Virus record (IMG/VR): IMGVR_UViG_3300042386_001233
Location: 124,001-188,000 of that record
DNA: 64,000 nucleotides
Strand: one strand, 5' to 3'
Shown here: in pieces, positions 1 to 64,000 of the stretch
Layout: each line of letters opens with the position of its first letter
How positions within the stretch are numbered: the first letter of the stretch is position 1
Position numbers and translations under genes: made by a program
The notes under the pieces: model-generated
Database searches by the model: none
Told to the model about the DNA's origin: nothing
Seen by the model: the letters and a program-made list of their open reading frames with translations, nothing else

Positions 1-566
1 TTAGCAAGTTGTGAGACTATGTGTTTTTTTGCCATCATTTTTTTCCAATTTTTCTCTTTAGCTATCATACTATTCATACACCTGTCAGTAAAAATATCAA
101 CCATCTTATCACACTCGTTTTCGTTCCATCTAATGCCAGCCGCAGCAGCTTTGCTGTGTTCCCCATCCATACTAAATGACCCATAATGAATCATAACATG
201 TGTATTTGGCATCAATATTCTAAGGTCGGCAGCTTGTAATAAAACACTACTAGAAGATTCTGCTTTAGCATAAGCGAGGATGATAACTTTAGCTTTTGAT
301 GCCCTGACAGCATCATACATACCTAGGCAGTCTTGCCAGTCTCCTCCTGGTAAATGCATATGAACTAAAATTGGTTCTAGAGATAATAGGTTTAAGTACC
401 TGAGATTTTTTTCAAGTACTATAGCAGACCTATAGTCAACACCACCTTCTTCACTATCTCCTAAATATGAATGTAGATATATTTCTCTGTTTTTTGTATC
501 TATATTATATGAGTGTATTGATTGTAATTCGCTTTCAAGTTCAGTAAATGATTTGGCTGTTGACAT
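1..566 (-). CDS. clpP: ClpP-family ATP-dependent protease proteolytic subunit (3' end runs off window; not in ORF track)
   Basis: Manual translation from ATG at 566: MSTAKSFTELESELQSIHSYNIDTKNREIYLHSYLG...ILVHMHLPGGDWQDCLGMYDAV...AYAKAESSSSVLLQAADLRILMPNTHVMIHYG. This matches the ClpP pattern (xPGG, catalytic Ser in AxSxxS, R-x-x-xP-N, MIH). Confidence 0.85.
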   Translation of the reverse strand, partial: MSTAKSFTELESELQSIHSYNIDTKNREIYLHSYLGDSEEGGVDYRSAIVLEKNLRYLNLLSLEPILVHMHLPGGDWQDCLGMYDAVRASKAKVIILAYAKAESSSSVLLQAADLRILMPNTHVMIHYGSFSMDGEHSKAAAAGIRWNENECDKMVDIFTDRCMNSMIAKEKNWKKMMAKKHIVSQLA

Positions 567-568
567 TG

Positions 569-1000
569 TTATGATAGCTCCGAGTATACTCTCTTATTTA
601 TATCTCTCATTACCGAAGAATCATCAAAAGCTTTACCAACAGCAATTCGGAATCTGTATCTAGTAAAAATATCTAGGGTTTCAACCCCATCGGTTTTTTC
701 GATAACATCAGCAACTTTATGAGTAATATCAAAGTTAGTATGCCCAATCCAAAAATTAAAAATCTTTCCACTCATAGTATTATCAGTGACTGGTATAATG
801 CCCATTGGCGTAGCAATAACTTTTACTCTTTGTGTTGTATTAATTATTTTATTCTCTTGCTCCTCATCATTAATGTTTTCAGTAGTACCATCTGATTCTT
901 GTTCTTCATAATCTGCAAGATATGGATCATGCTCCAGCTCTTCTGCGTCATCAGATCCAAATGGATCAAGCCACTTTTGCCATGAGATAAGATTGATCAT
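569..1000 (-). CDS. hypothetical phage protein, acidic N-terminus
   Basis: 143 aa ORF packed against clpP; no recognised family. Confidence 0.6.
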   Translation of the reverse strand: MINLISWQKWLDPFGSDDAEELEHDPYLADYEEQESDGTTENINDEEQENKIINTTQRVKVIATPMGIIPVTDNTMSGKIFNFWIGHTNFDITHKVADVIEKTDGVETLDIFTRYRFRIAVGKAFDDSSVMRDINKRVYSELS

Positions 1001-1096
1001 ATAATTGATACTTTGTTTAAACTCTTATTTTTTTTAGAGATACCATGTATAATACACCCATGGTATAGTAATAAGAAATTGGCCGACAAACAACAG

Positions 1097-1513
1097 CTAT
1101 TTGGAGTTAAATACAGATCTTGGTCTGATTAGTGGGCCATTATCAATTAGTTTTTTCTCAAATTCGGTTTTTATAACATCATAATATGATAGAACATTAT
1201 CATAAAATAATTGCTCTTTATCATTATTCGTGTTTTTGATTTTATTACGAATTGTTGTCAATAATTTTGGTTCCATTAGATTATTAGTAACATAAATCAA
1301 CAATTCTGCAAATTTCTCTGCTTCTGTTGAAATTTCAACTAGAGATAATTTATCTAACTTTGGATGCAAAACTATGATATCAACCATGTCGTCTGGATGT
1401 AGAATTACACTTAGACTATGCATCTCCTCTGCTATAGACTCTTCTTGGGTTTTTTCTTTAGCCACAGAGGGCTGTTTTTTACTTAGCCAATAACGAAAGA
1501 GTTCTTGTAGCAT
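1097..1513 (-). CDS. hypothetical protein
   Basis: 138 aa ORF, colinear with neighbours. Confidence 0.55.
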   Translation of the reverse strand: MLQELFRYWLSKKQPSVAKEKTQEESIAEEMHSLSVILHPDDMVDIIVLHPKLDKLSLVEISTEAEKFAELLIYVTNNLMEPKLLTTIRNKIKNTNNDKEQLFYDNVLSYYDVIKTEFEKKLIDNGPLIRPRSVFNSK

Positions 1514-1904
1514 TTGGTGGTAGTATATCGGTGTTAAGATCTATGGTTCTAGTATAGCTATTTATTATAGTAGTTTCATAATTAACAAAACAAATATAAT
1601 ATATATCAAGCTGAGAAGTTATGATAATGTCAACTAATTTAGGATTTGTTCCAGAGGTTTCTTTTATACATCTATTCAACAGCATTGATAGAAGCTCATT
1701 AATGTCTTGATTAGGCTCTAGTTCAACAGAAGGCAGTCTTAGAGTATAATCAGCTAATGAGAGTATCTCATATCTGTTCTTGGAATGAATAAAAATTGGA
1801 ATAATAAGATTAAGCTGTGCATTTATCATAAGATCGAATAATATCCAGTGCTCTCTTAATGTTTTGCCTAATTGCTTCTCTAGAGACACCAAACTTTTTA
1901 CCAA
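1479..1904 (-). CDS. hypothetical protein (true start probably internal)
   Basis: ORF overlaps the sigma gene; an internal Met (MINAQL) is more plausible. Confidence 0.45.
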   Translation of the reverse strand: MVKSLVSLEKQLGKTLREHWILFDLMINAQLNLIIPIFIHSKNRYEILSLADYTLRLPSVELEPNQDINELLSMLLNRCIKETSGTNPKLVDIIITSQLDIYYICFVNYETTIINSYTRTIDLNTDILPPNATRTLSLLAK

Positions 1905-2409
1905 TATATGACAAAGTATGATTTTCTAGATAATACATTTTAATCTGTATTTTCTGTTTGTCAGATAAAATGCTATTATTCAGTAGCTGATCGATGCTTG
2001 ATGTTAACCGTGAAGACTCTTCTTTATCTATTAAAATATCTACTGGATCCATTGCCTTCTCATCAGATATAGAAGAATAGAATGACGAGTCTGAACCCTC
2101 TTCACTAAAATTAAGACTGATACTTGTATCGAGATGTTTTTTGTATTTATTAGTTACATATGTCTTAATTGCCCATATTGCACACTGATTACGATATGAG
2201 TATAGTGTCTTTTTCTGACCACTTTTCCCAGGTCTATTTGGATCAAATCTCCAATCGGCATACATAATGGCTGTTGCAACATCTGATACTGCATCAGTGT
2301 TTTTCAACATTTCTGCTGAGAGACCATTGTAAAATCTTGGTCCAAATTTCACTATGGTTTTTTTTGCTAGGTTTATATACGAATCCAAACTGTCATACGT
2401 TCTGTCCAT
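1810..2409 (-). CDS. sigma70-family RNA polymerase sigma factor (small; regions 2 and 4)
   Basis: Region-2-like DVATAIMYADWRFDPNR...TLYSYRNQCAIWAIKTY and region-4 HTH LSDKQKIQIKMYY...TLSYIGKKFGVSREAIRQNIKRAL. Confidence 0.85.
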   Translation of the reverse strand: MDRTYDSLDSYINLAKKTIVKFGPRFYNGLSAEMLKNTDAVSDVATAIMYADWRFDPNRPGKSGQKKTLYSYRNQCAIWAIKTYVTNKYKKHLDTSISLNFSEEGSDSSFYSSISDEKAMDPVDILIDKEESSRLTSSIDQLLNNSILSDKQKIQIKMYYLENHTLSYIGKKFGVSREAIRQNIKRALDIIRSYDKCTA

Positions 2410-2452
2410 TAAAAGTCCTTTTGTATAAAATAAAATCTTAATTGAAAGTGTC

Positions 2453-2881
2453 TTACTTAGTTAACTTTTTCCACTGATCAGGATCTGGTCTGTCTTTATC
2501 TCCTCGTTTAGCTGGCTTATAATTCTTGCCTTCTCGTTCTTTTTTCTTGCGGATATTATCCCAAAGTCCAGGCTTATCCCCAGCAAAAGAGTTATCGTCC
2601 TCTGATGGTACATACTTCACAAAATCGTGAATGGTTCGCATGTAATCCTCAGTTATGGCGATTTTACCCTGTAGCCAGCTTTCTGTCAAGTTTTCTTTAA
2701 CTGACGGGTCACCTAGAGAGTCAAGTATGTTTTTAGCATGTTGCATGATTGCTGTGAGTGAGCCGATATTCATCTCTAGGAAGTCTTGTTTATATTCATT
2801 TAACTCTGTCTTTGGAGACTCAATTTCTTGATTCTCTACTGCTGCCTGAACATTTTTTAGTATATCGTATATTCTGTCCAT
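2453..2881 (-). CDS. hypothetical phage protein with small conserved modules
   Basis: LTESWLQGKIAITEDYM and PGLWDNIRKKK motifs resemble modules I recall from large aquatic phage proteins. Confidence 0.55.
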   Translation of the reverse strand: MDRIYDILKNVQAAVENQEIESPKTELNEYKQDFLEMNIGSLTAIMQHAKNILDSLGDPSVKENLTESWLQGKIAITEDYMRTIHDFVKYVPSEDDNSFAGDKPGLWDNIRKKKEREGKNYKPAKRGDKDRPDPDQWKKLTK

Positions 2882-2908
2882 GATTAATACCTTTATTTAT
2901 TGAGACTA

Positions 2909-3502
2909 TTATGTCTGTAAAGTTAAAAAGTTGTCTATACCCATTTGTTCAATAAGCTTTAAGTAGCCTTCGTATAGTTTTATGCCATCTTCACTACCTT
3001 GTAGTAGAGGAATCATTATATTGGCTGTTAGTTCATCTCCTACCGCCCTAGCTGCAACAATAGTTGCTTTTTCTGTATCTGCAGCCTCTCTTACAGATGC
3101 TAAGTTATAGTTGATAATAGCAACCATGTCATGTCGTGTCCATGATGGAGGAGACACTACTAGTGGTTGATAATCTTGATCAAAAAATTCTAGTCTTGTT
3201 AAGTTGATTATTGAGTGTTGGTGTTCTTCTAGGGCATCTGCTTTAATGATAGCAGCAAGTTTCTTATATCCCCATCTTTCAAGATGAACAGCTTGAGCAC
3301 TTAATGAAGTTGTTTGTTGCCAGTGTATATTCAAAGACTTTTTAAGTAATCCGATAACATTATTTTCGGTCTCAGATACAACATTTTCTATAGTTTCATT
3401 AACCTCATTAGTTTCATTAGTCTGGCTAGCTTGTACTTCGTCCACTTGATTTTCCTTTACTTCAGCATTTTCGTTTAATAGTTCATCTATTGTTTTGGTC
3501 AT
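2909..3502 (-). CDS. bacterioferritin-like protein with degenerate ferroxidase centre
   Basis: Aligns by eye to Bfr (WGYKKLA, EEHQH, GDELTA, LIEQMGIDNFL); acidic N-terminal extension. Confidence 0.75.
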   Translation of the reverse strand: MTKTIDELLNENAEVKENQVDEVQASQTNETNEVNETIENVVSETENNVIGLLKKSLNIHWQQTTSLSAQAVHLERWGYKKLAAIIKADALEEHQHSIINLTRLEFFDQDYQPLVVSPPSWTRHDMVAIINYNLASVREAADTEKATIVAARAVGDELTANIMIPLLQGSEDGIKLYEGYLKLIEQMGIDNFLTLQT

Positions 3503-4001
3503 AATTATTAATCCATTTTTTATAGTTAGTATAAAATTGTTCTAAGTGCTGTTCATTGCGTATCATTCCTTCTATAATATTACACTGTACGCATAAAATT
3601 CCTCTAACCTTACCAGTATTGTGATCATGATCTATAACGGCAGCATTTCCTTTATTCTTAGCATGGTGAAAAACTGCAATACCACAGATACCGCAGTTCT
3701 TTATTGCTCTTAAATGTTTTAGCTCTTCTATAGTAATATTGTATTTTGTTATAAATTTGTAACAGGTTGTGCAGATTGTCGAACTGAAATATATGTGCCT
3801 GGTTTTATTGCATGATTGACATTGACCTATGTTTCCTTTACTCATTCTACATAGTCTACAGAAATTGTGTTTTTTGGATTTGAAAATAGTTCCACACTCG
3901 CAAGCCTTTAGCTTAAGTTTGCAATAATCACAAAATTTTCTAGAATTTTGAGGGACCTCATTTAATTTACATTTTCTACATTTTCTCATGATTATTACCA
4001 A
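3483..4001 (-). CDS. endonuclease VII-like homing endonuclease with Zn fingers
   Basis: CGIC...IDHDHNTGKVRGILCVQCN motif; multiple CxxC pairs. Confidence 0.85.
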   Translation of the reverse strand: MVIIMRKCRKCKLNEVPQNSRKFCDYCKLKLKACECGTIFKSKKHNFCRLCRMSKGNIGQCQSCNKTRHIYFSSTICTTCYKFITKYNITIEELKHLRAIKNCGICGIAVFHHAKNKGNAAVIDHDHNTGKVRGILCVQCNIIEGMIRNEQHLEQFYTNYKKWINNYDQNNR

Positions 4002-4531
4002 CTCTTACATGCCCAATATCGACTTTTCCACTTTGGCCCAGGATTATCACAATTCATTCTAGCTCTAAAACTTTTCCTTCGTGAAGGAATATTTTTTTTA
4101 ATTTTCATGTTAGGATCACCAAATCTAACAATAACTACTTTACCCTTGTCATTTTTAACATAAACGGCAGATTTTTTAGGACCGTCAGGAGTTCTAAAAG
4201 GTTTATTAAGAGTAACCTTGCGTCCTTGATATTCTGAAGATACGGCACATAGATCAAATTCTTCTGTTACTTCATCAGTATCAACATAGTCATTTTCATT
4301 GGGTAAAATCAAATTAGCTTTAGTTAGCTCTTCACCGTCACTATCGTATTCATTATCTATGTAGGAAATAGCCTCGCACACTTGCTCCAACAATGAAGCT
4401 TTGACCTGACCAAGACACGCTGCTATTCTTTGTTGAGAATCTGGATAGTCTTTTTTCATAGCCTCATCACCCATGCATCTTGCAACAAAATTTTTAGATT
4501 TTTCATCAGGATTTGGTTTTGGAATTGGCAT
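3995..4531 (-). CDS. conserved viral hypothetical protein
   Basis: C-terminal VRFGDPNMKIK...RRKSFRARMNC...RYWACKSW module typical of aquatic phages; N-terminal PIPKP...FVARCM...QRIAAC module. Confidence 0.6.
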   Translation of the reverse strand: MPIPKPNPDEKSKNFVARCMGDEAMKKDYPDSQQRIAACLGQVKASLLEQVCEAISYIDNEYDSDGEELTKANLILPNENDYVDTDEVTEEFDLCAVSSEYQGRKVTLNKPFRTPDGPKKSAVYVKNDKGKVVIVRFGDPNMKIKKNIPSRRKSFRARMNCDNPGPKWKSRYWACKSW

Positions 4532-4540
4532 AATATTAAC

Positions 4541-5602
4541 CTATTTATTCATGTAACTGAGTATCTTTTGTGCTGTATTTGTCCACGATAACTGATTAGC
4601 AGTATTTACACCAGCAGGATTAGTATTAATGTGATTATTGACCACATATCGCATATAATCGATCAATATGTCTTTTTCAGATTGATCTATTTTTGCCCAA
4701 TTACCCTGACCCATAAAAGCCTTGCCGTCATGGGCTTTTTCAGTAGTCGATATATCGACTAAATATGAGTTGTCTTTATTACAAAACTCTGTATGTGCTG
4801 AATAATTAGTAGTTATAACAGGTTTATTCATAGCCATACACTCTAATAACTCCATATTCCAACCCTCTGCTCTTGAGGGGAAAATACCACAATTAGCTTT
4901 TGATATTAGTTCTGCAATCTCAGAATGTTGAGCAAACCCCGAAAATAATTTAACTCTACTATCGTTTTGGTACATATTCTTCCACTGCTCAATTTCAGCA
5001 GGAGAGGAGTATCCATTGGTTGTTTCTGAAGCTAAAATCCAAAGTTCAACATCTGGATTATTTGGAAAAGCTTTGGTAAATAATTCTAATAAAATATCAT
5101 GACCTTTTCTTACTTCCCACTTGCCTATGTTAATAAATACATACTTATTATCAGATGGTTGTGAATATCTAGACTTATCAAATATCGACAAGTCAACGCC
5201 AAGCGGAGCAACATGAACTGGAGTTGAAACGTGCTTAGACACTACATCGGCTGCCCACTGACTAGTTGTAAAAATACCATCTGGAGTTTTTAGGCTATTG
5301 ATTTCTATATCACTAAAAGTATCTAGTTCAAAAAAGGGAAAAGCAAAATATGGACCTCTTCCTACATGCTCTAATAAGTCAAACTGATGCCATATTTTAA
5401 GATGAGGAGCATTTATATCGCATAAATATCTTTGTTTAAGAATATTTGATACAAAGGCGTGATCCTCTTGTGTTTCTACTGATGGCTGACCTATTGGGAA
5501 ATATGATATAACATTATTGAGAGCGCTAAGACCCTTAATAATATTGTAGGAAGCTATGCCATATCCTGTACTGTTGATTGGTGCCGACACATTGATGTTC
5601 AT
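4541..5602 (-). CDS. glycosyltransferase, GT-B fold (GT4-like)
   Basis: TGYG N-terminus, GKWEVRKGHDIL, FPSRAEGWNMELLECMAMNKPVITT (EX7E motif). Confidence 0.9.
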   Translation of the reverse strand: MNINVSAPINSTGYGIASYNIIKGLSALNNVISYFPIGQPSVETQEDHAFVSNILKQRYLCDINAPHLKIWHQFDLLEHVGRGPYFAFPFFELDTFSDIEINSLKTPDGIFTTSQWAADVVSKHVSTPVHVAPLGVDLSIFDKSRYSQPSDNKYVFINIGKWEVRKGHDILLELFTKAFPNNPDVELWILASETTNGYSSPAEIEQWKNMYQNDSRVKLFSGFAQHSEIAELISKANCGIFPSRAEGWNMELLECMAMNKPVITTNYSAHTEFCNKDNSYLVDISTTEKAHDGKAFMGQGNWAKIDQSEKDILIDYMRYVVNNHINTNPAGVNTANQLSWTNTAQKILSYMNK

Positions 5603-6720
5603 TTTTCAAATATCCTATTATGAGTATTGTTAACTTGTATAAATGTTGTTTTTTTACCAAAGTCTTTAATTTTAGAAGCTCCAACATAAGTGCATGAACT
5701 TCTAAGACCTCCCATTATATCCAACATAATATCCTCAGTAGTTCCCTTATATGGAATAATAACGGATTTTCCTTCACTGGTTCTATAGTTAGCAACTCCG
5801 TTATGATATTTATCCATTGCGTCCTTGGAACTCATACCATAGAACTTAAGACGTATCTTTCTTTTTTCTGTTTCATATCCAGGATTAAATGGTTGCCAAA
5901 ATTCTCCTGCAAGACCTGCTTTGACGCACTTATATTCGTATTCCCATTCCCCTTCACAGCAGTCTGTACCAGCAAGCATACTGCCAAGCATAACGAAATC
6001 TGTATTTGCACCAAAAGCTTTACAAATATCAGCAACTATTTTACAACCCCCATCGCTGCAAATGTGTCCACCAATACCATGAGCAGCGTCGGCACACTCC
6101 ATTACGGCAGACAGCTGGGGGTATCCCACGCCAGTTTTTAATCTTGTAGTACAAACAGATCCTGAACCTATACCGACCTTCACTATGTCCACCAGTCCGT
6201 GCATCAGCAGTTCTTCTGTCATTTCCGGAGTAACAACATTCCCAGCCATAATAACAATATCAGGATACATATCCCTAATATGTTTGACAGCCTTAACGAA
6301 CTTATCGCTATATCCGTTGGCAACATCAACGCATACATTTGGTAAATATAAGCCCTTAAGTTTTAGTCTGTCAAAAGTGTCTATGAGTTTCTCTATATCT
6401 GGCTTATTAATTCCTGTAGAATAGAAGGAAAGTTCTGGTTTTTGAGATTTTGTAAAATAGTCAACAATCTCATCAATAGAGTAGTGTTTATGCAAACATG
6501 TTATAGCATTGAATTGAGCCAGCACTCCTGCCATACTCATTGTGCCGGTTGTGTCCATATTGGCGGCAACAATAGGAGTACAAGATAAAAATCTTGTAGA
6601 ATATAGAAATTTAAAATCTCGTTGTAGAGAAACCTCTGATCTACTACCAAGTCTTGATCTCTTGGGTTTAATCAGTACATCGTCAAAATCTAGTTTTAGT
6701 TCATTGATAATTTTTTGCAT
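5599..6720 (-). CDS. guaC: GMP reductase
   Basis: LDFDDVLIKPKRS, PIVAANMDTTG, VDVANGYS, KVGIGSGSVCTTR...GVGYPQLSA, SDGGC, FYGMSS, YRTSEGK, GGLRSSCTYVGA. Confidence 0.92.
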   Translation of the reverse strand: MQKIINELKLDFDDVLIKPKRSRLGSRSEVSLQRDFKFLYSTRFLSCTPIVAANMDTTGTMSMAGVLAQFNAITCLHKHYSIDEIVDYFTKSQKPELSFYSTGINKPDIEKLIDTFDRLKLKGLYLPNVCVDVANGYSDKFVKAVKHIRDMYPDIVIMAGNVVTPEMTEELLMHGLVDIVKVGIGSGSVCTTRLKTGVGYPQLSAVMECADAAHGIGGHICSDGGCKIVADICKAFGANTDFVMLGSMLAGTDCCEGEWEYEYKCVKAGLAGEFWQPFNPGYETEKRKIRLKFYGMSSKDAMDKYHNGVANYRTSEGKSVIIPYKGTTEDIMLDIMGGLRSSCTYVGASKIKDFGKKTTFIQVNNTHNRIFEK

Positions 6721-6721
6721 T

Positions 6722-6925
6722 TTATGTTTTCTTCAAGTATTCATCAGTATCATAACACTTCCATGTTTTGTGGCTTTCAAAACCACGCTCGCTAACACAA
6801 ATTTTTGGTCCGGTTAAGAGACCCTTCCCTTTAAAATGATATAATGCTGCCAATATTGCGGATATTGGATCATTACAATCAATGATATATTTTATTTGAC
6901 CAGACTTTACATAATATTTAGGCAT
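6722..6925 (-). CDS. hypothetical protein
   Basis: 67 aa, tightly packed between guaC and the NDT-like gene. Confidence 0.55.
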   Translation of the reverse strand: MPKYYVKSGQIKYIIDCNDPISAILAALYHFKGKGLLTGPKICVSERGFESHKTWKCYDTDEYLKKT

Positions 6926-6926
6926 G

Positions 6927-7457
6927 TTATACCGAGAAAAAATACCATCTTTTATAGGTATCTATGTTTTCCGATGTGTTTATATGAGAAAGATAATCTT
7001 TGATATCATCCCAAGAAGAAAAAATAGTTTGATGTGGTATTGTGCCGAATAACCAATCCGGGGCGTTTATCTTACCTTGCTCCATATGAATTATTATTGG
7101 CTTTTTCTGACGATTAGCCCAAAATATTTCTTCATATGTTCCGCATGGATGAATATCAAGATTCAGATTCACGACCAAAAAGTCACTAATATCTACAAGT
7201 CTTAAATCTACCCTGCGAATAACTTTCATCATTTCTGCAAGTTCATCGTATCTCTCTGCTTTTTTCAGTTTGGTCTTAATAGTATGAGAGTCACTGTCTT
7301 CCATACCTGTGTTTGTTGGCTTAGTAATAGGATTAAAGACTATGGAACCCATTTCTTCAAGAAATGGAGTAATATTATCTCTCCAAGTAGCTCCGCGATC
7401 AGCAACTCTATCCATAGCCCCGGCCAAATAAACTCGTTGATTCTTCAATCTATTCAT
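6927..7457 (-). CDS. nucleoside 2-deoxyribosyltransferase-like / nucleotide hydrolase
   Basis: VYLAGAM...WR...FNP...DLRLVDISDFLVV...GTYEE motif set. Confidence 0.75.
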   Translation of the reverse strand: MNRLKNQRVYLAGAMDRVADRGATWRDNITPFLEEMGSIVFNPITKPTNTGMEDSDSHTIKTKLKKAERYDELAEMMKVIRRVDLRLVDISDFLVVNLNLDIHPCGTYEEIFWANRQKKPIIIHMEQGKINAPDWLFGTIPHQTIFSSWDDIKDYLSHINTSENIDTYKRWYFFSV

Positions 7458-7606
7458 ATTTAATTAGTAGCGATCAGTAAATAAAAAGGTAAATAAGTTT
7501 CTTGACGAATATAATCTATGACAGCTAGATCTGTCATGTATTTTATATTGGGCGTCTATCATGCCAAAAACTATTGCCAAAACCAAAAAGAATAATATAA
7601 CTTCAA

Positions 7607-8326
7607 TCATGTTAGGTATCCAATATAATTGTGTCTCATGCGATTAACTTCATCAATCATCTGTTGTAGATGTTTTGGGTCAGTAGACCGACCAGATGGG
7701 TTATGATAGTACAAACCGACTGGGTGGTTGACCATCTTTATTCTAGCACCTCCCGCAGCACAACGCAACCACATATCTCCATCAGAAGCCGTCTTATAGT
7801 TTTCATCAAATAGCCCAAATCTATCATGTAAATTCTTCTTCCATAACGGCATACAATGAGGACTGTTATTATTTAGTAGATTACGGAAAGAGTGGGGTAG
7901 GCATGGGTAGACTTGATCATATGTATTATCTTCATATTTTTCATTTGCTTCTGTAGAAACATAAGTAATTCCATATGCTATGTCTAGTAAAGGATCTCTG
8001 TCAAATGCTTTAAGCAAAATGTCTATACTGTCAGTACTTTTACGATCATCAATATTCCAGTTGCCTATTATAGATGATGAACATAAACGAATAGCAATGT
8101 TCCACGCAGCATATAATCCTGGATCTTTTTCTAGTTGATGATACTTTACATTATTAAACCTTTTTGCAATTGGTAGGATATAGTCTTTTTCATTTTCTGT
8201 AGAACTACAGTCAAGAAAAATAAATTCTGTATTATTAAATACTGATTGTTTTAGCATATCATTGAGATATCCTTCAATGAATTTTTCACCTTTATAAAAC
8301 GAACAAAATATTGAACATTTAAACAT
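7607..8326 (-). CDS. glycosyltransferase family 2
   Basis: FLDCSSTENE, GLYAAWN, NIDD, FGLFDENYKTASDGDMWLR; start moved to MFKCSIF. Confidence 0.88.
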   Translation of the reverse strand: MFKCSIFCSFYKGEKFIEGYLNDMLKQSVFNNTEFIFLDCSSTENEKDYILPIAKRFNNVKYHQLEKDPGLYAAWNIAIRLCSSSIIGNWNIDDRKSTDSIDILLKAFDRDPLLDIAYGITYVSTEANEKYEDNTYDQVYPCLPHSFRNLLNNNSPHCMPLWKKNLHDRFGLFDENYKTASDGDMWLRCAAGGARIKMVNHPVGLYYHNPSGRSTDPKHLQQMIDEVNRMRHNYIGYLT

Positions 8327-8339
8327 ATGCAGATTTTTA

Positions 8340-9443
8340 TTAGTTATATTTGAGAAAATGTATGATTTTATCGCAAATAAAGCTGATTTGACTTTCACTA
8401 AGAGTGGGATATGAAGGAACCATTAGACATTGGTTTTGTAATATTTTTGAGTTTTCATTAGATACGCATTTAATAGGCTTCAGATATTTATGCTGATGTA
8501 TATCATAAAACATTGGCCTTGTATCTATTCCTGCTTCGTACAAATATAATTCGAGTGATTTTTTCTTTTCTAAATCAAAATCTAGAAATCTCATACCAAG
8601 CATCCAATTAGAATGAGAGGTATCGGGATCTATATGCTGAAAAGATATATTAGGCAATTTTAAAATAGATCTATATTGATTAAAAATATTCTTTTTTTGA
8701 TTTATAATCCAGTCTAAATCATTTAGCTGACCATATAAAATAGCAGCTTGTATATTTGTCATTCTGTAATTATAGCCAAGATAATCATGAATGAATTTTT
8801 TATGGGATTGCCCTTGATTTTTTACTGTATTGATATAAGAGAACAGCTCATCATCAGAAGTTATAAAAGCACCACCTTCTCCGCATGTTATTGTTTTATT
8901 ACCAAAAAAAGATATTGATGAAGCAAAACATTCTGATCCAGATGGTTTATCTCCATAGGATCCCAAGAAGCCTTCACAATTGTCTTCTACAAAAATAGTA
9001 TTTGGAAATTTTTGTTTTAGTTTTGGAACATTGATAATATTTCCGATATTATGTACTATCAATACTGCGGTTTCTTCATCTAAAAGTTCTTCCAGATAAG
9101 AGTCTTCAAAATTCCAAGTATATAAATTGGCGTCTACTGGTATTAGTTCATACTTTTGAGTATATAAAAAAGCATTCCACGCAGCTACATATACATTATT
9201 TGGAACAATAATTTTTTTGATAGATGGATATTTATATTGTAGTGCCAAAGCTAATAGATGAGTAGCTGTCGTCCCATTATTCGTTAGTACGATTTTATGA
9301 TTGTTGTATTTAGCTTTTGATTTTAATAAATTTTTTGTTAAATCCAGATACTCTCCTTGAGATGATATCCAGCCACTATCCAGTGCTTTATGGGCATGTT
9401 TTAGATTATTTTTAGTTAGATACGGTTGGTATATAGGTATCAT
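8340..9443 (-). CDS. DegT/DnrJ/EryC1/StrS PLP aminotransferase (perosamine synthase-like)
   Basis: GWISSQG, TNNGTTA, EDNCEG, SFFGNKTITCGEGG (PLP Lys), GYNYRMTNIQAA. Confidence 0.92.
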   Translation of the reverse strand: MIPIYQPYLTKNNLKHAHKALDSGWISSQGEYLDLTKNLLKSKAKYNNHKIVLTNNGTTATHLLALALQYKYPSIKKIIVPNNVYVAAWNAFLYTQKYELIPVDANLYTWNFEDSYLEELLDEETAVLIVHNIGNIINVPKLKQKFPNTIFVEDNCEGFLGSYGDKPSGSECFASSISFFGNKTITCGEGGAFITSDDELFSYINTVKNQGQSHKKFIHDYLGYNYRMTNIQAAILYGQLNDLDWIINQKKNIFNQYRSILKLPNISFQHIDPDTSHSNWMLGMRFLDFDLEKKKSLELYLYEAGIDTRPMFYDIHQHKYLKPIKCVSNENSKILQNQCLMVPSYPTLSESQISFICDKIIHFLKYN

Positions 9444-9448
9444 AGAAT

Positions 9449-9757
9449 CTAGTATGTCTTATGACTTCTCTGTAAAAATTTACCATTATCTAACTCTTCT
9501 CCACTTATCTTAGCATTAATAATTTCAATAATTTTTTCATCTACTTCATTAATTAGTTGGTTTCTTTGAACATTTAAATCACAAGCTTTTTTAAGATACT
9601 GCCATAGTTCAATGGCTCCATTTTCAGTATCAAAATACTTTTGTTTATATTCTTCAAATGTCATTCGTCTAATTTCATACAGCAATTCTTGATTATTCCA
9701 CATTTTAAGATCTACTGTTGTTAGTTTATCTACTAGTGAGCCTAATGTATCGGCCAT
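9449..9757 (-). CDS. small helical protein (DUF4254-like)
   Basis: TLGSLVDKLTTVDLKMW...LNVQRNQLINEVD pattern. Confidence 0.55.
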   Translation of the reverse strand: MADTLGSLVDKLTTVDLKMWNNQELLYEIRRMTFEEYKQKYFDTENGAIELWQYLKKACDLNVQRNQLINEVDEKIIEIINAKISGEELDNGKFLQRSHKTY

Positions 9758-9759
9758 AT

Positions 9760-10311
9760 TTATTCTTTCTTTGTTAAAACTACTTGGTAATTTAGTGGTT
9801 TTCTGTCATCATTATCATTGTCTAAAATTTTATCTATTTTTACATTAAACAAATCATTAAACAGTTCACGATATCCGTATTCAGATATTCTCCAATAGTC
9901 AGGAAAGGGATTATGAAGATAGAAGTGGAATGGGGAGGACAAAAAAATCTGTCCATTGTTATTCAAAATATTGTTTAGTACTTCTGGTAATAGCCATATT
10001 TTTCCGATATGCTCTATAACTTCACAAGCAATAATAATATCAAATTTTCCAACTATTTCTGGAGTAAGGTCTAATACATCGTGTATATAATCTGCTTTAC
10101 TGTCTAAAAATTTATCACATGTTTTATATTCTATGTTTAATTTTGGAAGTAATTGATTTTGCAAATTGATATAATAGTTTTTAACCGGAGTATATCTTAT
10201 ATCCATTGGACCAATTTCAAGAATTCTCATACCATCTTTGCATGAAGGTAGGATAGAATTTTGATAGAAGTTAAATACAGAAGATCTTAATTTTAATACT
10301 TCTGGTCTCAT
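9760..10311 (-). CDS. class I SAM-dependent methyltransferase
   Basis: ILEIGP, FDIIIACEVIEH, SPFHFYLH.PFPDYWR. Confidence 0.85.
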   Translation of the reverse strand: MRPEVLKLRSSVFNFYQNSILPSCKDGMRILEIGPMDIRYTPVKNYYINLQNQLLPKLNIEYKTCDKFLDSKADYIHDVLDLTPEIVGKFDIIIACEVIEHIGKIWLLPEVLNNILNNNGQIFLSSPFHFYLHNPFPDYWRISEYGYRELFNDLFNVKIDKILDNDNDDRKPLNYQVVLTKKE

Positions 10312-10625
10312 TTAATTTCTTTCATGATATTATCCCATGTACCATAACTCAAAGCCTTATCGTCGATCCAATAATCATATATGGGCTTACCGCAAATTAA
10401 TAAATCATATTTGATATCATGGGACTTTAACCAATGTTCAGTCATCTTATATTCAGCCCAACCTCTAGCAGTATATATTGTTATGTGATAATTTTGATAG
10501 TATAGATTATTGATACTCTTAATAGCATTTTTTTGTGGAGTAGCAAGATACTTGTTGAAGGTTTTTTCTTCAGTACAGATAGTACCATCCATGTCTATGA
10601 TAAGATTTTTATGCGTTTCTCTCAT
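10308..10625 (-). CDS. HAD-superfamily phosphatase (capsule-locus type)
   Basis: IIDMDGTIC, IYTARG, GKP.YDYWIDDKA. Confidence 0.85.
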   Translation of the reverse strand: MRETHKNLIIDMDGTICTEEKTFNKYLATPQKNAIKSINNLYYQNYHITIYTARGWAEYKMTEHWLKSHDIKYDLLICGKPIYDYWIDDKALSYGTWDNIMKEIK

Positions 10626-10628
10626 ACA

Positions 10629-11537
10629 TTAATTAAAGAATGTCTCTTTGTAGTATCTTTCCATCAATAAGTTATTGGTCCAAGATTTAGGCTGGTAGTT
10701 AAAATCATAATTAAAATAATCTTTTTTTATCAGACTTATGATGTCTAGTCCAGACTCCATAGATAAAACAGTACCTCCGCCAAACCTTGCATTTACTTCA
10801 ATAATAAATGGTTGATCGTTGTTGTCAATAATGTATTGAAAGCAAGCTGGGCCCCTTATTTTTAATTTTTCTCCAATAAGTTTTGAGTAATCATACAGAA
10901 TGTCTTTATGAGATGTTCTTGAAGTCAATACCTCTCCACCAGCAACTCGTATTCTTTCTCTAGTAACCGCATCTATAAACTTATTAGTTTTGTCAAAATA
11001 ACAATCTACTGAATATTCTTTACCGAAAATTTGTTTTTGTAAGATAAATTTGTTGCTATCTATGGACATACTTTCATTGACACTATTTATAGTAGTAATA
11101 TTATTAGAAGAAAATCCAAAAACAGGCTTGCATATCAAAGGAAAACTATCAGGAAAAGGATATAGTTCTGGAAAATATTTTGTTATAAAATCAGCAAATA
11201 GTTTTTTATTAAAACAAGTATGTGATGTTTCAGAGTTAGAGTTTAGAAATACTACATCAGTATTTGATTTGTTTTTTTGTTCTATTTGTGATAGTATACA
11301 AACGGCTTCGTCTTGTAGTGGTACTATAAGTTTAACATTATTTTTAATAGCTGTTTCTAGAATATCTTGTTGAACGTTAGGATCTTTCCATGACAAACCT
11401 ATAATTATTTTACATATTTTTGACAATGGAACATCTTTGCTAGTTTCGTATGAGATAATATTGAATCCATTATCTATAAATCTCTCAGCTAAGGATACTC
11501 TGCGTCCAGCACCAACAAGCATAGCATTAAATGTCAT
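10629..11537 (-). CDS. ATP-grasp ligase (polysaccharide-locus type)
   Basis: AGRRVSL, KPVFGFSS, GKEYSVD, IIEVNARFGGG. Confidence 0.85.
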   Translation of the reverse strand: MTFNAMLVGAGRRVSLAERFIDNGFNIISYETSKDVPLSKICKIIIGLSWKDPNVQQDILETAIKNNVKLIVPLQDEAVCILSQIEQKNKSNTDVVFLNSNSETSHTCFNKKLFADFITKYFPELYPFPDSFPLICKPVFGFSSNNITTINSVNESMSIDSNKFILQKQIFGKEYSVDCYFDKTNKFIDAVTRERIRVAGGEVLTSRTSHKDILYDYSKLIGEKLKIRGPACFQYIIDNNDQPFIIEVNARFGGGTVLSMESGLDIISLIKKDYFNYDFNYQPKSWTNNLLMERYYKETFFN

Positions 11538-12190
11538 TATATTGTATTCCAGAATTTGTGAGGTTTAGACATTAGATTTATGTGACTAGGATATTTTTTA
11601 ATATATCTATGATGGAATATGGGAGTGTCTTTAGTATCCAATAAGTCTACCAAACAGATGAAAGAAGAGTCTATGCAATGAATCTCTTTTGCATTAAGAA
11701 TAGTATAGATCCAGTCAAAAAACTTACCGTGAGTTGGTGCGATTAAAGGAAGATCATGATGGATAATATATGGGGACTTGGCTATACTATGATCATGAAC
11801 GAATATATATTCATTCTCTTTGATGTTCAAAGAATCAAACAATTTTTTTTCGTTAGCTAAATTTCTGTTGATATAAAATTTTTGATACTCATATTCAATA
11901 GGAACACTTGCCATTTTATAAAATTGAGCAATAAAATTTTCTCTTGCATGAAGCTGGAATCCAATGTATAAAACGTCTTTTAGTCGATTCTTTTGTATAA
12001 AATTTTGAACATACTCGTCATCACCAACTATTAATTCTAAATTAGTTATATCGTTATACATATATTGAACATTGTCTTTATTGTGTGGTTTAACAAATAA
12101 AGAAACCTTATCGTTCTGTTCGCAGTAATGTCGAACTATTCCATGACAAGATATATGGTCCCCAAGCCCAAGATGATGATATATATACAT
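11537..12190 (-). CDS. putative glycosyltransferase-like protein
   Basis: HHLGLGD N-terminus and EIHCIDSSF; lies within the glycan cluster. Confidence 0.5.
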   Translation of the reverse strand: MYIYHHLGLGDHISCHGIVRHYCEQNDKVSLFVKPHNKDNVQYMYNDITNLELIVGDDEYVQNFIQKNRLKDVLYIGFQLHARENFIAQFYKMASVPIEYEYQKFYINRNLANEKKLFDSLNIKENEYIFVHDHSIAKSPYIIHHDLPLIAPTHGKFFDWIYTILNAKEIHCIDSSFICLVDLLDTKDTPIFHHRYIKKYPSHINLMSKPHKFWNTI

Positions 12191-12828
12191 TATATTAAGT
12201 CTTTTTGATTTTTAGAATTTAAATATAGTTTTTCCATAGTATCATAGCTTGTGACATAATGAAATGTCATATATTCACTTATTCTGTCATAAGTTAGTCC
12301 ATAAAACTCAGGTAATTGACCCTTAAAGAGATTATTATGTTTAAGAGGTATCTTTTTATTTCTAAAATTAATTCCAATAGAAACATCACCATATTGGGTA
12401 TTGTTATAGGATATATTAATCATGTTTTGTAGAATACTGTTATGCATCAAATACCCTGCGCCCCCTGACGGATAGTACAAAGTAGTATCTTGGGGCCAAG
12501 TATTTATGATTTCTCCATGAATGTGGTTGTGTTCAGCATTGATGACGTAATTGTCTAAATTTGTAGTATTCACAAAAGTATCATTATCACAAAAAAAATA
12601 CCATTCATAGTTATTGAATTGATTTAATAATAGATTAAATACATTGATTTGTTTAAGTTGCCCAGACGAATAATCAGACCGTTCACAAACTTTATAGCAA
12701 TTATTTGACGAGTCGTCGTGATCTGAATAAAAAATAACTGAATTATTTTTGCCCCATGTATTGGTAATGTTCTTGATTCTATTATTTTGGTGTTGAGTAT
12801 GTATGATACAGTATAGTATATTTTTCAT
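12190..12828 (-). CDS. Fringe/GT31-like glycosyltransferase
   Basis: TWG...FYSD, YEWYFFCDNDTFV (DxD), YPSGGAGY, GDVSIG, TFH. Confidence 0.8.
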   Translation of the reverse strand: MKNILYCIIHTQHQNNRIKNITNTWGKNNSVIFYSDHDDSSNNCYKVCERSDYSSGQLKQINVFNLLLNQFNNYEWYFFCDNDTFVNTTNLDNYVINAEHNHIHGEIINTWPQDTTLYYPSGGAGYLMHNSILQNMINISYNNTQYGDVSIGINFRNKKIPLKHNNLFKGQLPEFYGLTYDRISEYMTFHYVTSYDTMEKLYLNSKNQKDLI

Positions 12829-13586
12829 GACATTCCGATAGTTTTGTTATACAAAGTTTTGTCTTCTATAAAGGTTATTTGTTTCTCTGAATCAATCAAT
12901 GGAGGTATTCTAAAATGATGCATTCTAAGCACTGAGTAGTCATGAGCATGTTCTGATTCGTCTACGACATACCCCAGATCATGAACAACCCCTCCGTGCT
13001 GTATTAGAGGAGTTTTTGCATAATCTGACTTGCATATACTCTTGCCTCGGTTTTTAAATTTTGTTTGATTTCTGGATTCATAGTCCCATCTTGAACATGA
13101 AGCTGGTTGATTTGTGATCCAGTTTGAAAGCGTATACTTATTGTCAACATCAAAAGAGTGGCAATAGATTCTGTCGATTTTTTTTGTTTCCATCATATTT
13201 TCTACAATATCTGAGATATTAGAATCCATATCAGATACCACATACTCGTCTACGTCTATTAAATAACATATACATTGTCCATATTTTATATTTGCTATGT
13301 CTAAGCCCCTAGATAGAGAGCGAACTATTCTGTAGTTACAGCTAACACTGTGACCATATAGCTCAGAATCTGTCGTGTCGAACATTTGTCCTTTACCGTC
13401 TGTAGCAAGTAGCTCTAAATCGATGCCGTATTTATTACATATCTCTATTATTCTTTTTTTGGAAGAGTCAACAGAAAAATCATCAAAAAATATTAAACAA
13501 TTAATACCTTGACTAGCATGATATGCTATCCAATTTTCTAGTCTAATTGACAAATTTCTTGCTTGGGTTATAATAACGTGTTTCAT
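12825..13586 (-). CDS. GT-A fold glycosyltransferase (GT2/GT92-like)
   Basis: LENWIAYH...G, FDDFSVDSS, IDVDEY, GKSI, MHHF. Confidence 0.75.
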   Translation of the reverse strand: MKHVIITQARNLSIRLENWIAYHASQGINCLIFFDDFSVDSSKKRIIEICNKYGIDLELLATDGKGQMFDTTDSELYGHSVSCNYRIVRSLSRGLDIANIKYGQCICYLIDVDEYVVSDMDSNISDIVENMMETKKIDRIYCHSFDVDNKYTLSNWITNQPASCSRWDYESRNQTKFKNRGKSICKSDYAKTPLIQHGGVVHDLGYVVDESEHAHDYSVLRMHHFRIPPLIDSEKQITFIEDKTLYNKTIGMS

Positions 13587-14683
13587 CTTATGATCTCTTT
13601 TATTCTAGATAATGCTGAACCTATAACTTGATGCATATCATAGTATCTATACTCTGCTAGTCTTCCTCCAAAGAACACTCTGTTATTTGTTTGGTTTAGT
13701 TTTATGTATTTACTATATTTTTCGTTATTCTCTTTGTTATTAACTGGGTATATCGGCTCTTCTGACCCTGTCCATTTTATAGGATACTCTTTGCTAATAA
13801 TAGTATTACTTTCGTTATTATTTGCAGTAAGATTAAAGTGTTTGTGTTCAATAATTCTAGTATATGGTATATTTTGATCAGTATAGTTAATAACACTATG
13901 ACCTTGATAATTATTTGTTTCTAATATTTTATGTTCAAAATAAAGAGGTCGATAGTCTAGCATACCGAATTCTAAATTATAGAACTTATCTACTGATCCT
14001 GTATATATTATGTATTTTGAGATATTGTCGTAATAGTTTCTTCTGTCAAAGTAATCGACATTTAGTTCTACAGTAGATCCATCTAATAATTTTTCAAATA
14101 ATTCTGTATAACCATTTTTAGGAATGCCTTGATATGTATCATGAAAATAGTTGTTATCGTATGTAAATCTTAAAGGTAGTCTAGTTATAATATCTGATGG
14201 CAGATTCTTAGGTTCTGTCATCCACTGCTTAATAGTGTACCCTTTTATTAATTTTTCGTATATATCGAAACCAACCATAGACAACGCTTGTTCTTCTAGA
14301 TTTGAAGGATTTCCGATAAATTTTTGACTATCTATGATTGATCTAGCTTGTTCTGGAGTTGTGGCACCCCAAAACTTGTTAAAAGTCCACATATTGAAGG
14401 GCAAAGAGTAGATTTCATTATTGTAATTAGCTACCACATGATGTTTGTAGTTGTTGAATTCAATAAATCTATTTACATAATCCCATATTTTTTTATTAGA
14501 GGTATGAAAGATATGTGCGCCATATTTATGGACATCTATATTATTTTGTTTATAGGTATAGCAGTTCCCTCCTATGTGATCTCGTTTGTCTATCACCAGA
14601 CAAGAGTATCCTGCGTCACTTAGTTCTCTAGCACATACTGAACCATATATGCCAGCTCCAATAATTAAAAAATCAAATTTCAT
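13583..14683 (-). CDS. glf: UDP-galactopyranose mutase
   Basis: GAGIYG FAD motif, HIGGNCY, HKYGAHIFHT, YQGIPKNGYT, YTRIIEHKHF, GGRLAEYRYYDMHQVI. Confidence 0.95.
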   Translation of the reverse strand: MKFDFLIIGAGIYGSVCARELSDAGYSCLVIDKRDHIGGNCYTYKQNNIDVHKYGAHIFHTSNKKIWDYVNRFIEFNNYKHHVVANYNNEIYSLPFNMWTFNKFWGATTPEQARSIIDSQKFIGNPSNLEEQALSMVGFDIYEKLIKGYTIKQWMTEPKNLPSDIITRLPLRFTYDNNYFHDTYQGIPKNGYTELFEKLLDGSTVELNVDYFDRRNYYDNISKYIIYTGSVDKFYNLEFGMLDYRPLYFEHKILETNNYQGHSVINYTDQNIPYTRIIEHKHFNLTANNNESNTIISKEYPIKWTGSEEPIYPVNNKENNEKYSKYIKLNQTNNRVFFGGRLAEYRYYDMHQVIGSALSRIKEIIR

Positions 14684-15336
14684 AAGGGTATAAATTTATA
14701 GAATTCTGGATGTCTTATATCATTCTCGTCGTAAACGTCTCCGACAAATTCAGTACCTTGTCTCATAGTAGGAAAAGGTTTTTTGTCAAAAAACTCATCA
14801 TGAACAACTTTATCGTTTTGTATGAGTGGATATAGAGTGTTGCCTAAAAATTCATAATCAGTTCCATATTTATCTTTGCTGACATAATTTTTAAGAAGTT
14901 CTTCTATGTTATATGTATCGTTTTTTTTGTATCCCCACATTCCTCCCAAAATGGGATATCCGTGATGAGGATGATCCCTCATTATGTGAATGGTTTTATT
15001 TTGCTTTAGCCAATAGTCAACAGCATATTTTTCTCTCATACTAAGACGACTATCAGTATCTCTGAATACACAAACATCAAATTCGGGATCAAAACAAGTT
15101 TGAAATCTCCAGAACAGATTGGACCACGAATCTGATCCATTCATTGTTTTTACAATCACATGATCAAATTGTTCTAGTTCTATTTTTGTTTGTTCTGGAA
15201 CAGATGAGTCGCTTATGAAGAATACACATTTCCATTCTGGATATATTATTGAAGCTAGTTTTGCATTTTTAATAGCTCCAACATTATATTTTGGATTATT
15301 TCCCCATAAGCTAAAAGCAATACATTTATTAGTCAT
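14680..15336 (-). CDS. conserved putative glycosyltransferase-like protein
   Basis: IAFSLWGNNPKY.VGA..N, FWRF, RDTDSRLS.RE, HIMRDHPHH..PILGGMWG. Confidence 0.6.
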   Translation of the reverse strand: MTNKCIAFSLWGNNPKYNVGAIKNAKLASIIYPEWKCVFFISDSSVPEQTKIELEQFDHVIVKTMNGSDSWSNLFWRFQTCFDPEFDVCVFRDTDSRLSMREKYAVDYWLKQNKTIHIMRDHPHHGYPILGGMWGYKKNDTYNIEELLKNYVSKDKYGTDYEFLGNTLYPLIQNDKVVHDEFFDKKPFPTMRQGTEFVGDVYDENDIRHPEFYKFIPL

Positions 15337-15910
15337 TTAACTTATTATTTGTTTTAGGAGGATAGTTATACACAATAACATCAAACTGTCCCCAAATATC
15401 ATCAATTAAATCAGAAACGAACTGCCAATTACCACCAGCTAGTCCGCTACCAAATTTAGGACAATGTATTTCTATCTTTTCGCTTTTATTAGAGAATCCC
15501 GTATTAGATTTAATATATTGAGATAAAGTATTCATTGACTTAACTAATGCCAAATAGTTTAAAGGTCTGATATTGTTAGTCCCTTTAACTCCATTTTGAG
15601 CTATCATATTAACAAAAAATAGTTTATGCTTAAATTTATTGTCTTCATAGACTTTTAGTATTTGGCTATATCCAAAATTGTTACGCAAAAAGTGCTTGCC
15701 TAGCAAGTGATAGTCTTGTTTAACTGAAGGATATTTTTCAGCTAACTGAGCGGCAAATCCAGCACCGAATAGATCTATATTATTACACACATGAGGAACA
15801 AATACCGTAGATCCATTATTGCCGGAACTTACTCTTTCTCTGATAGATTCAAAAAGATTTTGATTAGAAAATCTGTAGTTGGGTAATAGTTTATTTATTT
15901 TTATTGACAT
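15329..15910 (-). CDS. macro domain ADP-ribose glycohydrolase (Poa1p/TARG1/DarG-like class)
   Basis: HVCNN...FGAGFAAQL.EKYP, NMIAQ, IHCPKFGSGLAGGNW. Confidence 0.8.
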   Translation of the reverse strand: MSIKINKLLPNYRFSNQNLFESIRERVSSGNNGSTVFVPHVCNNIDLFGAGFAAQLAEKYPSVKQDYHLLGKHFLRNNFGYSQILKVYEDNKFKHKLFFVNMIAQNGVKGTNNIRPLNYLALVKSMNTLSQYIKSNTGFSNKSEKIEIHCPKFGSGLAGGNWQFVSDLIDDIWGQFDVIVYNYPPKTNNKLND

Positions 15911-15914
15911 TTGA

Positions 15915-16193
15915 TCACCTTTGAATTTTTGGCCATTTGCCAATAGGGCATTCTTGATCAGCCCATGCTAGTTTATTTAAGAATTTCTTCTTCTTACTCA
16001 AATAACATCCACATACATTGCACTGTTCTTTGTTTGCATTGAATTCTTCACATGTTTCACATACGTGGTATCTGTCTAGTATTTCTTTTTGTGTGGACTT
16101 TGGGAATCCTCCATAAATATGAAACCATAAGGACTTAATGAAGATCTGTAGTCTGATTAGGAACATCCTTCTTCCTTTCTTTAATGGCAACAA
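15915..16193 (-). CDS. small Cys-rich Zn-binding protein
   Basis: R..VCETC...QCNVCGC...K...ECPIGKW. Confidence 0.6.
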   Translation of the reverse strand: MLPLKKGRRMFLIRLQIFIKSLWFHIYGGFPKSTQKEILDRYHVCETCEEFNANKEQCNVCGCYLSKKKKFLNKLAWADQECPIGKWPKIQR

Positions 16194-16386
16194 TATTTGA
16201 ATCTTTATCTACTGTAAAAAGATCAATTTGTTCTATTATAAGATCAGGCAACATCCATTTTGTTGTTCCATCAATAAGAGAAACACATAAACGAGAGCCA
16301 TTTTTCTTGTAGTCTGTGGTGACTACATATTGGCATCCATTGTGCTGATAGCAATCACCAATTAATAATTCTTCTAAGTATTTCAT
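16135..16386 (-). CDS. hypothetical protein
   Basis: 83 aa ORF colinear with neighbours. Confidence 0.5.
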   Translation of the reverse strand: MKYLEELLIGDCYQHNGCQYVVTTDYKKNGSRLCVSLIDGTTKWMLPDLIIEQIDLFTVDKDSNIVAIKERKKDVPNQTTDLH

Positions 16387-16391
16387 ATTAA

Positions 16392-16604
16392 TTAATGATT
16401 GTAGTATCTATCCCAGTCTTCCCATTCTTCGTCTTGGAGATCTTCTTTGTGTTTTTTAACCTGTTTATTTATATCTTTAGGAGAAAAATCACCATCATCG
16501 TAACGTTGTTTGTTACGCTTCTTTTTGATTTTATCTCTTCTATCGAGTTTTCGGTCTTTTTCTGGAAATTCGTTGTTTGGTTTCATTGAAATTATAGTCG
16601 CCAA
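16392..16604 (-). CDS. hypothetical highly charged small protein
   Basis: 70 aa; basic N-half, acidic/aromatic tail. Confidence 0.5.
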   Translation of the reverse strand: MATIISMKPNNEFPEKDRKLDRRDKIKKKRNKQRYDDGDFSPKDINKQVKKHKEDLQDEEWEDWDRYYNH

Positions 16605-16617
16605 AAGTATCTTTTGT

Positions 16618-16698
16618 ATAGTAGCTCAAAAAAGTTTGATGTCAATAGACTCTTTAGGATTTTTTTATCTTGACCCAACGAGAGAAGAGAATTACTAT
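16618..16698. promoter_or_regulatory. divergent sigma70-type promoter pair at the strand switch
   Basis: Minus: TTGACA(16645-40)-N16-TACTAT(16623-18). Plus: TTGACC(16670-75)-N17-TACTAT(16693-98). Confidence 0.55.
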
Positions 16699-16752
16699 TA
16701 TGCAGGTCGGTGGATATAATATACTCTTTAGATACAATACCCTCTATCATCC

Positions 16753-18414
16753 ATGCTCAAATCTACCATCGTTACAGGAATATGGGATTTGGGCAGAGGT
16801 TCGCTAGGCGACGGATGGAGCAGGTCTTTTGATCGCTACAGAAACAACTTCTCTGTTCTGCTAAATAATATTAAAGATATTCCTACTATAGTTTTTATAG
16901 ATAAAGAACACGAAGATATAGTATGGAAATACAGAAGCAGAGACAACACAGCTGTTTATCATCATTCTGCTAAGGATTTTGATAATAATTTTTTCCCTTT
17001 TCGCAATCAAGTGGAAAAAATAAGGACAAATGAAGACTGGTTATCTCAAGCTGGCTGGTTAAGAGATAGCACTCAAGCGAAATTGCCATTATACAACCCC
17101 ATGGTAATGAGCAAGATGTTCCTATTGCACAATGCAAAAGTATTTAATCCATTTAGTAGTGAGTACATGTATTGGCTTGATGGTGGAATATCCAATACTG
17201 TTCACCCAGGATACTTTAGCCACGACAAAGTAATAGAAAAAATACAAGATATCACTAAAAAATTCCTCTTTGTGTGTTTTCCTTATGAAACAGAATCAGA
17301 AATCCATGGATTCGACATAAGAAAAATGAGAGAATACGCTAAATCAGAAGAGGTTAATAGGGTTGCTAGAGGAGGATTTTTTGGTGGACACATTGATTAT
17401 ATATCTGAAGCTAATAATCTGTATTATAGTCTATTGAATGATTCTCTCAATAACGGTCTCATGGGTACTGAAGAAAGCATATTTACCCTAATGACATATT
17501 TGCAACCAGAAATGTATCAACATGAAACAATTAATCATGATGGTTTATTGTCAACATTTTTTGAAAAAGTAAAAAATAATCAAACAGTTATAGAAGAAAT
17601 AGCAAAAAACAATCCTAGAAAAAAGCATTCAAATAACGAAACAGTATTATACATTAATGCTTTTAATTCTCCAGAACAATTACAAATGGTCTTGGATAGT
17701 TTTGAACTACATGATAACTCATTTATTACTCAAACAAAAAAGATTCTAATAAACAATAGCACAAAAGAAGATCTCTTCAGTAAGTATGATGCCATTTGCG
17801 AAAAATACGGATTTTCAGAGCAGATTAAAAAAGGAAATTTAGGAGTTTGTCGAGCTAGACAATTTGCTGCTGAACATTTCGCAGACCTTGGTTCTAAATA
17901 CATGATCTTTTTTGAGGACGATATGTTGTTAGATTATTCTATATCTAATTGTAATTTTGGTTTTAAAAAATCGACACCTAATTTATTAAGTAGTCTTATT
18001 CGTATAATGGACAATGAAGAGTATGATTTTTTGAAATTTAGCTTTAGCGAATTTTATGGACATAACGGAGAACAGTGGAGTTGGCATAATGTTCCTTCAG
18101 AATTACGAGTAAAATATTTTGGAGACGCAAAGAAAAAACCCCCAACGAAGTTCTCCTGCATAAAATCTTATAATGGCATACCTTATGCAGAAGGTGAGAT
18201 TTACTATTCAAATTGGCCCCATATAATAGATCAGGAAGGCAACCAAAAACTATTCTTAGATACTACATGGTCAAATCCTTTTGAACAAACGTGGATGAGT
18301 CACATATATACTCTAACAATTAACAATAAAGTTAAACCAGCGATATTATTAGCTAGTCCAATAACACATAATAGGGTTCATTTTTATGAAGCGAACGAAC
18401 GCAAAGAAAATTAA
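16753..18414 (+). CDS. HtrL/WlaTC-like domain fused to a GT-A glycosyltransferase domain
   Basis: TIVTGIWDLGR, YNPMVMSKMFLL, YWLDGG, GGFFGG, GTEESIF; C-terminal domain with NLGVCRARQ and FFEDD. Confidence 0.65.
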   Translation: MLKSTIVTGIWDLGRGSLGDGWSRSFDRYRNNFSVLLNNIKDIPTIVFIDKEHEDIVWKYRSRDNTAVYHHSAKDFDNNFFPFRNQVEKIRTNEDWLSQAGWLRDSTQAKLPLYNPMVMSKMFLLHNAKVFNPFSSEYMYWLDGGISNTVHPGYFSHDKVIEKIQDITKKFLFVCFPYETESEIHGFDIRKMREYAKSEEVNRVARGGFFGGHIDYISEANNLYYSLLNDSLNNGLMGTEESIFTLMTYLQPEMYQHETINHDGLLSTFFEKVKNNQTVIEEIAKNNPRKKHSNNETVLYINAFNSPEQLQMVLDSFELHDNSFITQTKKILINNSTKEDLFSKYDAICEKYGFSEQIKKGNLGVCRARQFAAEHFADLGSKYMIFFEDDMLLDYSISNCNFGFKKSTPNLLSSLIRIMDNEEYDFLKFSFSEFYGHNGEQWSWHNVPSELRVKYFGDAKKKPPTKFSCIKSYNGIPYAEGEIYYSNWPHIIDQEGNQKLFLDTTWSNPFEQTWMSHIYTLTINNKVKPAILLASPITHNRVHFYEANERKEN

Positions 18415-19702
18415 AGCCAAGACTCAAACAGCCACAAAGAGTAATAAAGTAGAGACTATTTTTATTCAGATAGCTTCGTATCGAGATCCTCAACTCCTCC
18501 CAACCTTGAGAGATTTGTTTAGTAAAGCAAAAAATCCAAATAATATCACTGTTGGAATATGCTGGCAACATTCTCCAGATGATACATGGGATGTCCTAGC
18601 AGAGTTTGAAAACGATCCAAGAATAAAAGCTATAAACATAGACTATAAAGATAGTCAAGGTGTTTGCTGGGCTAGAAATTTAGTTCAATCTCTATATAAT
18701 GGAGAAACATATACTCTACAACTAGATAGTCACCACAGATTCGTTCAAGACTGGGATGAAATCTTAATAGATATGCTAAAAGGTTTACAAAAAGACGGCT
18801 ACAATAAACCGTTAATAACAGCATATATACCCAGCTTCGATCCAGACAATGATCCCGCATCCAGAGTTCAAGAGCCTTGGAAAATGAATTTTGATAGATT
18901 CATTCCTGAAGGAGCAGTTTTCTTTTTACCTGCCTCTTTTGATTCTTGGGACGATAAAACCAAACCTCTTCCAGGCAGATTTTATAGTGCTCATTTTGCT
19001 TTTAGCGTAGGAGCATTTTGTAAGGAGGTTCCTCACGATCCTCAATATTATTTTCATGGTGAAGAAATTAGTATTGCGGCTAGAGCATATACTCATGGGT
19101 ATGATATATTCCATCCTCATAAGGTTGTTTGTTGGCATGAATATACCAGAAAGGGAAGAACCAAGCAGTGGGATGATGATAAAAAATGGGGAGACAGGAA
19201 TAATATCTGTCATCTACGAAACAGAAAATTGTTTGAAATGGATGGAGAAAAAAGAGATATAGATTTTGGCCAATATGGTTTTGGCACAGTAAGATCTTTG
19301 AGAGATTACGAAAAATATAGTGGATTATCATTTGGTAAAAGAGCTATACAAAAAAGAGTACAGGATCATCAAGCACCACCAGATCCAGAAACATCCTATC
19401 TACCCGATGAGGATTTTGATAAAAGACTATTAAGGATATTCAAGCATTGCATAGATATTCAATATGGTCAAGTACCAGAAAATGATTATGATTTTTGGGC
19501 TGTTGCTTTTAAAGATAAAGAAGGTCGAGATATATACAGGCAGGACGCAGATAAAGACGAAATACTACGTATTAAAAATGATCCAGATGGATATTGCAAG
19601 GTGTGGAGAGAGTTTCAAACAGAAGTTACTCCAACAAGCTGGTTGATTTGGCCTCATAGCTTATCAAAAGGATGGGCAGAACCGATTGTAGGGTATCTGT
19701 AA
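18386..19702 (+). CDS. GT60-like polypeptide GlcNAc transferase (Skp1-hydroxyproline GlcNAc-T-like)
   Basis: IFIQIASYRDP, GVCWAR, LQLDSHHRF..DWD, FYSAHFAF, EVPHDP..YFHGEE...ARAYTHGYDIFHP, WHEY. Confidence 0.8.
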   Translation: MKRTNAKKIKAKTQTATKSNKVETIFIQIASYRDPQLLPTLRDLFSKAKNPNNITVGICWQHSPDDTWDVLAEFENDPRIKAINIDYKDSQGVCWARNLVQSLYNGETYTLQLDSHHRFVQDWDEILIDMLKGLQKDGYNKPLITAYIPSFDPDNDPASRVQEPWKMNFDRFIPEGAVFFLPASFDSWDDKTKPLPGRFYSAHFAFSVGAFCKEVPHDPQYYFHGEEISIAARAYTHGYDIFHPHKVVCWHEYTRKGRTKQWDDDKKWGDRNNICHLRNRKLFEMDGEKRDIDFGQYGFGTVRSLRDYEKYSGLSFGKRAIQKRVQDHQAPPDPETSYLPDEDFDKRLLRIFKHCIDIQYGQVPENDYDFWAVAFKDKEGRDIYRQDADKDEILRIKNDPDGYCKVWREFQTEVTPTSWLIWPHSLSKGWAEPIVGYL

Positions 19703-20322
19703 AACGTCTTATGCCAATATTTTCAAATATTAGTGCTATTGGAGATTCTCATGTTGGTGCTTTTTCACCATACTGTAGATTATGTACTCTTGGTCCAGTT
19801 ACCATGTATTCATTGACAACAGATAAGCTTAATGAATATATTGTTTATTTGCTTGAACGAAAAGAAATAGATATTAATGGCTGGTGGATTTTTTGTACTG
19901 GCGAAATAGATATAAGATGCTTATTACACAAACAAATAAATGAGTACGGTAGAAAAGAGGACGAGACTATAGAAACATTGGTAGAGAATTATATATCCAA
20001 TCTATATAAGCTGAATCACACCAAGTTAGCCATATCAACCACAGTACCACCTGCAAAAACAGAAGGTTTTGAAGTTCAACAAAAACATACCATTAATTCT
20101 GACTACCCTTTCAAGGGATCAGATTCAGAAAGAAACAGATGGTCTCAAAAATTAAATCACTATTTAATAAATAAGTGCATAGAAAAAAACATTACTTATA
20201 TAGATATATACTCTCTATTCAAGAACAACGAAGGATTTTTAGATCATCAATATATAGACGCAGATATGATACATGTTTCAAAAAATGATAAAATTGTCAC
20301 ATTACTTAATAATTTATACTAG
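19672..20322 (+). CDS. SGNH/GDSL hydrolase-like protein
   Basis: IGDSH, GEIDIR, terminal DMIH (DxxH). Confidence 0.7.
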   Translation: MGRTDCRVSVKRLMPIFSNISAIGDSHVGAFSPYCRLCTLGPVTMYSLTTDKLNEYIVYLLERKEIDINGWWIFCTGEIDIRCLLHKQINEYGRKEDETIETLVENYISNLYKLNHTKLAISTTVPPAKTEGFEVQQKHTINSDYPFKGSDSERNRWSQKLNHYLINKCIEKNITYIDIYSLFKNNEGFLDHQYIDADMIHVSKNDKIVTLLNNLY

Positions 20323-20330
20323 GAGAAACT

Positions 20331-21071
20331 ATGAATTTGCTTTCCGCCCTGACGACATATAATGTTAATTCGAATAAAATGAGAATAGGTAATGAGCACG
20401 ATGGTGGATATATTATCAATGATCTCATAGTTAAAAATACCAAAAGATTAATTTCTGTAGGAATAGGCGGAGAAGACAATTTTGAATTACAGTGGGCAGA
20501 AAAATTCCCAACAACATTCATAGAAGCATACGACGGAACGTATCCGTGTAACAATTTATGTAATAAATTTCCTGATAGAATTAACAAAAACATTTTTTAC
20601 GTTCATAATGACGTTGGTTTTGGAGAAAAACAAATTCCTCTCAATACAATCGTAGATAGTAAAGAAGGAGTTTTATTAAAAGTTGATATAGAAGGTGGTG
20701 AATATACTGCATTTGATAATTTATATCCAGACAGGAATCTAACAGGACTCATCTTAGAAGTCCACGATTTACATATACCTGAGAATTGTCAAAAAATAGC
20801 AAAAATAATCACTGAAAATTTCAAAAACTTGCTTCTTTTCCATGTTCACGGAAATTCGTGGGGAGGTATGTTTGATTTGAACTTGACACCCAATGTCAAT
20901 GATGGTATACTAATCAAGAGGTTTCCTCATGTGCTAGAACTGACATTCATATCAAAGCATATTGTAGATAATTACTCTCTTGAAAAGCGTAAATTCCCTG
21001 TGGATGGTTTGGATAATACTAACAGACATGATTTTCCTGACATAGATCTTTATTGGATAAATGCTATATGA
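20331..21071 (+). CDS. FkbM-like methyltransferase
   Basis: RIGNEHDGGY, SVGIG, LLKVDIEGGEY, LEVH, HVHGN, LELTF. Confidence 0.75.
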   Translation: MNLLSALTTYNVNSNKMRIGNEHDGGYIINDLIVKNTKRLISVGIGGEDNFELQWAEKFPTTFIEAYDGTYPCNNLCNKFPDRINKNIFYVHNDVGFGEKQIPLNTIVDSKEGVLLKVDIEGGEYTAFDNLYPDRNLTGLILEVHDLHIPENCQKIAKIITENFKNLLLFHVHGNSWGGMFDLNLTPNVNDGILIKRFPHVLELTFISKHIVDNYSLEKRKFPVDGLDNTNRHDFPDIDLYWINAI

Positions 21072-21928
21072 TATACATCTCGCTATGTGCTATGCCAGAT
21101 AGATTAGAGACTAAAGATAGTTCGTCCCAATGTTTATCTTCTTTATTAGAACAAGAAACAACCCATGAATATAAAGTTCTTTTAAATATTCCTTTAAAGT
21201 TAAGGAACTACGAAAATACAACTATACCACAATGGGTATTGGATTTAGAAGCAACATATAGCGGTAAGCTTATGATTCTTAGAGATGATACGGACTATGG
21301 ACCAATATCTAATCTATTGTCTCCCATTAAGCTAATAAGTATGGATCCAAATGACATTATTATTATTTGTGATGATGATCATATGTATGATCCAAAAATG
21401 ATCGAATACCATCTTAAAAAATTGCAACAATATCCCGACCATCATGCTATTTGCTTTAGGGGTAATCAACCACTAGAACTAAGAACGTGGTATATAGATA
21501 ATGTTAAATATGGTAAACTCTATAATTCCTGTGTTTTATTTCCAACAAGAAATGATATTTATTTAAAATTGCCTGATCATTGGCATAGCGTATCATATCG
21601 TAGAAAGTTTATTCAACAAGACATTTTTGATCAAGATTTTTTAAATATATCTTGGAATAACGACATTTTAATGGGATGTTATGCATGGTCTCATGACTTT
21701 TATTTCTTATGCGCTAACTATGATCAAGAGAGTGATTTTAGACCCGTTAACTATGATGGTCGAGGAGCTAATTCTTTTCCTTTAATGAAGATGCTTCCAT
21801 TTTCTGGAGACAGTGGGTGCAATAGATGGAGAGATAAAAATAAGAAACCGGGTGAAGATATATGGGATTTAGAAAAATTTCGACAACTATTTGATAAGGA
21901 TAAAGGAATAATACAATTATGGAAATAA
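21053..21928 (+). CDS. GT-A glycosyltransferase
   Basis: ISL..PDRL, LNIP, DYGPIS.L, IIICDDD, NDI. Confidence 0.7.
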   Translation: MDKCYMIYISLCAMPDRLETKDSSSQCLSSLLEQETTHEYKVLLNIPLKLRNYENTTIPQWVLDLEATYSGKLMILRDDTDYGPISNLLSPIKLISMDPNDIIIICDDDHMYDPKMIEYHLKKLQQYPDHHAICFRGNQPLELRTWYIDNVKYGKLYNSCVLFPTRNDIYLKLPDHWHSVSYRRKFIQQDIFDQDFLNISWNNDILMGCYAWSHDFYFLCANYDQESDFRPVNYDGRGANSFPLMKMLPFSGDSGCNRWRDKNKKPGEDIWDLEKFRQLFDKDKGIIQLWK

Positions 21929-22689
21929 TCATATCTCTAACAACTGTACCTAATAGGTTATATGAGCATCACGGTCATTCAGCCACTAGGGCTGCTCTCA
22001 CCACTCTATTAGAACAGTCATATCCTTCATATTCTGTTCACTTAAATATTCCTTTAGAATATAGAGGAGAGCAAGTTTCTATACCAGATTGGCTTAATGA
22101 CTACACAAATAAGTACAAACATCTAAAAGTTTTTTTAACACAAGACTATGGATCAATAACCAAGCTAATACCAACTCTAGAGAGAGTTGAAGATCCAGAA
22201 AGCATTATCATATTAGCAGATGATGATCTTTACTATATGGACGGATTAATTTCTGCACATATCAATGGAAGACAAAAATATCCAGACTACGCATTAGGTT
22301 TTGCTGGTATGGCAGCAATAGATGGCTCATGTCACTTTTGTACAACAATACCAAAGGATACCAGAGTTAAGGTTTTAGAAGGATACAAAACAGTATCATA
22401 CCTAAGAAAATTTTTTGACATTAATGAACTCAAAAAAGATTTTGTTGGTAAGTCTTGGAGAGATGACGAAACATTATCGGCTTATATGGGGTATAAAAAC
22501 ATTAAAAAATTAGTATTATCATATGAAGGGGATACTGACTTTTCTCCAAGAGTAGAGTCTTTTCCAGTAACTGGTCATGTTCCAGCAGAAAGAGGTGGAT
22601 GTAATTTATTCAGGGACTGTTCTGATTCCCAAAACAAGTCAGAACAAAATATACAGGAATTTTTTAAACTTGGTTACTTAGAAAGATAA
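21919..22689 (+). CDS. GT-A glycosyltransferase (paralog of upstream gene)
   Basis: ISLTTVPNRL, LNIP, DYGSITKL, IILADDD, DDE. Confidence 0.75.
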   Translation: MEIIISLTTVPNRLYEHHGHSATRAALTTLLEQSYPSYSVHLNIPLEYRGEQVSIPDWLNDYTNKYKHLKVFLTQDYGSITKLIPTLERVEDPESIIILADDDLYYMDGLISAHINGRQKYPDYALGFAGMAAIDGSCHFCTTIPKDTRVKVLEGYKTVSYLRKFFDINELKKDFVGKSWRDDETLSAYMGYKNIKKLVLSYEGDTDFSPRVESFPVTGHVPAERGGCNLFRDCSDSQNKSEQNIQEFFKLGYLER

Positions 22690-22691
22690 TT

Positions 22692-23072
22692 ATGAAATAC
22701 TTTTATTGTGTCATTTTGGTCATTCTTTTGTCTAGCAGCACTAAAGCTCAACAATGGTCTAATCCTGAAAATGCTAATCTTACAAGCACTATGACAAATA
22801 TGATGGTTAATTTTGGTATAGCAGGAATGCAGTCATCCCAACCTTATGCAGCAAATAATACTAATCAATATCTAGATTATCAAAATGGATATTATCAAGA
22901 ACTACAAAATAATTTAACTAGAACTGAAATATATTTTCAAAAAAGACAAACTAATATGTACTACAGAGAACTTGAGTTTATTCAAAAACGAGAACTCAAA
23001 AATCTTAAAAAATATGATCAGTTGACCATACCAGAGCTTAATAGAATTTTTGGGAAAGATAGCAGATATTAA
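22692..23072 (+). CDS. hypothetical protein with signal peptide
   Basis: MKYFYCVILVILLSSSTKA-QQ N-terminus. Confidence 0.55.
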   Translation: MKYFYCVILVILLSSSTKAQQWSNPENANLTSTMTNMMVNFGIAGMQSSQPYAANNTNQYLDYQNGYYQELQNNLTRTEIYFQKRQTNMYYRELEFIQKRELKNLKKYDQLTIPELNRIFGKDSRY

Positions 23073-24004
23073 AATATTGGATTTACAATCCCATAACCTT
23101 GATATTTTTTTATTCCTTTATATCTAGGATTTTCTAAAGAAATAGCATGTAGTTTAAATACTTCTATATAGTCTTCAAATGTTTTAAGCTGATATTTTTT
23201 ATGCTTATTATTATAGCTTAATAGTAATGAAGCACAACCGACGACAAATGGATTGCTCATGCTTGTTCCGCTCATACTAGCATATCTATTTCCTGGAACA
23301 CATCCAATAATATTGTGACCAGGAGCCAAAAAGTCTAAATCATCTCCACTACAGGTAAATGAAGTTCTATTCATATTTTCGTCTATTGCTCCTATAGATA
23401 TAGTATTTTTATATCTAGCTGGATACATTATTTCGGCATTTTCTCCGCTATTTCCAGCAGCGCAAAAAACAACACATCCCTTACTATTAGCATAAGTGAT
23501 AGCATCCTCTATAACCTTCGCCGGTGCTGGTGAACCAAGACTCATAGTTATAAAATCTACATCTCCGTGGTTTGCAGCCCAGTAAATTCCGTCTGCAACT
23601 GTGTTCATTGATCCTGAACCATCGTCTCCAAGTGATTTAACCGGAATAATTTTAGTCATAGGAGCAACTCCAACCATGCCAAAACCATTATCTGACGCAG
23701 CTATAGTAGAAGAAACATGCGTTCCGTGACCAGCACCATCTATTGGTTCTTTATTTTGATTAATAAAATTTTTCCCAGGTAATAAATTATCTACTAAGTC
23801 TTTATGGGTTAGGTCACATCCTGTGTCTATAACAGCTACGACTACTCCTTCTCCTTTAGACTCTTTCCATAGATTAGGCACATTAAATTTTGTAAGTTCC
23901 CATCCCTTAAATTGTGGATCATTCACAGATAGTCCATACACATCCTCTCTAACATATGGTAACAGTGAAATATTATTTTTCTTTTTTAAAAAACCTCTAG
24001 CCAT
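23069..24004 (-). CDS. subtilisin-family (S8) serine protease, intracellular ISP-like
   Basis: VAVIDTG, HGTHV, AAGNSG, SGTSMS triad; no signal peptide; N-terminal LLPY. Confidence 0.93.
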   Translation of the reverse strand: MARGFLKKKNNISLLPYVREDVYGLSVNDPQFKGWELTKFNVPNLWKESKGEGVVVAVIDTGCDLTHKDLVDNLLPGKNFINQNKEPIDGAGHGTHVSSTIAASDNGFGMVGVAPMTKIIPVKSLGDDGSGSMNTVADGIYWAANHGDVDFITMSLGSPAPAKVIEDAITYANSKGCVVFCAAGNSGENAEIMYPARYKNTISIGAIDENMNRTSFTCSGDDLDFLAPGHNIIGCVPGNRYASMSGTSMSNPFVVGCASLLLSYNNKHKKYQLKTFEDYIEVFKLHAISLENPRYKGIKKYQGYGIVNPIF

Positions 24005-24006
24005 GA

Positions 24007-24756
24007 TTACTCCTTAGCTTGTTTTAGTGTTTTTTTTATCCAATCGTGGAATAAACTTACCCTAGTATGACAACTTTCGTCTGTATATGTTGAGTTTGGC
24101 TTCCCGTCATAGCCTATAACAGACGAGTGGATTCCGGCAAGTTTGTTGCCTATGAACAAACCCCCGCCACTATCCCCACTACCTATAAGATATTCTAGTT
24201 CTGTCATTTTCTCGTTTCTTCTCGATGGCGAGCAGATTAAAATCTTTCTTTCTGTTCTATCTATAAAATTAGATCCAGCTCTTTTTTTTCCATCTGCTCT
24301 TTCAATACCAGTATTAAATGTTCCAGTAAATCCCAAACCGGCCATAGAGCATACTTTACCTACCTCATCTGAATCAATATATAATTCAGGATAATGGTCT
24401 AATTTAATTTCTTTTTCTATATAACCTAAAGCAATATCATTATAACCAAATACTTCTGTTTTATAATCTTCGTGAATAATAACTTTATCAATCTTGTATT
24501 GTTCTTCACCCACTGTAACTGACCAACTATGGCAATTTTCTACCACATGAGCAGCTGTAATTATCCAATGTGGATCTATTATAACAGCAGATCCACAAGA
24601 CAGTCCTTTGCCGTCAAAACAACATAGTTTAACAACACTATGAAATTTAGACCCATATTCTACATACCTTGAGTCTGGAGTATTAGGATCTATGGTTCCA
24701 GAATAAGCTGCAGAACCTATCAAAAATACTACTAAAGCTAGTAAAAATTGACGCAT
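24007..24756 (-). CDS. trypsin-like (S1) serine protease with signal peptide
   Basis: ITAAHV, NDIAL, GDSGGG; hydrophobic N-terminus. Confidence 0.93.
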   Translation of the reverse strand: MRQFLLALVVFLIGSAAYSGTIDPNTPDSRYVEYGSKFHSVVKLCCFDGKGLSCGSAVIIDPHWIITAAHVVENCHSWSVTVGEEQYKIDKVIIHEDYKTEVFGYNDIALGYIEKEIKLDHYPELYIDSDEVGKVCSMAGLGFTGTFNTGIERADGKKRAGSNFIDRTERKILICSPSRRNEKMTELEYLIGSGDSGGGLFIGNKLAGIHSSVIGYDGKPNSTYTDESCHTRVSLFHDWIKKTLKQAKE

Positions 24757-25069
24757 GGTTTTGCACTTTGGGAGAATAGGGACGATTCTTAACCTTATTT
24801 AAATACACCGAGCAATCATTAATCACGTCAACATTCCAACTACTATAATCCATTAAATGGCCAAAAACAAAATGACAATCAGAACACAAAGTAATAAGAT
24901 TAGTTAAATCCAACTCTCTGCTTGGATTGACATGAAAAGGCTCTATATGATGTACCTGAATTTTTTTGCATGAACCGCAAGCCATGCAGCAGGGTTGTGA
25001 TAGTAGGTGTTTTTTTCTTATTAATGACCATTTAGGAGATCTGTCGGATAAAATATTCCACATTTTCAC
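24683..25069 (-). CDS. HNH endonuclease
   Basis: CMACG...QVHHIEP...NLITLCSDCH..GH. Confidence 0.85.
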   Translation of the reverse strand: MKMWNILSDRSPKWSLIRKKHLLSQPCCMACGSCKKIQVHHIEPFHVNPSRELDLTNLITLCSDCHFVFGHLMDYSSWNVDVINDCSVYLNKVKNRPYSPKVQNHASIFTSFSSIFDRFCSLFWNHRS

Positions 25070-25073
25070 TATA

Positions 25074-25646
25074 TTATCCGCTTATTTCCATATAAATACA
25101 GTAATTCCCAACATTATCAAACCATGTTCCACTATCCCATATTCCACAATATACATATCCAGAGGATGGGGCAACTATATTTCCTCCCAATCCTATATAA
25201 AATGATCCAGTAGTAGTAAACGGTATTGAAGAAGCATCTGTTGTTGATAAAACGCCAAATACTGCATTATAATTGTTTATAAAAACATTAGGAGTACTAT
25301 AAATGCCACGAGCATCACTAATACAAGCACCAACAGCACAAGAAACACACCCTCTAACAGAGAAACTTATAGTCTGACCCGCTGTCACAAACTGCTGACC
25401 AATTCTTTTAAGTGTTGCTCCATCGGAATAAACTAATGATGTTTCAATGGGTAGGCACGTAATACTTTCGGCACTTATACACATTCTGGTTGGCGTGGGT
25501 GTGATTGTTGGTGTGGGTGTAGGGGTATTAGTTTTTGTTATTGTGGGTGTTAGACTTACTGTTGGAGTTATTGTTGGTGCTGGTGTGCTGCTACTCAGGG
25601 GTTTTTGAGTAGCTACTGGACAGCAATTTATATTAATAATTGTCAT
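25074..25646 (-). CDS. Cys-anchor + Thr/Pro stalk + putative lectin-like domain protein
   Basis: N-terminus [22 protein letters not shown] repeats, C-terminal F.IG...APSSG.VY.GIWD...DN.G.Y (PA-IL/LecA-like by eye). Confidence 0.6.
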   Translation of the reverse strand: MTIININCCPVATQKPLSSSTPAPTITPTVSLTPTITKTNTPTPTPTITPTPTRMCISAESITCLPIETSLVYSDGATLKRIGQQFVTAGQTISFSVRGCVSCAVGACISDARGIYSTPNVFINNYNAVFGVLSTTDASSIPFTTTGSFYIGLGGNIVAPSSGYVYCGIWDSGTWFDNVGNYCIYMEISG

Positions 25647-26233
25647 ATTTTATAACCACTTACTCTTGAGATCATAGGTCCAAAACATCCACCCGGAGAT
25701 ATTGATTCAAATTTTAGTAATGTACTATTAGAATTAGCAGTAAAAGTCTCAGAAATAGTATTCCAGCCAAAAGTTTCTGCTGAAACTTGAAACCCATAAC
25801 TTGGACACGTATAAGTATATGTTTTATTAAGTATTATATTAGTACCAGTTAGCGTTAATTTCATAACTTTATCAGCAACATTATTATCAAAACGCACCCC
25901 ACAATTTCCGCTTAGATCAAAATAAATTACATAATTTTGTCCAGGTATTGTTGTAATAGTTTGACTGATATATCCAATCCCACAAGCGTTTAAGTCTACA
26001 AAATATCTATCAAAACCATAATAATTATAATCTACAGAACTAAAAGTCCAATTACTAAGGGAATTTTCTAATGATCCGTTTATCACTATGTTAACAGGTT
26101 CTGCGCTTGGCGTAGGCGTTATTGTTTGTGTAGGAGTAGGGGTATTGGTTTTTGTTATCGTGGGAGTAGGAGTAACACTACTTAATGGTTTTTGAGTAGA
26201 CACTGGACAGCAATTAATACTTATGATGCTCAT
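25643..26233 (-). CDS. Cys-anchor + Thr/Pro stalk + DUF642/choice-of-anchor-C-like carbohydrate-binding domain
   Basis: N-terminus [22 protein letters not shown] repeats, NIVINGSLE...VDLNA...[13 protein letters not shown]...FDLSGN...FTA...L.F.S...FGP. Confidence 0.7.
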
Positions 26234-28302
26234 GGGATATAGTTAATTTCTCTTTGGGCTATAAAATAGTAGGTGGGTTCTGGTGTAGGTTGAGGCGTAG
26301 AACTTGGTGGTGGTGTAGAGCTTGGGGTTGCTGCCGGTGTGCTGCTAGATGTTGGTTCTGGAGTTTGAGTCGGAGTAATACTTGGAGTTGTTGTTATTGT
26401 CGGCGTTACGGTAGCAGTTGGTGTTGGGGTTGGAGTTACGCAGCATGATTCAAAGCAATACGTTCCAGGAAATGATACCCAAGAACTTGGAATATTAGAT
26501 GGCGAAACAGATGTAGAATCAAAATATGCATCTTGACAATTTGTAAAATGCATAGCCCTAATTCTAAAAGTTAGAGGCTGATCCGCACTTGTGCAAGTAC
26601 CGTCTCCACTTTTATTCTCAAAACTATTTAGATAATACTGATAAGATGAAGCGTTAGGATTAAATATGCAGATATTATCTACTATATCATCAACCGATCC
26701 GCTTTGACCATTTGCGTCCAGTGCTTGTATCTGATACCCCTCTATACAGCCTTGACTACCTGGTTCAGTATTTCTGTTCCATGTTAAATATATAATTACT
26801 TGGTTAGGGCTTTCAGTACCATCCTTTATACATGAACAGGCAGCACTTTGAATACTAGGAGTTAATAACTGACAATTATTTGTTGGCGTTGGGGTCGGAC
26901 TTTGGCTAGGCGGTGGAGTACAACAATTACAATTACTTGTATTTCCCTCAAATGCCCATACTGGAGGAACATTACATTGACAGGCAGTAGATATTCCAGT
27001 TATATTTAATCCTCCAACACAAGAAATATTAGCACTTGCTGTCCATTTATTAGCACATGAACTAGAACCAGTATATGCTACACTAGGATCACAAGTAACT
27101 GACATAAAGTATGTATCGCCACAAGCCAATGTGCCGCTACTAGTCCAATAATTTGGCATGACTTTAGTAAATAACAAATCTAGACTTATAGTTCTGGTTA
27201 TATTGTTACAATTTAATACAAATGTAGTCAAACCATTCCAGTCGCAGCAAGTAGCTCTACTTGGAGATGGCGTTAATGTCTGAGATGCTGTTAATGAAGG
27301 CGTTGGAGTTAGCGTTCTGGTGACTGTTTGGGTTGGTGTTCTTGTTGGAGTAGGAGTGCAACAACTGCAATTATCAAAATTGCCAACAAAACTCCAAATA
27401 GGAGGAGCGTTACATTGACAGGCTTCTTTTATTCCAGTAATTATTAGACCAGTAACACAGGATATGGTTAATGAAGAAGTCCATTTATTTATACATGAAC
27501 CTGATCCTGTGTATCTAGCATTTGGATCACATGTTATCGTAGAACTAAAAGTATCTCCACATGATAAACTTCCACTAGCTTGCCATGTATTTGCTGCTGT
27601 TTTTGTATAGGCTACTGGAATGACTAAATTGCCACAAGAAGCATCAAACTGTAAGAATGTATTACCGTCCCACTCACAACATGTAACAGTAGATGGGCTT
27701 GGAGTATTTGTCGGAGTAGCAGTAATTGTGATAGAAGGAGTAATAGAGGGTGTTACTGTAGCAGTAGCAGATCTTGTGATAGTAACTGTTGGGGTTTGGC
27801 TTACTGTAATACTTGGTGTTTGCGTTGGTGTTTGCGTAGGTGTTGGTGTCTGTGTATTGGTCTGAGTAATACTAGGAGTTAGTGTAGGGGTCGATGTAGC
27901 TGTTCGACTATTAGTGGGGGTTGCAGTTGGTGTTCTTGTATTAGTAGGGGTGTTTGTTCTAGTTGTTGTTATGCTTGGAGTTACGGTAGGGGTTACTGTT
28001 CTTGTTAGTGTTCTAGTTGGTGTTCTTGTTGGGGTAACTGTTCTAGTTACAGTAATGCTTGGAGTTATTGTAGGGGTAAGTGTTGGTGTCGGTGTTGGCG
28101 TTTTTTTAGGGGTTCTAGTTGGTGTTGGAGTTTTAGTAGGTGTCTTAGTAGGCGTTTTACTAAGGGAATTTCTATCTATAAAAGGACACCCATCATCCGA
28201 CCCTATCCTTGGAGGTTTTGGAGTTTCTGTTGGTGTTCTGGTTGGTGTTGGAGATGGCGGAAGTATTTTCCGCTCATTTTGTCCGTTCATTCTGTTTGTC
28301 AT
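26230..28302 (-). CDS. large mucin-like Thr/Pro/Ser-rich protein with two Cys-rich repeat domains
   Basis: 690 aa; long TPT tracts separate two ~110 aa homologous Cys-rich domains and a third beta-rich Cys domain. Confidence 0.8.
26920..27684 (-). repeat. internal duplication: two Cys-rich domains (27358-27684 and 26920-27252)
   Basis: TCC.W.G.T...W..SG.L.CGDT...TCDP...YTGS.SC.NKWT.S..ISCV.GL.ITGI..ACQCN.PP.W.F.GN..NC.CC occurs in both. Confidence 0.9.
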
Positions 28303-28305
28303 TTA

Positions 28306-29307
28306 TTACAATACTTTCGCAGCTATTAAACATCCTTTTGACACTGAATGTAACGGATCGGCGGCATGCTTAACTTCTTTAATAGACAAAGGAAAATTAT
28401 TTTCTGATAGTTTTTTCTTAAAATGTTCAATATAACCACCAGCTTGTGATGTTCCACCAGCAATGACTATTGTTAGTGGGTCTTTAAACTTTGGTAAAGC
28501 TTTATGATCTGTTAGTGCTGCTGTTAATTGTTTAGTAGTATAATCTATTAAACGATCATAATATGACGATACAGCTGCTAATATAGGATTATCATTATGC
28601 TGACCAACATTAAAATTTCCACCCTCTTTCTCAGCCTGTACGACACTATCCGGTTCCCCTGTGGCTACGGCGCTCATTCTATCTACCCAATCCCCAGATT
28701 TAGTTGTGGAAAATACAACAGTGGGTTCACCATTTAGCATTACACAAACATTAGTCATACCAGCACCACAGCTAATAGCTATACCAGTATAATCATTATC
28801 CGCTAACTCAGCATAGCATAAAGCTTCAGCTTCATTAATTGATCTAGCGTTATATCCACAGCTATCTAAAATAGTTTTGACTACATCTTCATGATATCCA
28901 ACATCAAAATCTTCATCTTCTTGGTCTACTGGTTGAGCAGGAACACAAAAAACGATCTTTTCAAGGGGCTCCGAAGATTGCCCGACTACTTCCTTTAATA
29001 TAAAAGCTAAGACTCTTTTCGCATCTTTCTCTTTTGCAGAAACAACTCCTTTGTACATTGGTCTTTTAGCGGTGTCGTTTCTCTCAATAGCTTTTTCAAT
29101 AGCATCTTGTCCGAGGATAATAAAAGAACCGTCTGTATCTTTAATAAAGACTTTTCCAGCCAATCCCTTTTCTATCATCTTTGTTGCTACTGGAGTAGAT
29201 GGCTTGATGATATAAAAGGCATCTCTAAAGTCTTTGTATTGTACTTTATCTCCTTTGTCCTCAGATAAAACAATATAGCTTGTTCCTACGTCAAGACCCC
29301 TAGCCAT
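28306..29307 (-). CDS. actin-like ATPase (volactin/MreB-FtsA superfamily)
   Basis: Phosphate-1 GLDVGTS, connect INEAEA, phosphate-2 ISCGAGMTNV, GDWVD, adenosine IVIAGGTS, terminal P..SVSKG. Confidence 0.88.
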   Translation of the reverse strand: MARGLDVGTSYIVLSEDKGDKVQYKDFRDAFYIIKPSTPVATKMIEKGLAGKVFIKDTDGSFIILGQDAIEKAIERNDTAKRPMYKGVVSAKEKDAKRVLAFILKEVVGQSSEPLEKIVFCVPAQPVDQEDEDFDVGYHEDVVKTILDSCGYNARSINEAEALCYAELADNDYTGIAISCGAGMTNVCVMLNGEPTVVFSTTKSGDWVDRMSAVATGEPDSVVQAEKEGGNFNVGQHNDNPILAAVSSYYDRLIDYTTKQLTAALTDHKALPKFKDPLTIVIAGGTSQAGGYIEHFKKKLSENNFPLSIKEVKHAADPLHSVSKGCLIAAKVL

Positions 29308-29310
29308 AAT

Positions 29311-29622
29311 TCACCTCTTTAAATTTTGTAGTTTATTAACAGACTCGGAAATATTCTCGTTTGACAATCTTGTATTTCCTAATTCGTTATATTTTTTCTC
29401 CATCCCATCAACACTTATATCTGTAACAAATTTTCTGTCATCTATAATAATCTTATTTTGACTTTTTTCATTATTATTATATTGTTTGTTTCTTTTTGAT
29501 ATTGGTTTTTCAATCATTGTATAACTACTATTGTTTAATCTTCCTATAATATAACCAATTCCAAAAGAGACAAAATTAAAAAGTACCAATATTATACTTA
29601 ACAGAGATGCAGTATCTATCAT
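29311..29622 (-). CDS. small N-terminally membrane-anchored protein
   Basis: One hydrophobic helix (LLSIILVLFNFVSFGIGYIIG) then a charged tail; AAGGAGG SD; 3 nt from the actin start. Confidence 0.7.
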   Translation of the reverse strand: MIDTASLLSIILVLFNFVSFGIGYIIGRLNNSSYTMIEKPISKRNKQYNNNEKSQNKIIIDDRKFVTDISVDGMEKKYNELGNTRLSNENISESVNKLQNLKR

Positions 29623-29663
29623 GTGGATAGCCTCCTTACCAAATTTACACCATACTATAAAAG

Positions 29664-29689
29664 AAAAAAGGAGCGATTGCTCGCTCCTT
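29664..29689 (-). terminator. rho-independent terminator after ruvB
   Basis: AAGGAGCGA-gcaa-TCGCTCCTT hairpin followed by a U-run on the minus strand. Confidence 0.8.
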
Positions 29690-29727
29690 AATTTTAAAAA
29701 TGGGGTTGTAATCGGCCCGTAGTTTTC

Positions 29728-30618
29728 CTATATCGTACCCATGACTCTGCCCTTTTGGGTACGAACAACATAACCCTTACGAACCAAAAACGGCTCAATA
29801 CTATTCTCGATAGTATCTAAAGCTATTCCAGTCATTGCTGATATAGACTTAAGACCCAAAGGATTACCCTTGCTTCGTCTCAAAGCATCAATATAAAGCC
29901 TATCATACAGATCCAAACCCTTACTATCTATACCCTGAGTAGAAAAAATGGTATCAATTGTACATGGATCGGTATGGCATATCTTGTAGTTTTTATACCA
30001 TAATAGTCTAGCATTAAGAATTCTCGGAGTACCCTTGCTTCTTTTTGCTATCTCAACCAAATCTTCATCAGAGATTTCTAGATCTAATTTAGCAGAGTTC
30101 AATCTTGCTACTTTAGCTAGATCATCATCCGTATAGAAAGAAAGATGTTCTTTGATTGTAAACCTGTCATAAAATGGCTGACTTAAACTTCCCCCACTAG
30201 TAGTCGCTCCGATAAGAGTAAACATTGGAAGATCAATAGTTTCTGGAGCATCTTCTGATGATATACTAAGTACAAAATCTTCCATGATAGGATACAAAAA
30301 CTCCTCTACTGTTTTGGGCAACCTGTGTATTTCGTCAATAAACAACACAGACCTAGCAGAGATTCCCATAATATATGGCAAAAGATTTTTTATGCTACGA
30401 ATATTAGCAGCATTGAGAGTATAAAGACTGACCCCCATTTCGTTTGCTATAGCACTCGCTATGGTAGTCTTGCCAAGCCCAGGAGGGCCGTCTATTAAAA
30501 CATGAGGCAGCACACTGCTAGACATTTTACAGCCCATAGCAGAGATGCGTAGACGCTCAATAACGTCGCCCTGACCAATGATTTCATCAAAACTCTTCGG
30601 CCTTGTAACATTTGCCAT
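29728..30618 (-). CDS. ruvB: Holliday junction branch-migration AAA+ helicase RuvB
   Basis: RPKSFDEIIGQ, GPPGLGKTT, FIDEIHRL, LYPIMEDF, FTLIGATT, DRF, GTPR, IEPFL...RTQKGR. Confidence 0.95.
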   Translation of the reverse strand: MANVTRPKSFDEIIGQGDVIERLRISAMGCKMSSSVLPHVLIDGPPGLGKTTIASAIANEMGVSLYTLNAANIRSIKNLLPYIMGISARSVLFIDEIHRLPKTVEEFLYPIMEDFVLSISSEDAPETIDLPMFTLIGATTSGGSLSQPFYDRFTIKEHLSFYTDDDLAKVARLNSAKLDLEISDEDLVEIAKRSKGTPRILNARLLWYKNYKICHTDPCTIDTIFSTQGIDSKGLDLYDRLYIDALRRSKGNPLGLKSISAMTGIALDTIENSIEPFLVRKGYVVRTQKGRVMGTI

Positions 30619-30621
30619 AAT

Positions 30622-31038
30622 TCACATTCCTCCAAAAATTTTCAGAGCATCCTTCACTAACAATAAAGGATTATTCTGATTAGTAAGATCGTATACTTTA
30701 TTTACCAAATCTACAGCTTCTTTGTTAGAAAAACCATAGTTTTCCAAAATTTTATATGCTTTTTTAAGATACTCAGGCTCCTCTTTCGTAACTATTTCAG
30801 ATGACTTATTAGATTCTGTTCTAGGTTTTGTGGTCTTTTTTGAGAATTGTGTTTTTATATTTGCTATCTGGCGTATCTTATAAACATTCCCGCAATCACA
30901 TACAAGTTTAAAACCCTTCACTTGAACTTGATTCAAAAATAGCCAATGTTCTGATTCGCACTCTGTATTTGTGCATTTATATTTAAACTGAGCATCTAGA
31001 CTAATCGGTTTCAGGCTTTTGGTTTGATTTTGTATCAT
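30622..31038 (-). CDS. Zn-ribbon + RuvA C-terminal-domain-like protein
   Basis: CTNTEC...VCDCG N-terminus; C-terminal AYKILENYGFSNKEAVDLV...LLVKDALK; 3 nt upstream of ruvB. Confidence 0.6.
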   Translation of the reverse strand: MIQNQTKSLKPISLDAQFKYKCTNTECESEHWLFLNQVQVKGFKLVCDCGNVYKIRQIANIKTQFSKKTTKPRTESNKSSEIVTKEEPEYLKKAYKILENYGFSNKEAVDLVNKVYDLTNQNNPLLLVKDALKIFGGM

Positions 31039-31480
31039 CTTCTTCTTTCACCCAAAAAATAAAATCGTTTTGATCACTATCGTACGCACTATCAAGAATT
31101 CCTTTATTAACCAAGGAATTTAATATATTACTAATCATTCTATTATTCAGATCTTCTATAATAGTTTGAAGAAGTTTATCAGTTAAACAATATCTTACTT
31201 CTTTTGTTTTTTTATTTATCTGTTTCTTTGCGTGGTTTTTAATTATAATAGCAGATTCATCATGGGTTAGTGTCTCATTCATCTCCTCTATTTCTTGTTT
31301 GCTCATTTCAGATATGGATGCCACCATAGAATCGTGTTCTACTTCTTTTATAGCTCCAAAAAATTTAAAAACTAATGATCTTGAATGGTCAACAAAGTCA
31401 TCAAAATCATTTATAAAAAACCATTGTTCATTTTTCATTGAACTAGGGTTACTCCTTCGTACTTTGGAATCTCTGTCCAC
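31001..31480 (-). CDS. hypothetical protein (paralog family with 49190 and 49533 ORFs)
   Basis: C-terminal LNSLVNKGILDSAYDSDQNDFIFW. Confidence 0.6.
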   Translation of the reverse strand: MDRDSKVRRSNPSSMKNEQWFFINDFDDFVDHSRSLVFKFFGAIKEVEHDSMVASISEMSKQEIEEMNETLTHDESAIIIKNHAKKQINKKTKEVRYCLTDKLLQTIIEDLNNRMISNILNSLVNKGILDSAYDSDQNDFIFWVKEEDDTKSNQKPETD

Positions 31481-32353
31481 ATCAGTTTAGCAGAGAACTC
31501 TGGTTTGTACACTGTGACCACCCTATCTGTTTTTTTATCTTTTTCCACAATTGCTTCTACTATTACTCTATCTTCATTAAGTCTTTTTTCTATCTCTCTA
31601 ATAGAGTCAGACATACTATCGAATGTTTTATTGTATTCTGGTCTATTAAATAGTGTTTTAAAATATGTGGTCATAATTATTTATCTTTGAGTTCTGTTTG
31701 ACAGTTATTGTGTTTGTCTACAAATGTTCTTTCAAATCCCAATTCTGCTAGTATGGGCATTTCGTAAAAGGTAATAGTAAATCTTACATTACCGGCATCA
31801 TCTGTCATTTTTGTCCACTCAATTCTTTTTGCTTGGCTCATGTTGGTTGCAAGATCGTATGCTATTAACGGAGTTTCTGTCAAAGAACCAAAAGCCATCG
31901 CTAAATATAAAAATAATGCTGGTAACATAACATCCGTGTCTTTCAGTTTAAAATATCAAACATACCATCATAATAATTCGGCTGTTGTAAAAAGTGAACA
32001 GCGTTTGCTATTAAATGATTTCTATACTCAGTATCTAATTTGTTGTGAATAAAATATTTTGTTTTGTAAATTGGTTCTTTGTAATGATTGTTCCCCAAAT
32101 ACAGGGAGTTTTTGAAGTTCCCTGATTTGGAGAAGTAATCATTCACAGGTAACGAACCTTTAGGAAAGCTCGGGCCAATATACCATACGTTTGAAGGATG
32201 TTCAACTATTTCATTTAGAGTATCATATAACATTTTTCCCCAAGCATCCCAAGCGTCGGGGTCAAACTTGAAATACTTTTTATAATGACTCTCTAAATTG
32301 TCCTGACTATCACCATAGTCATCGTAGTCATCATCTTCATAATCTTCGTGCAT
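31435..32353 (-). CDS. three small hypothetical proteins (31435-31674, 31677-31928, 31943-32353)
   Basis: Tightly packed ORFs, no recognised motif. Confidence 0.5.
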
Positions 32354-32356
32354 ATT

Positions 32357-33514
32357 TCACCCGATACAAAATTTATCACTAATCTTAGACGCTAGTTCTT
32401 TAGCAGCATTAGAAAGAAACCTGTTGTTGCTAAAGTAGAGGGGTGTTGAGACTTGATTAAGGAACTCCACGACCGTTTTTAAAAGCTTGGTCTGGGAACC
32501 GTCAAGATCTAAATCTTCGCCCCCAGCGTCAACAGGAAGCGGCTCAATAGCATCTGTATCGTCCTCAGTAACAGGAGATACTGGAGTAGGATCACCATAA
32601 GCCTTGTTGAACATACCATGACCAGAATAGACATACTTTGTCTTGATATCTTCTGTGCTGTTGGTATATGTGTTAAGGTTTAAAGACTTCATCTGATTTG
32701 CAATAGTTGTAGCAACATTAATTGCAACTGGAACTCCAGTGATGTCAGACTTTTTATAAGCCTTGGCATATTCTTTAAACCATTCGTCGCTAGTCTTATT
32801 AGCAACAATATTAACAACAGCAGAAACTCCATCAAGAGCCTCTTTAAGTTGTTCAATATTTATCGGATTACCAGTTGATCCAGACAAAATACTGGTAAAA
32901 TAAGGTTGCTTTCCTTCCCAACCCTTCCTCCACCAAGTATAAGGGATTCTGTAAATCTGATTGATTTTGATAGCTCGGGCATCACCACCAAAATGATTTA
33001 CCAGTTTCTTTTGAATACCATTCCAATAAGTCTTATGAGGACTATTAGTATTTGGGTTTAGAATCCAATAGCACTGATAACCATTACGAGTATCAACAAC
33101 CCAGCTTGGCTTTACTGGAAAGTTATTGATATAATTCAAGAATCCCCTTTTCTTCTGCATTACGACACTGGGCTTAAAATAGTTACCGTTATCATCTCGT
33201 CCAGCATCCATATCAACAAAACAAGCACGAATTCTACTAATAGCATATTGTTTACGTCCACCATTAACGTAGAAATAAGCATCAGCACCTTGGTTATCAT
33301 TTGCAATAGCAACGGTGGTGAGATGATCTGTATGATTCATGCTACTGATCTTCTTGCGAGGATCACCATTGTAACAGAAAATCTGCTGACCACCAAAAGA
33401 CTCAAAAAACTTATTCCTCAAAGTAATCTGATCTCTTGTTCCAATAGCACTATGAGTCTTATCAAACGGATTAAAAGCCAAAGTATCGCTAAACATTTGT
33501 TTTCCTTTTTCCAC
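32357..33514 (-). CDS. RepB'-type (AEP superfamily) DNA primase-like protein
   Basis: AYFYVN, RACFVDMD (DxD), PSWVVDTRNGYQCYW, FGGD, YRIP. Confidence 0.75.
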   Translation of the reverse strand: MEKGKQMFSDTLAFNPFDKTHSAIGTRDQITLRNKFFESFGGQQIFCYNGDPRKKISSMNHTDHLTTVAIANDNQGADAYFYVNGGRKQYAISRIRACFVDMDAGRDDNGNYFKPSVVMQKKRGFLNYINNFPVKPSWVVDTRNGYQCYWILNPNTNSPHKTYWNGIQKKLVNHFGGDARAIKINQIYRIPYTWWRKGWEGKQPYFTSILSGSTGNPINIEQLKEALDGVSAVVNIVANKTSDEWFKEYAKAYKKSDITGVPVAINVATTIANQMKSLNLNTYTNSTEDIKTKYVYSGHGMFNKAYGDPTPVSPVTEDDTDAIEPLPVDAGGEDLDLDGSQTKLLKTVVEFLNQVSTPLYFSNNRFLSNAAKELASKISDKFCIG

Positions 33515-33575
33515 TTCCTACCTACATTTTTGATATTGGGATAGTAAACACTACCATCAAAAGCAATATCGTAAA

Positions 33576-33655
33576 AGATGGTAACGGAATCGAACCGTTA
33601 TTGTAGGATAGTAAAAACTATATAGGTACTATCTTACAAGTTCCAAACACCACCT
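33576..33655 (-). ncRNA. tRNA-like / tmRNA-TLD-like structured RNA (80 nt)
   Basis: Acceptor AGGUGGU/ACCAUCU with G3.U70; T-arm AACGG-UUCGAUU-CCGUU; stemless 9-nt D region; 12-bp helix with one mismatch in place of the anticodon arm. Confidence 0.65.
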
Positions 33656-33658
33656 TGA

Positions 33659-34234
33659 CTATTTACTAACTCCATATTTATTCTTGAGACTTTCCATTGT
33701 TCTATTAATTTTCACTTCGCTTTTTTTGGTAAATTTATCACTATCAGATAGTTCATAATGCAACTCTCTATGACATCTATTACAAAGCAGTTTACACTTT
33801 TTTATTTCTTGTAACAGTTTTTCAAAATTTGTATTAATTTCTCCTATCGCATACTCTTTGATCGCAGGATCTAAATGATGAAAATCTAATGCCGATTGAC
33901 ACTTATTGTATCCACATTTTTCACATCTGTTGCCCAGTTGTTCTATTAGAATTTTTTTCTTTGCTATTTTAATGATTTTGTTAGCGCATTTACTACAAGT
34001 TTTCATTGAGCTTTTTTTATCACAAATTTCACAGTTGGTTATACCTAATGCTTTTCTGTTTGTTTTATCGTGTGGTCTTAAGTTTTTAGTTAAGTACCCT
34101 AGTCGTTTTTTAGCCTCATGAATAGATGATTTAGAACATCCATATAATTCGGCTAACTCATACGAGGTTTTACCTTCAAGTATATGCTGCTTGAATCTTT
34201 TCTTATCCTTGATAATTTCTTTAATAGTCATCAT
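33659..34234 (-). CDS. HNH homing endonuclease with N-terminal HTH
   Basis: ELAELYGCSKSSI HTH; CEKCGY...ALDFHHLDP..K...KCKLLCNRCHRELH. Confidence 0.88.
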   Translation of the reverse strand: MMTIKEIIKDKKRFKQHILEGKTSYELAELYGCSKSSIHEAKKRLGYLTKNLRPHDKTNRKALGITNCEICDKKSSMKTCSKCANKIIKIAKKKILIEQLGNRCEKCGYNKCQSALDFHHLDPAIKEYAIGEINTNFEKLLQEIKKCKLLCNRCHRELHYELSDSDKFTKKSEVKINRTMESLKNKYGVSK

Positions 34235-34301
34235 AAACCCCCGGAGAATGAAAGTATACCTTTTAATACACCTTTCAAACTCCGAGGGCATGATTTATTT
34301 T

Positions 34302-35171
34302 TTAGAAATTATCCTCATCCTCTTCATCGTCAAAATCGTCCTCATAATCATCTTCGTCAGAATCGTCAAATTGAGACCAATAATCTTCATCGGTCAAGTG
34401 ATCATCATTATCTTCGTCATCATTATCATCATAGCTAAAATTTTCCGAATACAGAGGCTTAAGTAATTCTCCTGCATATTCAGCAACAACTTCATATCGA
34501 CAAGTACGAAGTTTTTCATAATTGCAATCACTTGGGACACTGACTACATCTTTCGGGTTAATCTTGACGATCACAATTCGATCTCCATTCTCAAGACTAC
34601 CATACCCAGCAACATAGTTTAAAGCCCCGGCATGAAGTCCATTTGAACAACCCCTACCTCTATCGTCATCAACTTTAGATCGTGTCATTTCGCAAACCTT
34701 ACCAACACTATTGTCGAAAACACCACGATACTTATCCTTAAAATCTGAACGAACAGCTTTATAGGCCAAAAAATATCCATCGGAAGTTACAGCCAAATTC
34801 TCATGTTCCAAGAAATCATACAGTTCCTTCTGACTCTGCATACTTGGATTTTCCATGAGATTATTCAGGAAATTAACAAGGGGCTGAAACGGCAATCCCT
34901 TGCTCATAAACTCCAGAATACGCTTACTAATACTACCATGAACTTCCTCACCCTCGTAGAGAACCTGACCGTTCTTGATCTCCACAAGACCATCGCTAAA
35001 AGTAGCAACAGCCTTTTGAACATCAACAACTTCCAAGAGTTCCTCTGCCGTAGCAGTAGGAAGTCTTTCCAGAATCAACTTATAGTTGATATGATCCGGC
35101 AACACCTGATAACTCTGGTTGTTAAGAACCAGCGTCAAATTACCATCCACAAACATAAACGGAACAGCCAT
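34302..35171 (-). CDS. rIIB: T4 rIIB-like protein
   Basis: DGYFLAYKAV..D, VDDDR..GCS.GLH, IVKINPKDVVSVP.D...KLRTCRYEVV; acidic tail. Confidence 0.85.
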   Translation of the reverse strand: MAVPFMFVDGNLTLVLNNQSYQVLPDHINYKLILERLPTATAEELLEVVDVQKAVATFSDGLVEIKNGQVLYEGEEVHGSISKRILEFMSKGLPFQPLVNFLNNLMENPSMQSQKELYDFLEHENLAVTSDGYFLAYKAVRSDFKDKYRGVFDNSVGKVCEMTRSKVDDDRGRGCSNGLHAGALNYVAGYGSLENGDRIVIVKINPKDVVSVPSDCNYEKLRTCRYEVVAEYAGELLKPLYSENFSYDDNDDEDNDDHLTDEDYWSQFDDSDEDDYEDDFDDEEDEDNF

Positions 35172-35217
35172 AATCCAAACTCCTAATACTTTTAGTTACG
35201 ATACCTGTGATACTGTC

Positions 35218-35256
35218 ATTTTACACTAATCGGCAAGCTTGTCAAGGGGTCTTGAG
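35218..35256 (-). promoter_or_regulatory. interlocked sigma70 + sigma28-like promoter (rIIB)
   Basis: TTGACA-N16-TAAAAT overlapped by CTCAAG-N16-GCCGATTA. Confidence 0.7.
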
Positions 35257-35266
35257 AAATTCCTGA

Positions 35267-37951
35267 CTACTTGATCAAACTACTCAACTGAATCTTAAAA
35301 AGGTCAATATTCTCCTGACTCATCTGCTCAATCCAATCCTTGCTAGACTTTCCATAATAGGAACTACGATCTTCAAGAATAGGATTCTGACTAGGCTTTA
35401 GGTCTGTCAGATTGCCGCTAACTTGATGAGTTCCCATCATATATTTCAGCATAGGATTCTTGTCTACTTCAGCCTTAATCTTCTCCCTAATTTCAGAGAT
35501 TTTCCATCTCTTAAGATCTTCAGTAGAAGTTCCACGAATAATCTTGAGATAACCCTCTGCCTTGTCTTGATTAGTCACAGAATACAAACGAGTGACAATC
35601 ATGTTTGTCAAGGTGTTATAGGCCAAATTAGCATTACGAATCTCTTTACTATCAACATCTTCAATCCCAGCCTCTTTCATAAGCTTAGAAATATGAGAAA
35701 GATATTCTGTTTGACTGAACTTAGTGATATTAAAAGGATGAATATGAACAGTATTAGCAAAGAACTCTGTTAGCATTGTTTTGTTCAAGCAATCAACAAG
35801 AGTCTTATTGCCAATAAACTTATCATAATCCAATCCAAAGATACTCAGAACATGAAACATAAACTGCTTATCGGTTGTTCCATACTGGCAATATCTATAG
35901 CCGCCAGTAGTCTTTTCTTCAGTTGCAAAATCTTTCTTGCAATATTCAACAAGCTTGTTGATAGAAGCAAGATTCTTAAAGTGCTTGTTAGCAACAACTT
36001 TAAGTTGACGCTTCAAGAAATCATTGAAGTTAACAAGATTATATCCGTCTTTCTCAAGCTTTTTAGCAAAAGCTGTTTTGATAGCATAAACCTTACTATC
36101 TCCAACCAAGTCCTTGACTATACTCTTGAGTTTATCATCACTAAGAGTAATAGCGATGTCATTAATCTCAGGATAACCAGACTCAGGCTCAGTCTTATAA
36201 CGAAGCATAGGAACATACACAATCTCATCCTGTTCCAGAAAATCCTCTAGTTGTTCTTCTGAAAGAATTCTGAGACAAGTAGCATCATTATAAGGATTAG
36301 TAATCTGCTTACTGTCCTTATCATAACCGTGGATAAAGAATACATCTTGATCACTAACACTACCATTAGAATTTCTATTGTAAGACTTTCTTGGGCCAGA
36401 ACTTTGTGTCAGATGTTTATAGTCTGAAACCTTGAGCAGATTTCCAGCCCCAACATCTTCGATCAGTTGATCAAAACCTTCTCCGCTTTTTGTATGATCC
36501 TTAGTGTCGATCATCAGATAAGCAAAGCAATCGTTTGCATTACAATATCTTGTAAGAATTTTCTTGGCACTTTCTTCACTAGCAACGTCGCAGACAAAGA
36601 AAGCCATCGTTCCCTTCTTTTTCTGATTATTCCAGTAATAGGAACCTTTACCAGTAAGAGTTTCATGATGGATTCTGTCTGTCAGAGCAACTTGGCGGCG
36701 AGAACGATAGCCAGCAGTCTTGTAATTAAAAACGTACAGACTCTTACCGGCAGGAATTTTATATTCCAAGTCATTGCCAGAGTTGATAGGATGATCTTTA
36801 CCCTTGGGATCAGTCCAAGTAGCACCAACACCCCAGCCGCCAGCCAATTCATTCATAGCATAGTATGAAGTAATTGCTTCTACCTTGTTTTGGGCAGCTT
36901 GAATTTTCTTGGAGAATTCTTCCTTCATCTCCATGTAAATTTCTTGAGTCTTTTTACGCAGTGTCTTGATAACATCTTTAGTATACTGCAAACCTTCACG
37001 GCTAACATCCATTTCCAGTTCACCGATACCAAAATCAAGCTCAAGATAAAGGCCGGAGTTCAGAATCTCTCCAACGAAACTCTTCCAAGAATCAATATCT
37101 GCTTTCTGGAAAGCCCTATTCCACTTCTGAATATGATCGGGCATCTCATCCTTCTCTTGACCAACAATCTGTGCGGTCTGAACAGGATAAGCGATATTGC
37201 CCATGATAGCTACGATACCACTATCAATTCGATGATAACCATTAGGGAAATAACTATTATCATTATTAAGTCGGCATACCCTCCAACCTTCACCACTAAT
37301 GATGATGTTGGTATTACTATACTTATGATCTTGCAGATTATTTCCGATACCACCTTCAAGGATGGGTTTCATGCGGAAATAGTGGAAGATTCTCTTAGCC
37401 TTGTCGGTAAACTCTTGGAAATCATGCTGCTTAACAGCGAAACTAATTTCAAGACCATTAGGCTCAGACGTATCTGAAGTATTGAAAAGATTCAGAGTAG
37501 GCACTCCGCTCTCGTCAATCGCAGCAATATAGGTATACTTCTTACCGTTGTAATATGATGCCGTGGTGAAACTCTTGGTATACGCGAAGGGACTCTTAGA
37601 CCCTAGACCAAGACAACCAACAAAATCATTACTATCATTCTTGTTGGACGCACCATAAGTTGTATACAAGTCCTCCATATCGGCCTGACTAAGACCAGTG
37701 CCATAATCTCTGACTACGAAGGTAGGATTGGCAGCGGTAGGCAAAGTCACCTTAAAGGGATTCTTATTCCCGGCAGAGATATGACTATCATAAGCATTAG
37801 TAGAAAGCTCACGAATCGCAGCCATAACCTTATCAGAGTAAAGAGAGTCTGAAAGGATTTTAAACATTTTGCTCGTCTGAGCAATATTGAACTGATTCCT
37901 GCTTGCAACTCCAACGCTGTGAGTCTCAATCGTCCTATCTGCCAACTTCAT
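35267..37951 (-). CDS. rIIA: T4 rIIA-like protein (GHKL ATPase N-terminus)
   Basis: FKILSDSLYSDK.AAIRELSTNAYDSH, RDYGTGLS, YGASNK, GCLGLGSKSPFAYT, SREGLQY; directly upstream of rIIB. Confidence 0.88.
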   Translation of the reverse strand: MKLADRTIETHSVGVASRNQFNIAQTSKMFKILSDSLYSDKVMAAIRELSTNAYDSHISAGNKNPFKVTLPTAANPTFVVRDYGTGLSQADMEDLYTTYGASNKNDSNDFVGCLGLGSKSPFAYTKSFTTASYYNGKKYTYIAAIDESGVPTLNLFNTSDTSEPNGLEISFAVKQHDFQEFTDKAKRIFHYFRMKPILEGGIGNNLQDHKYSNTNIIISGEGWRVCRLNNDNSYFPNGYHRIDSGIVAIMGNIAYPVQTAQIVGQEKDEMPDHIQKWNRAFQKADIDSWKSFVGEILNSGLYLELDFGIGELEMDVSREGLQYTKDVIKTLRKKTQEIYMEMKEEFSKKIQAAQNKVEAITSYYAMNELAGGWGVGATWTDPKGKDHPINSGNDLEYKIPAGKSLYVFNYKTAGYRSRRQVALTDRIHHETLTGKGSYYWNNQKKKGTMAFFVCDVASEESAKKILTRYCNANDCFAYLMIDTKDHTKSGEGFDQLIEDVGAGNLLKVSDYKHLTQSSGPRKSYNRNSNGSVSDQDVFFIHGYDKDSKQITNPYNDATCLRILSEEQLEDFLEQDEIVYVPMLRYKTEPESGYPEINDIAITLSDDKLKSIVKDLVGDSKVYAIKTAFAKKLEKDGYNLVNFNDFLKRQLKVVANKHFKNLASINKLVEYCKKDFATEEKTTGGYRYCQYGTTDKQFMFHVLSIFGLDYDKFIGNKTLVDCLNKTMLTEFFANTVHIHPFNITKFSQTEYLSHISKLMKEAGIEDVDSKEIRNANLAYNTLTNMIVTRLYSVTNQDKAEGYLKIIRGTSTEDLKRWKISEIREKIKAEVDKNPMLKYMMGTHQVSGNLTDLKPSQNPILEDRSSYYGKSSKDWIEQMSQENIDLFKIQLSSLIK

Positions 37952-37991
37952 CTGTATTCTCCAAAAGTGTTATCGTTCCTGTGATGGCTCA

Positions 37992-38020
37992 AGTATACCA
38001 TCGGCAAACCATCTTGTCAA
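37992..38020 (-). promoter_or_regulatory. sigma70 promoter (rIIA)
   Basis: TTGACA-N17-TATACT, with GCCGAT in the spacer. Confidence 0.8.
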
Positions 38021-38268
38021 GCATCACTTTTCTTTTGTTGTCTGTCTGAGATTATTTTAAAACCGATAGCTATGTCTATCAGACCCAAAACTTTTAAAAA
38101 TGGCACTGGCAAAGTGAATGTCATCCCTCCGACAAGTATGCAAAGAAGTCCCATAATCCATACAACAAACTTTGGCATCCAATCAAATAATGACAAAAGA
38201 TAACTCATTGGCCCTATAATTAGCACAGATAAAAAAATAATTGTTACTAGTAGAGCTAAACTAGCCAT
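38017..38268 (-). CDS. small membrane protein
   Basis: Three hydrophobic segments. Confidence 0.6.
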   Translation of the reverse strand: MASLALLVTIIFLSVLIIGPMSYLLSLFDWMPKFVVWIMGLLCILVGGMTFTLPVPFLKVLGLIDIAIGFKIISDRQQKKSDA

Positions 38269-38567
38269 TAGTTATCTTCATTATCATAATCGCCTGGATC
38301 AAAATCCTCATCTTCATAAGGATTCCATTCTGTATTATATTCATCTTCTTCTTCTTCTTCGTCTATTTGTTCCTCCATTAATTCAATTGCGTCCATAACA
38401 ACTTCAAATTCTTGAATTTTATTAAGAACAAGATCTACTTTTTTGTCTAGATTTTTGATAAGTTTCTTTAACTCGCTAATATCTTTTGAAAGATTGTCTT
38501 CTATTTGATGTATCTCTTTATTAGCTTTGATTATCTCTTTGTTAATATTCTCAATATCTCTTGACAT
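38268..38567 (-). CDS. coiled-coil protein with very acidic tail
   Basis: Heptad pattern then EEEEEDEY...DEDF. Confidence 0.55.
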   Translation of the reverse strand: MSRDIENINKEIIKANKEIHQIEDNLSKDISELKKLIKNLDKKVDLVLNKIQEFEVVMDAIELMEEQIDEEEEEDEYNTEWNPYEDEDFDPGDYDNEDN

Positions 38568-38580
38568 AAGTAGTTACCTA

Positions 38581-38922
38581 TTATAGACGTTTATATTCTT
38601 TAATATCTCCATTTTCAATAATCTTCTTATCTTCGTATGAGCTTGCTGCACGACGATAAAATTCTTGCTTAATATTCTCTAATACACCAGTAATCATAGC
38701 AATCTTGGAGTATGAAATGTCTCCCATAATCCCACCTAATATTCGAGAAAAACAATAGTTAATTTTACCTAAAAGCATCATTGTTTGATTGTCTGTCAAG
38801 TTTTGTTGTTGGCAAATTTCTCCCTCTAAGGAGCATTTAAATACAAAAATTAAACTATCTATATGATTATCTAGTATTTTTCTATCTTGTTCTTTGATAT
38901 ATGGCATTTTAAATTCCTTCAC
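38581..38922 (-). CDS. conserved phage hypothetical protein
   Basis: MPYIK...G.INY...GVLENIKQEFYRR...YED.KI.ENGD. Confidence 0.6.
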   Translation of the reverse strand: MKEFKMPYIKEQDRKILDNHIDSLIFVFKCSLEGEICQQQNLTDNQTMMLLGKINYCFSRILGGIMGDISYSKIAMITGVLENIKQEFYRRAASSYEDKKIIENGDIKEYKRL

Positions 38923-39463
38923 ACTTACATTGGTATTTTAAACAATATGAACATTTTGGGCCGGGATCAGAATTTCCAAAATAATTAGCATAACCATCCC
39001 AGGTTTCTTTACCCGTGTCGATGCAAACCAATTTAGCTTTACCGTCTCTTATAATATAACCAATATTTTTTGTGTGACAGTCCCAAAATTTTAACTTTGT
39101 TTTGTCATATATAGATTCTACTAATTCTTGTATTTTCCATAGCTTAGTTTTTTCGCTACTTTCTTTAGCCAGTTCAGTAACATATCCCCAACCACTTATT
39201 TTATGAGGAAAGAAAGGCTCGTACCTCATTTTGCACAATTCAGAACAGACCTTGGGAGCAAGATCATAACTACTTAATTTGGACTGAATTTGTCTGGCGT
39301 ATGATGCTCTAGACTTAGAAATAAATTCTTTGAATCCTAAAGATGGTTCATTAGAGACTTTAAACAAAGTACAATAACCACCGTTTTCACTATAGTAGTC
39401 AGATAAATCAACTTTATATTTTGTACTTACCATATTAATAAGAGATAACTTGAGGAATTTCAC
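38909..39463 (-). CDS. protein kinase-like (PKL fold) protein
   Basis: GGYC, GFKEF, LAPKV, YVTELA, DCHTKNIG (catalytic loop), IDTG (DFG equivalent). Confidence 0.65.
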   Translation of the reverse strand: MKFLKLSLINMVSTKYKVDLSDYYSENGGYCTLFKVSNEPSLGFKEFISKSRASYARQIQSKLSSYDLAPKVCSELCKMRYEPFFPHKISGWGYVTELAKESSEKTKLWKIQELVESIYDKTKLKFWDCHTKNIGYIIRDGKAKLVCIDTGKETWDGYANYFGNSDPGPKCSYCLKYQCKCEGI

Positions 39464-40824
39464 CAGTTATATTATATAGAAAAGCTTTTGCCTTATCTAT
39501 AGAATGAAACTCTCCAAGAAAAACAGTTCCCGGTAGACCATCACTATCAACTGGTACTGATCCATATATTTGATAAAAGGGGTCATCATAAGCATCCTTT
39601 TCTTTTTCTAAAAATTCCGCAGATGTTCTGATTTCATCTATATAAGTACCTCCCTCATAATCACTATATTCTCTTACAGTAACCAGTAAAAAATATTCTA
39701 TGGGAGATTTGGGATTATTATTCTTAATCCTACCATTACAAAGAGTATTACCCATCATTTTTCCTATAAAGAGGAATTACAGTATTTTGATCAACATAAG
39801 GGTTGTTTTGAGTTCTTAAATCAAACAAATCACCACGACCATTAATTCTGGCCCAAGCAACAGGCTTATCAAGAGAATCTTTTAAAGACTGCATCTGCTG
39901 AGACACTTCCAAGTATTCGTTTGTCTGTTCAACAGCAAATTCATTAGCTCTATAGACTTCTTCAGCCCATTCTTTATTTTTCTCTTTTAGTTTTTTCAAT
40001 TCATCTTTGGCATTTTGCACAAAGAAAAGATCAGCCCCAGAAGCCCAAGCAAAATCAATAATACTCTCAAGAGGATTAGCGTGTTTTTCCATATAAGTTG
40101 CTAGTTCTATAAATGTCCTTCTTATTCCATCTTCCCAATTTTCATATTCTTCGATCATTCTTTAGCTGTTCTATTTCTCTTTCCAATTTAGCTACTCTTT
40201 CGTATATATCATGGTTAGCTAAACGAGGCAGGTCTTTTGCTGGTGTTTTGCCATCTCCAATTCTTGTATCCCACAACTCAGCAATGCTATCATACTGGTA
40301 TAAGAAGAGTTCGCCAAGTCTTGGAATAACATCACAACCATTCTTGGCTTTTGGTAGACTAAAAGATCCGTTCATTCTAAGACAGTAATTTCTGCTCCCT
40401 TAAATTCAGGCTTATAGAAGCCTGTCAAACTGTCCTTCTGATAAGTATCTTCAACGATGAATCTAATATCATACTTATTCTCCATTATGGAAACTTCTGA
40501 ACTAGTAGAAATCTTTTTGTTCTCAACAATATATTGAATAATTGCTATCTTAATTTCTTCTTTAGTTAGATTGTATAGATTATATGTCATAAATTAAAAG
40601 TCATCTCCCATTCGATATTCATCAAACTTTTCTTGACATTCTTCATTAGCATCATAATATCCAACATCATAACCTTGTTCATGGCCCATAGCATACGCTG
40701 CCATCAACCATTTGATTATATCGTCAGTCTTTCCTTTTGCAACACAATTTCTTATGTCGCTTATAGCTCTTTCGTGTCTGACGCTATATCCTTCAACTTC
40801 ATTTATCCAGTGGTCGAATGTCAT
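39435..40824 (-). CDS. cluster of five small hypothetical proteins
   Basis: ORFs 39435-39758, 39748-40158, 40142-40375, 40372-40590 and 40594-40824 overlap or abut. Confidence 0.5.
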
Positions 40825-40853
40825 AAGAGTAAACTCATTTAAAAAGGATTAAG

Positions 40854-41128
40854 TAGGAGCGGTGAGAATCGAACTCACACTGGATGGATTTTCTTGCCAC
40901 TATAGTTTTCACTACCATTTCTGTTTGTGGTCTGGACTTTATCTTAACCATAACTTTCGTTTTAGGTTCCTGCCGTCAAGTCTCTACACCTTCATAATAT
41001 TTCTATTAAGCTTGGCTCGGTATTAGCAGTTAAGCCTCCACCGAATTTGACAGGTTCTACATCAAAGATTTCTCTTTAAGCACTCAAATTGTATAAGTCC
41101 ATTGTCTCTGCCGTTGGACTACGCTCCC
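40854..41128 (-). tRNA. trnL: tRNA-Leu(UAA) interrupted by a group I intron
   Basis: Exon1 GGGAGCGUAGUCCAACGGCAGAGACAAUGGACUU (41128-41095) + exon2 AAAAUCCAUCCAGUGUGAGUUCGAUUCUCACCGCUCCUA (40892-40854); spliced loop CUUAAAA. Confidence 0.9.
40893..41094 (-). mobile_element. self-splicing group I intron (tRNA-Leu UAA type), 202 nt, no ORF
   Basis: Inserted after U34; IGS GAGU pairs with ACUU; P AAAUUCGGUG, Q AAUACCGAGCCAA, R GUGUAGAGACUUGACGG, S AAGAUAAAGUCC; terminal G. Confidence 0.9.
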
Positions 41129-41133
41129 GTATA

Positions 41134-41215
41134 CTTCCAAGCTACATATCATAACGATTGGTTAGATGTTTGTCTATGTGTCTCTACCAATATTTATGAG
41201 GGATGTAGTTGGAAG
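41134..41215. other. long interrupted inverted repeat / hairpin just upstream of tRNA-Leu
   Basis: CTTCCAA/TTGGAAG, CTACAT/ATGTAG, TCATAA/TTATGA, ATTGGT/ACCAAT nested pairs. Confidence 0.65.
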
Positions 41216-41235
41216 CATTTGGTTTACACTAAGAC

Positions 41236-41520
41236 TCAGCCGTTAGAATGAGCAGCCTTTAGACGGCGAACAGTCTCAGCCATAGCCTCGACATTATCCA
41301 CAGTCTTTGTGGGCTTTGCTCGCTCCATCGCTGGCAGTTCAATGCCCTTCTTAGCCAGAGCGGCCTTTGTACGAGCATAACGAGCCATCGTACTAGCAAC
41401 CTTCTGACCAGTCTTACTGGCAATCTCAGCATAGGTCTTGCTGGAAAAAACTGCCTCAAGGAACTGGTCATCACTGCAACGAACACGACTCTGCTTCTCA
41501 GTAGTAGTAACTTCAGCCAT
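41236..41520 (-). CDS. small basic HTH-like DNA-binding protein
   Basis: SKTYAEIASKTGQKVASTMAR; GGAGG SD; own promoter. Confidence 0.6.
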   Translation of the reverse strand: MAEVTTTEKQSRVRCSDDQFLEAVFSSKTYAEIASKTGQKVASTMARYARTKAALAKKGIELPAMERAKPTKTVDNVEAMAETVRRLKAAHSNG

Positions 41521-41577
41521 AATCAACCTCCAAATTCTTAACCAATCTACAACCAAGGCTCAGTCAAGCGACTGATC

Positions 41578-42198
41578 TTACCTTGCGTTGTTCCTTCGAT
41601 TGTACAACATAGTATCGTCACTGTCAATGGGCGACCTTGAAATTTTTTTCGTTCTCGCCAGAAATTGCTGTTGAACGTCTTTAAAGCTCCAAGGAGTACC
41701 AAACTCCACCCCATCTCTTTTATTATCGACCCCTACATCAAGAGTGAGCGTTCCAGAAGCAACGTCCTCACGATGCAGTCTGCCATGAACATGACCATAA
41801 AGCATCCAACTTTTCCTATAGCTACCAGACCAACTTCTCATAGGATAATGACACATAAATATCTTTTGATTAACATACAGAATCATTTTCTGATCAGACA
41901 CACTAGAAAATCCACTAGTAAACTTAGTTGGTTCATCATGATTACCAAGAATAATGTGAACATTCTCACAAACTATTCTTTCTCTATATGAGAGAGCAGT
42001 TCCACCCTTATGACAGAAATCTCCTATAATATAAAGAATATCGTTTTGTCCAACTGTTTCGTTTATAGAAGAAATAATTTTAGCGTCCATCTCTCCACCA
42101 GTAGAAAATGGACGATTACAATATCCTATAATATTCCTATGTCCCAGGTGAAGATCAGCAGTAAAAAATACTTTCTGACCATCAACTATCTTATCCAT
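41578..42198 (-). CDS. calcineurin-like metallophosphoesterase
   Basis: TADLHLGH, GDF, GNHD, CHYP, YGHVH, DVGVD. Confidence 0.9.
   Translation of the reverse strand: MDKIVDGQKVFFTADLHLGHRNIIGYCNRPFSTGGEMDAKIISSINETVGQNDILYIIGDFCHKGGTALSYRERIVCENVHIILGNHDEPTKFTSGFSSVSDQKMILYVNQKIFMCHYPMRSWSGSYRKSWMLYGHVHGRLHREDVASGTLTLDVGVDNKRDGVEFGTPWSFKDVQQQFLARTKKISRSPIDSDDTMLYNRRNNAR
41599..41641 (-). promoter_or_regulatory. interlocked sigma70 + sigma28-like promoter
   Basis: TTGACA-N17-TACAAT with TTCAAG-N16-GACGATAC. Confidence 0.75.
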
Positions 42199-42202
42199 TA
42201 AA

Positions 42203-42388
42203 TTAATCCTCTGTTGGAAGAACCAGAGCCATTAGTAAATATGCCCAGAAAAGAATACTTCCGGTGAAAATCGCACCAGCAACAAATCCCAGCCTAACTA
42301 CAGAAACATCTAACCCTAGACTTTCTGCTAGTCCTCCACAAACACCAAAGAAAACTCTATTCTTATTACTCTTGTGAAATTGGTTCAT
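42203..42388 (-). CDS. PspC-domain membrane protein
   Basis: RVFFGVCGGLAESLGLDVSVVRL...YLLMALVLP. Confidence 0.85.
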   Translation of the reverse strand: MNQFHKSNKNRVFFGVCGGLAESLGLDVSVVRLGFVAGAIFTGSILFWAYLLMALVLPTED

Positions 42389-42484
42389 AAGTAGATCCTT
42401 TAATAATTTGTTGAATCTGATATTCTGAATAGCCAGACATTAACATTGCTTGATGATAACCGATAACGGGAATGAGTTCTGAAA

Positions 42485-43558
42485 TCATGATGTTTCCTTT
42501 GGTGAGTATAGAGTAACCTTAATTATTATATACCCATCCCGCCCACTGTCAATATTCTGTATTGATGATATTCTTCCTTTACCCAAGAATGAATCACCAA
42601 CTAACAAGAATGGCCCGCCGTCTAAGTTAGCAGAAGTTATTATTGAGATATCTGATTGACATCCAAATTTCGCCCAATCGCTTTCTCCCTCAACCAAATA
42701 TTCATATTCCCCAATTTGTGTTATTATTCTTTTGTTTTTGTTCTTAGACTGTAAGCACTGGCTCATTAAAAGCCTCACTATCGAGTATATAACCTTGATT
42801 ATTTTCTGACGTTAGGTTAGCAAGAACGTCTTTTAGTCTTTGATTTTCTTTCTCAAGGGTATTCATTATTTTTTCAGCTTGATTTAAAGCTTTCTGAAGA
42901 GATTTAACTCTATTAGCTAATTGATCGTTCATATATTCTGTTGCTGTTCTGACAACCATGATTAGCCTCCTTGATATGAGTTTGACAACCTTATATTATA
43001 CACCTTACAGGTTAAGTCCATTTAAGAATTTTTGTAAATCTTTGAGTTGTTTTTTGTCTAACACCATCTGATCAGCATAGGGCTTTTTATATGCTAAAAC
43101 TTGAAAACAGTACCTTAGTCTCTGCCATAATGACATCTTATTACTATAGTTTGTATAATGCTCAAATATAGCCAAATCTGCCAACTCAATTTCATGGTCA
43201 TATTCTATTACCAATATCTCACTCTTACAAGAACACGGAATGAATAGTGTCTTATTTTCTTTTAGATTGGTTACGCTTCCCATGTTTCTTCTTTCTAAAA
43301 ATTCTTTCGTAGTTTTTGTCCCAAGTATCTTGAGAAACTAGACTGACTCTTCTTTTAGACCCTTTACCATTTTGGCTCATCATTTTCTCCTACATACAAA
43401 AATTCGTTCTCTTTTACAATATATAGTGTTGATGAATCCCCATAAATTTCATACAAATAAGAACCATCTCCTTGAGGCATGTCTTTATTCAGATAACCAT
43501 ACTCTATTATCTCATTATCTCTCATAATAGCAACTCTAGGAAATCTCATTGGACTCAT
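42485..43558 (-). CDS. cluster of small hypothetical proteins
   Basis: ORFs 42485-42778, 42744-42959, 43005-43283 and 43364-43558, plus a short MSQNGKGSKRR ORF starting at about 43382. Confidence 0.5.
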
Positions 43559-44253
43559 GATTCTAGTACATAACTCCAGTAGCGACTATCTTCTTTCTTT
43601 TGAAGATCATCCCAATAGATCGACCTTGCTACATAGGATGGGACTTTCAATTTACCACAGTTAACCATCCAATGCCGCTCCATCTTCTTATAGATTTGTG
43701 AACCAATCTTGCTCTTATTATACTTCAGAGCCTCAACATCGTAAAGCCTCAGTTGATGAATATCTCCGCAGAGTACCCTAGCCTCATTAGGATGAATCAT
43801 CTCAAGAGCAAAGCTAATCTTAGCCAGACCAATTCCGCTAATCTTATTGAGGATACTATCACGTTTCTTAACATGATACTTCTTTGTGGTCAGATAAAAA
43901 TCTTTAGGATTAGCCCAAAACTTGGTGCTAAAATCCCAGATATAAGCGGTGCGATTATTGTGCAACCCAACACCACTCTTGTGGAGTTTTGTCAAAAGAA
44001 TTTCTTTACTATCTACCCATTCGCTAAAATTCTTGATAGCATTGTATCCCTTGACATTACCCTGCCAAGTGGTATGCACTGAACAATAGGCAAAGAGATA
44101 GCGACGGAAAATATCTTCGTCAGTCTTGGGGCGAACACTCTCCCAATAGTCTTTATAGGCAACTACCTTATCCTTCGGAAAATTCTTGAAAAACTCATCG
44201 GCCTTGCTGGTACTCATAACAATCGGCTTTTTCTCAACAACAATCTCTGTCAT
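43555..44253 (-). CDS. HhH DNA glycosylase-like protein (8-oxoguanine glycosylase type)
   Basis: HhH motif ISGIGLAKISF followed by LCGDIHQLR (DxH). Confidence 0.6.
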   Translation of the reverse strand: MTEIVVEKKPIVMSTSKADEFFKNFPKDKVVAYKDYWESVRPKTDEDIFRRYLFAYCSVHTTWQGNVKGYNAIKNFSEWVDSKEILLTKLHKSGVGLHNNRTAYIWDFSTKFWANPKDFYLTTKKYHVKKRDSILNKISGIGLAKISFALEMIHPNEARVLCGDIHQLRLYDVEALKYNKSKIGSQIYKKMERHWMVNCGKLKVPSYVARSIYWDDLQKKEDSRYWSYVLES

Positions 44254-44290
44254 AATGTCCTCAAAGGTTGGTTCCAAAGTGTATGCTCAC

Positions 44291-44334
44291 ATTCTACACT
44301 AGTCCTATCGTCTTGTCAAGCCCCGTTTCTTGAA
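44291..44334 (-). promoter_or_regulatory. interlocked sigma70 + sigma28-like promoter
   Basis: TTGACA-N17-TAGAAT with TTCAAG-N16-GACGATAG. Confidence 0.75.
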
Positions 44335-44745
44335 TCAATCCAATTTCGTAACGCCAGACTTATCTAAAATCTCATCTAATTTATAGTAGTATTCCCATGT
44401 TTTCCATTTCACTCTAACACTGCCAATATCTTTAATTTCTTTTCCGTTTTTGTCTTTGATCTTATAAACAGCCCAATAATGCTCTTCTCCTTTTACAAAC
44501 TCATGAATAATTTCAAAATCTTTTGGACAGTCTAGGCTTGCCCATAATCTTAATCGTCCATTAGATTTAACCCATTCTTCTATCCTTTCATCATACTTTA
44601 TTGGAAAAAATATATTTCGTACTGATCTTTCTACAAGAACATATTTGTAGCCAAACCATTCTGAATTACAAATAAAACCTATAGAAAATCCTACGAATAG
44701 AATAAACCACGGATATATCAGAGAGCGAAGAACAACTTTGATCAT
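44335..44745 (-). CDS. hypothetical membrane-anchored protein
   Basis: N-terminal hydrophobic helix. Confidence 0.55.
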   Translation of the reverse strand: MIKVVLRSLIYPWFILFVGFSIGFICNSEWFGYKYVLVERSVRNIFFPIKYDERIEEWVKSNGRLRLWASLDCPKDFEIIHEFVKGEEHYWAVYKIKDKNGKEIKDIGSVRVKWKTWEYYYKLDEILDKSGVTKLD

Positions 44746-44797
44746 TTAATGTCTCCAGTAAGGCGAGATAATTAAATACACCATTACTGGAAATTGG

Positions 44798-45778
44798 TCA
44801 ATCGGTTTTATCCTTTACTTCCTTCACATATTTCATCAATGGATTTTCTTGTTTAGGTATAATGGTTTTATGATTAGTAGTCCATGCTGGCAGTTTACCA
44901 GATAGCTTAGTTTTCTTTTTAGCTTTTTGTTTTTGGTATTGTTCTTCTAGTCTTATTCTTTTTTGTTGAAAAGTTTCTTTCGGTTTATTTTTTTGGAAAT
45001 GTGGCCTTATGCAACTTTTAAGTTTTTCACTAGCATTAGGATGATTCAATAGAAGATTTATAAAATATGGAAAAGCTTGACGTAGTTGTTTTTTAATTTC
45101 ATCTTCACTAAGATTATTATAGTATTTTACTTTAGAATTAATCCATGATTGATCTTTGTTTTTAAAATAATTGCTAATATCTTTATTGTCAACAGCTTTA
45201 GGCTTTTTTTTCTTTTTATGTTGCTTTATATAGTTATCAATTTCATTTTTTATAACATCTAAAGACGATTCTTCTTTTTTCGATGTTGTATTTATTACTT
45301 CTGGTTTATTAGCATTAGTAGAGATAGGTTTCTTTTTGTTTTTATTCTTATGTTTCTTTCTCTTGATATGGTTATGCTCAAATAGTCTTTCTGAATTATA
45401 TTGAATATCACTATTAAATGCTTGAGCCCAAATTTGCCATTCATCTAAAGTATTTTTGCTATTTTGACAAAATAATTTATTTAACAAGCTTTTCTTTTTA
45501 CCAATATGCTTGTCTTGCTCAACAAAATTATGGCATGGTTCACACAATGTAATTAATTCATGCTGATCTCCCTGACCCAGCATGATAATTTTTGTGTAAT
45601 CAATATGATGAACTGTTTTAGAAGGAGTGCCACATACTTGACAACATTTACCATCTCTTTCTAAGACTAATTGCCTAATATTCCACCATAGTCTAGATTT
45701 TATATAGGCATCATAACTTCTAAAACCTAGCTCTTTCCATGCTGGTGGCATAATTCTATATGTCTCTTTCTTCTCCAT
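44798..45778 (-). CDS. HNH endonuclease with long Lys-rich C-terminus
   Basis: VLERDGKCCQVCG...VHHIDY...LITLCEPCH. Confidence 0.8.
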   Translation of the reverse strand: MEKKETYRIMPPAWKELGFRSYDAYIKSRLWWNIRQLVLERDGKCCQVCGTPSKTVHHIDYTKIIMLGQGDQHELITLCEPCHNFVEQDKHIGKKKSLLNKLFCQNSKNTLDEWQIWAQAFNSDIQYNSERLFEHNHIKRKKHKNKNKKKPISTNANKPEVINTTSKKEESSLDVIKNEIDNYIKQHKKKKKPKAVDNKDISNYFKNKDQSWINSKVKYYNNLSEDEIKKQLRQAFPYFINLLLNHPNASEKLKSCIRPHFQKNKPKETFQQKRIRLEEQYQKQKAKKKTKLSGKLPAWTTNHKTIIPKQENPLMKYVKEVKDKTD

Positions 45779-46376
45779 GAAGAATCTTATTACTTTTCTT
45801 GATGTTGTCTATTGCCCACAATGGTTGTAAATTTGTATAGTGAAAACATTTTTTTTGTTCTGACTCTTTGGACATATCAAATGATGAACATGGTAATATA
45901 TGATCTATATGCCATTTTCCATAATTGTCCCAACTCATTCCAATTGTGAATTTAGTTTCTAGATGAATTTTTAACTCACTTATTGTGCATCCTAAATAAT
46001 CTAAGGTCGTTGTCGTTTTTTTATTATTCTTGATGGCTGTTCTTAATCTAGTCCTTAAATTATAGGCTATTTTAAAAGACACGTCCTGTTTTCTTCTTGC
46101 TTTCTCTCTTTTTGCTCTTTGTTGATATATCTTTTTTTTATGCTTGTCAAAATATTCTTGTACCTTGTCCTTATTTTCTTCTCTATATTTTTTAGCATAT
46201 TCTAGCTTAGAGTCTTTATTTTGAATGTAATTATTAGTAACCCTATCTAATACATTGGCTTTATTCTTTTTGTACCATTCTTGCTGACATTTTTTATTGC
46301 AATTTTTGCACCATGTTCCTTTTTTCCATTCATTATGTTCTACTTTACAAGAAGAGCAGATTTTATTCTTTTTCAT
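45756..46376 (-). CDS. HNH-like homing endonuclease
   Basis: CSSC...CKNC, LGCTI.EL..HLE, MSWDNYGKWHIDHILP...CFHYTNLQPLWA.DN..K. Confidence 0.8.
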   Translation of the reverse strand: MKKNKICSSCKVEHNEWKKGTWCKNCNKKCQQEWYKKNKANVLDRVTNNYIQNKDSKLEYAKKYREENKDKVQEYFDKHKKKIYQQRAKREKARRKQDVSFKIAYNLRTRLRTAIKNNKKTTTTLDYLGCTISELKIHLETKFTIGMSWDNYGKWHIDHILPCSSFDMSKESEQKKCFHYTNLQPLWAIDNIKKSNKILHGEERDI

Positions 46377-46440
46377 TTGGTTTTCTCCTACTCATAGTTA
46401 CACCAAATGTCCCAAATTGTTCCCAGTTTTTTGAAGAAGA

Positions 46441-47742
46441 TTAGGTATCTCTAGAATCTCCATATAGGTATTTAAATGTAGGAAACCTCAAAGAGATACC
46501 GCCTTTTTCGTTCTCTGTCTCCTCAAAATATTGTACCAAAATAATCTTGCCAAGAATCTTCTTAGGGTTCTTATAAAACTCTTGTCTTTGTTCGATACTA
46601 AAACCAGACCCAACTCGTACAGTATGTCCCTTATGCTGAATCATAACACAACTCAACATAGTTTCCTCACATTCTGCACCATCCTTAACATAACGGAATG
46701 GCCCCATTTCAGTATCTAGAACCTCATATTCATCATCAAAGAATGACTTATATTTGAGTAGGTCTTTGGATCGCTTTCCTTTATATGGAGCATCTGATCG
46801 AAGCATAAGCCCCTCCCAGCCATTCTCAGTAGATTCTTTGACAAATTCTTGGAAATGGTTTTCATCCTTAATCAAGGATTGCTCCAGAAGTGTCAAGCAT
46901 GGACATTCGTTCTTCTTCATAATCTCTGTAAGATTCTTGAGCCTGATACTAAATGGTCGATTTTTCTCTCCCTTCTGGCTATAAAACTCATCATGAGTAA
47001 TCATATCAAAAATTTTATAGGAAGGATTGGGAATAGTATGATCCTTCTTGCGAAGTTCCTTCATTACTCCTTGAAAATCCTCGTTACCCTCTTCATCAAC
47101 CAGACAAAGCTCTCCATCAAGAACTACATTAGTAAGTCCCAAAGCTTTAATCCCACCGCTAACAATATCAAGAGTATCAAAGATTTTTCCCGTGCGGGAA
47201 TAAAAGGTAGTATTGCCATTACTATCAACAATAGCAATACATCTAGCACCGTCGATCTTCCTGCTAACATACCATCCATCCTTCCAGTCTACGATTTTAG
47301 GAACATACTTGTCCGCTAGAGCAACACTAAATGTTGGGATATGATCTGGAATAGCCTTATTAATCAGCTTATCTCCAGCACGGGTTTTCAAATCCTTGTC
47401 AATGATGCAATGAACGAGTTCTTCGTATTCTCTTTGGTTGTCAATAAAGCTATTAACTGCTCCAATAGCATCATGACCTGTGATTTCTCTATTCTTCAAA
47501 GCATCCAACAGATCAAATATAGACTTGTATACTTTACCACGCAGATGACTTTTCTTTTTAAGATTATCACTAGTTACATTGTACTGCCAAAGAGGATGAT
47601 AAGTATAGAGCAGAATCTTTTTAAGAAAATTTGCTCCACTCTCATTAGAGGAAGTATAATCCTCAATAATGCCAACTTTATCAAGTGTGCTGCTAGTTGA
47701 CTTCAAATCACGAACAAAACCATTAAGATGCTCAAACGACAT
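46441..47742 (-). CDS. lig: ATP-dependent DNA ligase
   Basis: SRKIDGAR (KxDG), LDGEL, IFD, EGLMLR, YKGKRS.DLLK.K, VGSGFS, LRFPTF; start moved to MSFEHL, downstream of the promoter. Confidence 0.93.
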   Translation of the reverse strand: MSFEHLNGFVRDLKSTSSTLDKVGIIEDYTSSNESGANFLKKILLYTYHPLWQYNVTSDNLKKKSHLRGKVYKSIFDLLDALKNREITGHDAIGAVNSFIDNQREYEELVHCIIDKDLKTRAGDKLINKAIPDHIPTFSVALADKYVPKIVDWKDGWYVSRKIDGARCIAIVDSNGNTTFYSRTGKIFDTLDIVSGGIKALGLTNVVLDGELCLVDEEGNEDFQGVMKELRKKDHTIPNPSYKIFDMITHDEFYSQKGEKNRPFSIRLKNLTEIMKKNECPCLTLLEQSLIKDENHFQEFVKESTENGWEGLMLRSDAPYKGKRSKDLLKYKSFFDDEYEVLDTEMGPFRYVKDGAECEETMLSCVMIQHKGHTVRVGSGFSIEQRQEFYKNPKKILGKIILVQYFEETENEKGGISLRFPTFKYLYGDSRDT

Positions 47743-47767
47743 TTTTATTTTCTCCTGTGTTGTCCCA

Positions 47768-47796
47768 ATTCTACCATACGGTAGTCCCTTTGTCAA
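47768..47796 (-). promoter_or_regulatory. sigma70 promoter (ligase)
   Basis: TTGACA-N17-TAGAAT. Confidence 0.75.
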
Positions 47797-48008
47797 GTAT
47801 CATCTAATCGGTTTCGTTTCTTAAATACTATCGCCATAGACTGAACCAAATCGCTGCCAGAAGTTTGAAACCAACATGGAAAAAACGCATGAATTATCAA
47901 ACAAAATCCAGCCAATAAAGATAAGCATCCAAAAAATACAGCAAACCTAAAATGTTGCCAGTATGTCATATTGTTTTCTGCTAGGTGTTCTTTAATCTTA
48001 TTTTTCAT
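47793..48008 (-). CDS. small membrane protein (DUF6356-like)
   Basis: HL..NNMTYWQHFRFA...IHAFFP..F.T.GS. Confidence 0.6.
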   Translation of the reverse strand: MKNKIKEHLAENNMTYWQHFRFAVFFGCLSLLAGFCLIIHAFFPCWFQTSGSDLVQSMAIVFKKRNRLDDT

Positions 48009-48345
48009 ATCGTTTTTGTCTTGAAAGAAAATAATTCATAGCGTTAACGATGCTCTGAAAATCATCACCCAGTTTGCCTATGCCAGTATTGCAAGGTTCA
48101 CAGAGCCAGCCCCTAAAACTATTATCATCATGATCATGATCTAAGGCCCATTTGTAGGGAACCTTTTTACAGCACTCACATACTTCTGGTTTTGGTGGCG
48201 CTTTTTTATGTAGCTTAACTCTAATCTTAGAATGTTTTTTAACACACTTGCGACATCTGCTATCAAGATTATCTTTGTACATAGTGTGTTTGGGAAAACT
48301 TGCTAAGTTTTTACGTTTTCCACAGTAAGTACAAATTTTTCTCAT
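47998..48345 (-). CDS. endonuclease VII-like homing endonuclease
   Basis: CECC...LDHDH...FRGWLCEPCNTGIGKLGD. Confidence 0.85.
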   Translation of the reverse strand: MRKICTYCGKRKNLASFPKHTMYKDNLDSRCRKCVKKHSKIRVKLHKKAPPKPEVCECCKKVPYKWALDHDHDDNSFRGWLCEPCNTGIGKLGDDFQSIVNAMNYFLSRQKRYEK

Positions 48346-48354
48346 AATATTAAG

Positions 48355-48707
48355 TGGACGATTGGGGAATCGAACCCCGTCCAGTATAAACGTCTATATA
48401 AACTTCTACATTGTTAGTTACTTGTTATCACACAAATAACAAAGCTATCAGAATTATCTGAGTCAGATTGAGTACAATCATCATTCCTATTTATGTCTGG
48501 TAGGACTACCATATCCGAATATCGGAGTCAGCATGATTTGGTAATAAGGCTCATGCCGCCCCACTCATTACCTAATTAATTAGGCAGCGAGAGCGAGAGT
48601 TGAAACTTCGCCAATTAACATTTTTAATCGACTTTTATACTGGCCGGTCGATCAACCAGTCAATGCAATTTATATTTCTTTTTACCTGTCGATACCAGGA
48701 ATCGCCC
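48355..48707 (-). ncRNA. ssrA: tmRNA; tag peptide (A)GEVSTLALAA* at 48612-48580
   Basis: 5' GGGCGAUUCCUGGUAUCGAC and 3' GGACGGGGUUCGAUUCCCCAAUCGUCCA; G3.U70, A73; PK1-like region; UUAAUU before resume codon GGC; tag ends LAA-UAA. Confidence 0.93.
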
Positions 48708-48891
48708 GTTCTTTAGTATACCCCCAAAACTTTGGTTTGATATGAATTTCTGGAGTTCTTTCTATAATAATCCTTGCTGGCTTGTTTGACAACTTTTTTA
48801 GTCTTTGAATATCTGAATAAAGTAGGAAGTTAAATCCTAGTGAAGTTAGGAATAATCCTGCAAAAATAGCCGTTAATGGTTGAAGTCTCAT
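48682..48891 (-). CDS. small membrane-anchored protein whose 3' end overlaps the tmRNA 5' end
   Basis: Hydrophobic N-terminus; last codons lie in the tmRNA acceptor/D region. Confidence 0.5.
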   Translation of the reverse strand: MRLQPLTAIFAGLFLTSLGFNFLLYSDIQRLKKLSNKPARIIIERTPEIHIKPKFWGYTKERAIPGIDR

Positions 48892-48912
48892 CAGAATCCT
48901 TCCTGTTTAAAG

Positions 48913-48988
48913 TAGGGCGAGTTGGAGTCGAACCAACCTATGAACACCTTATAAGAGTGTCGGATGCAACCGGCTTACCTTCCGCCCC
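48913..48988 (-). tRNA. trnI: tRNA-Ile(UAU)
   Basis: GGGGCGG/UCGCCCU acceptor, anticodon arm ACACU-CUUAUAA-GGUGU, T-arm GUUGG-UUCGACU-CCAAC, A73. Confidence 0.85.
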
Positions 48989-48998
48989 GTGTTGAGTT

Positions 48999-49036
48999 AT
49001 TGTATCATATCGACCAACCACTGTCAAGACCTTTAG
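48999..49036 (-). promoter_or_regulatory. interlocked sigma70 + sigma28-like promoter (tRNA-Ile/tmRNA)
   Basis: TTGACA-N17-TACAAT with CTAAAG-N16-GTCGATAT. Confidence 0.78.
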
Positions 49037-49189
49037 GAATTTTGTTGAGACTCTAGTTGATTTAATCTTTGACTAATTTTATCTAGAGCTAATGCTGCAT
49101 CTCCACAAGCCTTACACAAGTCAGAATATAAATATTCTTTCAAGTCATGAATTTGATCTTTTAGTTGTTGTATTTCTTCTTTTGACATA

Positions 49190-49916
49190 TTATTTAATAG
49201 TGTTGAATGTTTCGTTTGATTCAGGATGCCAAAAAATCATCTCATTAGAGTCATCGTCCCATGCACACTCTATTTTTCCAGACGAGGCTACTTGGCTCAG
49301 GCTTGAGTTGTAAATCCATTTTTTAATCTCGGCACAAAGATGATCATAGTTACATTCAGAAATTATGAACTCATCATTATATCCTGGTTCAATATATTTT
49401 CTAACCAAGTTTTCTGCTTGAGCTAATGAAATCAAGTTGTCTACCTGATGATGGTATGATCTGGGAAAAACCATTACTACGTTTTTTCTAATGCTTTTAG
49501 TAAAAAGATTGACGTTCCTAATATTCAAATAGTTACTCATCATTGTCCTTTGAGGGTTTTGCAGAAATACTTGTCTTGTCTTTATTTGCCAACCAAAAAA
49601 CCATGTCGTTAGACTCGTTATCCCAAGCACATTCTACGAATCCTTTTGAAGCAAGTTTAGCTAGACCAACTCCATAAAGCCAATCTCTAATATCATTGAA
49701 TACATCATCAAAAATCTGTTCGTTGATAAGATAATTACCTTCTTCGTCAAGTCCAAGGTTATTTTTTTTGATCAAGTTAATTACCTGACCAATAGAGATA
49801 AATTCATCCAAATTTTCTGTATAGTCTTTTTCAAAAGAGGATGCAGCACCCTCTCTCATAGCTTTGGCATAACCTTCCAAGTCAATAATACTATAGCTTT
49901 CCATCGTTTCTTCCAA
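49190..49916 (-). CDS. tandem paralog pair of hypothetical proteins (49190-~49543 and 49533-49916)
   Basis: Shared LD.(L/F)IS..Q...L...I..W.Y...L...AS.G..ECAWD..SN.M.FW. Confidence 0.7.
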
Positions 49917-50602
49917 TTAAAGATATTTTGTAGTACCCTTGCCACTCTCGTTAATTTTACACCGCTCCAACAGATTGTCAATAGTGTTCTGCAAACTATA
50001 CTCCCCTCTACTTAGCCACTTTTTATCCTCATAAAGAGCAGTGGTAATTTGAGGCAGATAGAATTGGATAGCTCGTTCAAATTCTTCTGGAAAATAAGTC
50101 TTTAAAATACGCTCAATATGATAGAGACTGTTTACTATCTTATCTCTATTGTCAAGCAGAATATTGATTTGATCTTTTTGTTCTTGAGTAAGAGACATTA
50201 CGCCTCCACCTTTGGTTTAAGTTTCATAAGCTTATGCTTAATTTTCCAAACATGAGTCTCTTTGTTCTGAATATCTGGCCCCATATAAATGTGACAGAAG
50301 CCTTGGTGCTTGTCCAGACCCCATGCTTTAATTCCATGCTGGTCAATCCCTTCCACAACAAAACGACCCCTATAACCCATCGGGATGAACTCAGCACCCC
50401 TCACAAAGTATGGGCCTCCACCAACTCTAATTCTATCTCCTTTAATCAGTTCCTTCCAATTAAAGTCACGAATAATCTTTGTGTTCTTTGCTTCTTTGCT
50501 CTTTGCCTTAAAAACGAACGGAGCATTGCACTTAGGACACATATAAGCTCGCGGGCCTGTGGTAGCTCCACATTTTTCACAAGTTTTTTGACCCTTACCC
50601 AT
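49917..50602 (-). CDS. two hypothetical proteins (49917-50198; Zn-finger protein 50198-50602)
   Basis: CEKCG...CPKC in the second ORF. Confidence 0.55.
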
Positions 50603-50638
50603 TTTCTTTTCTCCTGTGTTTGTTGACGTTACACCCTA

Positions 50639-50680
50639 AGTATATCTCACTTATCGGCACTGTCAAGAGGGAATCTTTAG
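50639..50680 (-). promoter_or_regulatory. interlocked sigma70 + sigma28-like promoter
   Basis: TTGACA-N16-TATACT with CTAAAG-N16-GCCGATAA (perfect sigma28 boxes). Confidence 0.8.
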
Positions 50681-50712
50681 AGTATTCTCGATTTTTTGAT
50701 TTAGTCACTAAT

Positions 50713-52108
50713 TTAGATAATATAGCCTTCTTTTTCTGCTTCACTATCACAAAGAGTTTTTATCCATGCCATAACCGGCTCTCCTTCATTGTCTCTTCTT
50801 TGTTTACGAAGCTTTCCTTTTTCTCCAGTAACTTCACAAGTTGTATAACTCATACTTTCTGCCATATCTATTGCTCCTTTGATAAAATCATCAGCGCCAT
50901 AAGCATAGGCTCTTAGCCCACCAAACTTTTCCTTAATTTGACTCCAACAGAAAAAATCTAGAGGCTCATTAGTCTTTTGCTTGTAATGAAGACGATTATC
51001 TACAATATAACATAGCTTGGATAGGATATTAAACCAACCATCCCCACATTCTATCCATGTAAGATTTTTAAACTGTTCAGGATAGGCTGAGATTAATTTA
51101 GCTGTTAGTTCAGGACTCATTGTAATCTACCTTGTGTATAATTCGTGTTCCAAGATGAGCGTTACTTAATTCTGTACTATCGTTAAGAGATTCATCACAA
51201 AGTCTTTCAAATTCTTTTCTGTCAATCTTTCGACCATCAAGAATAGTTTCTTCAAGATGTTTTTGAGTCAGCTCTTCTGGCTTATCAATCAATACAGTAT
51301 CATAAGCGTGTTCAAGATTCTTAGCTTCAATCACATACTTATGTCGAAACAAAGAAACGGTATTAACTTCAAAAAGTGGCATAATAATCTCCTTAGTCTA
51401 TGTTGATATTATATTCATTAACTAATCTGTGAAATTCTGATCTAATCTTGTCAAGAGCATCACCCGCATCGGTAAAATCATTGCTATATTTCTGCCAAGA
51501 CCGTAATTGTTGAGAAAAATCCCACAACATTCTTTTAGCATCATTGGCTTTAACAGCCGTATCAAACTCGTACTGTTCTTCTGGTAGTTTAAATTTTAAA
51601 GTTGCTATTGGCATAATTCACCACTTCTTTTTAAGATCGTCTGGTCTTTTGTCTGGATCTGGAATAATAGTCAAAACATTGTTTCTGAAAGTTGTCATAT
51701 AGCTTTGAGAAATCTTTCGCTTCAACAATCCCTCTTCTTCAATCTGAGTATAAACATTAATTCGATAATAGTCATGGAATACATTAATAACTTTAGTCAT
51801 CAAATGATTTTTAGGTTTCTCAACCTGCTTAAACAATAGTCCCTCAAGCTCAAATTCATTAGTCATCTAGCTCTCCTGTTTGCTCTGTTCAAAATCCTAA
51901 TAGTCTCTTTAGCATTGCTTGGAACCATAACCAGGCTTGGTGCGGTCTTATGTCCCCAATCCATATATCCAACAGCTTTTTGTTCTGCTGAACATTCCTT
52001 ACATACAATATTTCTATTAGTTTCTACAAGAAACTCATATCTTTCAACACCAACACAATTTTTGCAATAAATGCAATTCATAGTTTCTCCAAAATGACGC
52101 GGCAACAA
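50713..52108 (-). CDS. cluster of five small phage hypothetical proteins
   Basis: Includes the ECGDGWF...QIKEKFGGLR protein (50713-51120) and a CxxC...CxxC protein (51863-52108). Confidence 0.55.
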
Positions 52109-52115
52109 CTCATGT

Positions 52116-52157
52116 TTTATACCACAAGTATCGGAGTTGTCAACAGGCAGACTTTAG
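52116..52157 (-). promoter_or_regulatory. interlocked sigma70 + sigma28-like promoter
   Basis: TTGACA-N16-TATAAA with CTAAAG-N16-TCCGATAC. Confidence 0.72.
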
Positions 52158-52160
52158 AAA

Positions 52161-52463
52161 CTATTTGTGTTTCTTTTTCTTTTTTATATTTCTGTCTAGA
52201 TGGTCTAAATATAGATTCTGATGAAGCTGTTCTTGTTTCTCTTTTTCTTTGCGTAGTTTTTTATGTTTTTTATCTTCTACTAGTTTGATTTTAATAGCTT
52301 TTGTGCCAGAATATATCATGAAAAGAGGAACAAATAAAAATATCAAGAGTATAACATACGAAAAATAAAACAATATCTTAATTAAGTACCCTAAAAAAAT
52401 AATACAGTAATATGAAAACGGAGCTTCTCTCTCAAAATATTCCATCCACTCTGGTTCAAACAT
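52161..52463 (-). CDS. hypothetical membrane protein
   Basis: Long hydrophobic segment, basic tail. Confidence 0.5.
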   Translation of the reverse strand: MFEPEWMEYFEREAPFSYYCIIFLGYLIKILFYFSYVILLIFLFVPLFMIYSGTKAIKIKLVEDKKHKKLRKEKEKQEQLHQNLYLDHLDRNIKKKKKHK

Positions 52464-52917
52464 AAGGAATGTCTACCATGTGTTCAATCTTGATGGTTTT
52501 AGTAGGACAAACAAAGTTTCCATCATCATCACTATAATAGATATTATTTAATCCCACAGCATTTAATAGCTTAGAGCAATTAACACATGGCTTGCTTCCA
52601 AGGATCAATCCCTGTCTGTTAATTCGTAAGACACATACGCTCCAATTAGGATCAATGGAGTTATAGCGATCAAGTAATTTAGAAATAAGATGAGATTCAC
52701 TATGTACATAAGGATACTCCAAATATTTGGGGATATTAAATCTTTTGCCAATCCTAAATGCTTTGGTACTCATTTTAACAGGATTGTTCTGAGCAAATTC
52801 TATCATCTTGTTACCATCAAAAGCAGCACAATAATGATAACAACGAACAAGAGGATTCGGTTCCCAATTTTCGTAGGCTTTCTTAATGGTCTTGTGAATT
52901 ATTTTCATTACTTTCAT
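52456..52917 (-). CDS. Zn-dependent cytidine/dCMP deaminase-like protein
   Basis: HSE...SKPCVNC...G...IYYS. Confidence 0.75.
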   Translation of the reverse strand: MKVMKIIHKTIKKAYENWEPNPLVRCYHYCAAFDGNKMIEFAQNNPVKMSTKAFRIGKRFNIPKYLEYPYVHSESHLISKLLDRYNSIDPNWSVCVLRINRQGLILGSKPCVNCSKLLNAVGLNNIYYSDDDGNFVCPTKTIKIEHMVDIPYV

Positions 52918-53093
52918 CCAATAGTCTATTTATTTTATCCAAATCTATAGGAGTATAAGTATCATCATTATCTTGACCATAAGCATCCCATTCAGTTTTA
53001 TTTAATGGGGGTAGTCTGTGTTTAGTAACCTCTTTTGGTGTTGGAGTTTCTGGATTAAGTTTGATTCTTTTAGGTTCTTTCATAAGTACCTCT

Positions 53094-53243
53094 TTATTTT
53101 GAAGCTAACATATACAGTCCAACATTAGCTGCTGCATAACCAAGATAGGCTATAAACATACCATAGTTACTATGTAGATAACCTTGTTCAATGGCTATAT
53201 AAAGATATATTATACCAGTAATAAGAATAAGGTTAGCCGACAT
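53094..53243 (-). CDS. small membrane protein (not in ORF track)
   Basis: Manual translation MSANLILITGIIYLYIAIEQGYLHSNYGMFIAYLGYAAANVGLYMLASK*. Confidence 0.6.
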   Translation of the reverse strand: MSANLILITGIIYLYIAIEQGYLHSNYGMFIAYLGYAAANVGLYMLASK

Positions 53244-53407
53244 TTTAGTTCTTCTCTATGGGGATATAGCGAGAGCCATCGGGAGCAGTTTGTTCCTGAC
53301 CAATAGTAATCTTCTTATCTTCCTTCAGCAAGTTAATGATTGCTTGAGTATTGACATTGGGACTAATTGAAATTGCACCGATTTGAGCCATAATTATCTC
53401 CTTATAT

Positions 53408-54319
53408 TTAAGAAACACAGTTTAGTAACGAATCATATTTTGCAAGAGCCAAGTCTTTTGCTTTTAGTTCTAGATCAATATCAAACTCAAGACCATAATT
53501 ATCAAAAGTATTTTCTGGATAATCTGCGTGCGCTCTTGGATTATTTCCTTCTCTACTTTCACTATAATGAAAAAGCGGTCTAGTTTGCCAAGTATCCCAA
53601 CACATATTAATAGCCTCACGTTCTGTAAGACCATTTGGGTGGCACTTATGATGTAAATAGTCGAAACATATTGGAATACGAGTAATCGGATGGAAGATAT
53701 CTACTAATTCTTTCACACTCCAGCAGTTAAGTTTGTCATCGTTTTCGATTGTGATGCGAGCCTGACAGTTATTGTCCAGTTTCTTAAAGTTGTTGTAGAA
53801 CCTGTGAGCAATTTCTTCTCTGGTTCCATTATTATTATGAATATGGAAATTCATTGGAGATCTACGATCTGCTGGAAGTCCAATTCTGTCAAAGAAACTG
53901 CTGTAGAAATTGAGTTCTGTAATGGTTTTTTCGATAACTTTTTCGTTGAGACTAGCCAGACTGTTAAATTCACTTGGATGAGCAGAAACACGAACGCTAG
54001 TAGAGGAAATAGTTTCTGAAAGATTGTCAAACGCATCTTGTATTTCGTCATAATTAGGCAAATCTTCAAGACTCACATTAGCCTCATCGTAAGTAATAAG
54101 AGGAAAAATGTCGCTACTAACACGATAAACATAATTGTTTTCTGCACAAAATTGAATTGTTTTATTGGTTACTTCTAGATTGTTTTTGATTCTATCACCA
54201 AGAATCTCTAGTGCTTCTTCTCGCGGCAAAGAACTGAATCGTTTAAAGGTCATAGTCTGATGACCAAATCCCTGTTCTTTCAACTTGAGGGATATGCAGC
54301 AAAGTCCAAGTTTATTCAT
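53408..54319 (-). CDS. uvsE: UV damage endonuclease UvsE/UVDE
   Basis: LGLCCIS, YRVSSDIFP, RVSAHP, IENDD, IPICFDYLHH, PLFHYSE, RAHADY, LELKAKDLA; start moved to MNKLGL. Confidence 0.92.
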   Translation of the reverse strand: MNKLGLCCISLKLKEQGFGHQTMTFKRFSSLPREEALEILGDRIKNNLEVTNKTIQFCAENNYVYRVSSDIFPLITYDEANVSLEDLPNYDEIQDAFDNLSETISSTSVRVSAHPSEFNSLASLNEKVIEKTITELNFYSSFFDRIGLPADRRSPMNFHIHNNNGTREEIAHRFYNNFKKLDNNCQARITIENDDKLNCWSVKELVDIFHPITRIPICFDYLHHKCHPNGLTEREAINMCWDTWQTRPLFHYSESREGNNPRAHADYPENTFDNYGLEFDIDLELKAKDLALAKYDSLLNCVS

Positions 54320-54337
54320 AGTGTCTCCTGTGCCGGA

Positions 54338-54378
54338 ATTATATCCTAGTATCGTCAAGTTGTCAAGCCAGACTTGAG
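54338..54378 (-). promoter_or_regulatory. interlocked sigma70 + sigma28-like promoter (uvsE)
   Basis: TTGACA-N17-TATAAT with CTCAAG-N16-GACGATAC. Confidence 0.8.
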
Positions 54379-54380
54379 AA

Positions 54381-55016
54381 TTATTCGTATTCAACCAGCA
54401 ATGCTTGTCGAATAGGATCAGTAAGATTATGACGATCTAGATAAAAAGATAGATCGGGATTAAAAGTATTAGGCATATGTTCTAATACTCTTTGTGAGTA
54501 TATTGGACGTTTTGGTCGTAGTCTTAATTCTCTATTGAGATGATAACTCCATAAATACGCATTAGTTGCTCGTATATATTTATCTGTGTCAAAATCTTCG
54601 ATAGGACAATTTTTGACCAGTTTTAAAACTCTTTTTTCACAATCATGTTCTATCTCTAAAATATCGTGTAGACTTTTGTCTAGTTCTTCTGTAGTGACTT
54701 TGTAGTCTTTAATAAAAGCACTAGCAACCAAAGAAGGATAACTAATCCAATCAAAAAGAATATCATATGTTTCCATACTTCTATCCCACAATTTACGATC
54801 AGTTTTCCATTGAAGGAAATGACAGTATTCATGAATAAGTATTTCAAAACCCATGTGATGCTTCATGGCTACCGCGAATTCTTTTTCATTATCCTCTATA
54901 GAACACCATCCACCACAAGCTCCCTCTAATTCTTCTTGATTGTATAGCAAAACAGAGAATCCATGATCAAGCAATTCTCTAACTATTTTAATTGTTAAAT
55001 TAGATTTAGTTTCCAT
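54381..55016 (-). CDS. putative zincin metallopeptidase
   Basis: ILIHEYCHFLQ (HExxH) plus downstream EHDCE. Confidence 0.6.
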   Translation of the reverse strand: METKSNLTIKIVRELLDHGFSVLLYNQEELEGACGGWCSIEDNEKEFAVAMKHHMGFEILIHEYCHFLQWKTDRKLWDRSMETYDILFDWISYPSLVASAFIKDYKVTTEELDKSLHDILEIEHDCEKRVLKLVKNCPIEDFDTDKYIRATNAYLWSYHLNRELRLRPKRPIYSQRVLEHMPNTFNPDLSFYLDRHNLTDPIRQALLVEYE

Positions 55017-55201
55017 TGTTTATACTAATTGTCCTTGTTCATTAACAACAGAATAGATTTTCATTACTTTGAGATCTGGTTCAAAATATTCATGAAATTT
55101 TTGTATCGCTGCTTCTCTTGAAGATTCAAAAAAAGAACCATGAAGAATAAGTTTTTGTCCGTCTGAGTCTTGTAATTGTCCGGTAACAATAAGCTCTTTC
55201 T

Positions 55202-55834
55202 TTACCATCCTAATGCCTCCGATACAGTAGGAAATTGTTCTGAAAAAATTCTTTTTGCTTCTTCTGCAATAAGCATATGTTCTTTTTGAGTCCCATTAGA
55301 AGATCGTAATTCTATGTAGTGAATCCATGATCTGATATTTCCATGAATATATAAACGAGTAGGAGTTGCCAATGGTAGAATAAATCTAGCACACTCTTTA
55401 GCTATTCCATCAGCTATCATTCCATCGTAAATAGATTTAGCCTTAGCAAAATGTTCTCTAATTCTCATACCCCATTTAGCCCTAACTTCATCTGGAATAT
55501 CATCTATACTATTTTGACGATTTTTATCGTCTTGTCTGCGTAATTCAAATAATGGAATTTCTTCTGCTAATAGTGTCGTGTCTGCATATCTCTGAGAAAA
55601 CTCTTGAAAATTAAAGCTTCTATGTCTAAGAATTTGAGCCGCTATTCCTCTTGTGGTATTCACCTCAAGACCCATACTCGCCATTTCAAATATCGACCAA
55701 TGTTTATTTTTAATACAGTAAGCTAATAGTTTTGCGTAATTATCTGAATCCTGATTTTTCGGGTTACTGACCCTCGCACAATAGCTCATTAGTTTTTCTG
55801 CGTCTGGAGTTACACTAATTAGTTTTACACTCAT
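55202..55834 (-). CDS. thyX: FAD-dependent thymidylate synthase
   Basis: YCARVSNP, HWSIFE, QILRHRSFNFQEFSQRY, AKECARFILP, RSWIHYIELR, TQKEH. Confidence 0.95.
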   Translation of the reverse strand: MSVKLISVTPDAEKLMSYCARVSNPKNQDSDNYAKLLAYCIKNKHWSIFEMASMGLEVNTTRGIAAQILRHRSFNFQEFSQRYADTTLLAEEIPLFELRRQDDKNRQNSIDDIPDEVRAKWGMRIREHFAKAKSIYDGMIADGIAKECARFILPLATPTRLYIHGNIRSWIHYIELRSSNGTQKEHMLIAEEAKRIFSEQFPTVSEALGW

Positions 55835-56066
55835 ATTTGATCCTCCGTATATAATATTTCAAACTCTTCTAATGGACAAAGTTCTTCATCCCAAAAACCA
55901 TTTCTTAAACCTCTACCAAGTATATGTCCTGCTTTTAGCCAAGTATTATGATAGCTATCAAGAGTCATTCTTTTGGTAATTCTGCCCCAATCACATATTG
56001 TAGCATCAAAAACTTCTGTTCCAGCATCAAACCATTCGTCTGATTTAGACACAAATTTGACATACA

Positions 56067-56765
56067 TTATTCTTTTGCCTCTTTAAATTCATAAAAGTAT
56101 TCTTCTTCTTCTGATTTGCTTACCCACCTACTACCAGTATGCTCACAACTAAATTCTTTGCTAAAAACTTTCCAATCTGGTTTCTTGTCAAATGTTCTAC
56201 TGATAAAACTTCCTCCATCCATCCACAGTACCCTATTGTTTGGTTGTATAAAAAATTGTCCACCTTCACCTAAGAATACATGACCACATTTATGACCAGC
56301 AGCCATTTCACCATAACCAGATTTGTACTGTGGGCCAAAACACCAATCTAAAGTAAACAAATATTTGGATCTATGTAATGAATGATCCTTTAGCATTATT
56401 TTAGCTGCTCTGTTTTTTGTATATTCATTAATATTGCACGACACATAGTAGCTCATACTATCCCACAGTTGTATCCAGTCCAATGGATATTCGCTACCTC
56501 CCTCATCATTACCTCTTAGATAATGAATTGGAACTCTGGCGTGTTGACTTCCATATTCTGTCATAATAGAAAACATACCACATCTTTGTGGGATGCTGGT
56601 GAAGCTAAAAACTTCAACCACTATTCTTTCATTTTTGACATTAGGGAGTTCATCGTTTAGAAAGCCCGTATCAAGAAAACACCAAAATGGAGGAATGTCT
56701 ATATTTAGGTAATTGCTCACGGTACTGTTCTTTCTGAAGGAATATTTGGCTCCTGTAAATTCCAC
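56067..56765 (-). CDS. conserved phage hypothetical protein
   Basis: PIH...QLWD...YLFTLDW...E...HKCGH...G.F..QPNNR. Confidence 0.6.
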   Translation of the reverse strand: MEFTGAKYSFRKNSTVSNYLNIDIPPFWCFLDTGFLNDELPNVKNERIVVEVFSFTSIPQRCGMFSIMTEYGSQHARVPIHYLRGNDEGGSEYPLDWIQLWDSMSYYVSCNINEYTKNRAAKIMLKDHSLHRSKYLFTLDWCFGPQYKSGYGEMAAGHKCGHVFLGEGGQFFIQPNNRVLWMDGGSFISRTFDKKPDWKVFSKEFSCEHTGSRWVSKSEEEEYFYEFKEAKE

Positions 56766-58455
56766 ATAGGATTAGCACCAAAGTATATCTCATGACTATC
56801 TACATGAATACACTCTCTTGTTGAGAACAAATCTACTACCCAAATAGTATTAATGTCTGGCCCATAATCTATAACCAATCTAGCAAAACCTTCTCCTTTT
56901 GGAGTAAAAACATTGATAGGAGGATTTAATTGCAAAATATACATTAATAATCGCTCACTGTAAATTTAACATCGGCTTTTTCTTCTTTAAACTTGGTTTG
57001 ATGTTCAACCCATTTATCTTCTGTCATATGATTAAAAATAGCGGTAGCTACTTTGCTAACACTTTTTGCTACTCCACTAGCATCCGGCCCAGCATCTAAC
57101 TTAGCCCAATAATAAAGACCATCTTCCTTGTCTTTAATTACTTCATAACCCTGTGTTTTAGCCCATTTTTTGATTTCGGAGATCATCATATTAACAACTC
57201 ATGTTACCAGACTTGGGTGGTTTGTCAACATACTTTCTTGTGGTTGGATCGTAATTTTCTATAGGTTTATCATAATGCTTCCATGCTTTTTCATGTCGCA
57301 AAGCAATGATCTCTTTTTCTTGCTCAAATATTCTTTTCTTTTGATATTCAATTAACTTATATAGCTCAATGATGTAATCTAAAACCTGCTGTCCTTTATA
57401 TTGTGACAGGATACTGCTGACTTTAGACAAATTCATAGGCTCATACTTGAGTGTCATATCGTAATCGTCTGGATTCCAGTTAGGATCATATGCCTCGCTC
57501 ATTTTTGCATAGCCTCTTCATGGGAAATTGTTCTCTTATGATCAAATCCCATAGAGAATCCCTGCATATAAACAGTTTTAAGTAGACGAGAATTTTCTCC
57601 AACAAGTTGTCTATTATCTTTTGCCCAAAGAACAAAACTTTTCTCTTCATCGCAAATATCAGACAAGTCTGGATAATAAATATCATCAAACCAATAATAA
57701 TGTTTTTGTAGCATAGTATCTAATGCTATAAATACTGGTGGTTTTGGATCATAACTATGGTCTATTGCTGATATAACAAGCTCATCCATAAACACATTAA
57801 CAATCTTGTCTCCAACCTTTAATCCCATAGCCAAATCAAGACGCATTAGTAGTCTCCTTACTAAATTGATCCATATATGAATTGTAGGCATCTTCTAGAT
57901 TTTCAATAAGCTTAAATTTCCAGATTGGAGCCTTGTTCCATTCTGTACTCTCGTCAATGCTTTCAATCAAACACTGTAATGCTTTTTCTGTGCCTATTGT
58001 TTCTAATGCTTTTTTAATTTGGTCTTTATTAGTCATCCCATCCTCTTGTATAAATAACTTCCTGCCCAATCACACTCATCAATAAGTTTTTTGTGGTCAT
58101 GAAATAGATTGTATCTAGCATCTTTATATGGAGCTTTATAGCTTGCTGGCTTATAAACATCTCCGGTGTTTTTATCTACGAAAGCATGAATAGTCTCAAC
58201 ACCTTCCCAAACTTGAGTAATCTTGTAGTATTTCTTATTCTCTTTGAAGAAATAATAAACAGCTTGTTCATCTCCATAGGTCTGTTTTTTAGCTTTTACT
58301 TCAAGAGCATCTAACCATATGTTAATATGGTCATGAAAATTAGTAGCTGTAGAGTTCACCAGTTAACCCCTAAAAAATAACCAAAAACAAAAAATACAAT
58401 AATCACTAAAGTTAGTTCGATTAACCAAGTAAAATCCCAATCCATCCAGTTCCTC

Positions 58456-58492
58456 ATTCTATCTTATCGGTTTTCTCTTGTCAAGACTTCAA
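58456..58492 (-). promoter_or_regulatory. sigma70 promoter with overlapping sigma28-like boxes
   Basis: TTGACA-N17-TAGAAT; TTGAAG-N15-ACCGATAA. Confidence 0.65.
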
Positions 58493-59337
58493 GCAAAACC
58501 AATTCTTTGCTTTGTTGTAGATAGAGTGCTTTCAATTTCATAGTCAGCAAAACTCTTGCAGTCATAACTTCGTCCATTCCACCAGCCAATTTCATAGCTG
58601 ATCGAATTATTTCCACGAATATTAATCCCTGTTACCTTGCCGAATACATCTTCAGCCAGTTTAACGTCAGTACCAATAGCAAAAACTTCTGTCTTATCTT
58701 TCATTATTATCTCCATTTTCTATCCATAGGTTGTGGTCGAACATCGGCGGCTTGTCTTGATCTAATAGCGATCTGCGTTCTTCTCGCAAAGAACCTATTT
58801 CTTTTCTTTGGGTTCTAATCTCATTTTTAAGAGACTCTATTGTATATTTTTGCTGTTCTATTGTTTTTTCCAGACGATTGATATAAGTATCTATATCAAA
58901 AAATGGATCTTTTTTATCTAACTGTTTCATGATTCCATGCTTTTTCTAGATAGCTTAGTGTTGTATCGGTTTTGTTATCGTTATAAAAACAATCTAAGTC
59001 TGTTGAGATTAATTCTCTATGCTTATCGGGCCAAACTTCTGATAAGGAATTCATAACTGTTTGACCATACCTTAAACCATACTTTTTAAGATCATGATCA
59101 ATTTTGTTTTTAAAATCAGAGTAGGTCACTTATGTCTCTTTTTAAGAAGAGTCACAATATCTCCGGCGGTATCTACAACATTGTTCCCGCCAAGATAATA
59201 CTGTCCAGTAATCTGAATCATTTCATCCAAAGTATCTTCAGCATTATAAAGTCTGGCCCACTTTGGCTTATATTCAGCTTTCATATAATTCCAAACACTA
59301 TTATAGAAATCACAAATAGCTTGATTTACTGACTCGT

Positions 59338-59495
59338 TCATTGCTTTTCCTTTTTAGTAGATGATTCGTCTTTCACTTCTAGTTTAACGTCCTCTGGTTC
59401 CTTTGTCAAGCCCTCTGGTTGCTCGTTATAAGGGCAGTTAAAGCATCCAAGGGGCAGCAGTACCCTCTTTTTAATAGGAACTCCCTAGATAGCAT
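59338..59495 (-). pseudogene. small Cys-rich protein gene (LLKRGYCC..GC..CPY type) with a 1-nt frameshift at 59451-59454
   Basis: Frame 0 MLSREFLLKRGYCC; -1 frame LGCFNCPYNEQPEG...KEKQ*, ending in an ATGA overlap with the next gene. Confidence 0.6.
59381..59409 (-). promoter_or_regulatory. sigma70 promoter
   Basis: TTGACA-N17-TAAACT. Confidence 0.6.
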
Positions 59496-60611
59496 CAACC
59501 TGTTCGCTCTGAGGATATTCTTTGATAGTCCATCCTAGCTGTAGTAAGTCTGATCGAATTTCATCAGTAACAAAACTCTCCCCAACATATCCATCATGAT
59601 GATTACCTATTCCAGAACAATACCAATCAATATAACTCTCTCCCTTATTTCTTATATCTGCAATAACACCCCCAGCATATCTCCAAGAACAACTCCATTC
59701 TTCATCATTCTTGTAGAATAAATTATTGCACATGGCGGAATATAAATTTTGGCTGTAAGATTCGCTGTTAACACATTTGTCTGTAATATAATCCGATTTG
59801 ATAAGATCGTGTTCTAAACTAACTGTTCTCATGACCACAACTCCTTACGGATTTTAATTAGTTCAATGAGCATTTTTGTATCTTCTTTTTCGTAGTCTGC
59901 TTCAATCTTTTCAAGCTTTTTAAATTCCAGTAGTTCTTTTTTAGATATCTTTCCACCCATCAAGTTGTCTTCTTTATTCTGATCCCAGTTTAATCCAGCA
60001 ACAGTCATTGGTTCTGGTCGATTAGGACGATCTTTCCACCAGAGATAAAGTTCTTTAATCTTTTGTGCAGAGATGGCTTGGTGGGTTGGTTTTCCGTACT
60101 TTGGGTCTTTTTTATCTACTCCCCAATCTTTGGTATACTTTAAAGAACAAGCCCACTTTAGATAAGCTAATCCTGCTTCAATTGATCGACCATGTTTGAA
60201 CTTGTATTTTTTAGTACCTTTTTTAAGAGACCATTTTGCTAGGTGTGCATATTCAATCTCTACAAAATCCACAAGCTCATTAAATAACCCATGAAGAATT
60301 CTATAATCAAGCTCATAGTAATGTCCTGGCTTTAGTCTAGTTTTTAGATAGTGTGTTTTAGTTATCCAACGATTGTTGATATAGTATCTAATCTCAGTGT
60401 AAACGTCCACAGGAAACATGATCAAATCCTGTAGTTTAGGTAATACTTCTTCTGCCAGCCAATATCTTACTGGTCTTTTCTTTTTTTGTTTTTTATTCCA
60501 TTCGTCCCATTTGCCCCACTCTAAAGCAAAGGGTTTCTTCTCTCCGCGAATAAAATCCGCGAACCTAGAACAATTCCAATGATGAACTCTTGATTTTGGT
60601 CTTAGCCACAT
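59485..60611 (-). CDS. two conserved phage hypothetical proteins (59485-59838, 59829-60611)
   Basis: YSQNLYSAMCNN...WSCSWR.AGG...YIDWYCSG; HYWxCS-like N-terminus...ELYLWW...RP...MLIELIKIR..LW. Confidence 0.6.
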
Positions 60612-61413
60612 AATTTATTCCTGTACTTTAGTTCCAATATCATAAGGATATCCATCTTCTACTTCTTCACTATAAGTATCTTCATAATGATTATCCCACC
60701 AAGGAATTTTACTATCTGGTAATGTACTCATGATTAAAATTGAAATTCTTTTAGGATATTTAATATTCGTCGTGCTAATGCAGCACCACCGACAATTCTA
60801 CCATCATTATAATCTTCACCATATCCAGCACTAGCCTCATGATCTTTTTGTGCTTTGATCTTTTGGTTACACAATTTCATAATTTCAAGTATGCTAGTTT
60901 TTTCTTTGTCGTTCATACAAATAATCTATCCTGCAATAGTTTTCTAACTGTTTCTGTTACATTAATCCCATTAAGTATAATGTCGTCAGAGCCATAAGGA
61001 TTACTTGGCATCTTTTTAGCAACCGTATTGTATAGCCAAAATATAACAAACCGCTCATTTTCTGTCACAGAATGGCCTCCTTGGTTTCCTCATCAAGAAC
61101 AGGATTATCAAAAGATTCTATTAGTCTTTGTAGGGTAACTTTAAGATCTTCTAAGCCTTCTTCCATAATTCTAATAGGTTCTTCTGTCCAGCCTTTTACT
61201 TTCCCATCTTCATCATAATAAACTTCATGGATAGCATAATAAATACTGTCATCATCAATATGTCTAATTATTCTATGATTCCACATGATATAATCCTTTG
61301 TATTAAAGCAGAATTGGTTTTGGTCATTTACGAAAACTTTTCTGCAAACAAAACCTACGGCTGTTGATTATTGAGGATACCCGCGACCCCAACCTTTCGG
61401 CATCAACATTTTA

Positions 61414-61441
61414 ATTATACTACCCGATACTAGACTGTCAA
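61414..61441 (-). promoter_or_regulatory. sigma70 promoter followed by a structured leader
   Basis: TTGACA-N16-TATAAT. Confidence 0.75.
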
Positions 61442-62041
61442 TAGTTCAGTTTCCAATTCGTTTAAACATCTGAAATCCGTACCACTTATATTCATATTCC
61501 AACTCTTATGATAATGACCAAATCGCCATTTCTTAGGTTGATGAATATTAAATAGCTCTTGCAAAGCCCATCCTGTTAGGTTCTCATATTTTCTTTGGTT
61601 GGAATCTAGTATTTGTAAACTAACTTCGTCTGGACAATCATGAGTTAAAACAATATCAGGCTTGATCTGTCTATAAAGCTCTCTGGCCTTCAAGAATTGA
61701 TCAATAGTAACCTGTTCTTGCTGCCACCAATTTATTCCAATAGTTCGATCTTGACGATCAATACTATAGGCTCCACGATAAAAAAAGAAGGATATTCCAT
61801 TCAATGTGGTAAAACCATAATCTCCCAAGTAATGAGGAATATGAATAATCCTATCATAATGATCATGATTTCCTCCTATGATCTTGTGTTTTTCATCGTC
61901 CACATTAAATACTGTACCATAATCAAAACCAAAATCTCCTAATTGAATAGTATATGGATGACGATCTTTTTCTCTGATAATTTCATGGTAGCGTTTATAT
62001 TTACCATGAACGTCGCCAATAAGAGTTATTGAATCTTTCAT
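61430..62041 (-). CDS. calcineurin-like metallophosphoesterase
   Basis: IGDVHG, QLGDFG, GGNHD, GAYSID, LTHDCP, FGHYH. Confidence 0.9.
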   Translation of the reverse strand: MKDSITLIGDVHGKYKRYHEIIREKDRHPYTIQLGDFGFDYGTVFNVDDEKHKIIGGNHDHYDRIIHIPHYLGDYGFTTLNGISFFFYRGAYSIDRQDRTIGINWWQQEQVTIDQFLKARELYRQIKPDIVLTHDCPDEVSLQILDSNQRKYENLTGWALQELFNIHQPKKWRFGHYHKSWNMNISGTDFRCLNELETELLTV

Positions 62042-62505
62042 ACTCCATCCAAAGGATCGTTTTCATAAGGATAACTAAACGGCCCTAAAACACTTTTTCT
62101 TTTTTCTTTCAGTAAATCAATTACATCATTGAAGCACGACTCGCACAGATCAACCTCAAATCTTGATCCATCATTCTTTGAGCCATATCCCCAACAAGAT
62201 TCAAGAGTGGCATAATCTGGCCCAACATCTGGATAGTTAGTGGTACTTTTCCCACAAGCATCACATGAAACGTCATCAAGAACTTTTCTAATTTCTTCTT
62301 TAAATGTTCTCATTACCATCTTCGTGACGGGTCACGCCTTTTTGGTTTCTTATTTTTAAGTTTAGTCATAGACCAACCGTATGGTACTGTATTGTATTGA
62401 CTTTTAGAAAGGCCAATATATTCTGCCCAGTAATCCATAGTTTTTTTGTATCCATCAATAATAACGTCTTTGGAACAAGTTTTCTTCAACAAATCTTCAA
62501 AACTC

Positions 62506-62667
62506 TTAGCCATTGTTAATAATCTCCAGAATAGTTTCTGCTAGTGTTGAACGCCCAACAATTCGTCCATCCTCATAAGGATCATTATAACTAGATTTTT
62601 GACTCCAACATTGCATAATACCCAAGCACATTCGCCTAATTTCTTCCAGTTTTTCTTCTTTAGTCAT
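62506..62667 (-). CDS. small hypothetical protein (not in ORF track), paralog of 60734-60916
   Basis: Manual translation MTKEEKLEEIRRMC...DPYEDGRIVGRSTLAETILEIINNG*. Confidence 0.6.
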   Translation of the reverse strand: MTKEEKLEEIRRMCLGIMQCWSQKSSYNDPYEDGRIVGRSTLAETILEIINNG

Positions 62668-63175
62668 TTTCTACCTCTGTTGGAATATAGAGCGGTTGTT
62701 TAATATTGCATCGTCCAAGAGCAATTCTAACGCCCAGCTTTTTATTATAGTTTTCTTTCTTGCTACAAATAGCCAGCCCTTCGTAATGATCACCAGATGG
62801 ACTGTCAATTACAATTTGAGTTGATCCACCTTTAGTATCTGGATCAACAGGCCCATAACCATGATCTCCACTAGGCTTGCTACCTACTTGCCACTTATAG
62901 TAGCCGTTATAAAGACGATTATGAAGAACCCTAACCTTGTAGCCATCATTACGAAGCTGTTGAATTGTCATATTTTCTCCAATTTATTAATGTAGACCAC
63001 AAACTTCCACTGTACGAGTGATAATAATAGTATTATATTCCTGCAAAAAACTATTTAGATCATCTTGTTTAATAACTAGTTCACAGTTATTCTGACCGAT
63101 AAAATACTTGTCAAGCAAATTTTGAACTTTTTGTTGAACTGTTGGACTCATTAGATTTTCTCCAAGGTATGCCCT

Positions 63176-63216
63176 AGTATACTACAGTATCGGCGTTTGT
63201 CAACAACCAACTTTAA
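63176..63216 (-). promoter_or_regulatory. interlocked sigma70 + sigma28-like promoter
   Basis: TTGACA-N16-TATACT with TTAAAG-N16-GCCGATAC. Confidence 0.8.
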
Positions 63217-63651
63217 AAATCAGCTAGGAACTTTTTCTTTGTAGTCCTTTACTTCTGCTATGAGTTTTTTCAGTTTTTCATTATCTTTCAAATCAGATAA
63301 CGTATAGTTAACTCTACGATTTTGTCTAGAGTCTGGATTCATGTCGCCCAAAAACAAAATACTAATAGCTAAACCGGAACTAACAATTAAAGTAATTATT
63401 AGCCCTGCAAAAAAAATAAACATTTCCATGATTAATCTCCCTTATAAGAGAATAGATTACCAAGACTAAGAATACTAGGAACCCACAAACCTACAAAAAG
63501 TCCACTATCTTTAGCCTCTGGCATACCACTGAACCAAAGACCAACACTAAGAGCAAAGCTCAAAAAAGCAGCAACCAAAACACTAATCTTAAAAACGCTC
63601 ATAATAAAACTCCGGTTTGTGTTTGTTAAAATAACCTTTCGATACCCTTGC

Positions 63652-63685
63652 ATTATACATCGTCATACTCAGCAGTCAACTTGAA
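63652..63685 (-). promoter_or_regulatory. sigma70 promoter with overlapping sigma28-like boxes
   Basis: TTGACT-N16-TATAAT; TTCAAG-N15-GACGATGT. Confidence 0.65.
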
Positions 63686-63931
63686 TTTTTAGGTATTGTC
63701 CTTATAAAGACCAACGCTCACTCCAGAATCAGCACTTTGATAATACTCTCCCTTACGATATTCTGGAAAATCAACTTCATTGACCCCAAATCCTATCCTA
63801 AGATACTCATTAGCATGAATCTCTCCCTGAAAATAATCGTCAAATACTTTCACTTGTTCGATAGTTGAATTTCTAGCCACAATAAAAACCCATCTCATGT
63901 AAATTTCTCCAAAAGGCAGTCTTTAGCGTAA

Positions 63932-63959
63932 ATTATACCACGTTTAACTGGAGGGTCAA
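63932..63959 (-). promoter_or_regulatory. sigma70 promoter
   Basis: TTGACC-N16-TATAAT. Confidence 0.65.
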
Positions 63960-64000
63960 CTGGATTTTCAAATTTATTGACAGATTTTACAACCCATCCA

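What the first reader, a model, noticed from the sequence alone, without database searches (positions are those of the whole stretch)
2909..3502. Bacterioferritin with a dismantled ferroxidase centre and His at the heme-Met position
My by-eye alignment to E. coli Bfr gives E18H, E94V, E127S and H130G, with E51 and H54 kept and M52 replaced by H, plus a ~45 aa acidic N-extension. Inference: a non-catalytic subunit that could co-assemble with host Bfr to block storage or release iron, or a repurposed cage.
Basis: partly seen in the sequence, partly recalled or inferred. Interest (0 to 1): 0.6.

Follow-up and report, generated by a model that had tools for sequence, protein, structure and literature searches.

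The report
Phage bacterioferritin-like protein without ferroxidase centre
A 244-kb freshwater jumbo phage encodes a strongly conserved protein with the bacterioferritin fold that cannot oxidise iron the way bacterioferritin does; it belongs to a previously undescribed bacterioferritin-like lineage found here only in phage-like contexts, and its relatives often sit between the portal and capsid-protease genes.

Summary
Window 2909-3502 (-) is a real 197-aa gene with a confident bacterioferritin (Bfr) fold. HMMER, MAFFT and structural alignments all give E18H, E51 kept, M52H, H54 kept, E94V, E127S and H130G, plus a 47-aa acidic N-extension. All seven positions are invariant in 120 homologues. 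The domain is under strong purifying selection (dN/dS about 0.10).

It is not a decayed host Bfr. It nests inside a well-supported clade of about 155-aa Bfr-like proteins that share His18/Glu51/His54/Ser-Thr127/Glu128. That clade is known only from metagenomes, with no cultured phage and no PHROG family. Five of eleven sampled contexts lie between the portal and the prohead protease or capsid gene, and two more probably do.

The jumbo-phage subfamily additionally lost Glu94 and Tyr25. It fixed His at position 52 and gained a conserved 11-residue N-terminal helix on a variable acidic tether.

Best reading: a phage-autonomous, non-ferroxidase Bfr-type shell protein that keeps a His-Glu-His single-metal site and displays docking peptides on its outside.

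Co-assembly with host Bfr is not supported. Bis-His heme binding is unlikely. Capsid packaging remains an open and more novel possibility.

The parts
2909..3502 (-). Whole gene, 197 aa plus stop: Bfr-like protein of the phage clade (P0001)
   Evidence: ORF. Pfam Ferritin. 1298 homologues. dN/dS 0.096. It is the most conserved gene of its neighbourhood (median 79.6% identity against 49-76%).
3470..3502 (-). Residues 1-11: conserved N-terminal amphipathic motif, M-x-K-[TS]-I-[ED]-E-L-L-x-E
   Evidence: K3, I5 and L8 are present in 107/107 and L9 in 99/107 family members where the motif was located. AF2 predicts a helix at residues 5-17 with low confidence. No second strong carrier of the motif in the complete genome.
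3362..3469 (-). Residues 12-47: variable-length, acidic, low-complexity tether
   Evidence: pLDDT below 50 for residues 12-40. 10 acidic against 1 basic residue. The distance from the motif to the HWQQ motif ranges 36-68 residues across the family, and the median net charge is -7.
2912..3361 (-). Residues 48-197: Bfr-fold domain (four-helix bundle plus short E helix)
   Evidence: AF2 block-mean pLDDT is about 88-95 over most of the domain and lower (65-81) across the 101-130 loop; helices at 35-76, 80-107, 126-153, 157-187 and 189-196. Foldseek top hits are Bfrs.
3323..3325 (-). His60 at the Bfr Glu18 position (iron site 1)
   Evidence: Invariant in the family and in all 44 rows of the H18 clade.
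3215..3226 (-). Glu93-His94-Gln95-His96, aligned to Bfr Glu51-Met52-Lys53-His54. The ExxH motif is kept and His sits at the haem-Met position.
   Evidence: E and H (positions 51 and 54) are invariant clade-wide. His at position 52 is fixed in the jumbo-phage subfamily; elsewhere in the clade position 52 is mostly Arg and otherwise variable (a few other members also have His).
3092..3094 (-). Val137 at the Bfr Glu94 position (iron site 2 lost)
   Evidence: Glu or Asp is kept in most other H18-clade members. It is lost in this subfamily, including its nearest 155-aa relative P0126, and also in P0128 and P0169.
2984..2995 (-). Ser170-Glu171-Asp172-Gly173, aligned to Bfr Glu127-Glu128-Gly129-His130
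   Evidence: Ser/Thr127, Glu128 and a small residue at position 130 mark the whole H18 clade.
2915..2944 (-). C-terminal E helix (residues about 187-196, M-G-I-D-N-F-L-T-L-Q), aligned to Bfr M144-Q153 including the 4-fold-pore N148
   Evidence: The -NYLQ- motif of Bfr 4-fold pores is described in PMC12120770.
3995..4531 (-). Conserved upstream neighbour, 178 aa, unknown function (phrog_7595)
   Evidence: Adjacent in 80/80 related loci. No Pfam match.
2453..2881 (-). Conserved downstream neighbour, 142 aa, unknown function
   Evidence: Adjacent in 78/80 related loci. Homologues are 142-362 aa with a variable middle. No Pfam or PHROG match.

Best explanation
The gene encodes a phage-specific protein with the bacterioferritin fold that no longer works as a bacterioferritin.

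Shown:
- The fold is Bfr-like.
- Four of the six di-iron ligands and the haem Met are replaced.
- These states are fixed under strong purifying selection.
- The protein belongs to a monophyletic Bfr-like clade, seen only in phage-like contexts, that is defined by His18/Glu51/His54/Ser-Thr127/Glu128.
- Each complete phage genome has exactly one copy.

Inferred:
- The second iron site is abolished (Val137, Ser170, Gly173, and Leu at the Tyr25 position), so Fe2+ oxidation and mineral-core formation by the Bfr mechanism are impossible.
- The first site is remodelled from Glu/Glu/His to His60/Glu93/His96. It is invariant across the clade, so it most likely still binds a single divalent metal (Fe2+ or Zn2+-like) without redox turnover.
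- The retained E helix, the 4-fold-pore-like motif and Glu128/Glu135 suggest that the subunits still form Bfr-type dimers and probably a 24-mer shell.
- In Bfr the N-terminus lies on the outer surface. A shell would therefore display 24 acidic, flexible tethers of about 25-55 residues, each ending in the conserved 11-residue helix. That arrangement is typical of a multivalent docking peptide for an unknown partner.

I therefore read it as a phage-autonomous, non-oxidising metal-binding or scaffold shell expressed from a tight operon in a non-structural (sigma factor, nucleotide-metabolism) block of the genome. It would act on its own rather than by poisoning host Bfr.
For: - Fold.
- Ligand mapping and invariance.
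- Selection: dN/dS 0.096 and no indels; most conserved gene of the neighbourhood.
- Clade: graded relatives. The ligand table shows H18, E51, H54, S/T127 and E128 in about 44 cluster representatives. The H18 clade has SH-aLRT 97, with the query subfamily nested inside at 97-98.
- Phage-only distribution: all 11 sampled contexts are phage-like. Only 3 of 185,579 species genomes carry the family, and all three are freshwater MAG contigs with discordant labels.
- One ferritin-like gene per complete genome.
- Cage features: the E helix and N-[YFW]-L motif are kept clade-wide, and pI is 4.3-5.4, as for Bfrs.
- The Bfr N-terminus is on the outside of the shell: PMC10301331.
- Tether and motif statistics.
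- Tight gene spacing and conserved synteny.
Against: - No oligomer, metal or partner was observed.
- The homodimer-plus-haem prediction gave no verdict.
- Metal binding at His60/Glu93/His96 is inferred from homology and invariance only; no model coordinates were available to measure geometry.
- Other clade-wide invariant histidines (His73 and His124, Bfr positions 31 and 81) are unexplained and could define the real functional site.
- No docking partner is identified.
- The relatives' position in head modules points to a capsid-linked role that this explanation does not use.
Confidence: 0.45

Rival explanations
1. Capsid cargo. The clade's proteins are loaded into procapsids. In the jumbo-phage subfamily the N-terminal helix acts as a capsid-targeting or propeptide signal, so the protein ends up inside the virion.
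For: - H18-clade genes lie between the portal and the prohead protease or capsid gene, often with overlapping stops and starts. This holds in L099, L100 and L105 (Phage_portal, then the ferritin-like gene, then Peptidase_S78, then Phage_capsid), in L102 (Phage_portal_2, then the gene, then a 638-aa capsid protein) and in L104 (the gene, then a ClpP-type fusion). It probably also holds in L096 and L097.
- The family's N-terminal motif resembles the T4 IPII/IPIII N-terminus read from NC_000866 (MKTYQEFIAE). K, T and two E are identical, and three hydrophobic positions fall in register.
- A ferritin-like protein of phage G was detected in virion proteomics (PMC12484599).
Against: - In the complete genome the gene sits about 60 kb or more from the blocks that hold the giant ORFs and the portal-like gene, among sigma-factor and nucleotide-metabolism genes.
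- No T4-type protease, capsid or portal family was detected.
- No other ORF carries the motif.
- The putative P1 Glu is present in only about 75% of members.
- Head-module relatives have no extension.
- Other relatives sit next to an integrase, a repressor or an RNR gene.
- A short 9-residue resemblance can arise by chance.
Confidence: 0.2
2. Poison or modulating subunit. The protein co-assembles with host Bfr into hetero-24-mers and blocks iron storage or forces release.
For: - The fold is Bfr-like and the E helix is retained.
- Natural hetero-Bfrs with specialised chains exist, and foreign Bfr chains can mix into them (PMC12120770 and PMC12867745; PDB 9iig, 9h1u and 9bts appear among the fold hits).
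Against: - About 25% identity to Bfrs, far below the equivalog cut-off.
- An ancient clade seen only in phage-like contexts, spanning contigs of 34-67% GC, rather than host-derived copies.
- Dimer-interface and haem-pocket positions are replaced by an invariant polar set: W61, T64, T65, S68, K87.
- The host is unknown.
- Nothing explains the conserved N-terminal peptide.
Confidence: 0.1
3. Bis-His haem protein. His94 from two subunits ligates a b-type haem at the dimer interface, giving an electron-transfer or haem-sequestering shell.
For: His94 is invariant in 120 members at exactly the Met52 position.
Against: - E. coli Bfr M52H lacks haem in vivo (PMC3184983).
- Sister lineages carry Arg, Gln, Val, Ala or Ser at position 52, so haem ligation is not a clade trait.
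- Hydrophobic pocket residues of E. coli Bfr (L19, I22, F26, Y45; this residue list is from memory) are W, T, S and K here.
- The prediction with haem gave no verdict.
Confidence: 0.1
4. Functionless relic of a captured bfr gene.
For: Loss of four of the six catalytic ligands.
Against: - dN/dS is 0.096, with no indels in 75 loci.
- 89 residues are invariant across 26 members that are 69-95% identical to the query.
- It is the most conserved gene of its neighbourhood.
- It is present once in each of five complete genomes.
Confidence: 0.02

Closest known systems
Bacterioferritin (Bfr, TIGR00754; e.g. E. coli Bfr 1BCF, Blastochloris viridis Bfr 4AM2)
   Same: Four-helix bundle plus E helix, about 150 aligned residues, TM about 0.85. 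The ExxH motif of helix B is kept, as are W35-G36, Glu128, Glu135 and the N148-type 4-fold motif. The pI is acidic.
   Different: E18H, E94V, E127S, H130G, M52H, Y25L, H46A, Y58N and W133L. It has a 47-aa N-extension, a 3-residue insertion in the B-C loop, and scores 30 bits against the 125.6-bit cut-off.
Non-catalytic chains of heteromeric bacterioferritins (Shewanella SoBfr2, Magnetospirillum Bfr2)
   Same: A Bfr-fold chain with an incomplete ferroxidase centre.
   Different: Those chains keep Met52 and bind haem. They are encoded with, or work with, a catalytic partner chain. Here there is no Met52 and no partner gene in the phage (one ferritin-like gene per genome), and the protein falls in a separate clade.
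H18 clade of about 155-aa phage Bfr-like proteins (metagenomic only; e.g. P0224, P0228, P0147, P0274)
   Same: The query nests inside this clade. Shared features are His18, Glu51, His54, Ser/Thr127, Glu128, a small residue at 130, His31, His81 and the C-terminal motif.
   Different: Most members keep Glu/Asp94 and Tyr25, have Arg at position 52, lack any N-extension, and often sit between the portal and the prohead protease.
Dps / ferritin-like proteins of phages (e.g. phage G gp346; Dps-like entries in BFVD)
   Same: Ferritin-superfamily proteins encoded by phages. The phage G protein was detected in virions.
   Different: Structural similarity is only weak (BFVD best E 4e-4; phage G gp346 E 0.16). 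Those are Dps or Ftn types, not Bfr-like.
T4 internal proteins with the capsid-targeting sequence
   Same: A short N-terminal K-T-hydrophobic-x-E-hydrophobic-hydrophobic-x-E motif.
   Different: No T4-type head genes are present, no other motif carriers exist, and the cargo domain is unrelated.

Membership tests
Ferritin-like domain (Pfam PF00210) | Profile match above the gathering score | tested here: met
   33.4 bits against 24.5, residues 52-187.
Bacterioferritin (Bfr) | Four-helix bundle plus short fifth helix, closest to Bfr among ferritins | tested here: met
   AF2 model. The top 49 listed Foldseek PDB hits are all Bfr entries (one of them a Bfr-Ftn hetero-oligomer), with TM about 0.85.
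Bacterioferritin (Bfr) | Di-iron ferroxidase ligands E18, E51, H54, E94, E127, H130 | tested here: not met
   Only E51 and H54 are kept. The others are H60, V137, S170 and G173.
Bacterioferritin (Bfr) | Met52 axial haem ligand | tested here: not met
   His94 occupies the position.
Bacterioferritin (Bfr) | NCBIfam TIGR00754 equivalog score | tested here: not met
   30 bits against a 125.55-bit cut-off.
Bacterioferritin (Bfr) | 24-mer shell | not testable with these tools
   Only indirect evidence: the E helix, the 4-fold motif and Glu128/Glu135 are conserved. The dimer prediction gave no verdict.
Hetero-Bfr haem-binding (non-catalytic) chain | Met52 present, and a catalytic partner chain encoded alongside | tested here: not met
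   His is at position 52. There is a single ferritin-like gene in each of five complete genomes.
Phage H18 Bfr-like clade (defined here) | His18, Glu51, His54, Ser/Thr127, Glu128, and placement inside the clade on a tree | tested here: met
   Ligand table. Clade SH-aLRT is 97, with the query nested inside at 97-98.
T4-type capsid-targeted internal protein | N-terminal CTS cleaved by a gp21-type prohead protease, in a phage with T4-type head genes | tested here: not met
   The motif resemblance is only partial. PF03420, PF07068, PF07230 and PF20034 are absent from the complete genome.
Dps | Dps fold without an E helix, 12-mer, inter-subunit ferroxidase site | tested here: not met
   The best sequence and fold matches are Bfr, not Dps, and an E helix is present.

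The most novel reading that the evidence does not exclude
The H18 clade would be a phage counterpart of encapsulin ferritin cargo: Bfr-like shells or subunits loaded into HK97-type procapsids, and encoded between the portal and the protease for that reason. In the jumbo-phage subfamily the conserved N-terminal helix on its acidic tether would be the capsid-targeting signal. The virion would then carry a metal-binding ferritin-like protein, either delivered with the DNA or protecting it.
Probability: 0.15. Interest if true: 0.85.

Novelty: new variant of a known kind. Interest (0 to 1): 0.6.

Why it matters
Ferritin-family proteins are textbook iron stores. This work finds a large Bfr-like lineage, seen only in phage-like contexts, with a different and fixed metal-ligand set. 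The query's own 50%-identity cluster alone holds over 1,000 sequence clusters at 90% identity, and the wider lineage has dozens of 50% clusters. No cultured phage, PHROG family or cellular isolate carries it.

It gives ferritin biochemists a natural His-Glu-His variant of the Bfr site to study. It gives phage biologists a widespread, very strongly conserved late or head-module gene of unknown role. It also bears on how abundant freshwater jumbo phages handle metals.

If the capsid-cargo reading were right, it would link phage capsids and encapsulin nanocompartments functionally as well as structurally.

Tried and rejected
- Complex prediction on two copies of residues 46-197 plus haem: score 0.02, 'no answer'. 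This is neither support nor evidence against.
- tblastn of the protein and of a head-module relative against 50,697 phage records: no match. PHROGs gave no family.
- megablast of 12 kb of the window against phage records: no match.
- T4-type head genes (PF03420, PF07068, PF07230) and PF20034: absent from the complete genome(s). PF04586 gave only a non-significant hit, E 0.025.
- Shared N-terminal tag: a strict regex and a PSSM found no second strong carrier in G001. A loose post-hoc pattern also hits the two downstream genes and the GMP reductase, but the PSSM does not support this, so I dropped it.
- Link to iron-dependent class I RNR: NrdB is present in only 1 of 5 complete genomes.
- A remembered 'QAxAIA' motif on prohead proteases was not found in the fetched head modules, so I dropped it.
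- BFVD 'prohead protease' hits have rmsd 7-16 Å and low TM. I treat them as helical noise, not as ferritin-protease fusions.
- The promoter/terminator scan was at chance level.
- The search for related loci with the diverse H18 alignment failed because no conserved 7-mer was available.
- The ESM Atlas searches of neighbours gave leads only.
- The context of P0122 was uninformative.

Full report
**1. The observation**

Window 2909-3502 (minus strand) is an ATG-to-stop ORF of 197 aa. It matches Pfam Ferritin above the gathering score (33.4 against 24.5 bits). Among solved structures it matches almost only bacterioferritins, with best E 1.3e-6.

The HMMER alignment to an E. coli Bfr chain and two MAFFT alignments give one mapping. 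The MAFFT alignments include E. coli Bfr read from the K-12 genome (L002:3250-3726:-). Codon coordinates were checked.

| E. coli Bfr | This protein |
|---|---|
| E18 | His60 |
| E51 | Glu93 (kept) |
| M52 | His94 |
| H54 | His96 (kept) |
| E94 | Val137 |
| E127 | Ser170 |
| H130 | Gly173 |

- Helices C, D and E align without gaps, so the register is firm.
- An AlphaFold2 model built on 26 homologues is confident over residues 48-197, apart from the loop around 101-130, and shows four long helices plus a short fifth.
- Foldseek aligns about 150 columns of the model to Bfr chains, with TM about 0.85 by target.
- The N-extension is 47 residues, with 13 acidic and 2 basic.

**2. A selected state, not decay**

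- A word-indexed search found 1298 relatives. The best 120 are all at least 68% identical, and many sit on contigs of 100-248 kb.
- All seven ligand positions are invariant in those 120. 89 residues are invariant in a spread of 26 members.
- In 75 related IMG/VR loci the domain is always 150 aa. Pairwise dN/dS has a median of 0.096.
- It is the most conserved gene of its neighbourhood: median 79.6% identity, against 66% for the GMP-reductase-like enzyme and 49-76% for the others.

**3. The genome**

The window is 100% identical to positions 124001-188000 of IMG/VR contig 3300042386_001233. That contig is 243,821 bp with direct terminal repeats and is rated complete. Four other complete or near-complete relatives are 229-238 kb.

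- The phage has rIIA, a DNA ligase, an endonuclease VII, a sigma-70-like factor and several glycosyltransferases.
- It has no T4-type capsid, portal or protease family.
- It has no nucleotide-level relative among 50,697 phage records.
- Its large structural ORFs have almost no PHROG matches.
- Only 3 of 185,579 species-representative genomes carry the gene. All three are freshwater MAG contigs (Baikal-type 'WB' and Lake Lanier) with discordant taxonomic labels. I read them as mis-binned phage DNA.

**4. Local context**

The gene sits in a tight minus-strand operon. In order of transcription it reads:

1. nucleoside-deoxyribosyltransferase-like gene
2. 67-aa ORF
3. GMP-reductase-like gene
4. 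glycosyltransferase
5. 178-aa ORF
6. endonuclease VII (bracketed: an insertion)
7. ferritin-like gene
8. 142-aa ORF
9. sigma factor

The 178-aa and 142-aa ORFs flank the gene in 80/80 and 78/80 related loci. The endonuclease VII is present in only 6 of 80. Each of five complete genomes has exactly one ferritin-like gene, so there is no catalytic partner chain.

**5. Where it comes from**

An exhaustive HMMER search of 1.84 billion cluster representatives with the domain alone gave 90 hits. I ran this costly search because both the function and the claim of a phage-only distribution were open.

Beyond the query's own family there is a graded series of about 155-aa proteins at 30-52% identity. 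Canonical Bfrs (E18, M52, E127, H130) appear only at E above about 1e-7.

The intermediate proteins share the following:
- His18, Glu51, His54, Ser/Thr127, Glu128 and a small residue at position 130
- mostly also Glu/Asp94 and Tyr25
- position 52 is usually Arg

On a maximum-likelihood tree of 78 rows (IQ-TREE quick search), these 44 'H18' rows form one clade with SH-aLRT 97. The query's subfamily is nested inside it, sister to P0126 (97) and then P0131 (98).

The dismantling therefore happened in two steps. An old remodelling (E18H, E127S, H130 to a small residue) defines the clade. A later step, on the branch leading to P0126 and this subfamily, lost Glu94 and Tyr25. Fixation of His at position 52 and the N-terminal extension came later still, within the jumbo-phage subfamily itself, since P0126 has Val at 52 and no extension.

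**6. The clade looks phage-only, and it favours head modules**

Eleven independent contexts were read.

| Locus | Context of the ferritin-like gene |
|---|---|
| L099, L100 | TerS, TerL, Phage_portal, **gene**, Peptidase_S78, Phage_capsid; gene boundaries overlap or abut |
| L105 | Same order, with a 79-aa ORF before the gene |
| L102 | Lambda-type portal (Phage_portal_2), **gene**, 638-aa capsid protein |
| L104 | **Gene**, then a 712-aa ClpP-type protease fusion |
| L096, L097 | Shared order; a downstream 397-417-aa protein is probably the major capsid protein (Atlas lead, 0.96, Phage_capsid_4; synteny) |
| L103 | Next to an integrase |
| L106 | Next to an HTH repressor |
| L101 | Near an intein-rich RNR |
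| L098 | Next to an ATP-grasp gene |

- None of these proteins matches a PHROG or any deposited phage genome.
- The clade spans contigs of 39-67% GC, against 29-37% for the window.
- All members checked are acidic (pI 4.3-5.4) and nearly all keep the C-terminal G-x-[DQ]-N-[YFW]-L motif, two with Gln in place of Asn. This corresponds to the -NYLQ- lining of Bfr 4-fold pores (PMC12120770).

**7. What the protein can and cannot do**

In Bfr, iron site 1 uses E18, H54 and the bridging E51 and E127. Site 2 uses E94, H130 and the same bridges. This is established knowledge, and the ExxH motifs are cited.

- Every site-2-specific ligand is gone. So are Tyr25, His46, Tyr58 and Trp133. Bfr-type oxidation and core nucleation are therefore excluded.
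- Site 1 is converted to His60/Glu93/His96, which is invariant through the whole clade. I infer a single non-redox-cycling metal site. This is not shown.
- His94 is fixed in the jumbo-phage subfamily; elsewhere in the clade position 52 varies.
- E. coli Bfr M52H is haem-free in vivo (PMC3184983).
- The positions I remember as the hydrophobic haem pocket are W, T, T, S and K here.
- I therefore consider haem binding unlikely. The complex prediction with haem gave no verdict and is not evidence either way.
- Two further histidines, His73 and His124 (Bfr positions 31 and 81), are conserved clade-wide (consensus) and remain unexplained.

**8. The N-extension**

- Residues 1-11 form a conserved amphipathic motif. 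K3, I5 and L8 are invariant in the 107 members where the motif was located.
- Residues 12-47 are a disordered acidic tether whose length varies by about 30 residues across the family.
[quoted passage not shown] A 24-mer would therefore display 24 tethered peptides.
- The motif resembles the N-terminus of T4 IPII/IPIII, read directly from NC_000866. However, this phage lacks T4-type head genes, no other ORF of the genome carries the motif, and the Glu that would be P1 is not invariant.

**9. Verdict**

My best reading (0.45) is a phage-autonomous, non-ferroxidase Bfr-type shell with a single His-Glu-His metal site and external docking peptides. The main rival, and the more novel one (0.15-0.2), is capsid cargo, suggested by the head-module position of the relatives. 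I file it as a new variant of a known kind. It is a member of the ferritin-like superfamily and Bfr-like in fold, but it fails the defining catalytic, haem and equivalog tests for Bfr itself.

**Limits**

- No model coordinates were available to measure site geometry.
- The host is unknown.
- No alternative genetic code was used.

Noticed in passing
window 3483-4001 (-): An endonuclease VII-like ORF (Pfam PF02945) lies between the 178-aa ORF and the ferritin-like gene and overlaps its start by 20 nt. It is present in only 6 of 80 related loci, so it looks like a recent insertion, possibly a mobile nuclease.
   Followed up: partly
window 3995-4531 (-) and 2453-2881 (-): Two ORFs of unknown function flank the ferritin-like gene in 80/80 and 78/80 related loci. 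Homologues of the downstream one range from 142 to 362 aa, with conserved ends and a variable middle. They are possible functional partners.
   Followed up: partly
L099, L100, L102, L104, L105 (also L096, L097): Bfr-like genes of the same clade sit between the portal and the prohead protease or capsid gene. The phages involved have three different portal/protease types.
   Followed up: yes
G001 (complete genome of the same phage) 13704-67684, outside the window: Giant ORFs of 6454, 1169, 1250, 2137 and 2660 aa lie in the plus-strand block that I take to be structural. The genome is 243,821 bp with terminal repeats, and its large ORFs have almost no PHROG matches.
   Followed up: no
window 4541-9443 (-): A cluster of GT1 glycosyltransferase, GMP-reductase/IMPDH-like, nucleoside 2-deoxyribosyltransferase-like, GT2 and aminotransferase genes. 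It may be a nucleotide or DNA-modification pathway.
   Followed up: no
window 35267-37951 (-) and 48912-48988 (-): An rIIA homologue (phrog_612, E 2e-112) and a tRNA-Ile (anticodon TAT).
   Followed up: no
L110-L112 (genome contigs): The only three 'cellular' genomes carrying the family are freshwater MAG contigs labelled Chitinophagia, unclassified bacterium (141-kb contig) and Alphaproteobacteria. They are most likely mis-binned phage contigs.
   Followed up: partly
P0192 (209 aa, metagenomic): An H18-clade member carries a different N-extension: a conserved-looking helix followed by a basic Lys/Arg-rich linker. N-terminal add-ons therefore arose more than once in the clade.
   Followed up: no
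L101 1207-7827; L096 988-1302: Contigs carrying clade members also hold a 2206-aa ribonucleotide reductase with several inteins and an Acb2/Tad1-like anti-CBASS gene.
   Followed up: no
window 62313-62513 (-) (G001 186313-186513): A 66-aa ORF whose N-terminus (MAKSFEDLLKK) is the only other moderate match to the ferritin-like protein's N-terminal motif (PSSM 11.6 against 28.3).
   Followed up: no

What the first reader, a model, noticed from the sequence alone, without database searches (positions are those of the whole stretch)
4541..28302. Candidate phage-encoded mucin-type protein O-glycosylation system: GT60-like initiator, Fringe-like extender, donor synthesis and Thr/Pro stalk acceptors
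Seen: about 18 glycan genes, including a GT60-like enzyme (18386), Fringe/GT31-like (12190), several GT-A/GT-B enzymes, glf, a DegT aminotransferase, two methyltransferases, ATP-grasp, HAD and SGNH. They lie next to three proteins with long Thr/Pro/Ser tracts and no signal peptide (25074-28302). Known: GT60 enzymes transfer GlcNAc to protein hydroxyls (Skp1 hydroxyproline, trypanosome mucins), and GT31/Fringe extend O-glycans. Inference: the phage builds a cytoplasmic mucin-like glycocalyx on virion fibres, containing Galf and amino/methyl sugars. No flippase, Wzy, ABC exporter or undecaprenyl-P initiator is visible, which argues against host capsule/LPS synthesis.
Basis: partly seen in the sequence, partly recalled or inferred. 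Interest (0 to 1): 0.85.

Follow-up and report, generated by a model that had tools for sequence, protein, structure and literature searches.

The report
Phage protein O-glycosylation island with mucin-like targets
A large uncultured freshwater phage carries membrane-free sugar-adding enzymes, led by a relative of the enzyme protists use to start mucin-type glycosylation, next to Thr/Pro-rich genes, a pairing that recurs in many phages and some bacterial injection systems.

Summary
ORF 18386-19702 is a strong GT60 member: Pfam PF11397 at 260 bits, an invariant DxH motif, and a predicted fold closest to GT27 polypeptide GalNAc-transferases. About 15 other glycan genes lie around it. None of the ORFs in 4541-23072 has a membrane segment. 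The only three Thr/Pro-rich ORFs in the 64 kb lie at 25074-28302.

- In 80 related phage loci, TP-rich ORFs occur in 33 loci around GT60. They occur in none of 80 loci around the DNA ligase of the same phages.
- TP-tract density falls with distance from GT60.
- In a reciprocal test, 9 of 120 arbitrary viral (TP)6 loci carry a GT60 homologue, against 0 of 119 (AP)6 loci.
- GT60 also sits beside PT-tailed VgrG spikes in bacterial type VI secretion clusters.
- The cultured relative XacN1 has stain-positive virion glycoproteins.

Corrections to the reading:
- The conserved partner is a two-domain GT-A enzyme (16753-18414), not the Fringe-like gene.
- Most other sugar genes are a hypervariable cassette.
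- Virion location of this phage's TP proteins is not shown.
- About half of the relatives have no TP gene within 10 kb.

Verdict: likely a cytoplasmic GT60-initiated protein O-glycosylation system. It is a new variant of virus-encoded glycosylation, and no biochemistry has been done.

The parts
18386..19702 (+). GT60-family polypeptide HexNAc-transferase candidate (initiator), 438 aa, with a C-terminal all-beta domain (about residues 349-437)
   Evidence: PF11397 at E 4.6e-77, 260 bits. D114-S115-H116 is invariant in 19 homologues, which is the DxH motif of GT27/GT60 (PMC7185993). AF2 model pLDDT 82.5. The best PDB matches listed are mostly GT27 polypeptide GalNAc-transferases. Present in all 82 loci, which were selected on this gene, at 45-100% identity.
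16753..18414 (+). Conserved partner: tandem GT-A glycosyltransferase, 553 aa (HtrL_YibB-like N-domain plus a second GT-A domain with invariant E388-D389-D390). Its end overlaps the GT60 start.
   Evidence: PF09612 at E 1.9e-14. AF2 model pLDDT 85. The best PDB matches are two-GT-A enzymes: LH3, COLGALT1, K4CP chondroitin polymerase and PmHS2. Found in 75 of 82 GT60 loci and beside GT60 in many bacterial genomes.
19672..23072 (+). Right-hand variable cassette: SGNH-like (19672-20322), FkbM-like methyltransferase (20331-21071), GT2 (21053-21928) and two unknown ORFs (21919-22689, 22692-23072)
   Evidence: Pfam hits, some weak. Homologues occur in only 6-15 of 82 loci. FkbM is fused to the HtrL-like protein in Jiulongibacter L185.
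7607..15336 (-). Left-hand variable cassette: GT2, DegT/LegC-like aminotransferase, unknown ORF, methyltransferase-like, HAD-like, ATP-grasp, unknown ORF, Fringe/GT31-like (12190-12828), GT2_4-like, UDP-galactopyranose mutase (13583-14683), small hexosyltransferase lead (14680-15336)
   Evidence: Most genes occur in only 5-20 of 82 related loci, and close relatives carry different genes in the same place.
4541..5602 (-). GT4 (GT-B) glycosyltransferase at the outer edge of the island, separated from the rest by GMP reductase (5599-6720) and an Ndt-like ORF (6927-7457)
   Evidence: PF13692 and PF00534 at E about 1e-15. GMP reductase at 472 bits.
26230..28302 (-). TP690: 690-aa modular protein with five Thr/Pro/Ser tracts (largest about residues 42-211) alternating with Cys-rich globular modules, two of which are repeats. 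Candidate acceptor.
   Evidence: No Pfam hit. The globular modules are found only in very close relatives, always in the same slot. The tracts are not simple DNA tandem repeats.
25643..26233 (-). TP196: N-terminal 'INCCPV' motif, a TP tract of about 35 aa, and a DUF642 (carbohydrate-binding-like) domain. Candidate acceptor.
   Evidence: PF04862 at E 3.8e-8.
25074..25646 (-). TP190: the same N-terminal motif, a TP tract of about 55 aa, and a Cys-containing globular C-domain. Candidate acceptor.
23069..24756 (-). S8 subtilase (23069-24004, no signal peptide) and trypsin-like protease (24007-24756, N-terminal hydrophobic segment). They are conserved neighbours between the glycan island and the TP slot. 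Whether they belong to the system is unknown.
   Evidence: Found in 53 and 51 of 82 loci.

Best explanation
The region is a phage-encoded protein O-glycosylation system that works in the host cytoplasm.

Shown here:
- A GT60-family enzyme (18386-19702) and a tandem GT-A glycosyltransferase (16753-18414) form a conserved, translationally overlapping pair.
- On both sides lies a cassette of soluble glycosyltransferases and sugar-tailoring enzymes that differs between close relatives.
- Genes for proteins with long Thr/Pro tracts cluster next to GT60 in phages and bacteria far more often than chance allows.

Inferred:
- GT60 transfers a HexNAc, probably GlcNAc from host UDP-GlcNAc, onto Thr (or Ser) hydroxyls of the TP tracts. 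Its protist relatives do this on mucins.
- The tandem GT-A enzyme adds the next one or two sugars, or a repeating disaccharide.
- The variable cassette (Galf via Glf, an amino sugar via DegT, methylation, ATP-grasp acylation) makes the glycan strain-specific.
- The acceptors are modular proteins in which extended TP stalks carry lectin-like or Cys-rich heads. They are most likely displayed on the virion (tail, baseplate or head appendages), where the glycan stiffens and protects the stalk and diversifies the surface.

Virion display is the least secure step.
For: GT60 identity.

Soluble machinery with no export genes.

Conserved GT60 plus tandem GT-A core with variable flanks.

Co-occurrence of GT60 and TP-tract genes:
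- 48 TP-rich ORFs in 1541 kb around GT60 (33 of 80 loci) against 0 in 1031 kb around the ligase of the same phage group (Fisher p = 3.5e-12, not corrected for relatedness).
- S/T/P-rich ORFs in 42 of 80 GT60 loci against 0 of 80 ligase loci.
- TP-tract density falls from about 30 bp/kb at 1-4 kb to about 7 bp/kb at 9-10 kb from GT60 in phages. In bacteria it falls from 18 to 0-2 bp/kb.
- On a GT60 tree of 156 loci, the TP-adjacent state needs at least 31 changes, so the linkage arose or was kept many times.
- Reciprocal and specificity test: 9 of 120 arbitrary IMG/VR (TP)6 loci carry GT60 homologues (about 27-94% identity to the nearest query in a 13-sequence GT60 panel) against 0 of 119 (AP)6 loci, p = 0.003.

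Independent architectures:
- TP ORFs lie directly upstream of GT60 in the L066-L082 clade.
- In XacN1 the cluster abuts the baseplate wedge genes and a 3313-aa ORF with a PT linker.
- In Achromobacter and Ralstonia, GT60 lies in a type VI secretion cluster next to a VgrG with a (PT)n tail. Burkholderia dolosa L230 shows the same arrangement, identified only from N-terminal sequence likeness, with a PPPSET-repeat tail.
- Other contexts are a weak crAss-muzzle-like TP protein (L189, just below the Pfam cut-off) and a Tat-signal-like TP protein between two GT60 paralogues in Jiulongibacter.

Virion link in relatives: TP proteins of L030 and L072 match PHROG virion-structural, baseplate and tail-fibre families. 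Others carry Laminin_G_3 or FGE-sulfatase-like lectin folds. XacN1 virions contain at least two periodic-acid-Schiff-positive proteins (PMC5852040).
Against: - There is no biochemistry. The donor sugar, the acceptor residue and the linkage are all inferred from family membership.
- No structural homology, proteomics or expression data place this phage's own TP proteins in the virion. The locus sits among replication and early-type genes (RuvB, RIIA/B), not in a structural module.
- 47 of 80 related loci keep GT60 and the tandem GT-A without a TP ORF within 10 kb. Other acceptors must therefore exist, or the acceptor genes lie elsewhere in those genomes.
- The loci compared are related to each other, so the simple p-values overstate independence.
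- PT linkers are common flexible linkers, and some of the co-location in bacteria could reflect general enrichment in surface and secretion gene islands.
Confidence: 0.55

Rival explanations
1. Same enzymology, different destination. The TP proteins are glycosylated by the GT60 system but are not virion parts. They might be released at lysis, or act inside the cell, for example as adhesive or lectin-like 'public goods', protease-resistant matrix proteins, or host-takeover factors.
For: The TP genes lie in an operon with an actin-like protein, RuvB and two proteases, not with structural genes. The window's TP proteins have no match to known virion proteins. In Jiulongibacter and Arcticibacterium the TP protein next to GT60 has a Tat-like export signal, so it is a secreted cell protein.
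Against: In several other lineages the GT60-adjacent TP proteins are tail, baseplate, spike or virion-structural types. XacN1 virions carry glycoproteins.
Confidence: 0.2
2. The gene set remodels a host cell-envelope polysaccharide (LPS, capsule or other glycan) during infection, as usually assumed for 'LPS gene' clusters in large aquatic phages. The TP genes are unrelated neighbours.
For: The genes are typical of polysaccharide loci: Glf, a DegT/LegC-like aminotransferase, GT2 and GT4 enzymes, FkbM-like and HtrL_YibB-like proteins. The cassette is hypervariable, like O-antigen loci. Soluble glycosyltransferases could act on host lipid-linked intermediates.
Against: There is no initiating phosphoglycosyltransferase, flippase, polymerase, ABC exporter or any membrane protein in 4541-23072. 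The one invariant enzyme belongs to a family whose characterised members glycosylate polypeptides, and its fold is closest to the mucin-initiating GT27 enzymes. The TP association is specific and reciprocal.
Confidence: 0.12
3. The glycosyltransferases hypermodify phage DNA (base glycosylation) to evade restriction.
For: Phage glycosyltransferases often do this (reviewed in PMC12619734). Nucleotide-metabolism genes (GMP reductase, an Ndt-like ORF) interrupt the island.
Against: No hydroxymethylase of the ThyA type is seen in the window, only ThyX. The complexity of the set (Glf, aminotransferase, ATP-grasp, about 9 glycosyltransferase domains) and the GT60 identity do not fit known DNA glycosyltransferases. 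The TP co-occurrence is unexplained by this model. Only 64 kb of a genome of at least 244 kb was seen, so modification genes elsewhere cannot be excluded.
Confidence: 0.04
4. GT60 modifies some other protein, for example the capsid or tail tube as in mycobacteriophages, or a host protein. The TP tracts are unmodified flexible linkers that happen to lie in a variable-gene hotspot.
For: Half of the relatives lack a TP gene near GT60. The slot between the proteases and the actin-like gene is clearly an insertion hotspot for large variable ORFs.
Against: Distance decay, the reciprocal (TP)6 against (AP)6 test, and recurrence in unrelated genomic contexts, including type VI secretion clusters, argue against a hotspot coincidence.
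Confidence: 0.1

Closest known systems
GT60 polypeptide alpha-GlcNAc-transferases of protists (Trypanosoma cruzi mucin initiation; Dictyostelium Gnt1 acting on Skp1 hydroxyproline)
   Same: Same Pfam family (PF11397) at high score, the DxH motif, a GT-A fold nearest GT27, and Thr/Pro-rich acceptor-like proteins encoded next door. Like Gnt1, the enzyme is soluble and cytoplasmic. The enzymology of the protist enzymes is from established knowledge and from PMC7185993.
   Different: Encoded by a tailed phage. It carries an extra C-terminal beta domain and is paired with a tandem GT-A enzyme. No prolyl hydroxylase lies in the region, so Thr or Ser is the likelier acceptor than Hyp. Activity is untested.
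Animal mucin-type O-glycosylation (GT27 polypeptide GalNAc-transferases plus GT31 core extension)
   Same: A sister-family initiator with a similar fold, PTS-like tandem tracts as presumptive acceptors, and a GT31/Fringe-like enzyme in this strain's cassette.
   Different: Not Golgi-lumenal and has no membrane anchors. The initiator is GT60, not GT27. The GT31-like gene is not conserved in relatives.
Autonomous virion glycosylation in giant viruses (chlorovirus capsid glycans; Mimivirus/Megavirinae fibril glycans built by clade-specific virus-encoded sugar pathways)
   Same: Virus-encoded, cytoplasmic, with clade-variable clusters that make rare bacterial-like sugars, including DegT-type amino sugars and methylation (PMC10117803 and PMC8456856, listed).
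   Different: The host is a bacterium and the virus a tailed phage. The initiator family (GT60) and the mucin-like TP acceptors differ from the known giant-virus systems.
Mycobacteriophage virion glycosylation (Freeman et al. 2023, as summarised in PMC12619734)
   Same: Phage-encoded glycosyltransferases glycosylate phage proteins in the cytoplasm.
   Different: There the glycans sit at the C-termini of the capsid and tail-tube subunits. Here the presumptive acceptors are long TP tracts in separate modular proteins, and the initiator is GT60. That paper was not available to read.
Serine-rich-repeat adhesin glycosylation in Gram-positive bacteria (GtfA/GtfB O-GlcNAc initiation in the cytoplasm, then extension)
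   Same: Cytoplasmic O-HexNAc initiation on long hydroxy-amino-acid repeats followed by variable extension (comparison from established knowledge).
   Different: Those initiators are GT4 (GT-B) enzymes and are coupled to accessory Sec export. Neither a GtfA/B pair nor SecA2/Y2 is present here.
XacN1-group jumbo phages (XacN1, Xoo-sp13, CM1, RAS14)
   Same: The only cultured phages with a GT60 homologue (45-49% identity). They also have the tandem GT-A partner (38-41% identity in XacN1 and Xoo-sp13), and XacN1 has stain-positive virion glycoproteins.
   Different: They add a carbamoyltransferase between the two genes. The cluster abuts the baseplate genes, and the nearby giant ORF has only one short PT linker. 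The authors did not identify the glycoproteins or the GT family.

Membership tests
CAZy GT60 / Pfam PF11397 (polypeptide GlcNAc-transferase family) | Full-length match to the family profile above the curated cut-off | tested here: met
   260.3 bits against a cut-off of 21. Two stretches match; the best covers profile positions 96-350 of 352. Bacterial homologues from this study score similarly.
CAZy GT60 / Pfam PF11397 (polypeptide GlcNAc-transferase family) | DxH metal-binding motif in place of DxD, shared only with GT27 | tested here: met
   D114-S115-H116 is invariant in the 19-sequence alignment A1. The motif is described in PMC7185993.
CAZy GT60 / Pfam PF11397 (polypeptide GlcNAc-transferase family) | GT-A fold most similar to GT27 | tested here: met
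   The best PDB matches listed are GalNAc-T2, T1, T4 and T12, TgGalNAc-T3 and PGANT9, at E about 1e-8 to 1e-6 and TM 0.41-0.51. No GT60 structure exists in the PDB by sequence search.
CAZy GT60 / Pfam PF11397 (polypeptide GlcNAc-transferase family) | Transfers GlcNAc from UDP-GlcNAc to a polypeptide Thr/Ser/Hyp hydroxyl | not testable with these tools
   Only indirect support is available: the genomic linkage to TP-tract proteins.
CAZy GT60 / Pfam PF11397 (polypeptide GlcNAc-transferase family) | Assignment by the dbCAN/CAZy HMM | not tested
PF11397 was used as a proxy.
GT31 / Fringe-like (ORF 12190-12828) | Profile match above the cut-off and a DxD-type motif | tested here: met
   PF02434 scores 29.1 bits against 21, and PF01762 scores 23.0 against 23. 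The sequence contains 'FFCDNDTF'. The match is modest and the protein is short (212 aa).
   A homologue occurs in only 6 of 82 loci, five of them about 100% identical.
Wzx/Wzy- or ABC-dependent surface polysaccharide pathways | Initiating polyprenyl-phosphate glycosyltransferase, flippase or ABC exporter, polymerase (integral membrane proteins) | tested here: not met
   No such Pfam hit and no predicted membrane segment in any ORF of 4541-23072.
Phage DNA base glycosylation (T-even type) | Base hydroxymethylase plus a dedicated DNA glycosyltransferase | tested here: inconclusive
   The window holds only ThyX. Just 64 kb of a genome of at least 244 kb was visible.
Virus-encoded virion glycosylation | The glycosylated acceptor is a virion protein | tested here: inconclusive
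   Relatives' TP proteins match virion, baseplate and tail-fibre PHROGs, and XacN1 virions stain for glycoprotein. The window's own TP proteins have no informative homologues.

The most novel reading that the evidence does not exclude
GT60 plus its tandem GT-A partner would be the core of a widespread, so far undescribed prokaryotic cytoplasmic 'mucin-type' O-glycosylation system. It would decorate Thr/Pro stalks on parts of contractile injection machines and their relatives. Those parts include phage tail, baseplate and head appendages in a very abundant group of freshwater jumbo phages, and PT-tailed VgrG spikes of type VI secretion systems in Burkholderiales. A hypervariable sugar cassette would give each strain its own glycan coat.
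Probability: 0.4. Interest if true: 0.85.

Novelty: new variant of a known kind. Interest (0 to 1): 0.72.

Why it matters
Virus-encoded glycosylation of virus proteins is established for giant eukaryotic viruses and a few mycobacteriophages. No initiating enzyme that targets mucin-like tracts has been described in phages. The function of bacterial and phage GT60 members also appears unstudied: no paper turned up in the searchable library.

Three things make this family worth following up.
- It is large. More than 7,400 homologues passed E 1e-5 in the metagenome protein search.
- The GT60/TP linkage extends to type VI secretion spikes.
- A cultured model with stain-positive virion glycoproteins already exists (XacN1).

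Together these make the hypothesis directly testable. If it is true, it would explain many 'LPS-like' gene islands of large aquatic phages as virion-glycan islands. It would also add a new source of surface diversity in phage-host interactions, and supply soluble enzymes for making mucin-like glycoproteins in bacteria.

Tried and rejected
- A megablast of the region against cultured phages found nothing.
- Sequence searches of the PDB with GT60 and with the HtrL-like protein gave only chance hits.
- NCBIfam added nothing for GT60, the Fringe-like gene or the unknown ORFs.
- tblastn of TP690, and of the N-terminal domains of relatives' TP proteins (L066, L078), against cultured phages found nothing.
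- The ESM Atlas search on the TP690 globular modules scored below 0.8. It gave only hints of FN3 or Ig-like folds and was not used as evidence.
- The PHROG family phrog_15511 hit by most TP proteins probably reflects the low-complexity tract and was not used.
- Promoter and terminator scans were at chance level.
- TP tracts are not simple DNA tandem repeats, so slippage artefacts were rejected.
- I considered a eukaryotic giant-virus origin for the window. I rejected it because of RIIA/RIIB, other PHROG matches and the IMG/VR phage contigs.
- I checked whether the 'moraphage' lineage paper describes this group. It reports core glycosyltransferases but gave no way to test identity.
- I started a whole-genome TP-tract scan of XacN1 and dropped it as low-yield.
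- The Freeman 2023 paper could not be read.

Full report
WHAT IS THERE

The window comes from a large tailed phage. It encodes RIIA (35267-37951), RIIB (34302-35171), an ATP-dependent DNA ligase, RuvB, ThyX and UvdE. It is 100% identical to part of a 243.8 kb IMG/VR contig. G+C is about 34%.

- GT4 (4541-5602)
- GT2 (7607-8398)
- a DegT/LegC-like aminotransferase (8340-9443)
- ATP-grasp (10629-11537)
- a Fringe/GT31-like protein (12190-12828; 29 bits against a cut-off of 21; 'FFCDNDTF' motif)
- UDP-galactopyranose mutase (13583-14683)
- an HtrL_YibB-like protein (16753-18414)
- a GT60/PF11397 enzyme (18386-19702; E 4.6e-77)
- GT2 (21053-21928)

The methyltransferase, HAD, SGNH and GT2_4 calls are weak. 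The ORF at 5599-6720 is a GMP reductase and 6927-7457 is Ndt-like, so neither is a glycan gene. The ESM Atlas adds two leads: a small hexosyltransferase at 14680-15336 and a macro domain at 15329-15943.

A hydropathy scan finds no membrane segment in any ORF of 4541-23072. The three ORFs at 25074-28302 are the only Thr/Pro-rich ORFs among 114 in the window. They overlap stop-to-start, lack signal peptides, and combine TP tracts with a DUF642 domain or Cys-rich modules.

THE GT60 ENZYME

No solved structure matches the protein by sequence. An alignment of 19 homologues (60-85% identity) has an invariant D114-S115-H116. Replacement of DxD by DxH is a signature of GT27 and GT60. These are sister families that share polypeptide Ser/Thr O-glycosylation, and GT60 is known only from prokaryotes and protists (PMC7185993). 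The AlphaFold2 model (pLDDT 82.5) finds animal and Toxoplasma polypeptide GalNAc-transferases among its best PDB matches. Every membership feature that could be tested here is met. Activity cannot be tested.

THE CONSERVED CORE AND THE VARIABLE CASSETTE

I fetched 80 IMG/VR loci (59-100% identity to GT60; contigs up to 244 kb) and the two cultured-phage loci. Across these 82 loci the 553-aa HtrL-like protein accompanies GT60 in 75. Most other glycan genes of the window occur in only 5-20 loci and are replaced by different genes in close relatives.

The 553-aa protein models as two tandem GT-A domains, with an invariant EDD motif in the second. Its best structural matches are two-GT-A enzymes: LH3, COLGALT1, K4CP chondroitin polymerase and PmHS2.

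So the conserved system is GT60 plus a bifunctional GT-A enzyme. The Fringe-like gene, Glf, DegT and the rest form a hypervariable decoration cassette.

IS GT60 LINKED TO TP-TRACT PROTEINS?

I defined a TP-rich ORF as one with T+P of at least 60% in a 40-aa window, and with at least 20% of each residue.

- Around GT60 there are 48 such ORFs in 1541 kb (33 of 80 loci). Around the DNA ligase of the same phage group there are none in 1031 kb (0 of 80 loci) (Fisher p = 3.5e-12, uncorrected for relatedness). With a looser S/T/P criterion the counts are 42 of 80 against 0 of 80.
- TP-tract density declines with distance from GT60, both in phage loci and in 80 bacterial-genome loci.
- On a GT60 tree of 156 loci, the TP-adjacent state (47 loci) needs at least 31 changes, against 40 for shuffled labels. 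The association is therefore spread over the tree and is not one inherited block.
- In the reciprocal direction, 9 of 120 arbitrary IMG/VR loci holding a (TP)6-coding run carry a GT60 homologue. None of 119 loci holding an (AP)6 run does (p = 0.003). Those homologues are about 27-94% identical to the nearest query in a 13-sequence GT60 panel, and one further locus carries the tandem GT-A. The hydroxy amino acid therefore matters.

The architectures also differ between lineages:
- In the window's clade the TP genes sit in a variable slot between two proteases and an actin-like gene.
- In a deeper clade, TP ORFs with TPS-rich tracts totalling up to about 880-1270 residues (L072, L082) lie directly upstream of GT60.
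- In XacN1 and Xoo-sp13 the cluster abuts the baseplate wedge genes and a giant ORF with a PT linker.
- In Achromobacter and Ralstonia, GT60 (PF11397, 279 bits in Achromobacter L215) lies inside a type VI secretion cluster. The Achromobacter locus reads TssF-TssG-TssA ... GT60 ... Rhs ... VgrG ... TagF, and the VgrG spike ends in a (PT)n tail. Burkholderia dolosa L230 has the same arrangement with a PPPSET-repeat tail, though its VgrG was identified only from N-terminal sequence likeness.
- In Jiulongibacter, a TP protein with a Tat-like signal lies between two GT60 paralogues. It is followed by a carbamoyltransferase and an FkbM::HtrL fusion.

I regard the functional link between GT60 and TP-tract proteins as well supported by comparative genomics.

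WHERE DO THE GLYCOPROTEINS GO?

This is the weak point. For relatives there is support:
- GT60-adjacent TP proteins match PHROG virion-structural, baseplate-wedge and tail-fibre families (L030, L072).
- Others carry lectin-type heads: Laminin_G_3, FGE-sulfatase-like and DUF642.
- One has a weak crAss muzzle-like N-terminus, just below the Pfam cut-off.
- VgrG is the cellular homologue of a phage tail spike.
- XacN1, which has a GT60 at 48% identity, has at least two periodic-acid-Schiff-positive virion proteins. Its authors attributed these to its two glycosyltransferases (PMC5852040).

For the window's own TP proteins nothing informative was found. Their genomic neighbours are replication-type genes. 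In addition, 47 of 80 relatives have no TP ORF within 10 kb of GT60. Either the acceptors lie elsewhere in those genomes or other acceptors exist.

MECHANISM PROPOSED

Shown: a soluble GT60 plus tandem GT-A pair, variable soluble tailoring genes, and adjacent TP-tract proteins.

Inferred: GT60 adds HexNAc, probably GlcNAc from host UDP-GlcNAc, to Thr or Ser of the TP tracts in the cytoplasm. No prolyl hydroxylase is present, which argues against hydroxyproline as the acceptor. The tandem GT-A extends the glycan. The cassette adds Galf, an amino sugar, methyl and acyl groups. The glycosylated stalks are then displayed, most likely on virions.

RIVALS

- Host envelope remodelling: the gene types fit, but there is no membrane machinery, and the model does not explain the GT60 identity or the TP linkage.
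- DNA glycosylation: only ThyX is seen, and the gene set does not fit.
- A non-virion destination for the same glycoproteins.
- GT60 acting on another substrate, with the TP tracts as inert linkers.

COMPARISON AND NOVELTY

Functionally this resembles three known systems: mucin initiation by protist GT60 and animal GT27 enzymes, autonomous glycosylation of giant-virus fibrils (PMC10117803 and PMC8456856), and cytoplasmic glycosylation of serine-rich-repeat adhesins.

It is a member of GT60 by all the sequence and structure criteria tested. It is not a GT27 system, not a Wzy or ABC polysaccharide pathway, and not the mycobacteriophage C-terminal capsid system.

I found no paper on the function of bacterial or phage GT60, or on GT60 with PT-tailed VgrG. 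I rate it a new variant of a known kind, with an interest score of about 0.7. No biochemistry has been done, but the family is very large (more than 7,400 homologues), and a cultured model phage makes the hypothesis directly testable.

Noticed in passing
L215:7989-9371 and 13055-15523; L206:7968-9362 and 10288-13149; L230:8031-9380 and 13308-15920: In Achromobacter and Ralstonia chromosomes a GT60 homologue lies inside a type VI secretion cluster (TssF, TssG, TssA, Rhs effector and TagF confirmed by Pfam in Achromobacter L215). It sits next to a VgrG spike whose C-terminus is a long (PT)n tail. Burkholderia dolosa L230 shows the same arrangement with PPPSET repeats, but its VgrG was identified only from N-terminal sequence. 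This suggests glycosylated T6SS spikes.
   Followed up: partly
window 28306-29307 (-): An actin homologue of the Volactin family (Pfam 224 bits) lies directly upstream of the TP genes. It is conserved in 39 of 82 related loci. Its role in this phage is unknown.
   Followed up: no
window 23069-24756 (-): An S8 subtilase (no signal peptide) and a trypsin-like protease (N-terminal signal or membrane segment) are conserved in about 50 of 82 loci. They lie between the glycan island and the slot that holds the TP genes. A link to TP-protein processing or protection is possible but untested.
   Followed up: no
window 25074-28302 (-); also L010, L011, L023, L069: Cysteine doublets flank the TP tracts. 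The N-termini read 'I(N/S)INCCPV', and the modules are bounded by 'TCCEWDG', 'NCNCCTPPP' and 'ESCCVTPTP'. These could be inter-chain disulfide knots that staple a multimeric stalk. This is unexplained.
   Followed up: no
window 27914-28435 (+): A 173-aa 'GVGVLV' ORF is the antisense shadow of the TP690 Thr/Pro tract, not a gene. The same region shows a local G/C-skew inversion.
   Followed up: yes
L185:5948-13145: In Jiulongibacter sediminis the gene order is: short GT60 paralogue, TP protein with a twin-arginine-like signal, GT60, carbamoyltransferase, FkbM methyltransferase fused to the HtrL-like tandem GT-A. The carbamoyltransferase also sits between GT60 and the HtrL-like gene in XacN1 and Xoo-sp13.
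   Followed up: partly
L173:7215-7937: In a Gemmatimonadaceae MAG, the ORF directly upstream of GT60 and the HtrL-like gene is a PqqD-like (RiPP-recognition-type) domain fused to a TP/ST-rich tail.
   Followed up: no
window 15329-16386 (-): A macro-domain-like ORF (ESM Atlas lead, score 0.95) and two small ORFs are conserved (41-45 of 82 loci). They are transcribed divergently from the tandem GT-A/GT60 pair. They may be anti-defence genes rather than glycan-related.
   Followed up: partly
window 24683-25069, 33659-34291, 44798-45778 (-): Three HNH-endonuclease-type genes are scattered through the window. The first overlaps the trypsin-like gene by 74 nt and separates the TP genes from the proteases.
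   Followed up: no
window 1810-4001, 5599-6720, 43555-44277, 48912-48988, 53408-55834: Other accessory genes: a sigma-70 region-4 protein, a ferritin-like protein, endonuclease VII, GMP reductase, an Ogg-like glycosylase, tRNA-Ile(TAT), UvdE and ThyX.
   Followed up: no

What the first reader, a model, noticed from the sequence alone, without database searches (positions are those of the whole stretch)
25074..26233. Modular cassettes: shared Cys-Cys anchor + stalk with interchangeable sugar-binding heads
Seen: two adjacent genes share M(T/S)II(N/S)INCCPV(A/S)TQKPLSS...[12 protein letters not shown], recognisably similar at DNA level, then diverge into unrelated domains (DUF642-like versus PA-IL-like). 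Inference: a virion-docking peptide displaying swappable lectin heads, giving adhesion or host-range variation by recombination in the TP-coding repeats.
Basis: partly seen in the sequence, partly recalled or inferred. Interest (0 to 1): 0.6.

Follow-up and report, generated by a model that had tools for sequence, protein, structure and literature searches.

The report
Swappable lectin heads on a shared phage peptide
A 244 kb lake-water phage and its relatives carry small genes that share a 19-residue Cys-Cys start peptide and a Thr/Pro stalk but end in at least seven exchangeable binding domains, which fits a plug-in adhesin system whose attachment partner is still unknown.

Summary
Genes A (25074-25646, minus) and B (25643-26233, minus) share 16 of their first 19 residues and a Thr/Pro stalk, then diverge completely.

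- **Heads.** B's head is DUF642, above Pfam's cut-off. A's head is a PA-IL/LecA-like lectin fold: the AF2 model has pLDDT 87, and the ten best PDB matches are all LecA, PllA or EclA.
- **Catalogue.** The peptide occurs only in one clade of lake jumbo phages, always in the same genomic slot. It precedes at least seven different heads and one headless 47-residue stub:
  - two PA-IL-like types, one of them only borderline
  - DUF642
  - FGE-sulfatase
  - Laminin_G_3
  - two unassigned heads
- **Shuffling.** The same head domains also occur without the peptide, fused inside larger proteins.
- **Recombination.** DNA homology between related phages breaks at the gene start, at the peptide/stalk junction and inside the stalk.
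- **Selection.** Synonymous codon variation with invariant residues shows that selection acts on the peptide itself.

Modularity, lectin-type heads and recombination at the stalk are therefore supported. Virion docking is not tested. The one complex prediction gave no answer, and the locus lies about 85 kb from the putative tail module. The nearest known analogue is the short conserved N-terminal peptide of branched receptor-binding proteins in K1-5, SP6 and KP32 phages. I rate this a new variant of a known kind.

The parts
25590..25646 (-). Gene A, codons 1-19: the shared N-terminal peptide ([19 protein letters not shown])
   Evidence: M1, I3, I4, N5, I6, N7, C8, C9, P10, T13, P16, L17, S18 and S19 are invariant among six orthologues. 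Codon variation is synonymous.
25485..25589 (-). Gene A, codons 20-54: Thr/Pro stalk, variable in length between orthologues
   Evidence: One search shows 10-residue indels. A recombination joint with L034 falls at about 25509. A short 12-nt tandem repeat lies at 25548-25577.
25077..25484 (-). Gene A, codons 55-190: PA-IL/LecA-like lectin head with 7 invariant Cys
   Evidence: AF2 model pLDDT 87.1, pTM 0.85. The Foldseek PDB top ten are all PllA, LecA or EclA (E 5e-5 to 8e-4, TM 0.54-0.76). hhalign to the PF07828 member P0020 gives 92% probability. The Atlas lead agrees.
26177..26233 (-). Gene B, codons 1-19: the shared N-terminal peptide ([19 protein letters not shown])
   Evidence: Homology with L011 ends at 26169, just after this peptide.
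26096..26176 (-). Gene B, codons 20-46: Thr/Pro stalk
25646..26095 (-). Gene B, codons 47-196: DUF642 head
   Evidence: PF04862, E 3.8e-8, 33.7 bits against a cut-off of 27, residues 76-191. Also phrog_18458.
26230..28302 (-). 690-aa Thr/Pro- and Cys-rich mosaic protein (35 Cys), translationally coupled to B. It has two repeated Cys-rich domains bounded by CC motifs, a third domain, a Thr/Pro tail and a short C-terminal peptide.
   Evidence: The internal repeat is 49% identical. It has no Pfam hit. It is conserved upstream of the variable slot in relatives. It is a candidate partner only; the complex job gave no answer.
24683..25069 (-). HNH endonuclease gene at the 3' border of the variable slot
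   Evidence: PF01844, E 2e-7. It is found at that border in the relatives compared by BLAST. It forms a 92-100% identity island between diverged flanks.
24007..24756 (-). Trypsin-like serine protease with a signal-peptide-like N-terminus. The gene body is itself a swapped module.
   Evidence: PF00089, E 4e-18. Its identity to relatives is 47%, 57%, 92% or 100% while its neighbours stay at 80-100%.
23069..24004 (-). Subtilase (S8) gene, the conserved right flank of the locus
   Evidence: PF00082, E 2e-50..
28306..29307 (-). Actin-like (Volactin family) gene, the conserved left flank of the locus
   Evidence: PF25216, E 6e-66..
16753..22689 (+). Divergent glycosyltransferase cluster kept next to the locus in relatives: HtrL/YibB, PF11397 GlcNAc transferase, FkbM-like methyltransferase and GT2. 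It is a possible modifier of the Thr/Pro stalks, which is inference only.

Best explanation
Genes A and B belong to a family of small modular display proteins in a clade of lake jumbo phages.

**Architecture (shown).** Each protein has three parts:
- An almost invariant 19-residue N-terminal peptide, M-[TS]-I-I-[NS]-I-N-C-C-P-[VI]-x-T-[QKR]-[KQ]-P-[LF]-x-[SN].
- A Thr/Pro-rich stalk of variable length.
- An exchangeable ligand-binding head.

Here the heads are a DUF642 domain (B) and a PA-IL/LecA-like lectin (A).

**Other points shown.**
- Heads are exchanged between phages at one fixed slot.
- The joints lie at the gene start, at the peptide/stalk junction and inside the stalk.
- The peptide is kept by selection on the protein sequence.

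**Mechanism (inferred).** The peptide is a common attachment handle. It looks like a short beta-strand with one hydrophobic face, followed by two adjacent cysteines. I propose that it ties any head to the same partner and may be locked by disulfides once the particle is outside the cell. The stalk holds the head away from that partner. The partner could be a virion fibre component. The co-translated 690-aa Thr/Pro- and Cys-rich protein is the first candidate. Relatives of several heads sit in tail-fibre or baseplate-type proteins.

**Consequence (inferred).** Swapping heads would change which surface glycan or ligand the phage, or its released proteins, binds. The conserved HNH endonuclease gene at the slot's border may stimulate the exchanges.
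For: **Shared peptide**
-.

**Catalogue of heads behind the same peptide**
- A-type, PA-IL-like (P0001-P0006).
- DUF642 (P0007, P0010).
- C (P0008, no assignment).
- D (P0009). Its homologue in the L007 498-aa protein scores 21.2 bits on PF07828 against a cut-off of 22.5.
- E, FGE-sulfatase (P0013).
- F (P0014).
- G, Laminin_G_3.
- A headless 47-aa stub.

**Same slot.** All lie between the actin-like gene plus large Thr/Pro protein and the HNH, trypsin and subtilase genes.

**Restricted distribution.** Pattern scans of IMG/VR, JGI metagenomes and 185,579 species genomes found the peptide only in this phage clade. All other hits were in non-coding frames.

**Recombination joints.**

**Selection on the peptide.** Synonymous changes occur at I3, I4, I6, N7, C8, P10, T13 and P16 while the residues stay invariant.

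**The Cys pair needs an outside partner.** Head D has a single Cys and the stub has none, so the head cannot supply a partner for the peptide's CC.

**Link to virion proteins**
- An A-like domain occurs in P0017, whose N-terminus matches long-tail-fibre PHROGs (E 9e-14).
- Head G matches baseplate and virion-structural PHROGs.
- In L009 a tail-fibre-like 580-aa gene directly precedes two peptide-bearing genes.
- FGE-sulfatase domains and Thr/Pro linkers also occur in the putative tail module of the complete genome.

**Precedent.** Docking by short N-terminal peptides of 7 to about 30 residues is documented in PMC6872550.
Against: - There is no evidence that A, B or the 690-aa protein are in the virion.
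- The locus is about 85 kb from the putative tail module and lies among early or accessory-type genes.
- No T4 gp9/gp10-type docking domain was detected in the complete genome. That search also failed on all controls, so it is uninformative.
- The complex prediction of the 690-aa protein with B scored 0.02, which counts as no answer.
- TATAAATA-type late-promoter motifs are not enriched in the window.
- Phage particles assemble in a reducing cytoplasm, so a disulfide lock could form only after release.
- Heads C and F have no fold assignment.
- Sugar binding is untested for every head.
Confidence: 0.5

Rival explanations
1. Oligomerisation hub (collectin- or immunoglobulin-hinge-like). The N-terminal Cys-Cys peptide does not dock to the virion. 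Instead it cross-links two or more of these chains, of the same or different heads, into multivalent bouquets. These are released at lysis or loosely associated with the particle. Multivalency would give the weak lectin heads their avidity.
For: The two adjacent Cys are invariant and cannot be paired within the head, because D has one Cys and the stub has none. The same peptide on different heads in one genome, as with A and B here or C and E in L009, would allow mixed oligomers. The architecture of N-terminal Cys segment, extended stalk and lectin head parallels collectins and ficolins; this comparison rests on my own knowledge and was not tested. The proteins are small, they have no Pfam match to known virion-attachment domains, and they are encoded far from the tail module.
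Against: The hypothesis does not explain the conservation of the non-Cys residues (I3, I4, I6, N7, P10, T13, P16) any better than docking does. No oligomer prediction could be run. A headless stub kept in three contigs is hard to use as a lectin oligomer.
Confidence: 0.25
2. Modification or processing tag. The peptide recruits an enzyme encoded next door. One candidate is the PF11397-type polypeptide GlcNAc transferase and its partner transferases, which would O-glycosylate the Thr/Pro stalk. The other is the trypsin-like or subtilisin-like protease, which would remove the peptide. On this view it works like a leader peptide and not as a structural anchor.
For: A glycosyltransferase cluster and two protease genes flank the slot in the relatives whose flanks were recovered. 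The complete genome also encodes a GlmS-type enzyme for hexosamine supply. Thr/Pro-rich stretches are classical O-glycosylation substrates, and enzymes that add alpha-GlcNAc to Thr start mucin glycosylation in Trypanosoma cruzi (PMC3769586, abstract). That those enzymes belong to the same family (GT60) as PF11397 is my own knowledge. Virion glycosylation by phage enzymes is known in mycobacteriophages, as cited in PMC12619734.
Against: The 690-aa protein has much longer Thr/Pro tracts but lacks the peptide, so the peptide is not needed to mark a stalk. The Lys-Pro bond in the peptide is a poor trypsin site; this is my own knowledge. Phage glycosyltransferases more often modify DNA or host polysaccharide (PMC12619734). 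There is no direct evidence.
Confidence: 0.12
3. DNA-level feature only. The conserved 5' segment is kept because it serves as the homology patch or translation-initiation region for cassette exchange, and the peptide itself has no function.
For: Homology between phages starts or ends exactly at this segment. Several copies are preceded by a conserved junction with the upstream gene.
Against: Third-codon positions vary freely at nearly every codon while the residues stay invariant. Summed over pairs, 359 codon differences are synonymous and 209 are non-synonymous, and the latter are confined to a few positions. The upstream contexts differ between copies.
Confidence: 0.05
4. Export or capsid-targeting signal. 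The peptide is either a signal for secretion or lipidation by the host, or a T4-type capsid-targeting sequence that loads the proteins into the head for injection.
For: In T4-type phages, a hypervariable set of otherwise unrelated proteins shares a roughly 10-residue N-terminal capsid-targeting leader; this is my own knowledge. Neighbouring genes (the trypsin-like protease and the 126-aa ORF) do have signal-peptide-like N-termini.
Against: By inspection the peptide has no hydrophobic core of signal-peptide length, no lipobox, no twin-arginine motif and no Glu-type prohead-protease site. It was not found in any of 185,579 species genomes. Cys-rich lectin folds on long stalks are unlikely cargo for injection through a tail. 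No Gp23-type capsid gene was detected, but the controls failed too.
Confidence: 0.05

Closest known systems
Branched receptor-binding-protein systems with a short conserved N-terminal docking peptide (coliphages K1-5/K1E, Salmonella phage SP6, Klebsiella phages KP32, KP34, Menlow and PhiK64-1; PMC6872550)
   Same: Otherwise unrelated adjacent genes share only a short N-terminal peptide, as short as seven residues in those phages, which attaches exchangeable binding modules to a common partner. Truncated proteins that keep the peptide also occur there, like the 47-aa stub here. Gene order is syntenic around a divergent slot.
   Different: - Those heads are large trimeric beta-helix depolymerases or tailspikes in the tail gene module. 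They dock to a T4 gp10-like domain.
- Here the heads are small lectin-type beta-sandwiches on Thr/Pro stalks.
- The peptide here has a Cys-Cys pair and no sequence relation to theirs.
- No gp10-like domain was found, although that search was uninformative.
- The locus here lies outside the putative tail module.
- Docking is not demonstrated here.
PA-IL/LecA, PllA and EclA lectins (PF07828; PDB 2vxj, 1l7l, 5odu, 6ygq)
   Same: Head A has the same small beta-sandwich fold (TM 0.54-0.76). It is linked by profile comparison to a PF07828 member over the C-terminal loop pattern G-x-[LV]-Y-x-G-x-x-D-x-G-T-x-x-D-N-x-G.
   Different: - Sequence identity is only 11-19%.
- There is no direct Pfam hit.
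- Head A has seven conserved Cys.
- It is a domain on a stalk, not a free tetrameric cytoplasmic lectin.
- Its relatives are extremely rare, with 7 hits among 1.84 billion representatives.
- Galactose and Ca2+ binding are untested.
DUF642 (PF04862), a galactose-binding-domain-like family known from plant cell-wall proteins and bacteria
   Same: Head B scores above the curated cut-off. DUF642 and A-like domains also occur fused in one chain in P0015 and P0019.
   Different: Only profile positions 57-154 of 157 are matched. The phage context and the peptide-plus-stalk attachment are not part of the family description. The ligand is unknown.
Collectins and ficolins (N-terminal Cys-rich segment, collagen stalk, lectin head); comparison from my own knowledge
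   Same: The order of parts is the same, as is the logic: a short N-terminal Cys segment for inter-chain links, an extended stalk and a terminal sugar-binding head.
   Different: The stalk here is Thr/Pro-rich, not Gly-X-Y collagen. The heads have other folds. This is analogy only, with no homology.
Capsid-targeting sequence of T4 internal proteins and the hypervariable ip locus; comparison from my own knowledge
   Same: One hyperplastic locus holds unrelated proteins that share only a short N-terminal leader.
   Different: The T4 leader ends in a Glu cleavage site and loads small basic proteins into the head. The peptide here has no Glu and precedes extracellular-type Cys-rich lectin domains.
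Receptor-binding proteins of dairy streptococcal and lactococcal phages, with repeat-flanked variable heads; comparison from my own knowledge
   Same: Low-complexity repeat-coding DNA next to the head acts as a recombination site for head exchange.
   Different: Those repeats encode collagen-like Gly-X-Y, and the conserved N-terminal part is a folded domain of a tail-tip protein.

Membership tests
PA-IL / LecA-like lectins (PF07828), head A | Match to the Pfam model above its gathering score | tested here: not met
   There is no Pfam family at E <= 0.1 for A, nor at E <= 1 for orthologue P0005. PF07828 was not found in the complete genome by the genome search.
PA-IL / LecA-like lectins (PF07828), head A | LecA-type beta-sandwich fold | tested here: met
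   AF2 model pLDDT 87.1, pTM 0.85. The Foldseek PDB top ten are exclusively PllA, PA-IL/LecA or EclA-N (E 5e-5 to 8e-4, probability 1.00). The next hit is at E 1.5e-2.
PA-IL / LecA-like lectins (PF07828), head A | Sequence homology to a recognised member | tested here: met
   The head-A profile finds P0020 (E 3.4e-4 in 1.84 billion proteins). P0020 is a PF07828 member at 34.5 bits against a cut-off of 22.5. hhalign gives 92% probability, E 7e-7, over 56 columns.
PA-IL / LecA-like lectins (PF07828), head A | Ca2+- and galactose-binding loop residues and actual sugar binding | tested here: inconclusive
   D117, D123, N124, G126 and N127 are invariant in all 11 aligned sequences. T120 is invariant only among the close head-A orthologues. 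They align with the D-x-G-T-x-x-D-N-x-G loop of P0020. Correspondence to LecA's metal ligands rests on memory only. Binding is not testable here.
DUF642 (PF04862), head B | Match to the Pfam model above its gathering score | tested here: met
   E 3.8e-8, 33.7 bits against a cut-off of 27, residues 76-191 on profile positions 57-154 of 157. Orthologue P0007 carries the same precomputed domain.
Conserved-peptide (branched) receptor-binding-protein systems | Short conserved N-terminal peptide on otherwise unrelated, neighbouring proteins | tested here: met
Conserved-peptide (branched) receptor-binding-protein systems | Adaptor or first RBP with a T4 gp10-like docking domain | tested here: inconclusive
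   PF07880 was not found in the complete genomes G001 and G002, but the search rang in no control genome either.
Conserved-peptide (branched) receptor-binding-protein systems | Genes lie in the tail or structural module and products are virion components | tested here: not met
   The locus is at 149-152 kb of G001. The putative tail and fibre module is at 13-68 kb. Immediate neighbours are actin-like, RuvB-like, rIIB/rIIA, HNH and protease genes. Virion presence is not testable here.
Conserved-peptide (branched) receptor-binding-protein systems | Heads are trimeric beta-helix depolymerases or tailspikes | tested here: not met
   The assigned heads are small beta-sandwich or lectin-type domains. 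Heads C and F have no fold assignment.
Sec, Tat or lipoprotein signal peptides | Positively charged n-region, hydrophobic core of 7 or more residues, and a cleavage site or lipobox | tested here: not met
   Tested by inspection of the sequence only. Seven residues precede the Cys pair, with no charge and no lipobox. No dedicated predictor was available.
Diversity-generating retroelement targets (FGE-sulfatase / C-type-lectin heads) | Reverse transcriptase in the genome | tested here: not met
   PF00078 is absent from G001 and G002, while the controls rang.

The most novel reading that the evidence does not exclude
The locus encodes a phage-made mucin-like or collectin-like glycoprotein display system. 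A Cys-Cys N-terminal knot joins chains to each other or to the 690-aa fibre protein. The Thr/Pro stalks are O-GlcNAc-glycosylated in the infected cell by the adjacent PF11397-type polypeptide GlcNAc transferase, supplied by the phage's own GlmS. This makes them stiff and resistant to the phage's own two proteases. The tips carry exchangeable lectins, including the first PA-IL-type lectin assigned to a phage. Together these would tune adhesion to host or particle glycans in lakes.
Probability: 0.12. Interest if true: 0.8.

Novelty: new variant of a known kind. Interest (0 to 1): 0.55.

Why it matters
If the peptide is a universal handle, this phage clade shows a minimal plug-in design for adhesins: about 20 residues plus a flexible stalk suffice to mount any small binding domain. 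The design is carried by uncultured jumbo phages that recur in lake metagenomes.

The finding offers four things:
- A natural catalogue of compatible heads.
- Defined recombination joints.
- A rare PA-IL-type lectin lineage, with only seven relatives among 1.84 billion representative proteins.
- A testable link between Thr/Pro stalks and phage-encoded protein glycosylation.

The general principle, conserved N-terminal peptide with swappable receptor-binding modules, is already established in Klebsiella, coli and Salmonella phages. The advance is therefore one of variety and context, not of kind.

Tried and rejected
- **Cultured-phage searches.** megablast and tblastn of the locus and of A and B against 50,697 phage records found no match. 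The nearest cultured relatives of rIIA are under 40% identical.
- **First AF2 model of full-length A.** With six close orthologues it reached only pLDDT 43 and was unusable. It was replaced by a head-only model with distant homologues.
- **Sequence searches of PDB.** Heads A and D and the A4 profile gave only chance hits.
- **Head A against head D by hhalign.** No relation was detected.
- **Head C.** No Pfam hit and no Atlas lead.
- **Relaxed DNA patterns for the peptide.** The extra hits in viral, metagenome and genome collections are all in non-coding or unrelated frames.
- **Complex prediction, 690-aa protein (residues 230-690) with B.** Score 0.02, no answer. It counts neither for nor against binding.
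- **T4 late-promoter motif TATAAATA.** Nine sites against 12.7 expected, so it says nothing about timing.
- **Canonical T4-like identity.** The PF07068 (Gp23) and PF07880 (gp9/10) searches were empty in both genomes and in all controls, so they are uninformative.
- **DGR-driven head variation.** Rejected, because there is no reverse transcriptase.
- **Foldseek of head A against viral models (BFVD).** Nothing at E <= 0.001.
- **RNA evidence.** No RNA run holds the locus.
- **Not used or not encountered.** Read laying was not used. No alternative genetic code was used.
Full report
**1. The observation**

On the minus strand, gene B (25643-26233, 196 aa) and gene A (25074-25646, 190 aa) follow a 690-aa gene (26230-28302). 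Each junction is a four-base ATGA overlap. Stop codons lie one to three codons upstream of both ATGs, so the shared sequence is the real N-terminus.

BLASTP aligns residues 1-19 with 16 of 19 identities (E 2e-8) and finds nothing else significant. The first 200 nt or so also align at the DNA level, at 77% identity with a 29-nt gap inside the Thr/Pro-coding part.

**2. The genome**

The window is part of a 90.5 kb contig. That contig is 100% identical to positions 112,580-203,069 of a complete record, G001: 243,821 bp, with direct terminal repeats and CheckV completeness 100%.

- It is a jumbo phage with rIIA, rIIB and an ATP-dependent ligase.
- Pfam models for T4 Gp23 and gp9/10 found nothing, but they also failed on every control. 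I therefore do not call it T4-like.
- Cultured relatives are remote.
- The exact 4.4 kb locus is held by at least 24 lake-water or freshwater runs from 2020 to 2024.

The locus order on the minus strand is:
1. actin-like (Volactin) gene
2. 690-aa Thr/Pro- and Cys-rich protein
3. B
4. A
5. HNH endonuclease
6. trypsin-like protease
7. subtilase

A glycosyltransferase cluster lies on the other strand.

**3. The heads**

B is DUF642, at 33.7 bits against a cut-off of 27.

A has no Pfam or PDB sequence match.

- A profile of four head-A orthologues was searched against 1.84 billion representative proteins. It found only seven proteins.
- One of them, P0020, is a bona fide PF07828 (PA-IL) member. 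hhalign gives 92% probability over the C-terminal loop.
- With these distant relatives in the alignment, AlphaFold2 gave a confident model: pLDDT 87.1 and pTM 0.85.
- The ten best PDB matches of that model are all PllA, PA-IL/LecA or EclA lectins (E 5e-5 to 8e-4, TM 0.54-0.76). The next hit is at E 0.015.
- The ESM Atlas lead agrees.

Head A is therefore a divergent PA-IL-type lectin fold. Sugar binding itself is untested.

**4.

A back-translated pattern for the peptide was scanned in IMG/VR, in JGI metagenome contigs and in one genome for each of 185,579 prokaryote species. Two word searches of 5.8 billion proteins were added.

Real occurrences, meaning at the N-terminus and followed by a Thr/Pro stalk, come only from relatives of this phage. 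All other hits are chance matches in non-coding frames.

| Head | Example | Assignment |
|---|---|---|
| A | P0001-P0006 | PA-IL-like fold |
| B | P0007, P0010 | DUF642 |
| C | P0008 | unassigned |
| D | P0009 | borderline PA-IL: the homologous domain in L007 scores 21.2 bits on PF07828 against a cut-off of 22.5 |
| E | L009 356 aa, P0013 | FGE-sulfatase |
| F | P0014 | repeat-rich, unassigned |
| G | L036 476 aa | Laminin_G_3 |
| stub | L003, L007, L027 | none: 47 aa, peptide plus stalk ending in a Gly run |

**5. One slot, many fillings**

In every contig with enough flank, these genes lie between the large Thr/Pro protein and the HNH, trypsin and subtilase genes. The filling differs:

- B plus A in the window type
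- D alone in L011 and L012
- an 819-aa fusion plus A in L005
- a 498-aa fusion plus the stub in L003, L007 and L027
- a tail-fibre-like 580-aa gene plus C plus E in L009
- a 646-aa fusion plus F plus G in L036

The fusions contain the same head domains without the peptide:

- L007 498 aa holds a PA-IL-like domain followed by DUF642.
- L005 819 aa and L036 646 aa hold FGE-sulfatase plus other domains.
- Outside the clade, P0015 and P0019 hold DUF642 followed by an A-like domain in one chain.

The modules are therefore shuffled both as separate genes and as domains.

**6. Where the exchanges happen**

| Comparison | Pattern of homology |
|---|---|
| Window vs L011 | Runs through the 690-aa gene to 26169, which is codon 21-22 of B, just past the peptide. 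It resumes at 25050 at the HNH gene. |
| Window vs L005 | Resumes exactly at 25647, the first base before A's start codon. |
| Window vs L034 | 95-100% through B and through A's peptide and stalk. It drops to 60-83% from about 25509 (codon 46, inside the stalk) to the end of A. It returns to 92-100% in HNH, falls to 45-75% in the trypsin body, and recovers in the subtilase. |

Stalk length also varies by whole blocks of codons among A orthologues. I add that the edges of the peptide are also joints.

No reverse transcriptase is present, so this is not DGR-type variation. The HNH gene sits at the slot's border in the relatives compared by BLAST and forms a high-identity island. That fits, but does not prove, endonuclease-stimulated exchange.

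**7. Is the peptide functional as a peptide?**

Across twelve distinct copies, codons for I3, I4, I6, N7, C8, P10, T13 and P16 vary at synonymous sites while the residues never change. Non-synonymous changes are confined to positions 2, 5, 11, 12, 14, 15 and 17-19. This argues against a purely DNA-level role.

The two cysteines cannot be paired inside the head, because head D has one Cys and the stub has none. If they form disulfides, the partner must be another chain. CC motifs also bound the Cys-rich domains of the 690-aa protein, next to its Thr/Pro linkers.

**8. What the peptide does**

This part is inference. The best-fitting model is an attachment handle, as in the conserved N-terminal peptides that dock secondary receptor-binding proteins in K1-5, SP6, KP32 and related phages. 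Truncated proteins that keep the peptide are known there too (PMC6872550).

Support for a virion role is indirect:

- An A-like domain sits in P0017, whose N-terminus matches long-tail-fibre PHROGs.
- Head G matches baseplate and virion-structural PHROGs.
- A tail-fibre-like gene precedes the peptide genes in L009.
- FGE-sulfatase domains and Thr/Pro linkers occur in the putative tail module of G001 at 13-68 kb.

Against it:

- The locus is about 85 kb from that module and lies among non-structural genes.
- No docking domain was identified.
- The one complex prediction gave no answer.

Rival readings are a self- or hetero-oligomerisation hub (collectin-like), a tag for the neighbouring glycosyltransferases or proteases, and an export or capsid-targeting signal. 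The last is weakest, because the peptide lacks the features of such signals and is absent from host-type genomes.

**9. Comparison and novelty**

The principle is known: a conserved short N-terminal peptide, an exchangeable binding module and a repeat-coded recombination site. New here are:

- the peptide itself, with its adjacent cysteines
- the mucin-like Thr/Pro stalk
- the small lectin-type heads, including a rare PA-IL-type lineage with no significant match among predicted viral structures
- the genomic setting next to two proteases and a PF11397 GlcNAc transferase, in a phage that also encodes GlmS

I rate it a new variant of a known kind, with interest 0.55.

Noticed in passing
window 24007-24756 (-): The trypsin-like protease gene, which has a signal-peptide-like N-terminus, is itself a swapped module. 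Its identity to relatives is 47%, 57%, 92% or 100% while the flanking HNH and subtilase genes stay at 80-100%. Sharp joints fall at about 24676 and about 24028.
   Followed up: partly
window 24683-25069 (-): An HNH endonuclease gene lies at the 3' border of the variable slot in the relatives compared by BLAST. It overlaps the start of the trypsin gene by about 74 nt. Against L034 it forms a 92-100% identity island between diverged flanks. It may drive the cassette exchange.
   Followed up: partly
window 16753-22689 (+); G001:223427-225247 (-): The cluster holds HtrL/YibB-like, PF11397 (GlcNAc transferase, 45-49% identical to genes of Xanthomonas and Stenotrophomonas jumbo phages), FkbM-like and GT2 genes. 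It is kept beside the locus in relatives. The complete genome also encodes a GlmS-type glutamine-fructose-6-phosphate aminotransferase. Protein O-glycosylation of the Thr/Pro stalks is possible but untested.
   Followed up: partly
L003:4962-5105 (-), L007:10171-10314 (+), L027:3597-3740 (+): A headless 47-residue ORF consists of the peptide, a Thr/Pro stalk and a run of seven Gly, directly before the HNH gene. In these phages the PA-IL-like and DUF642 domains are instead fused in the preceding 498-aa protein.
   Followed up: partly
window 26230-28302 (-): The 690-aa protein has about 200 residues of Thr/Pro/Arg-rich linker and 35 Cys. It holds two copies of a Cys-rich domain of about 110 residues (49% identical) that start and end with CC motifs, and a short C-terminal peptide after a final Thr/Pro linker. 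That C-terminal peptide also ends a different upstream protein in L035, so it travels with the downstream peptide gene. No family was assigned.
   Followed up: partly
window 28306-29307 (-) and 29728-30618 (-): A phage-encoded actin-like protein matches the Volactin family over its full length (E 6e-66). It lies next to a RuvB-like AAA+ ATPase. Both are conserved in relatives.
   Followed up: no
G001:13704-33068 (+) and 33089-67684: The complete genome has a 6454-aa ORF followed by ORFs of 1169, 830, 771, 1248, 516, 676, 2137 and 2660 aa. Within this block, the 1169-, 1248- and 516-aa ORFs carry FGE-sulfatase domains. The 1248-aa ORF also has DUF285 repeats. The 830-aa ORF has Fn3 and minor-tail matches. 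A further FGE-sulfatase plus Fn3 protein of 674 aa lies at 240770-242794. The block is probably the tail and fibre module.
   Followed up: partly
window 48912-48988 (-): A single tRNA-Ile gene with anticodon TAT.
   Followed up: no
window 24000-28400: The exact B-plus-A arrangement is held, with all sampled words, by at least 24 lake-water or freshwater sequencing runs dated 2020-2024. This variant is therefore stable and widespread. No RNA run holds it.
   Followed up: no
window 22692-23072 (+): A 126-aa ORF with a signal-peptide-like N-terminus lies convergent with the subtilase gene. It is conserved in relatives at 56-100% identity. Its only family hint is a sub-threshold DUF6705 match.
   Followed up: no
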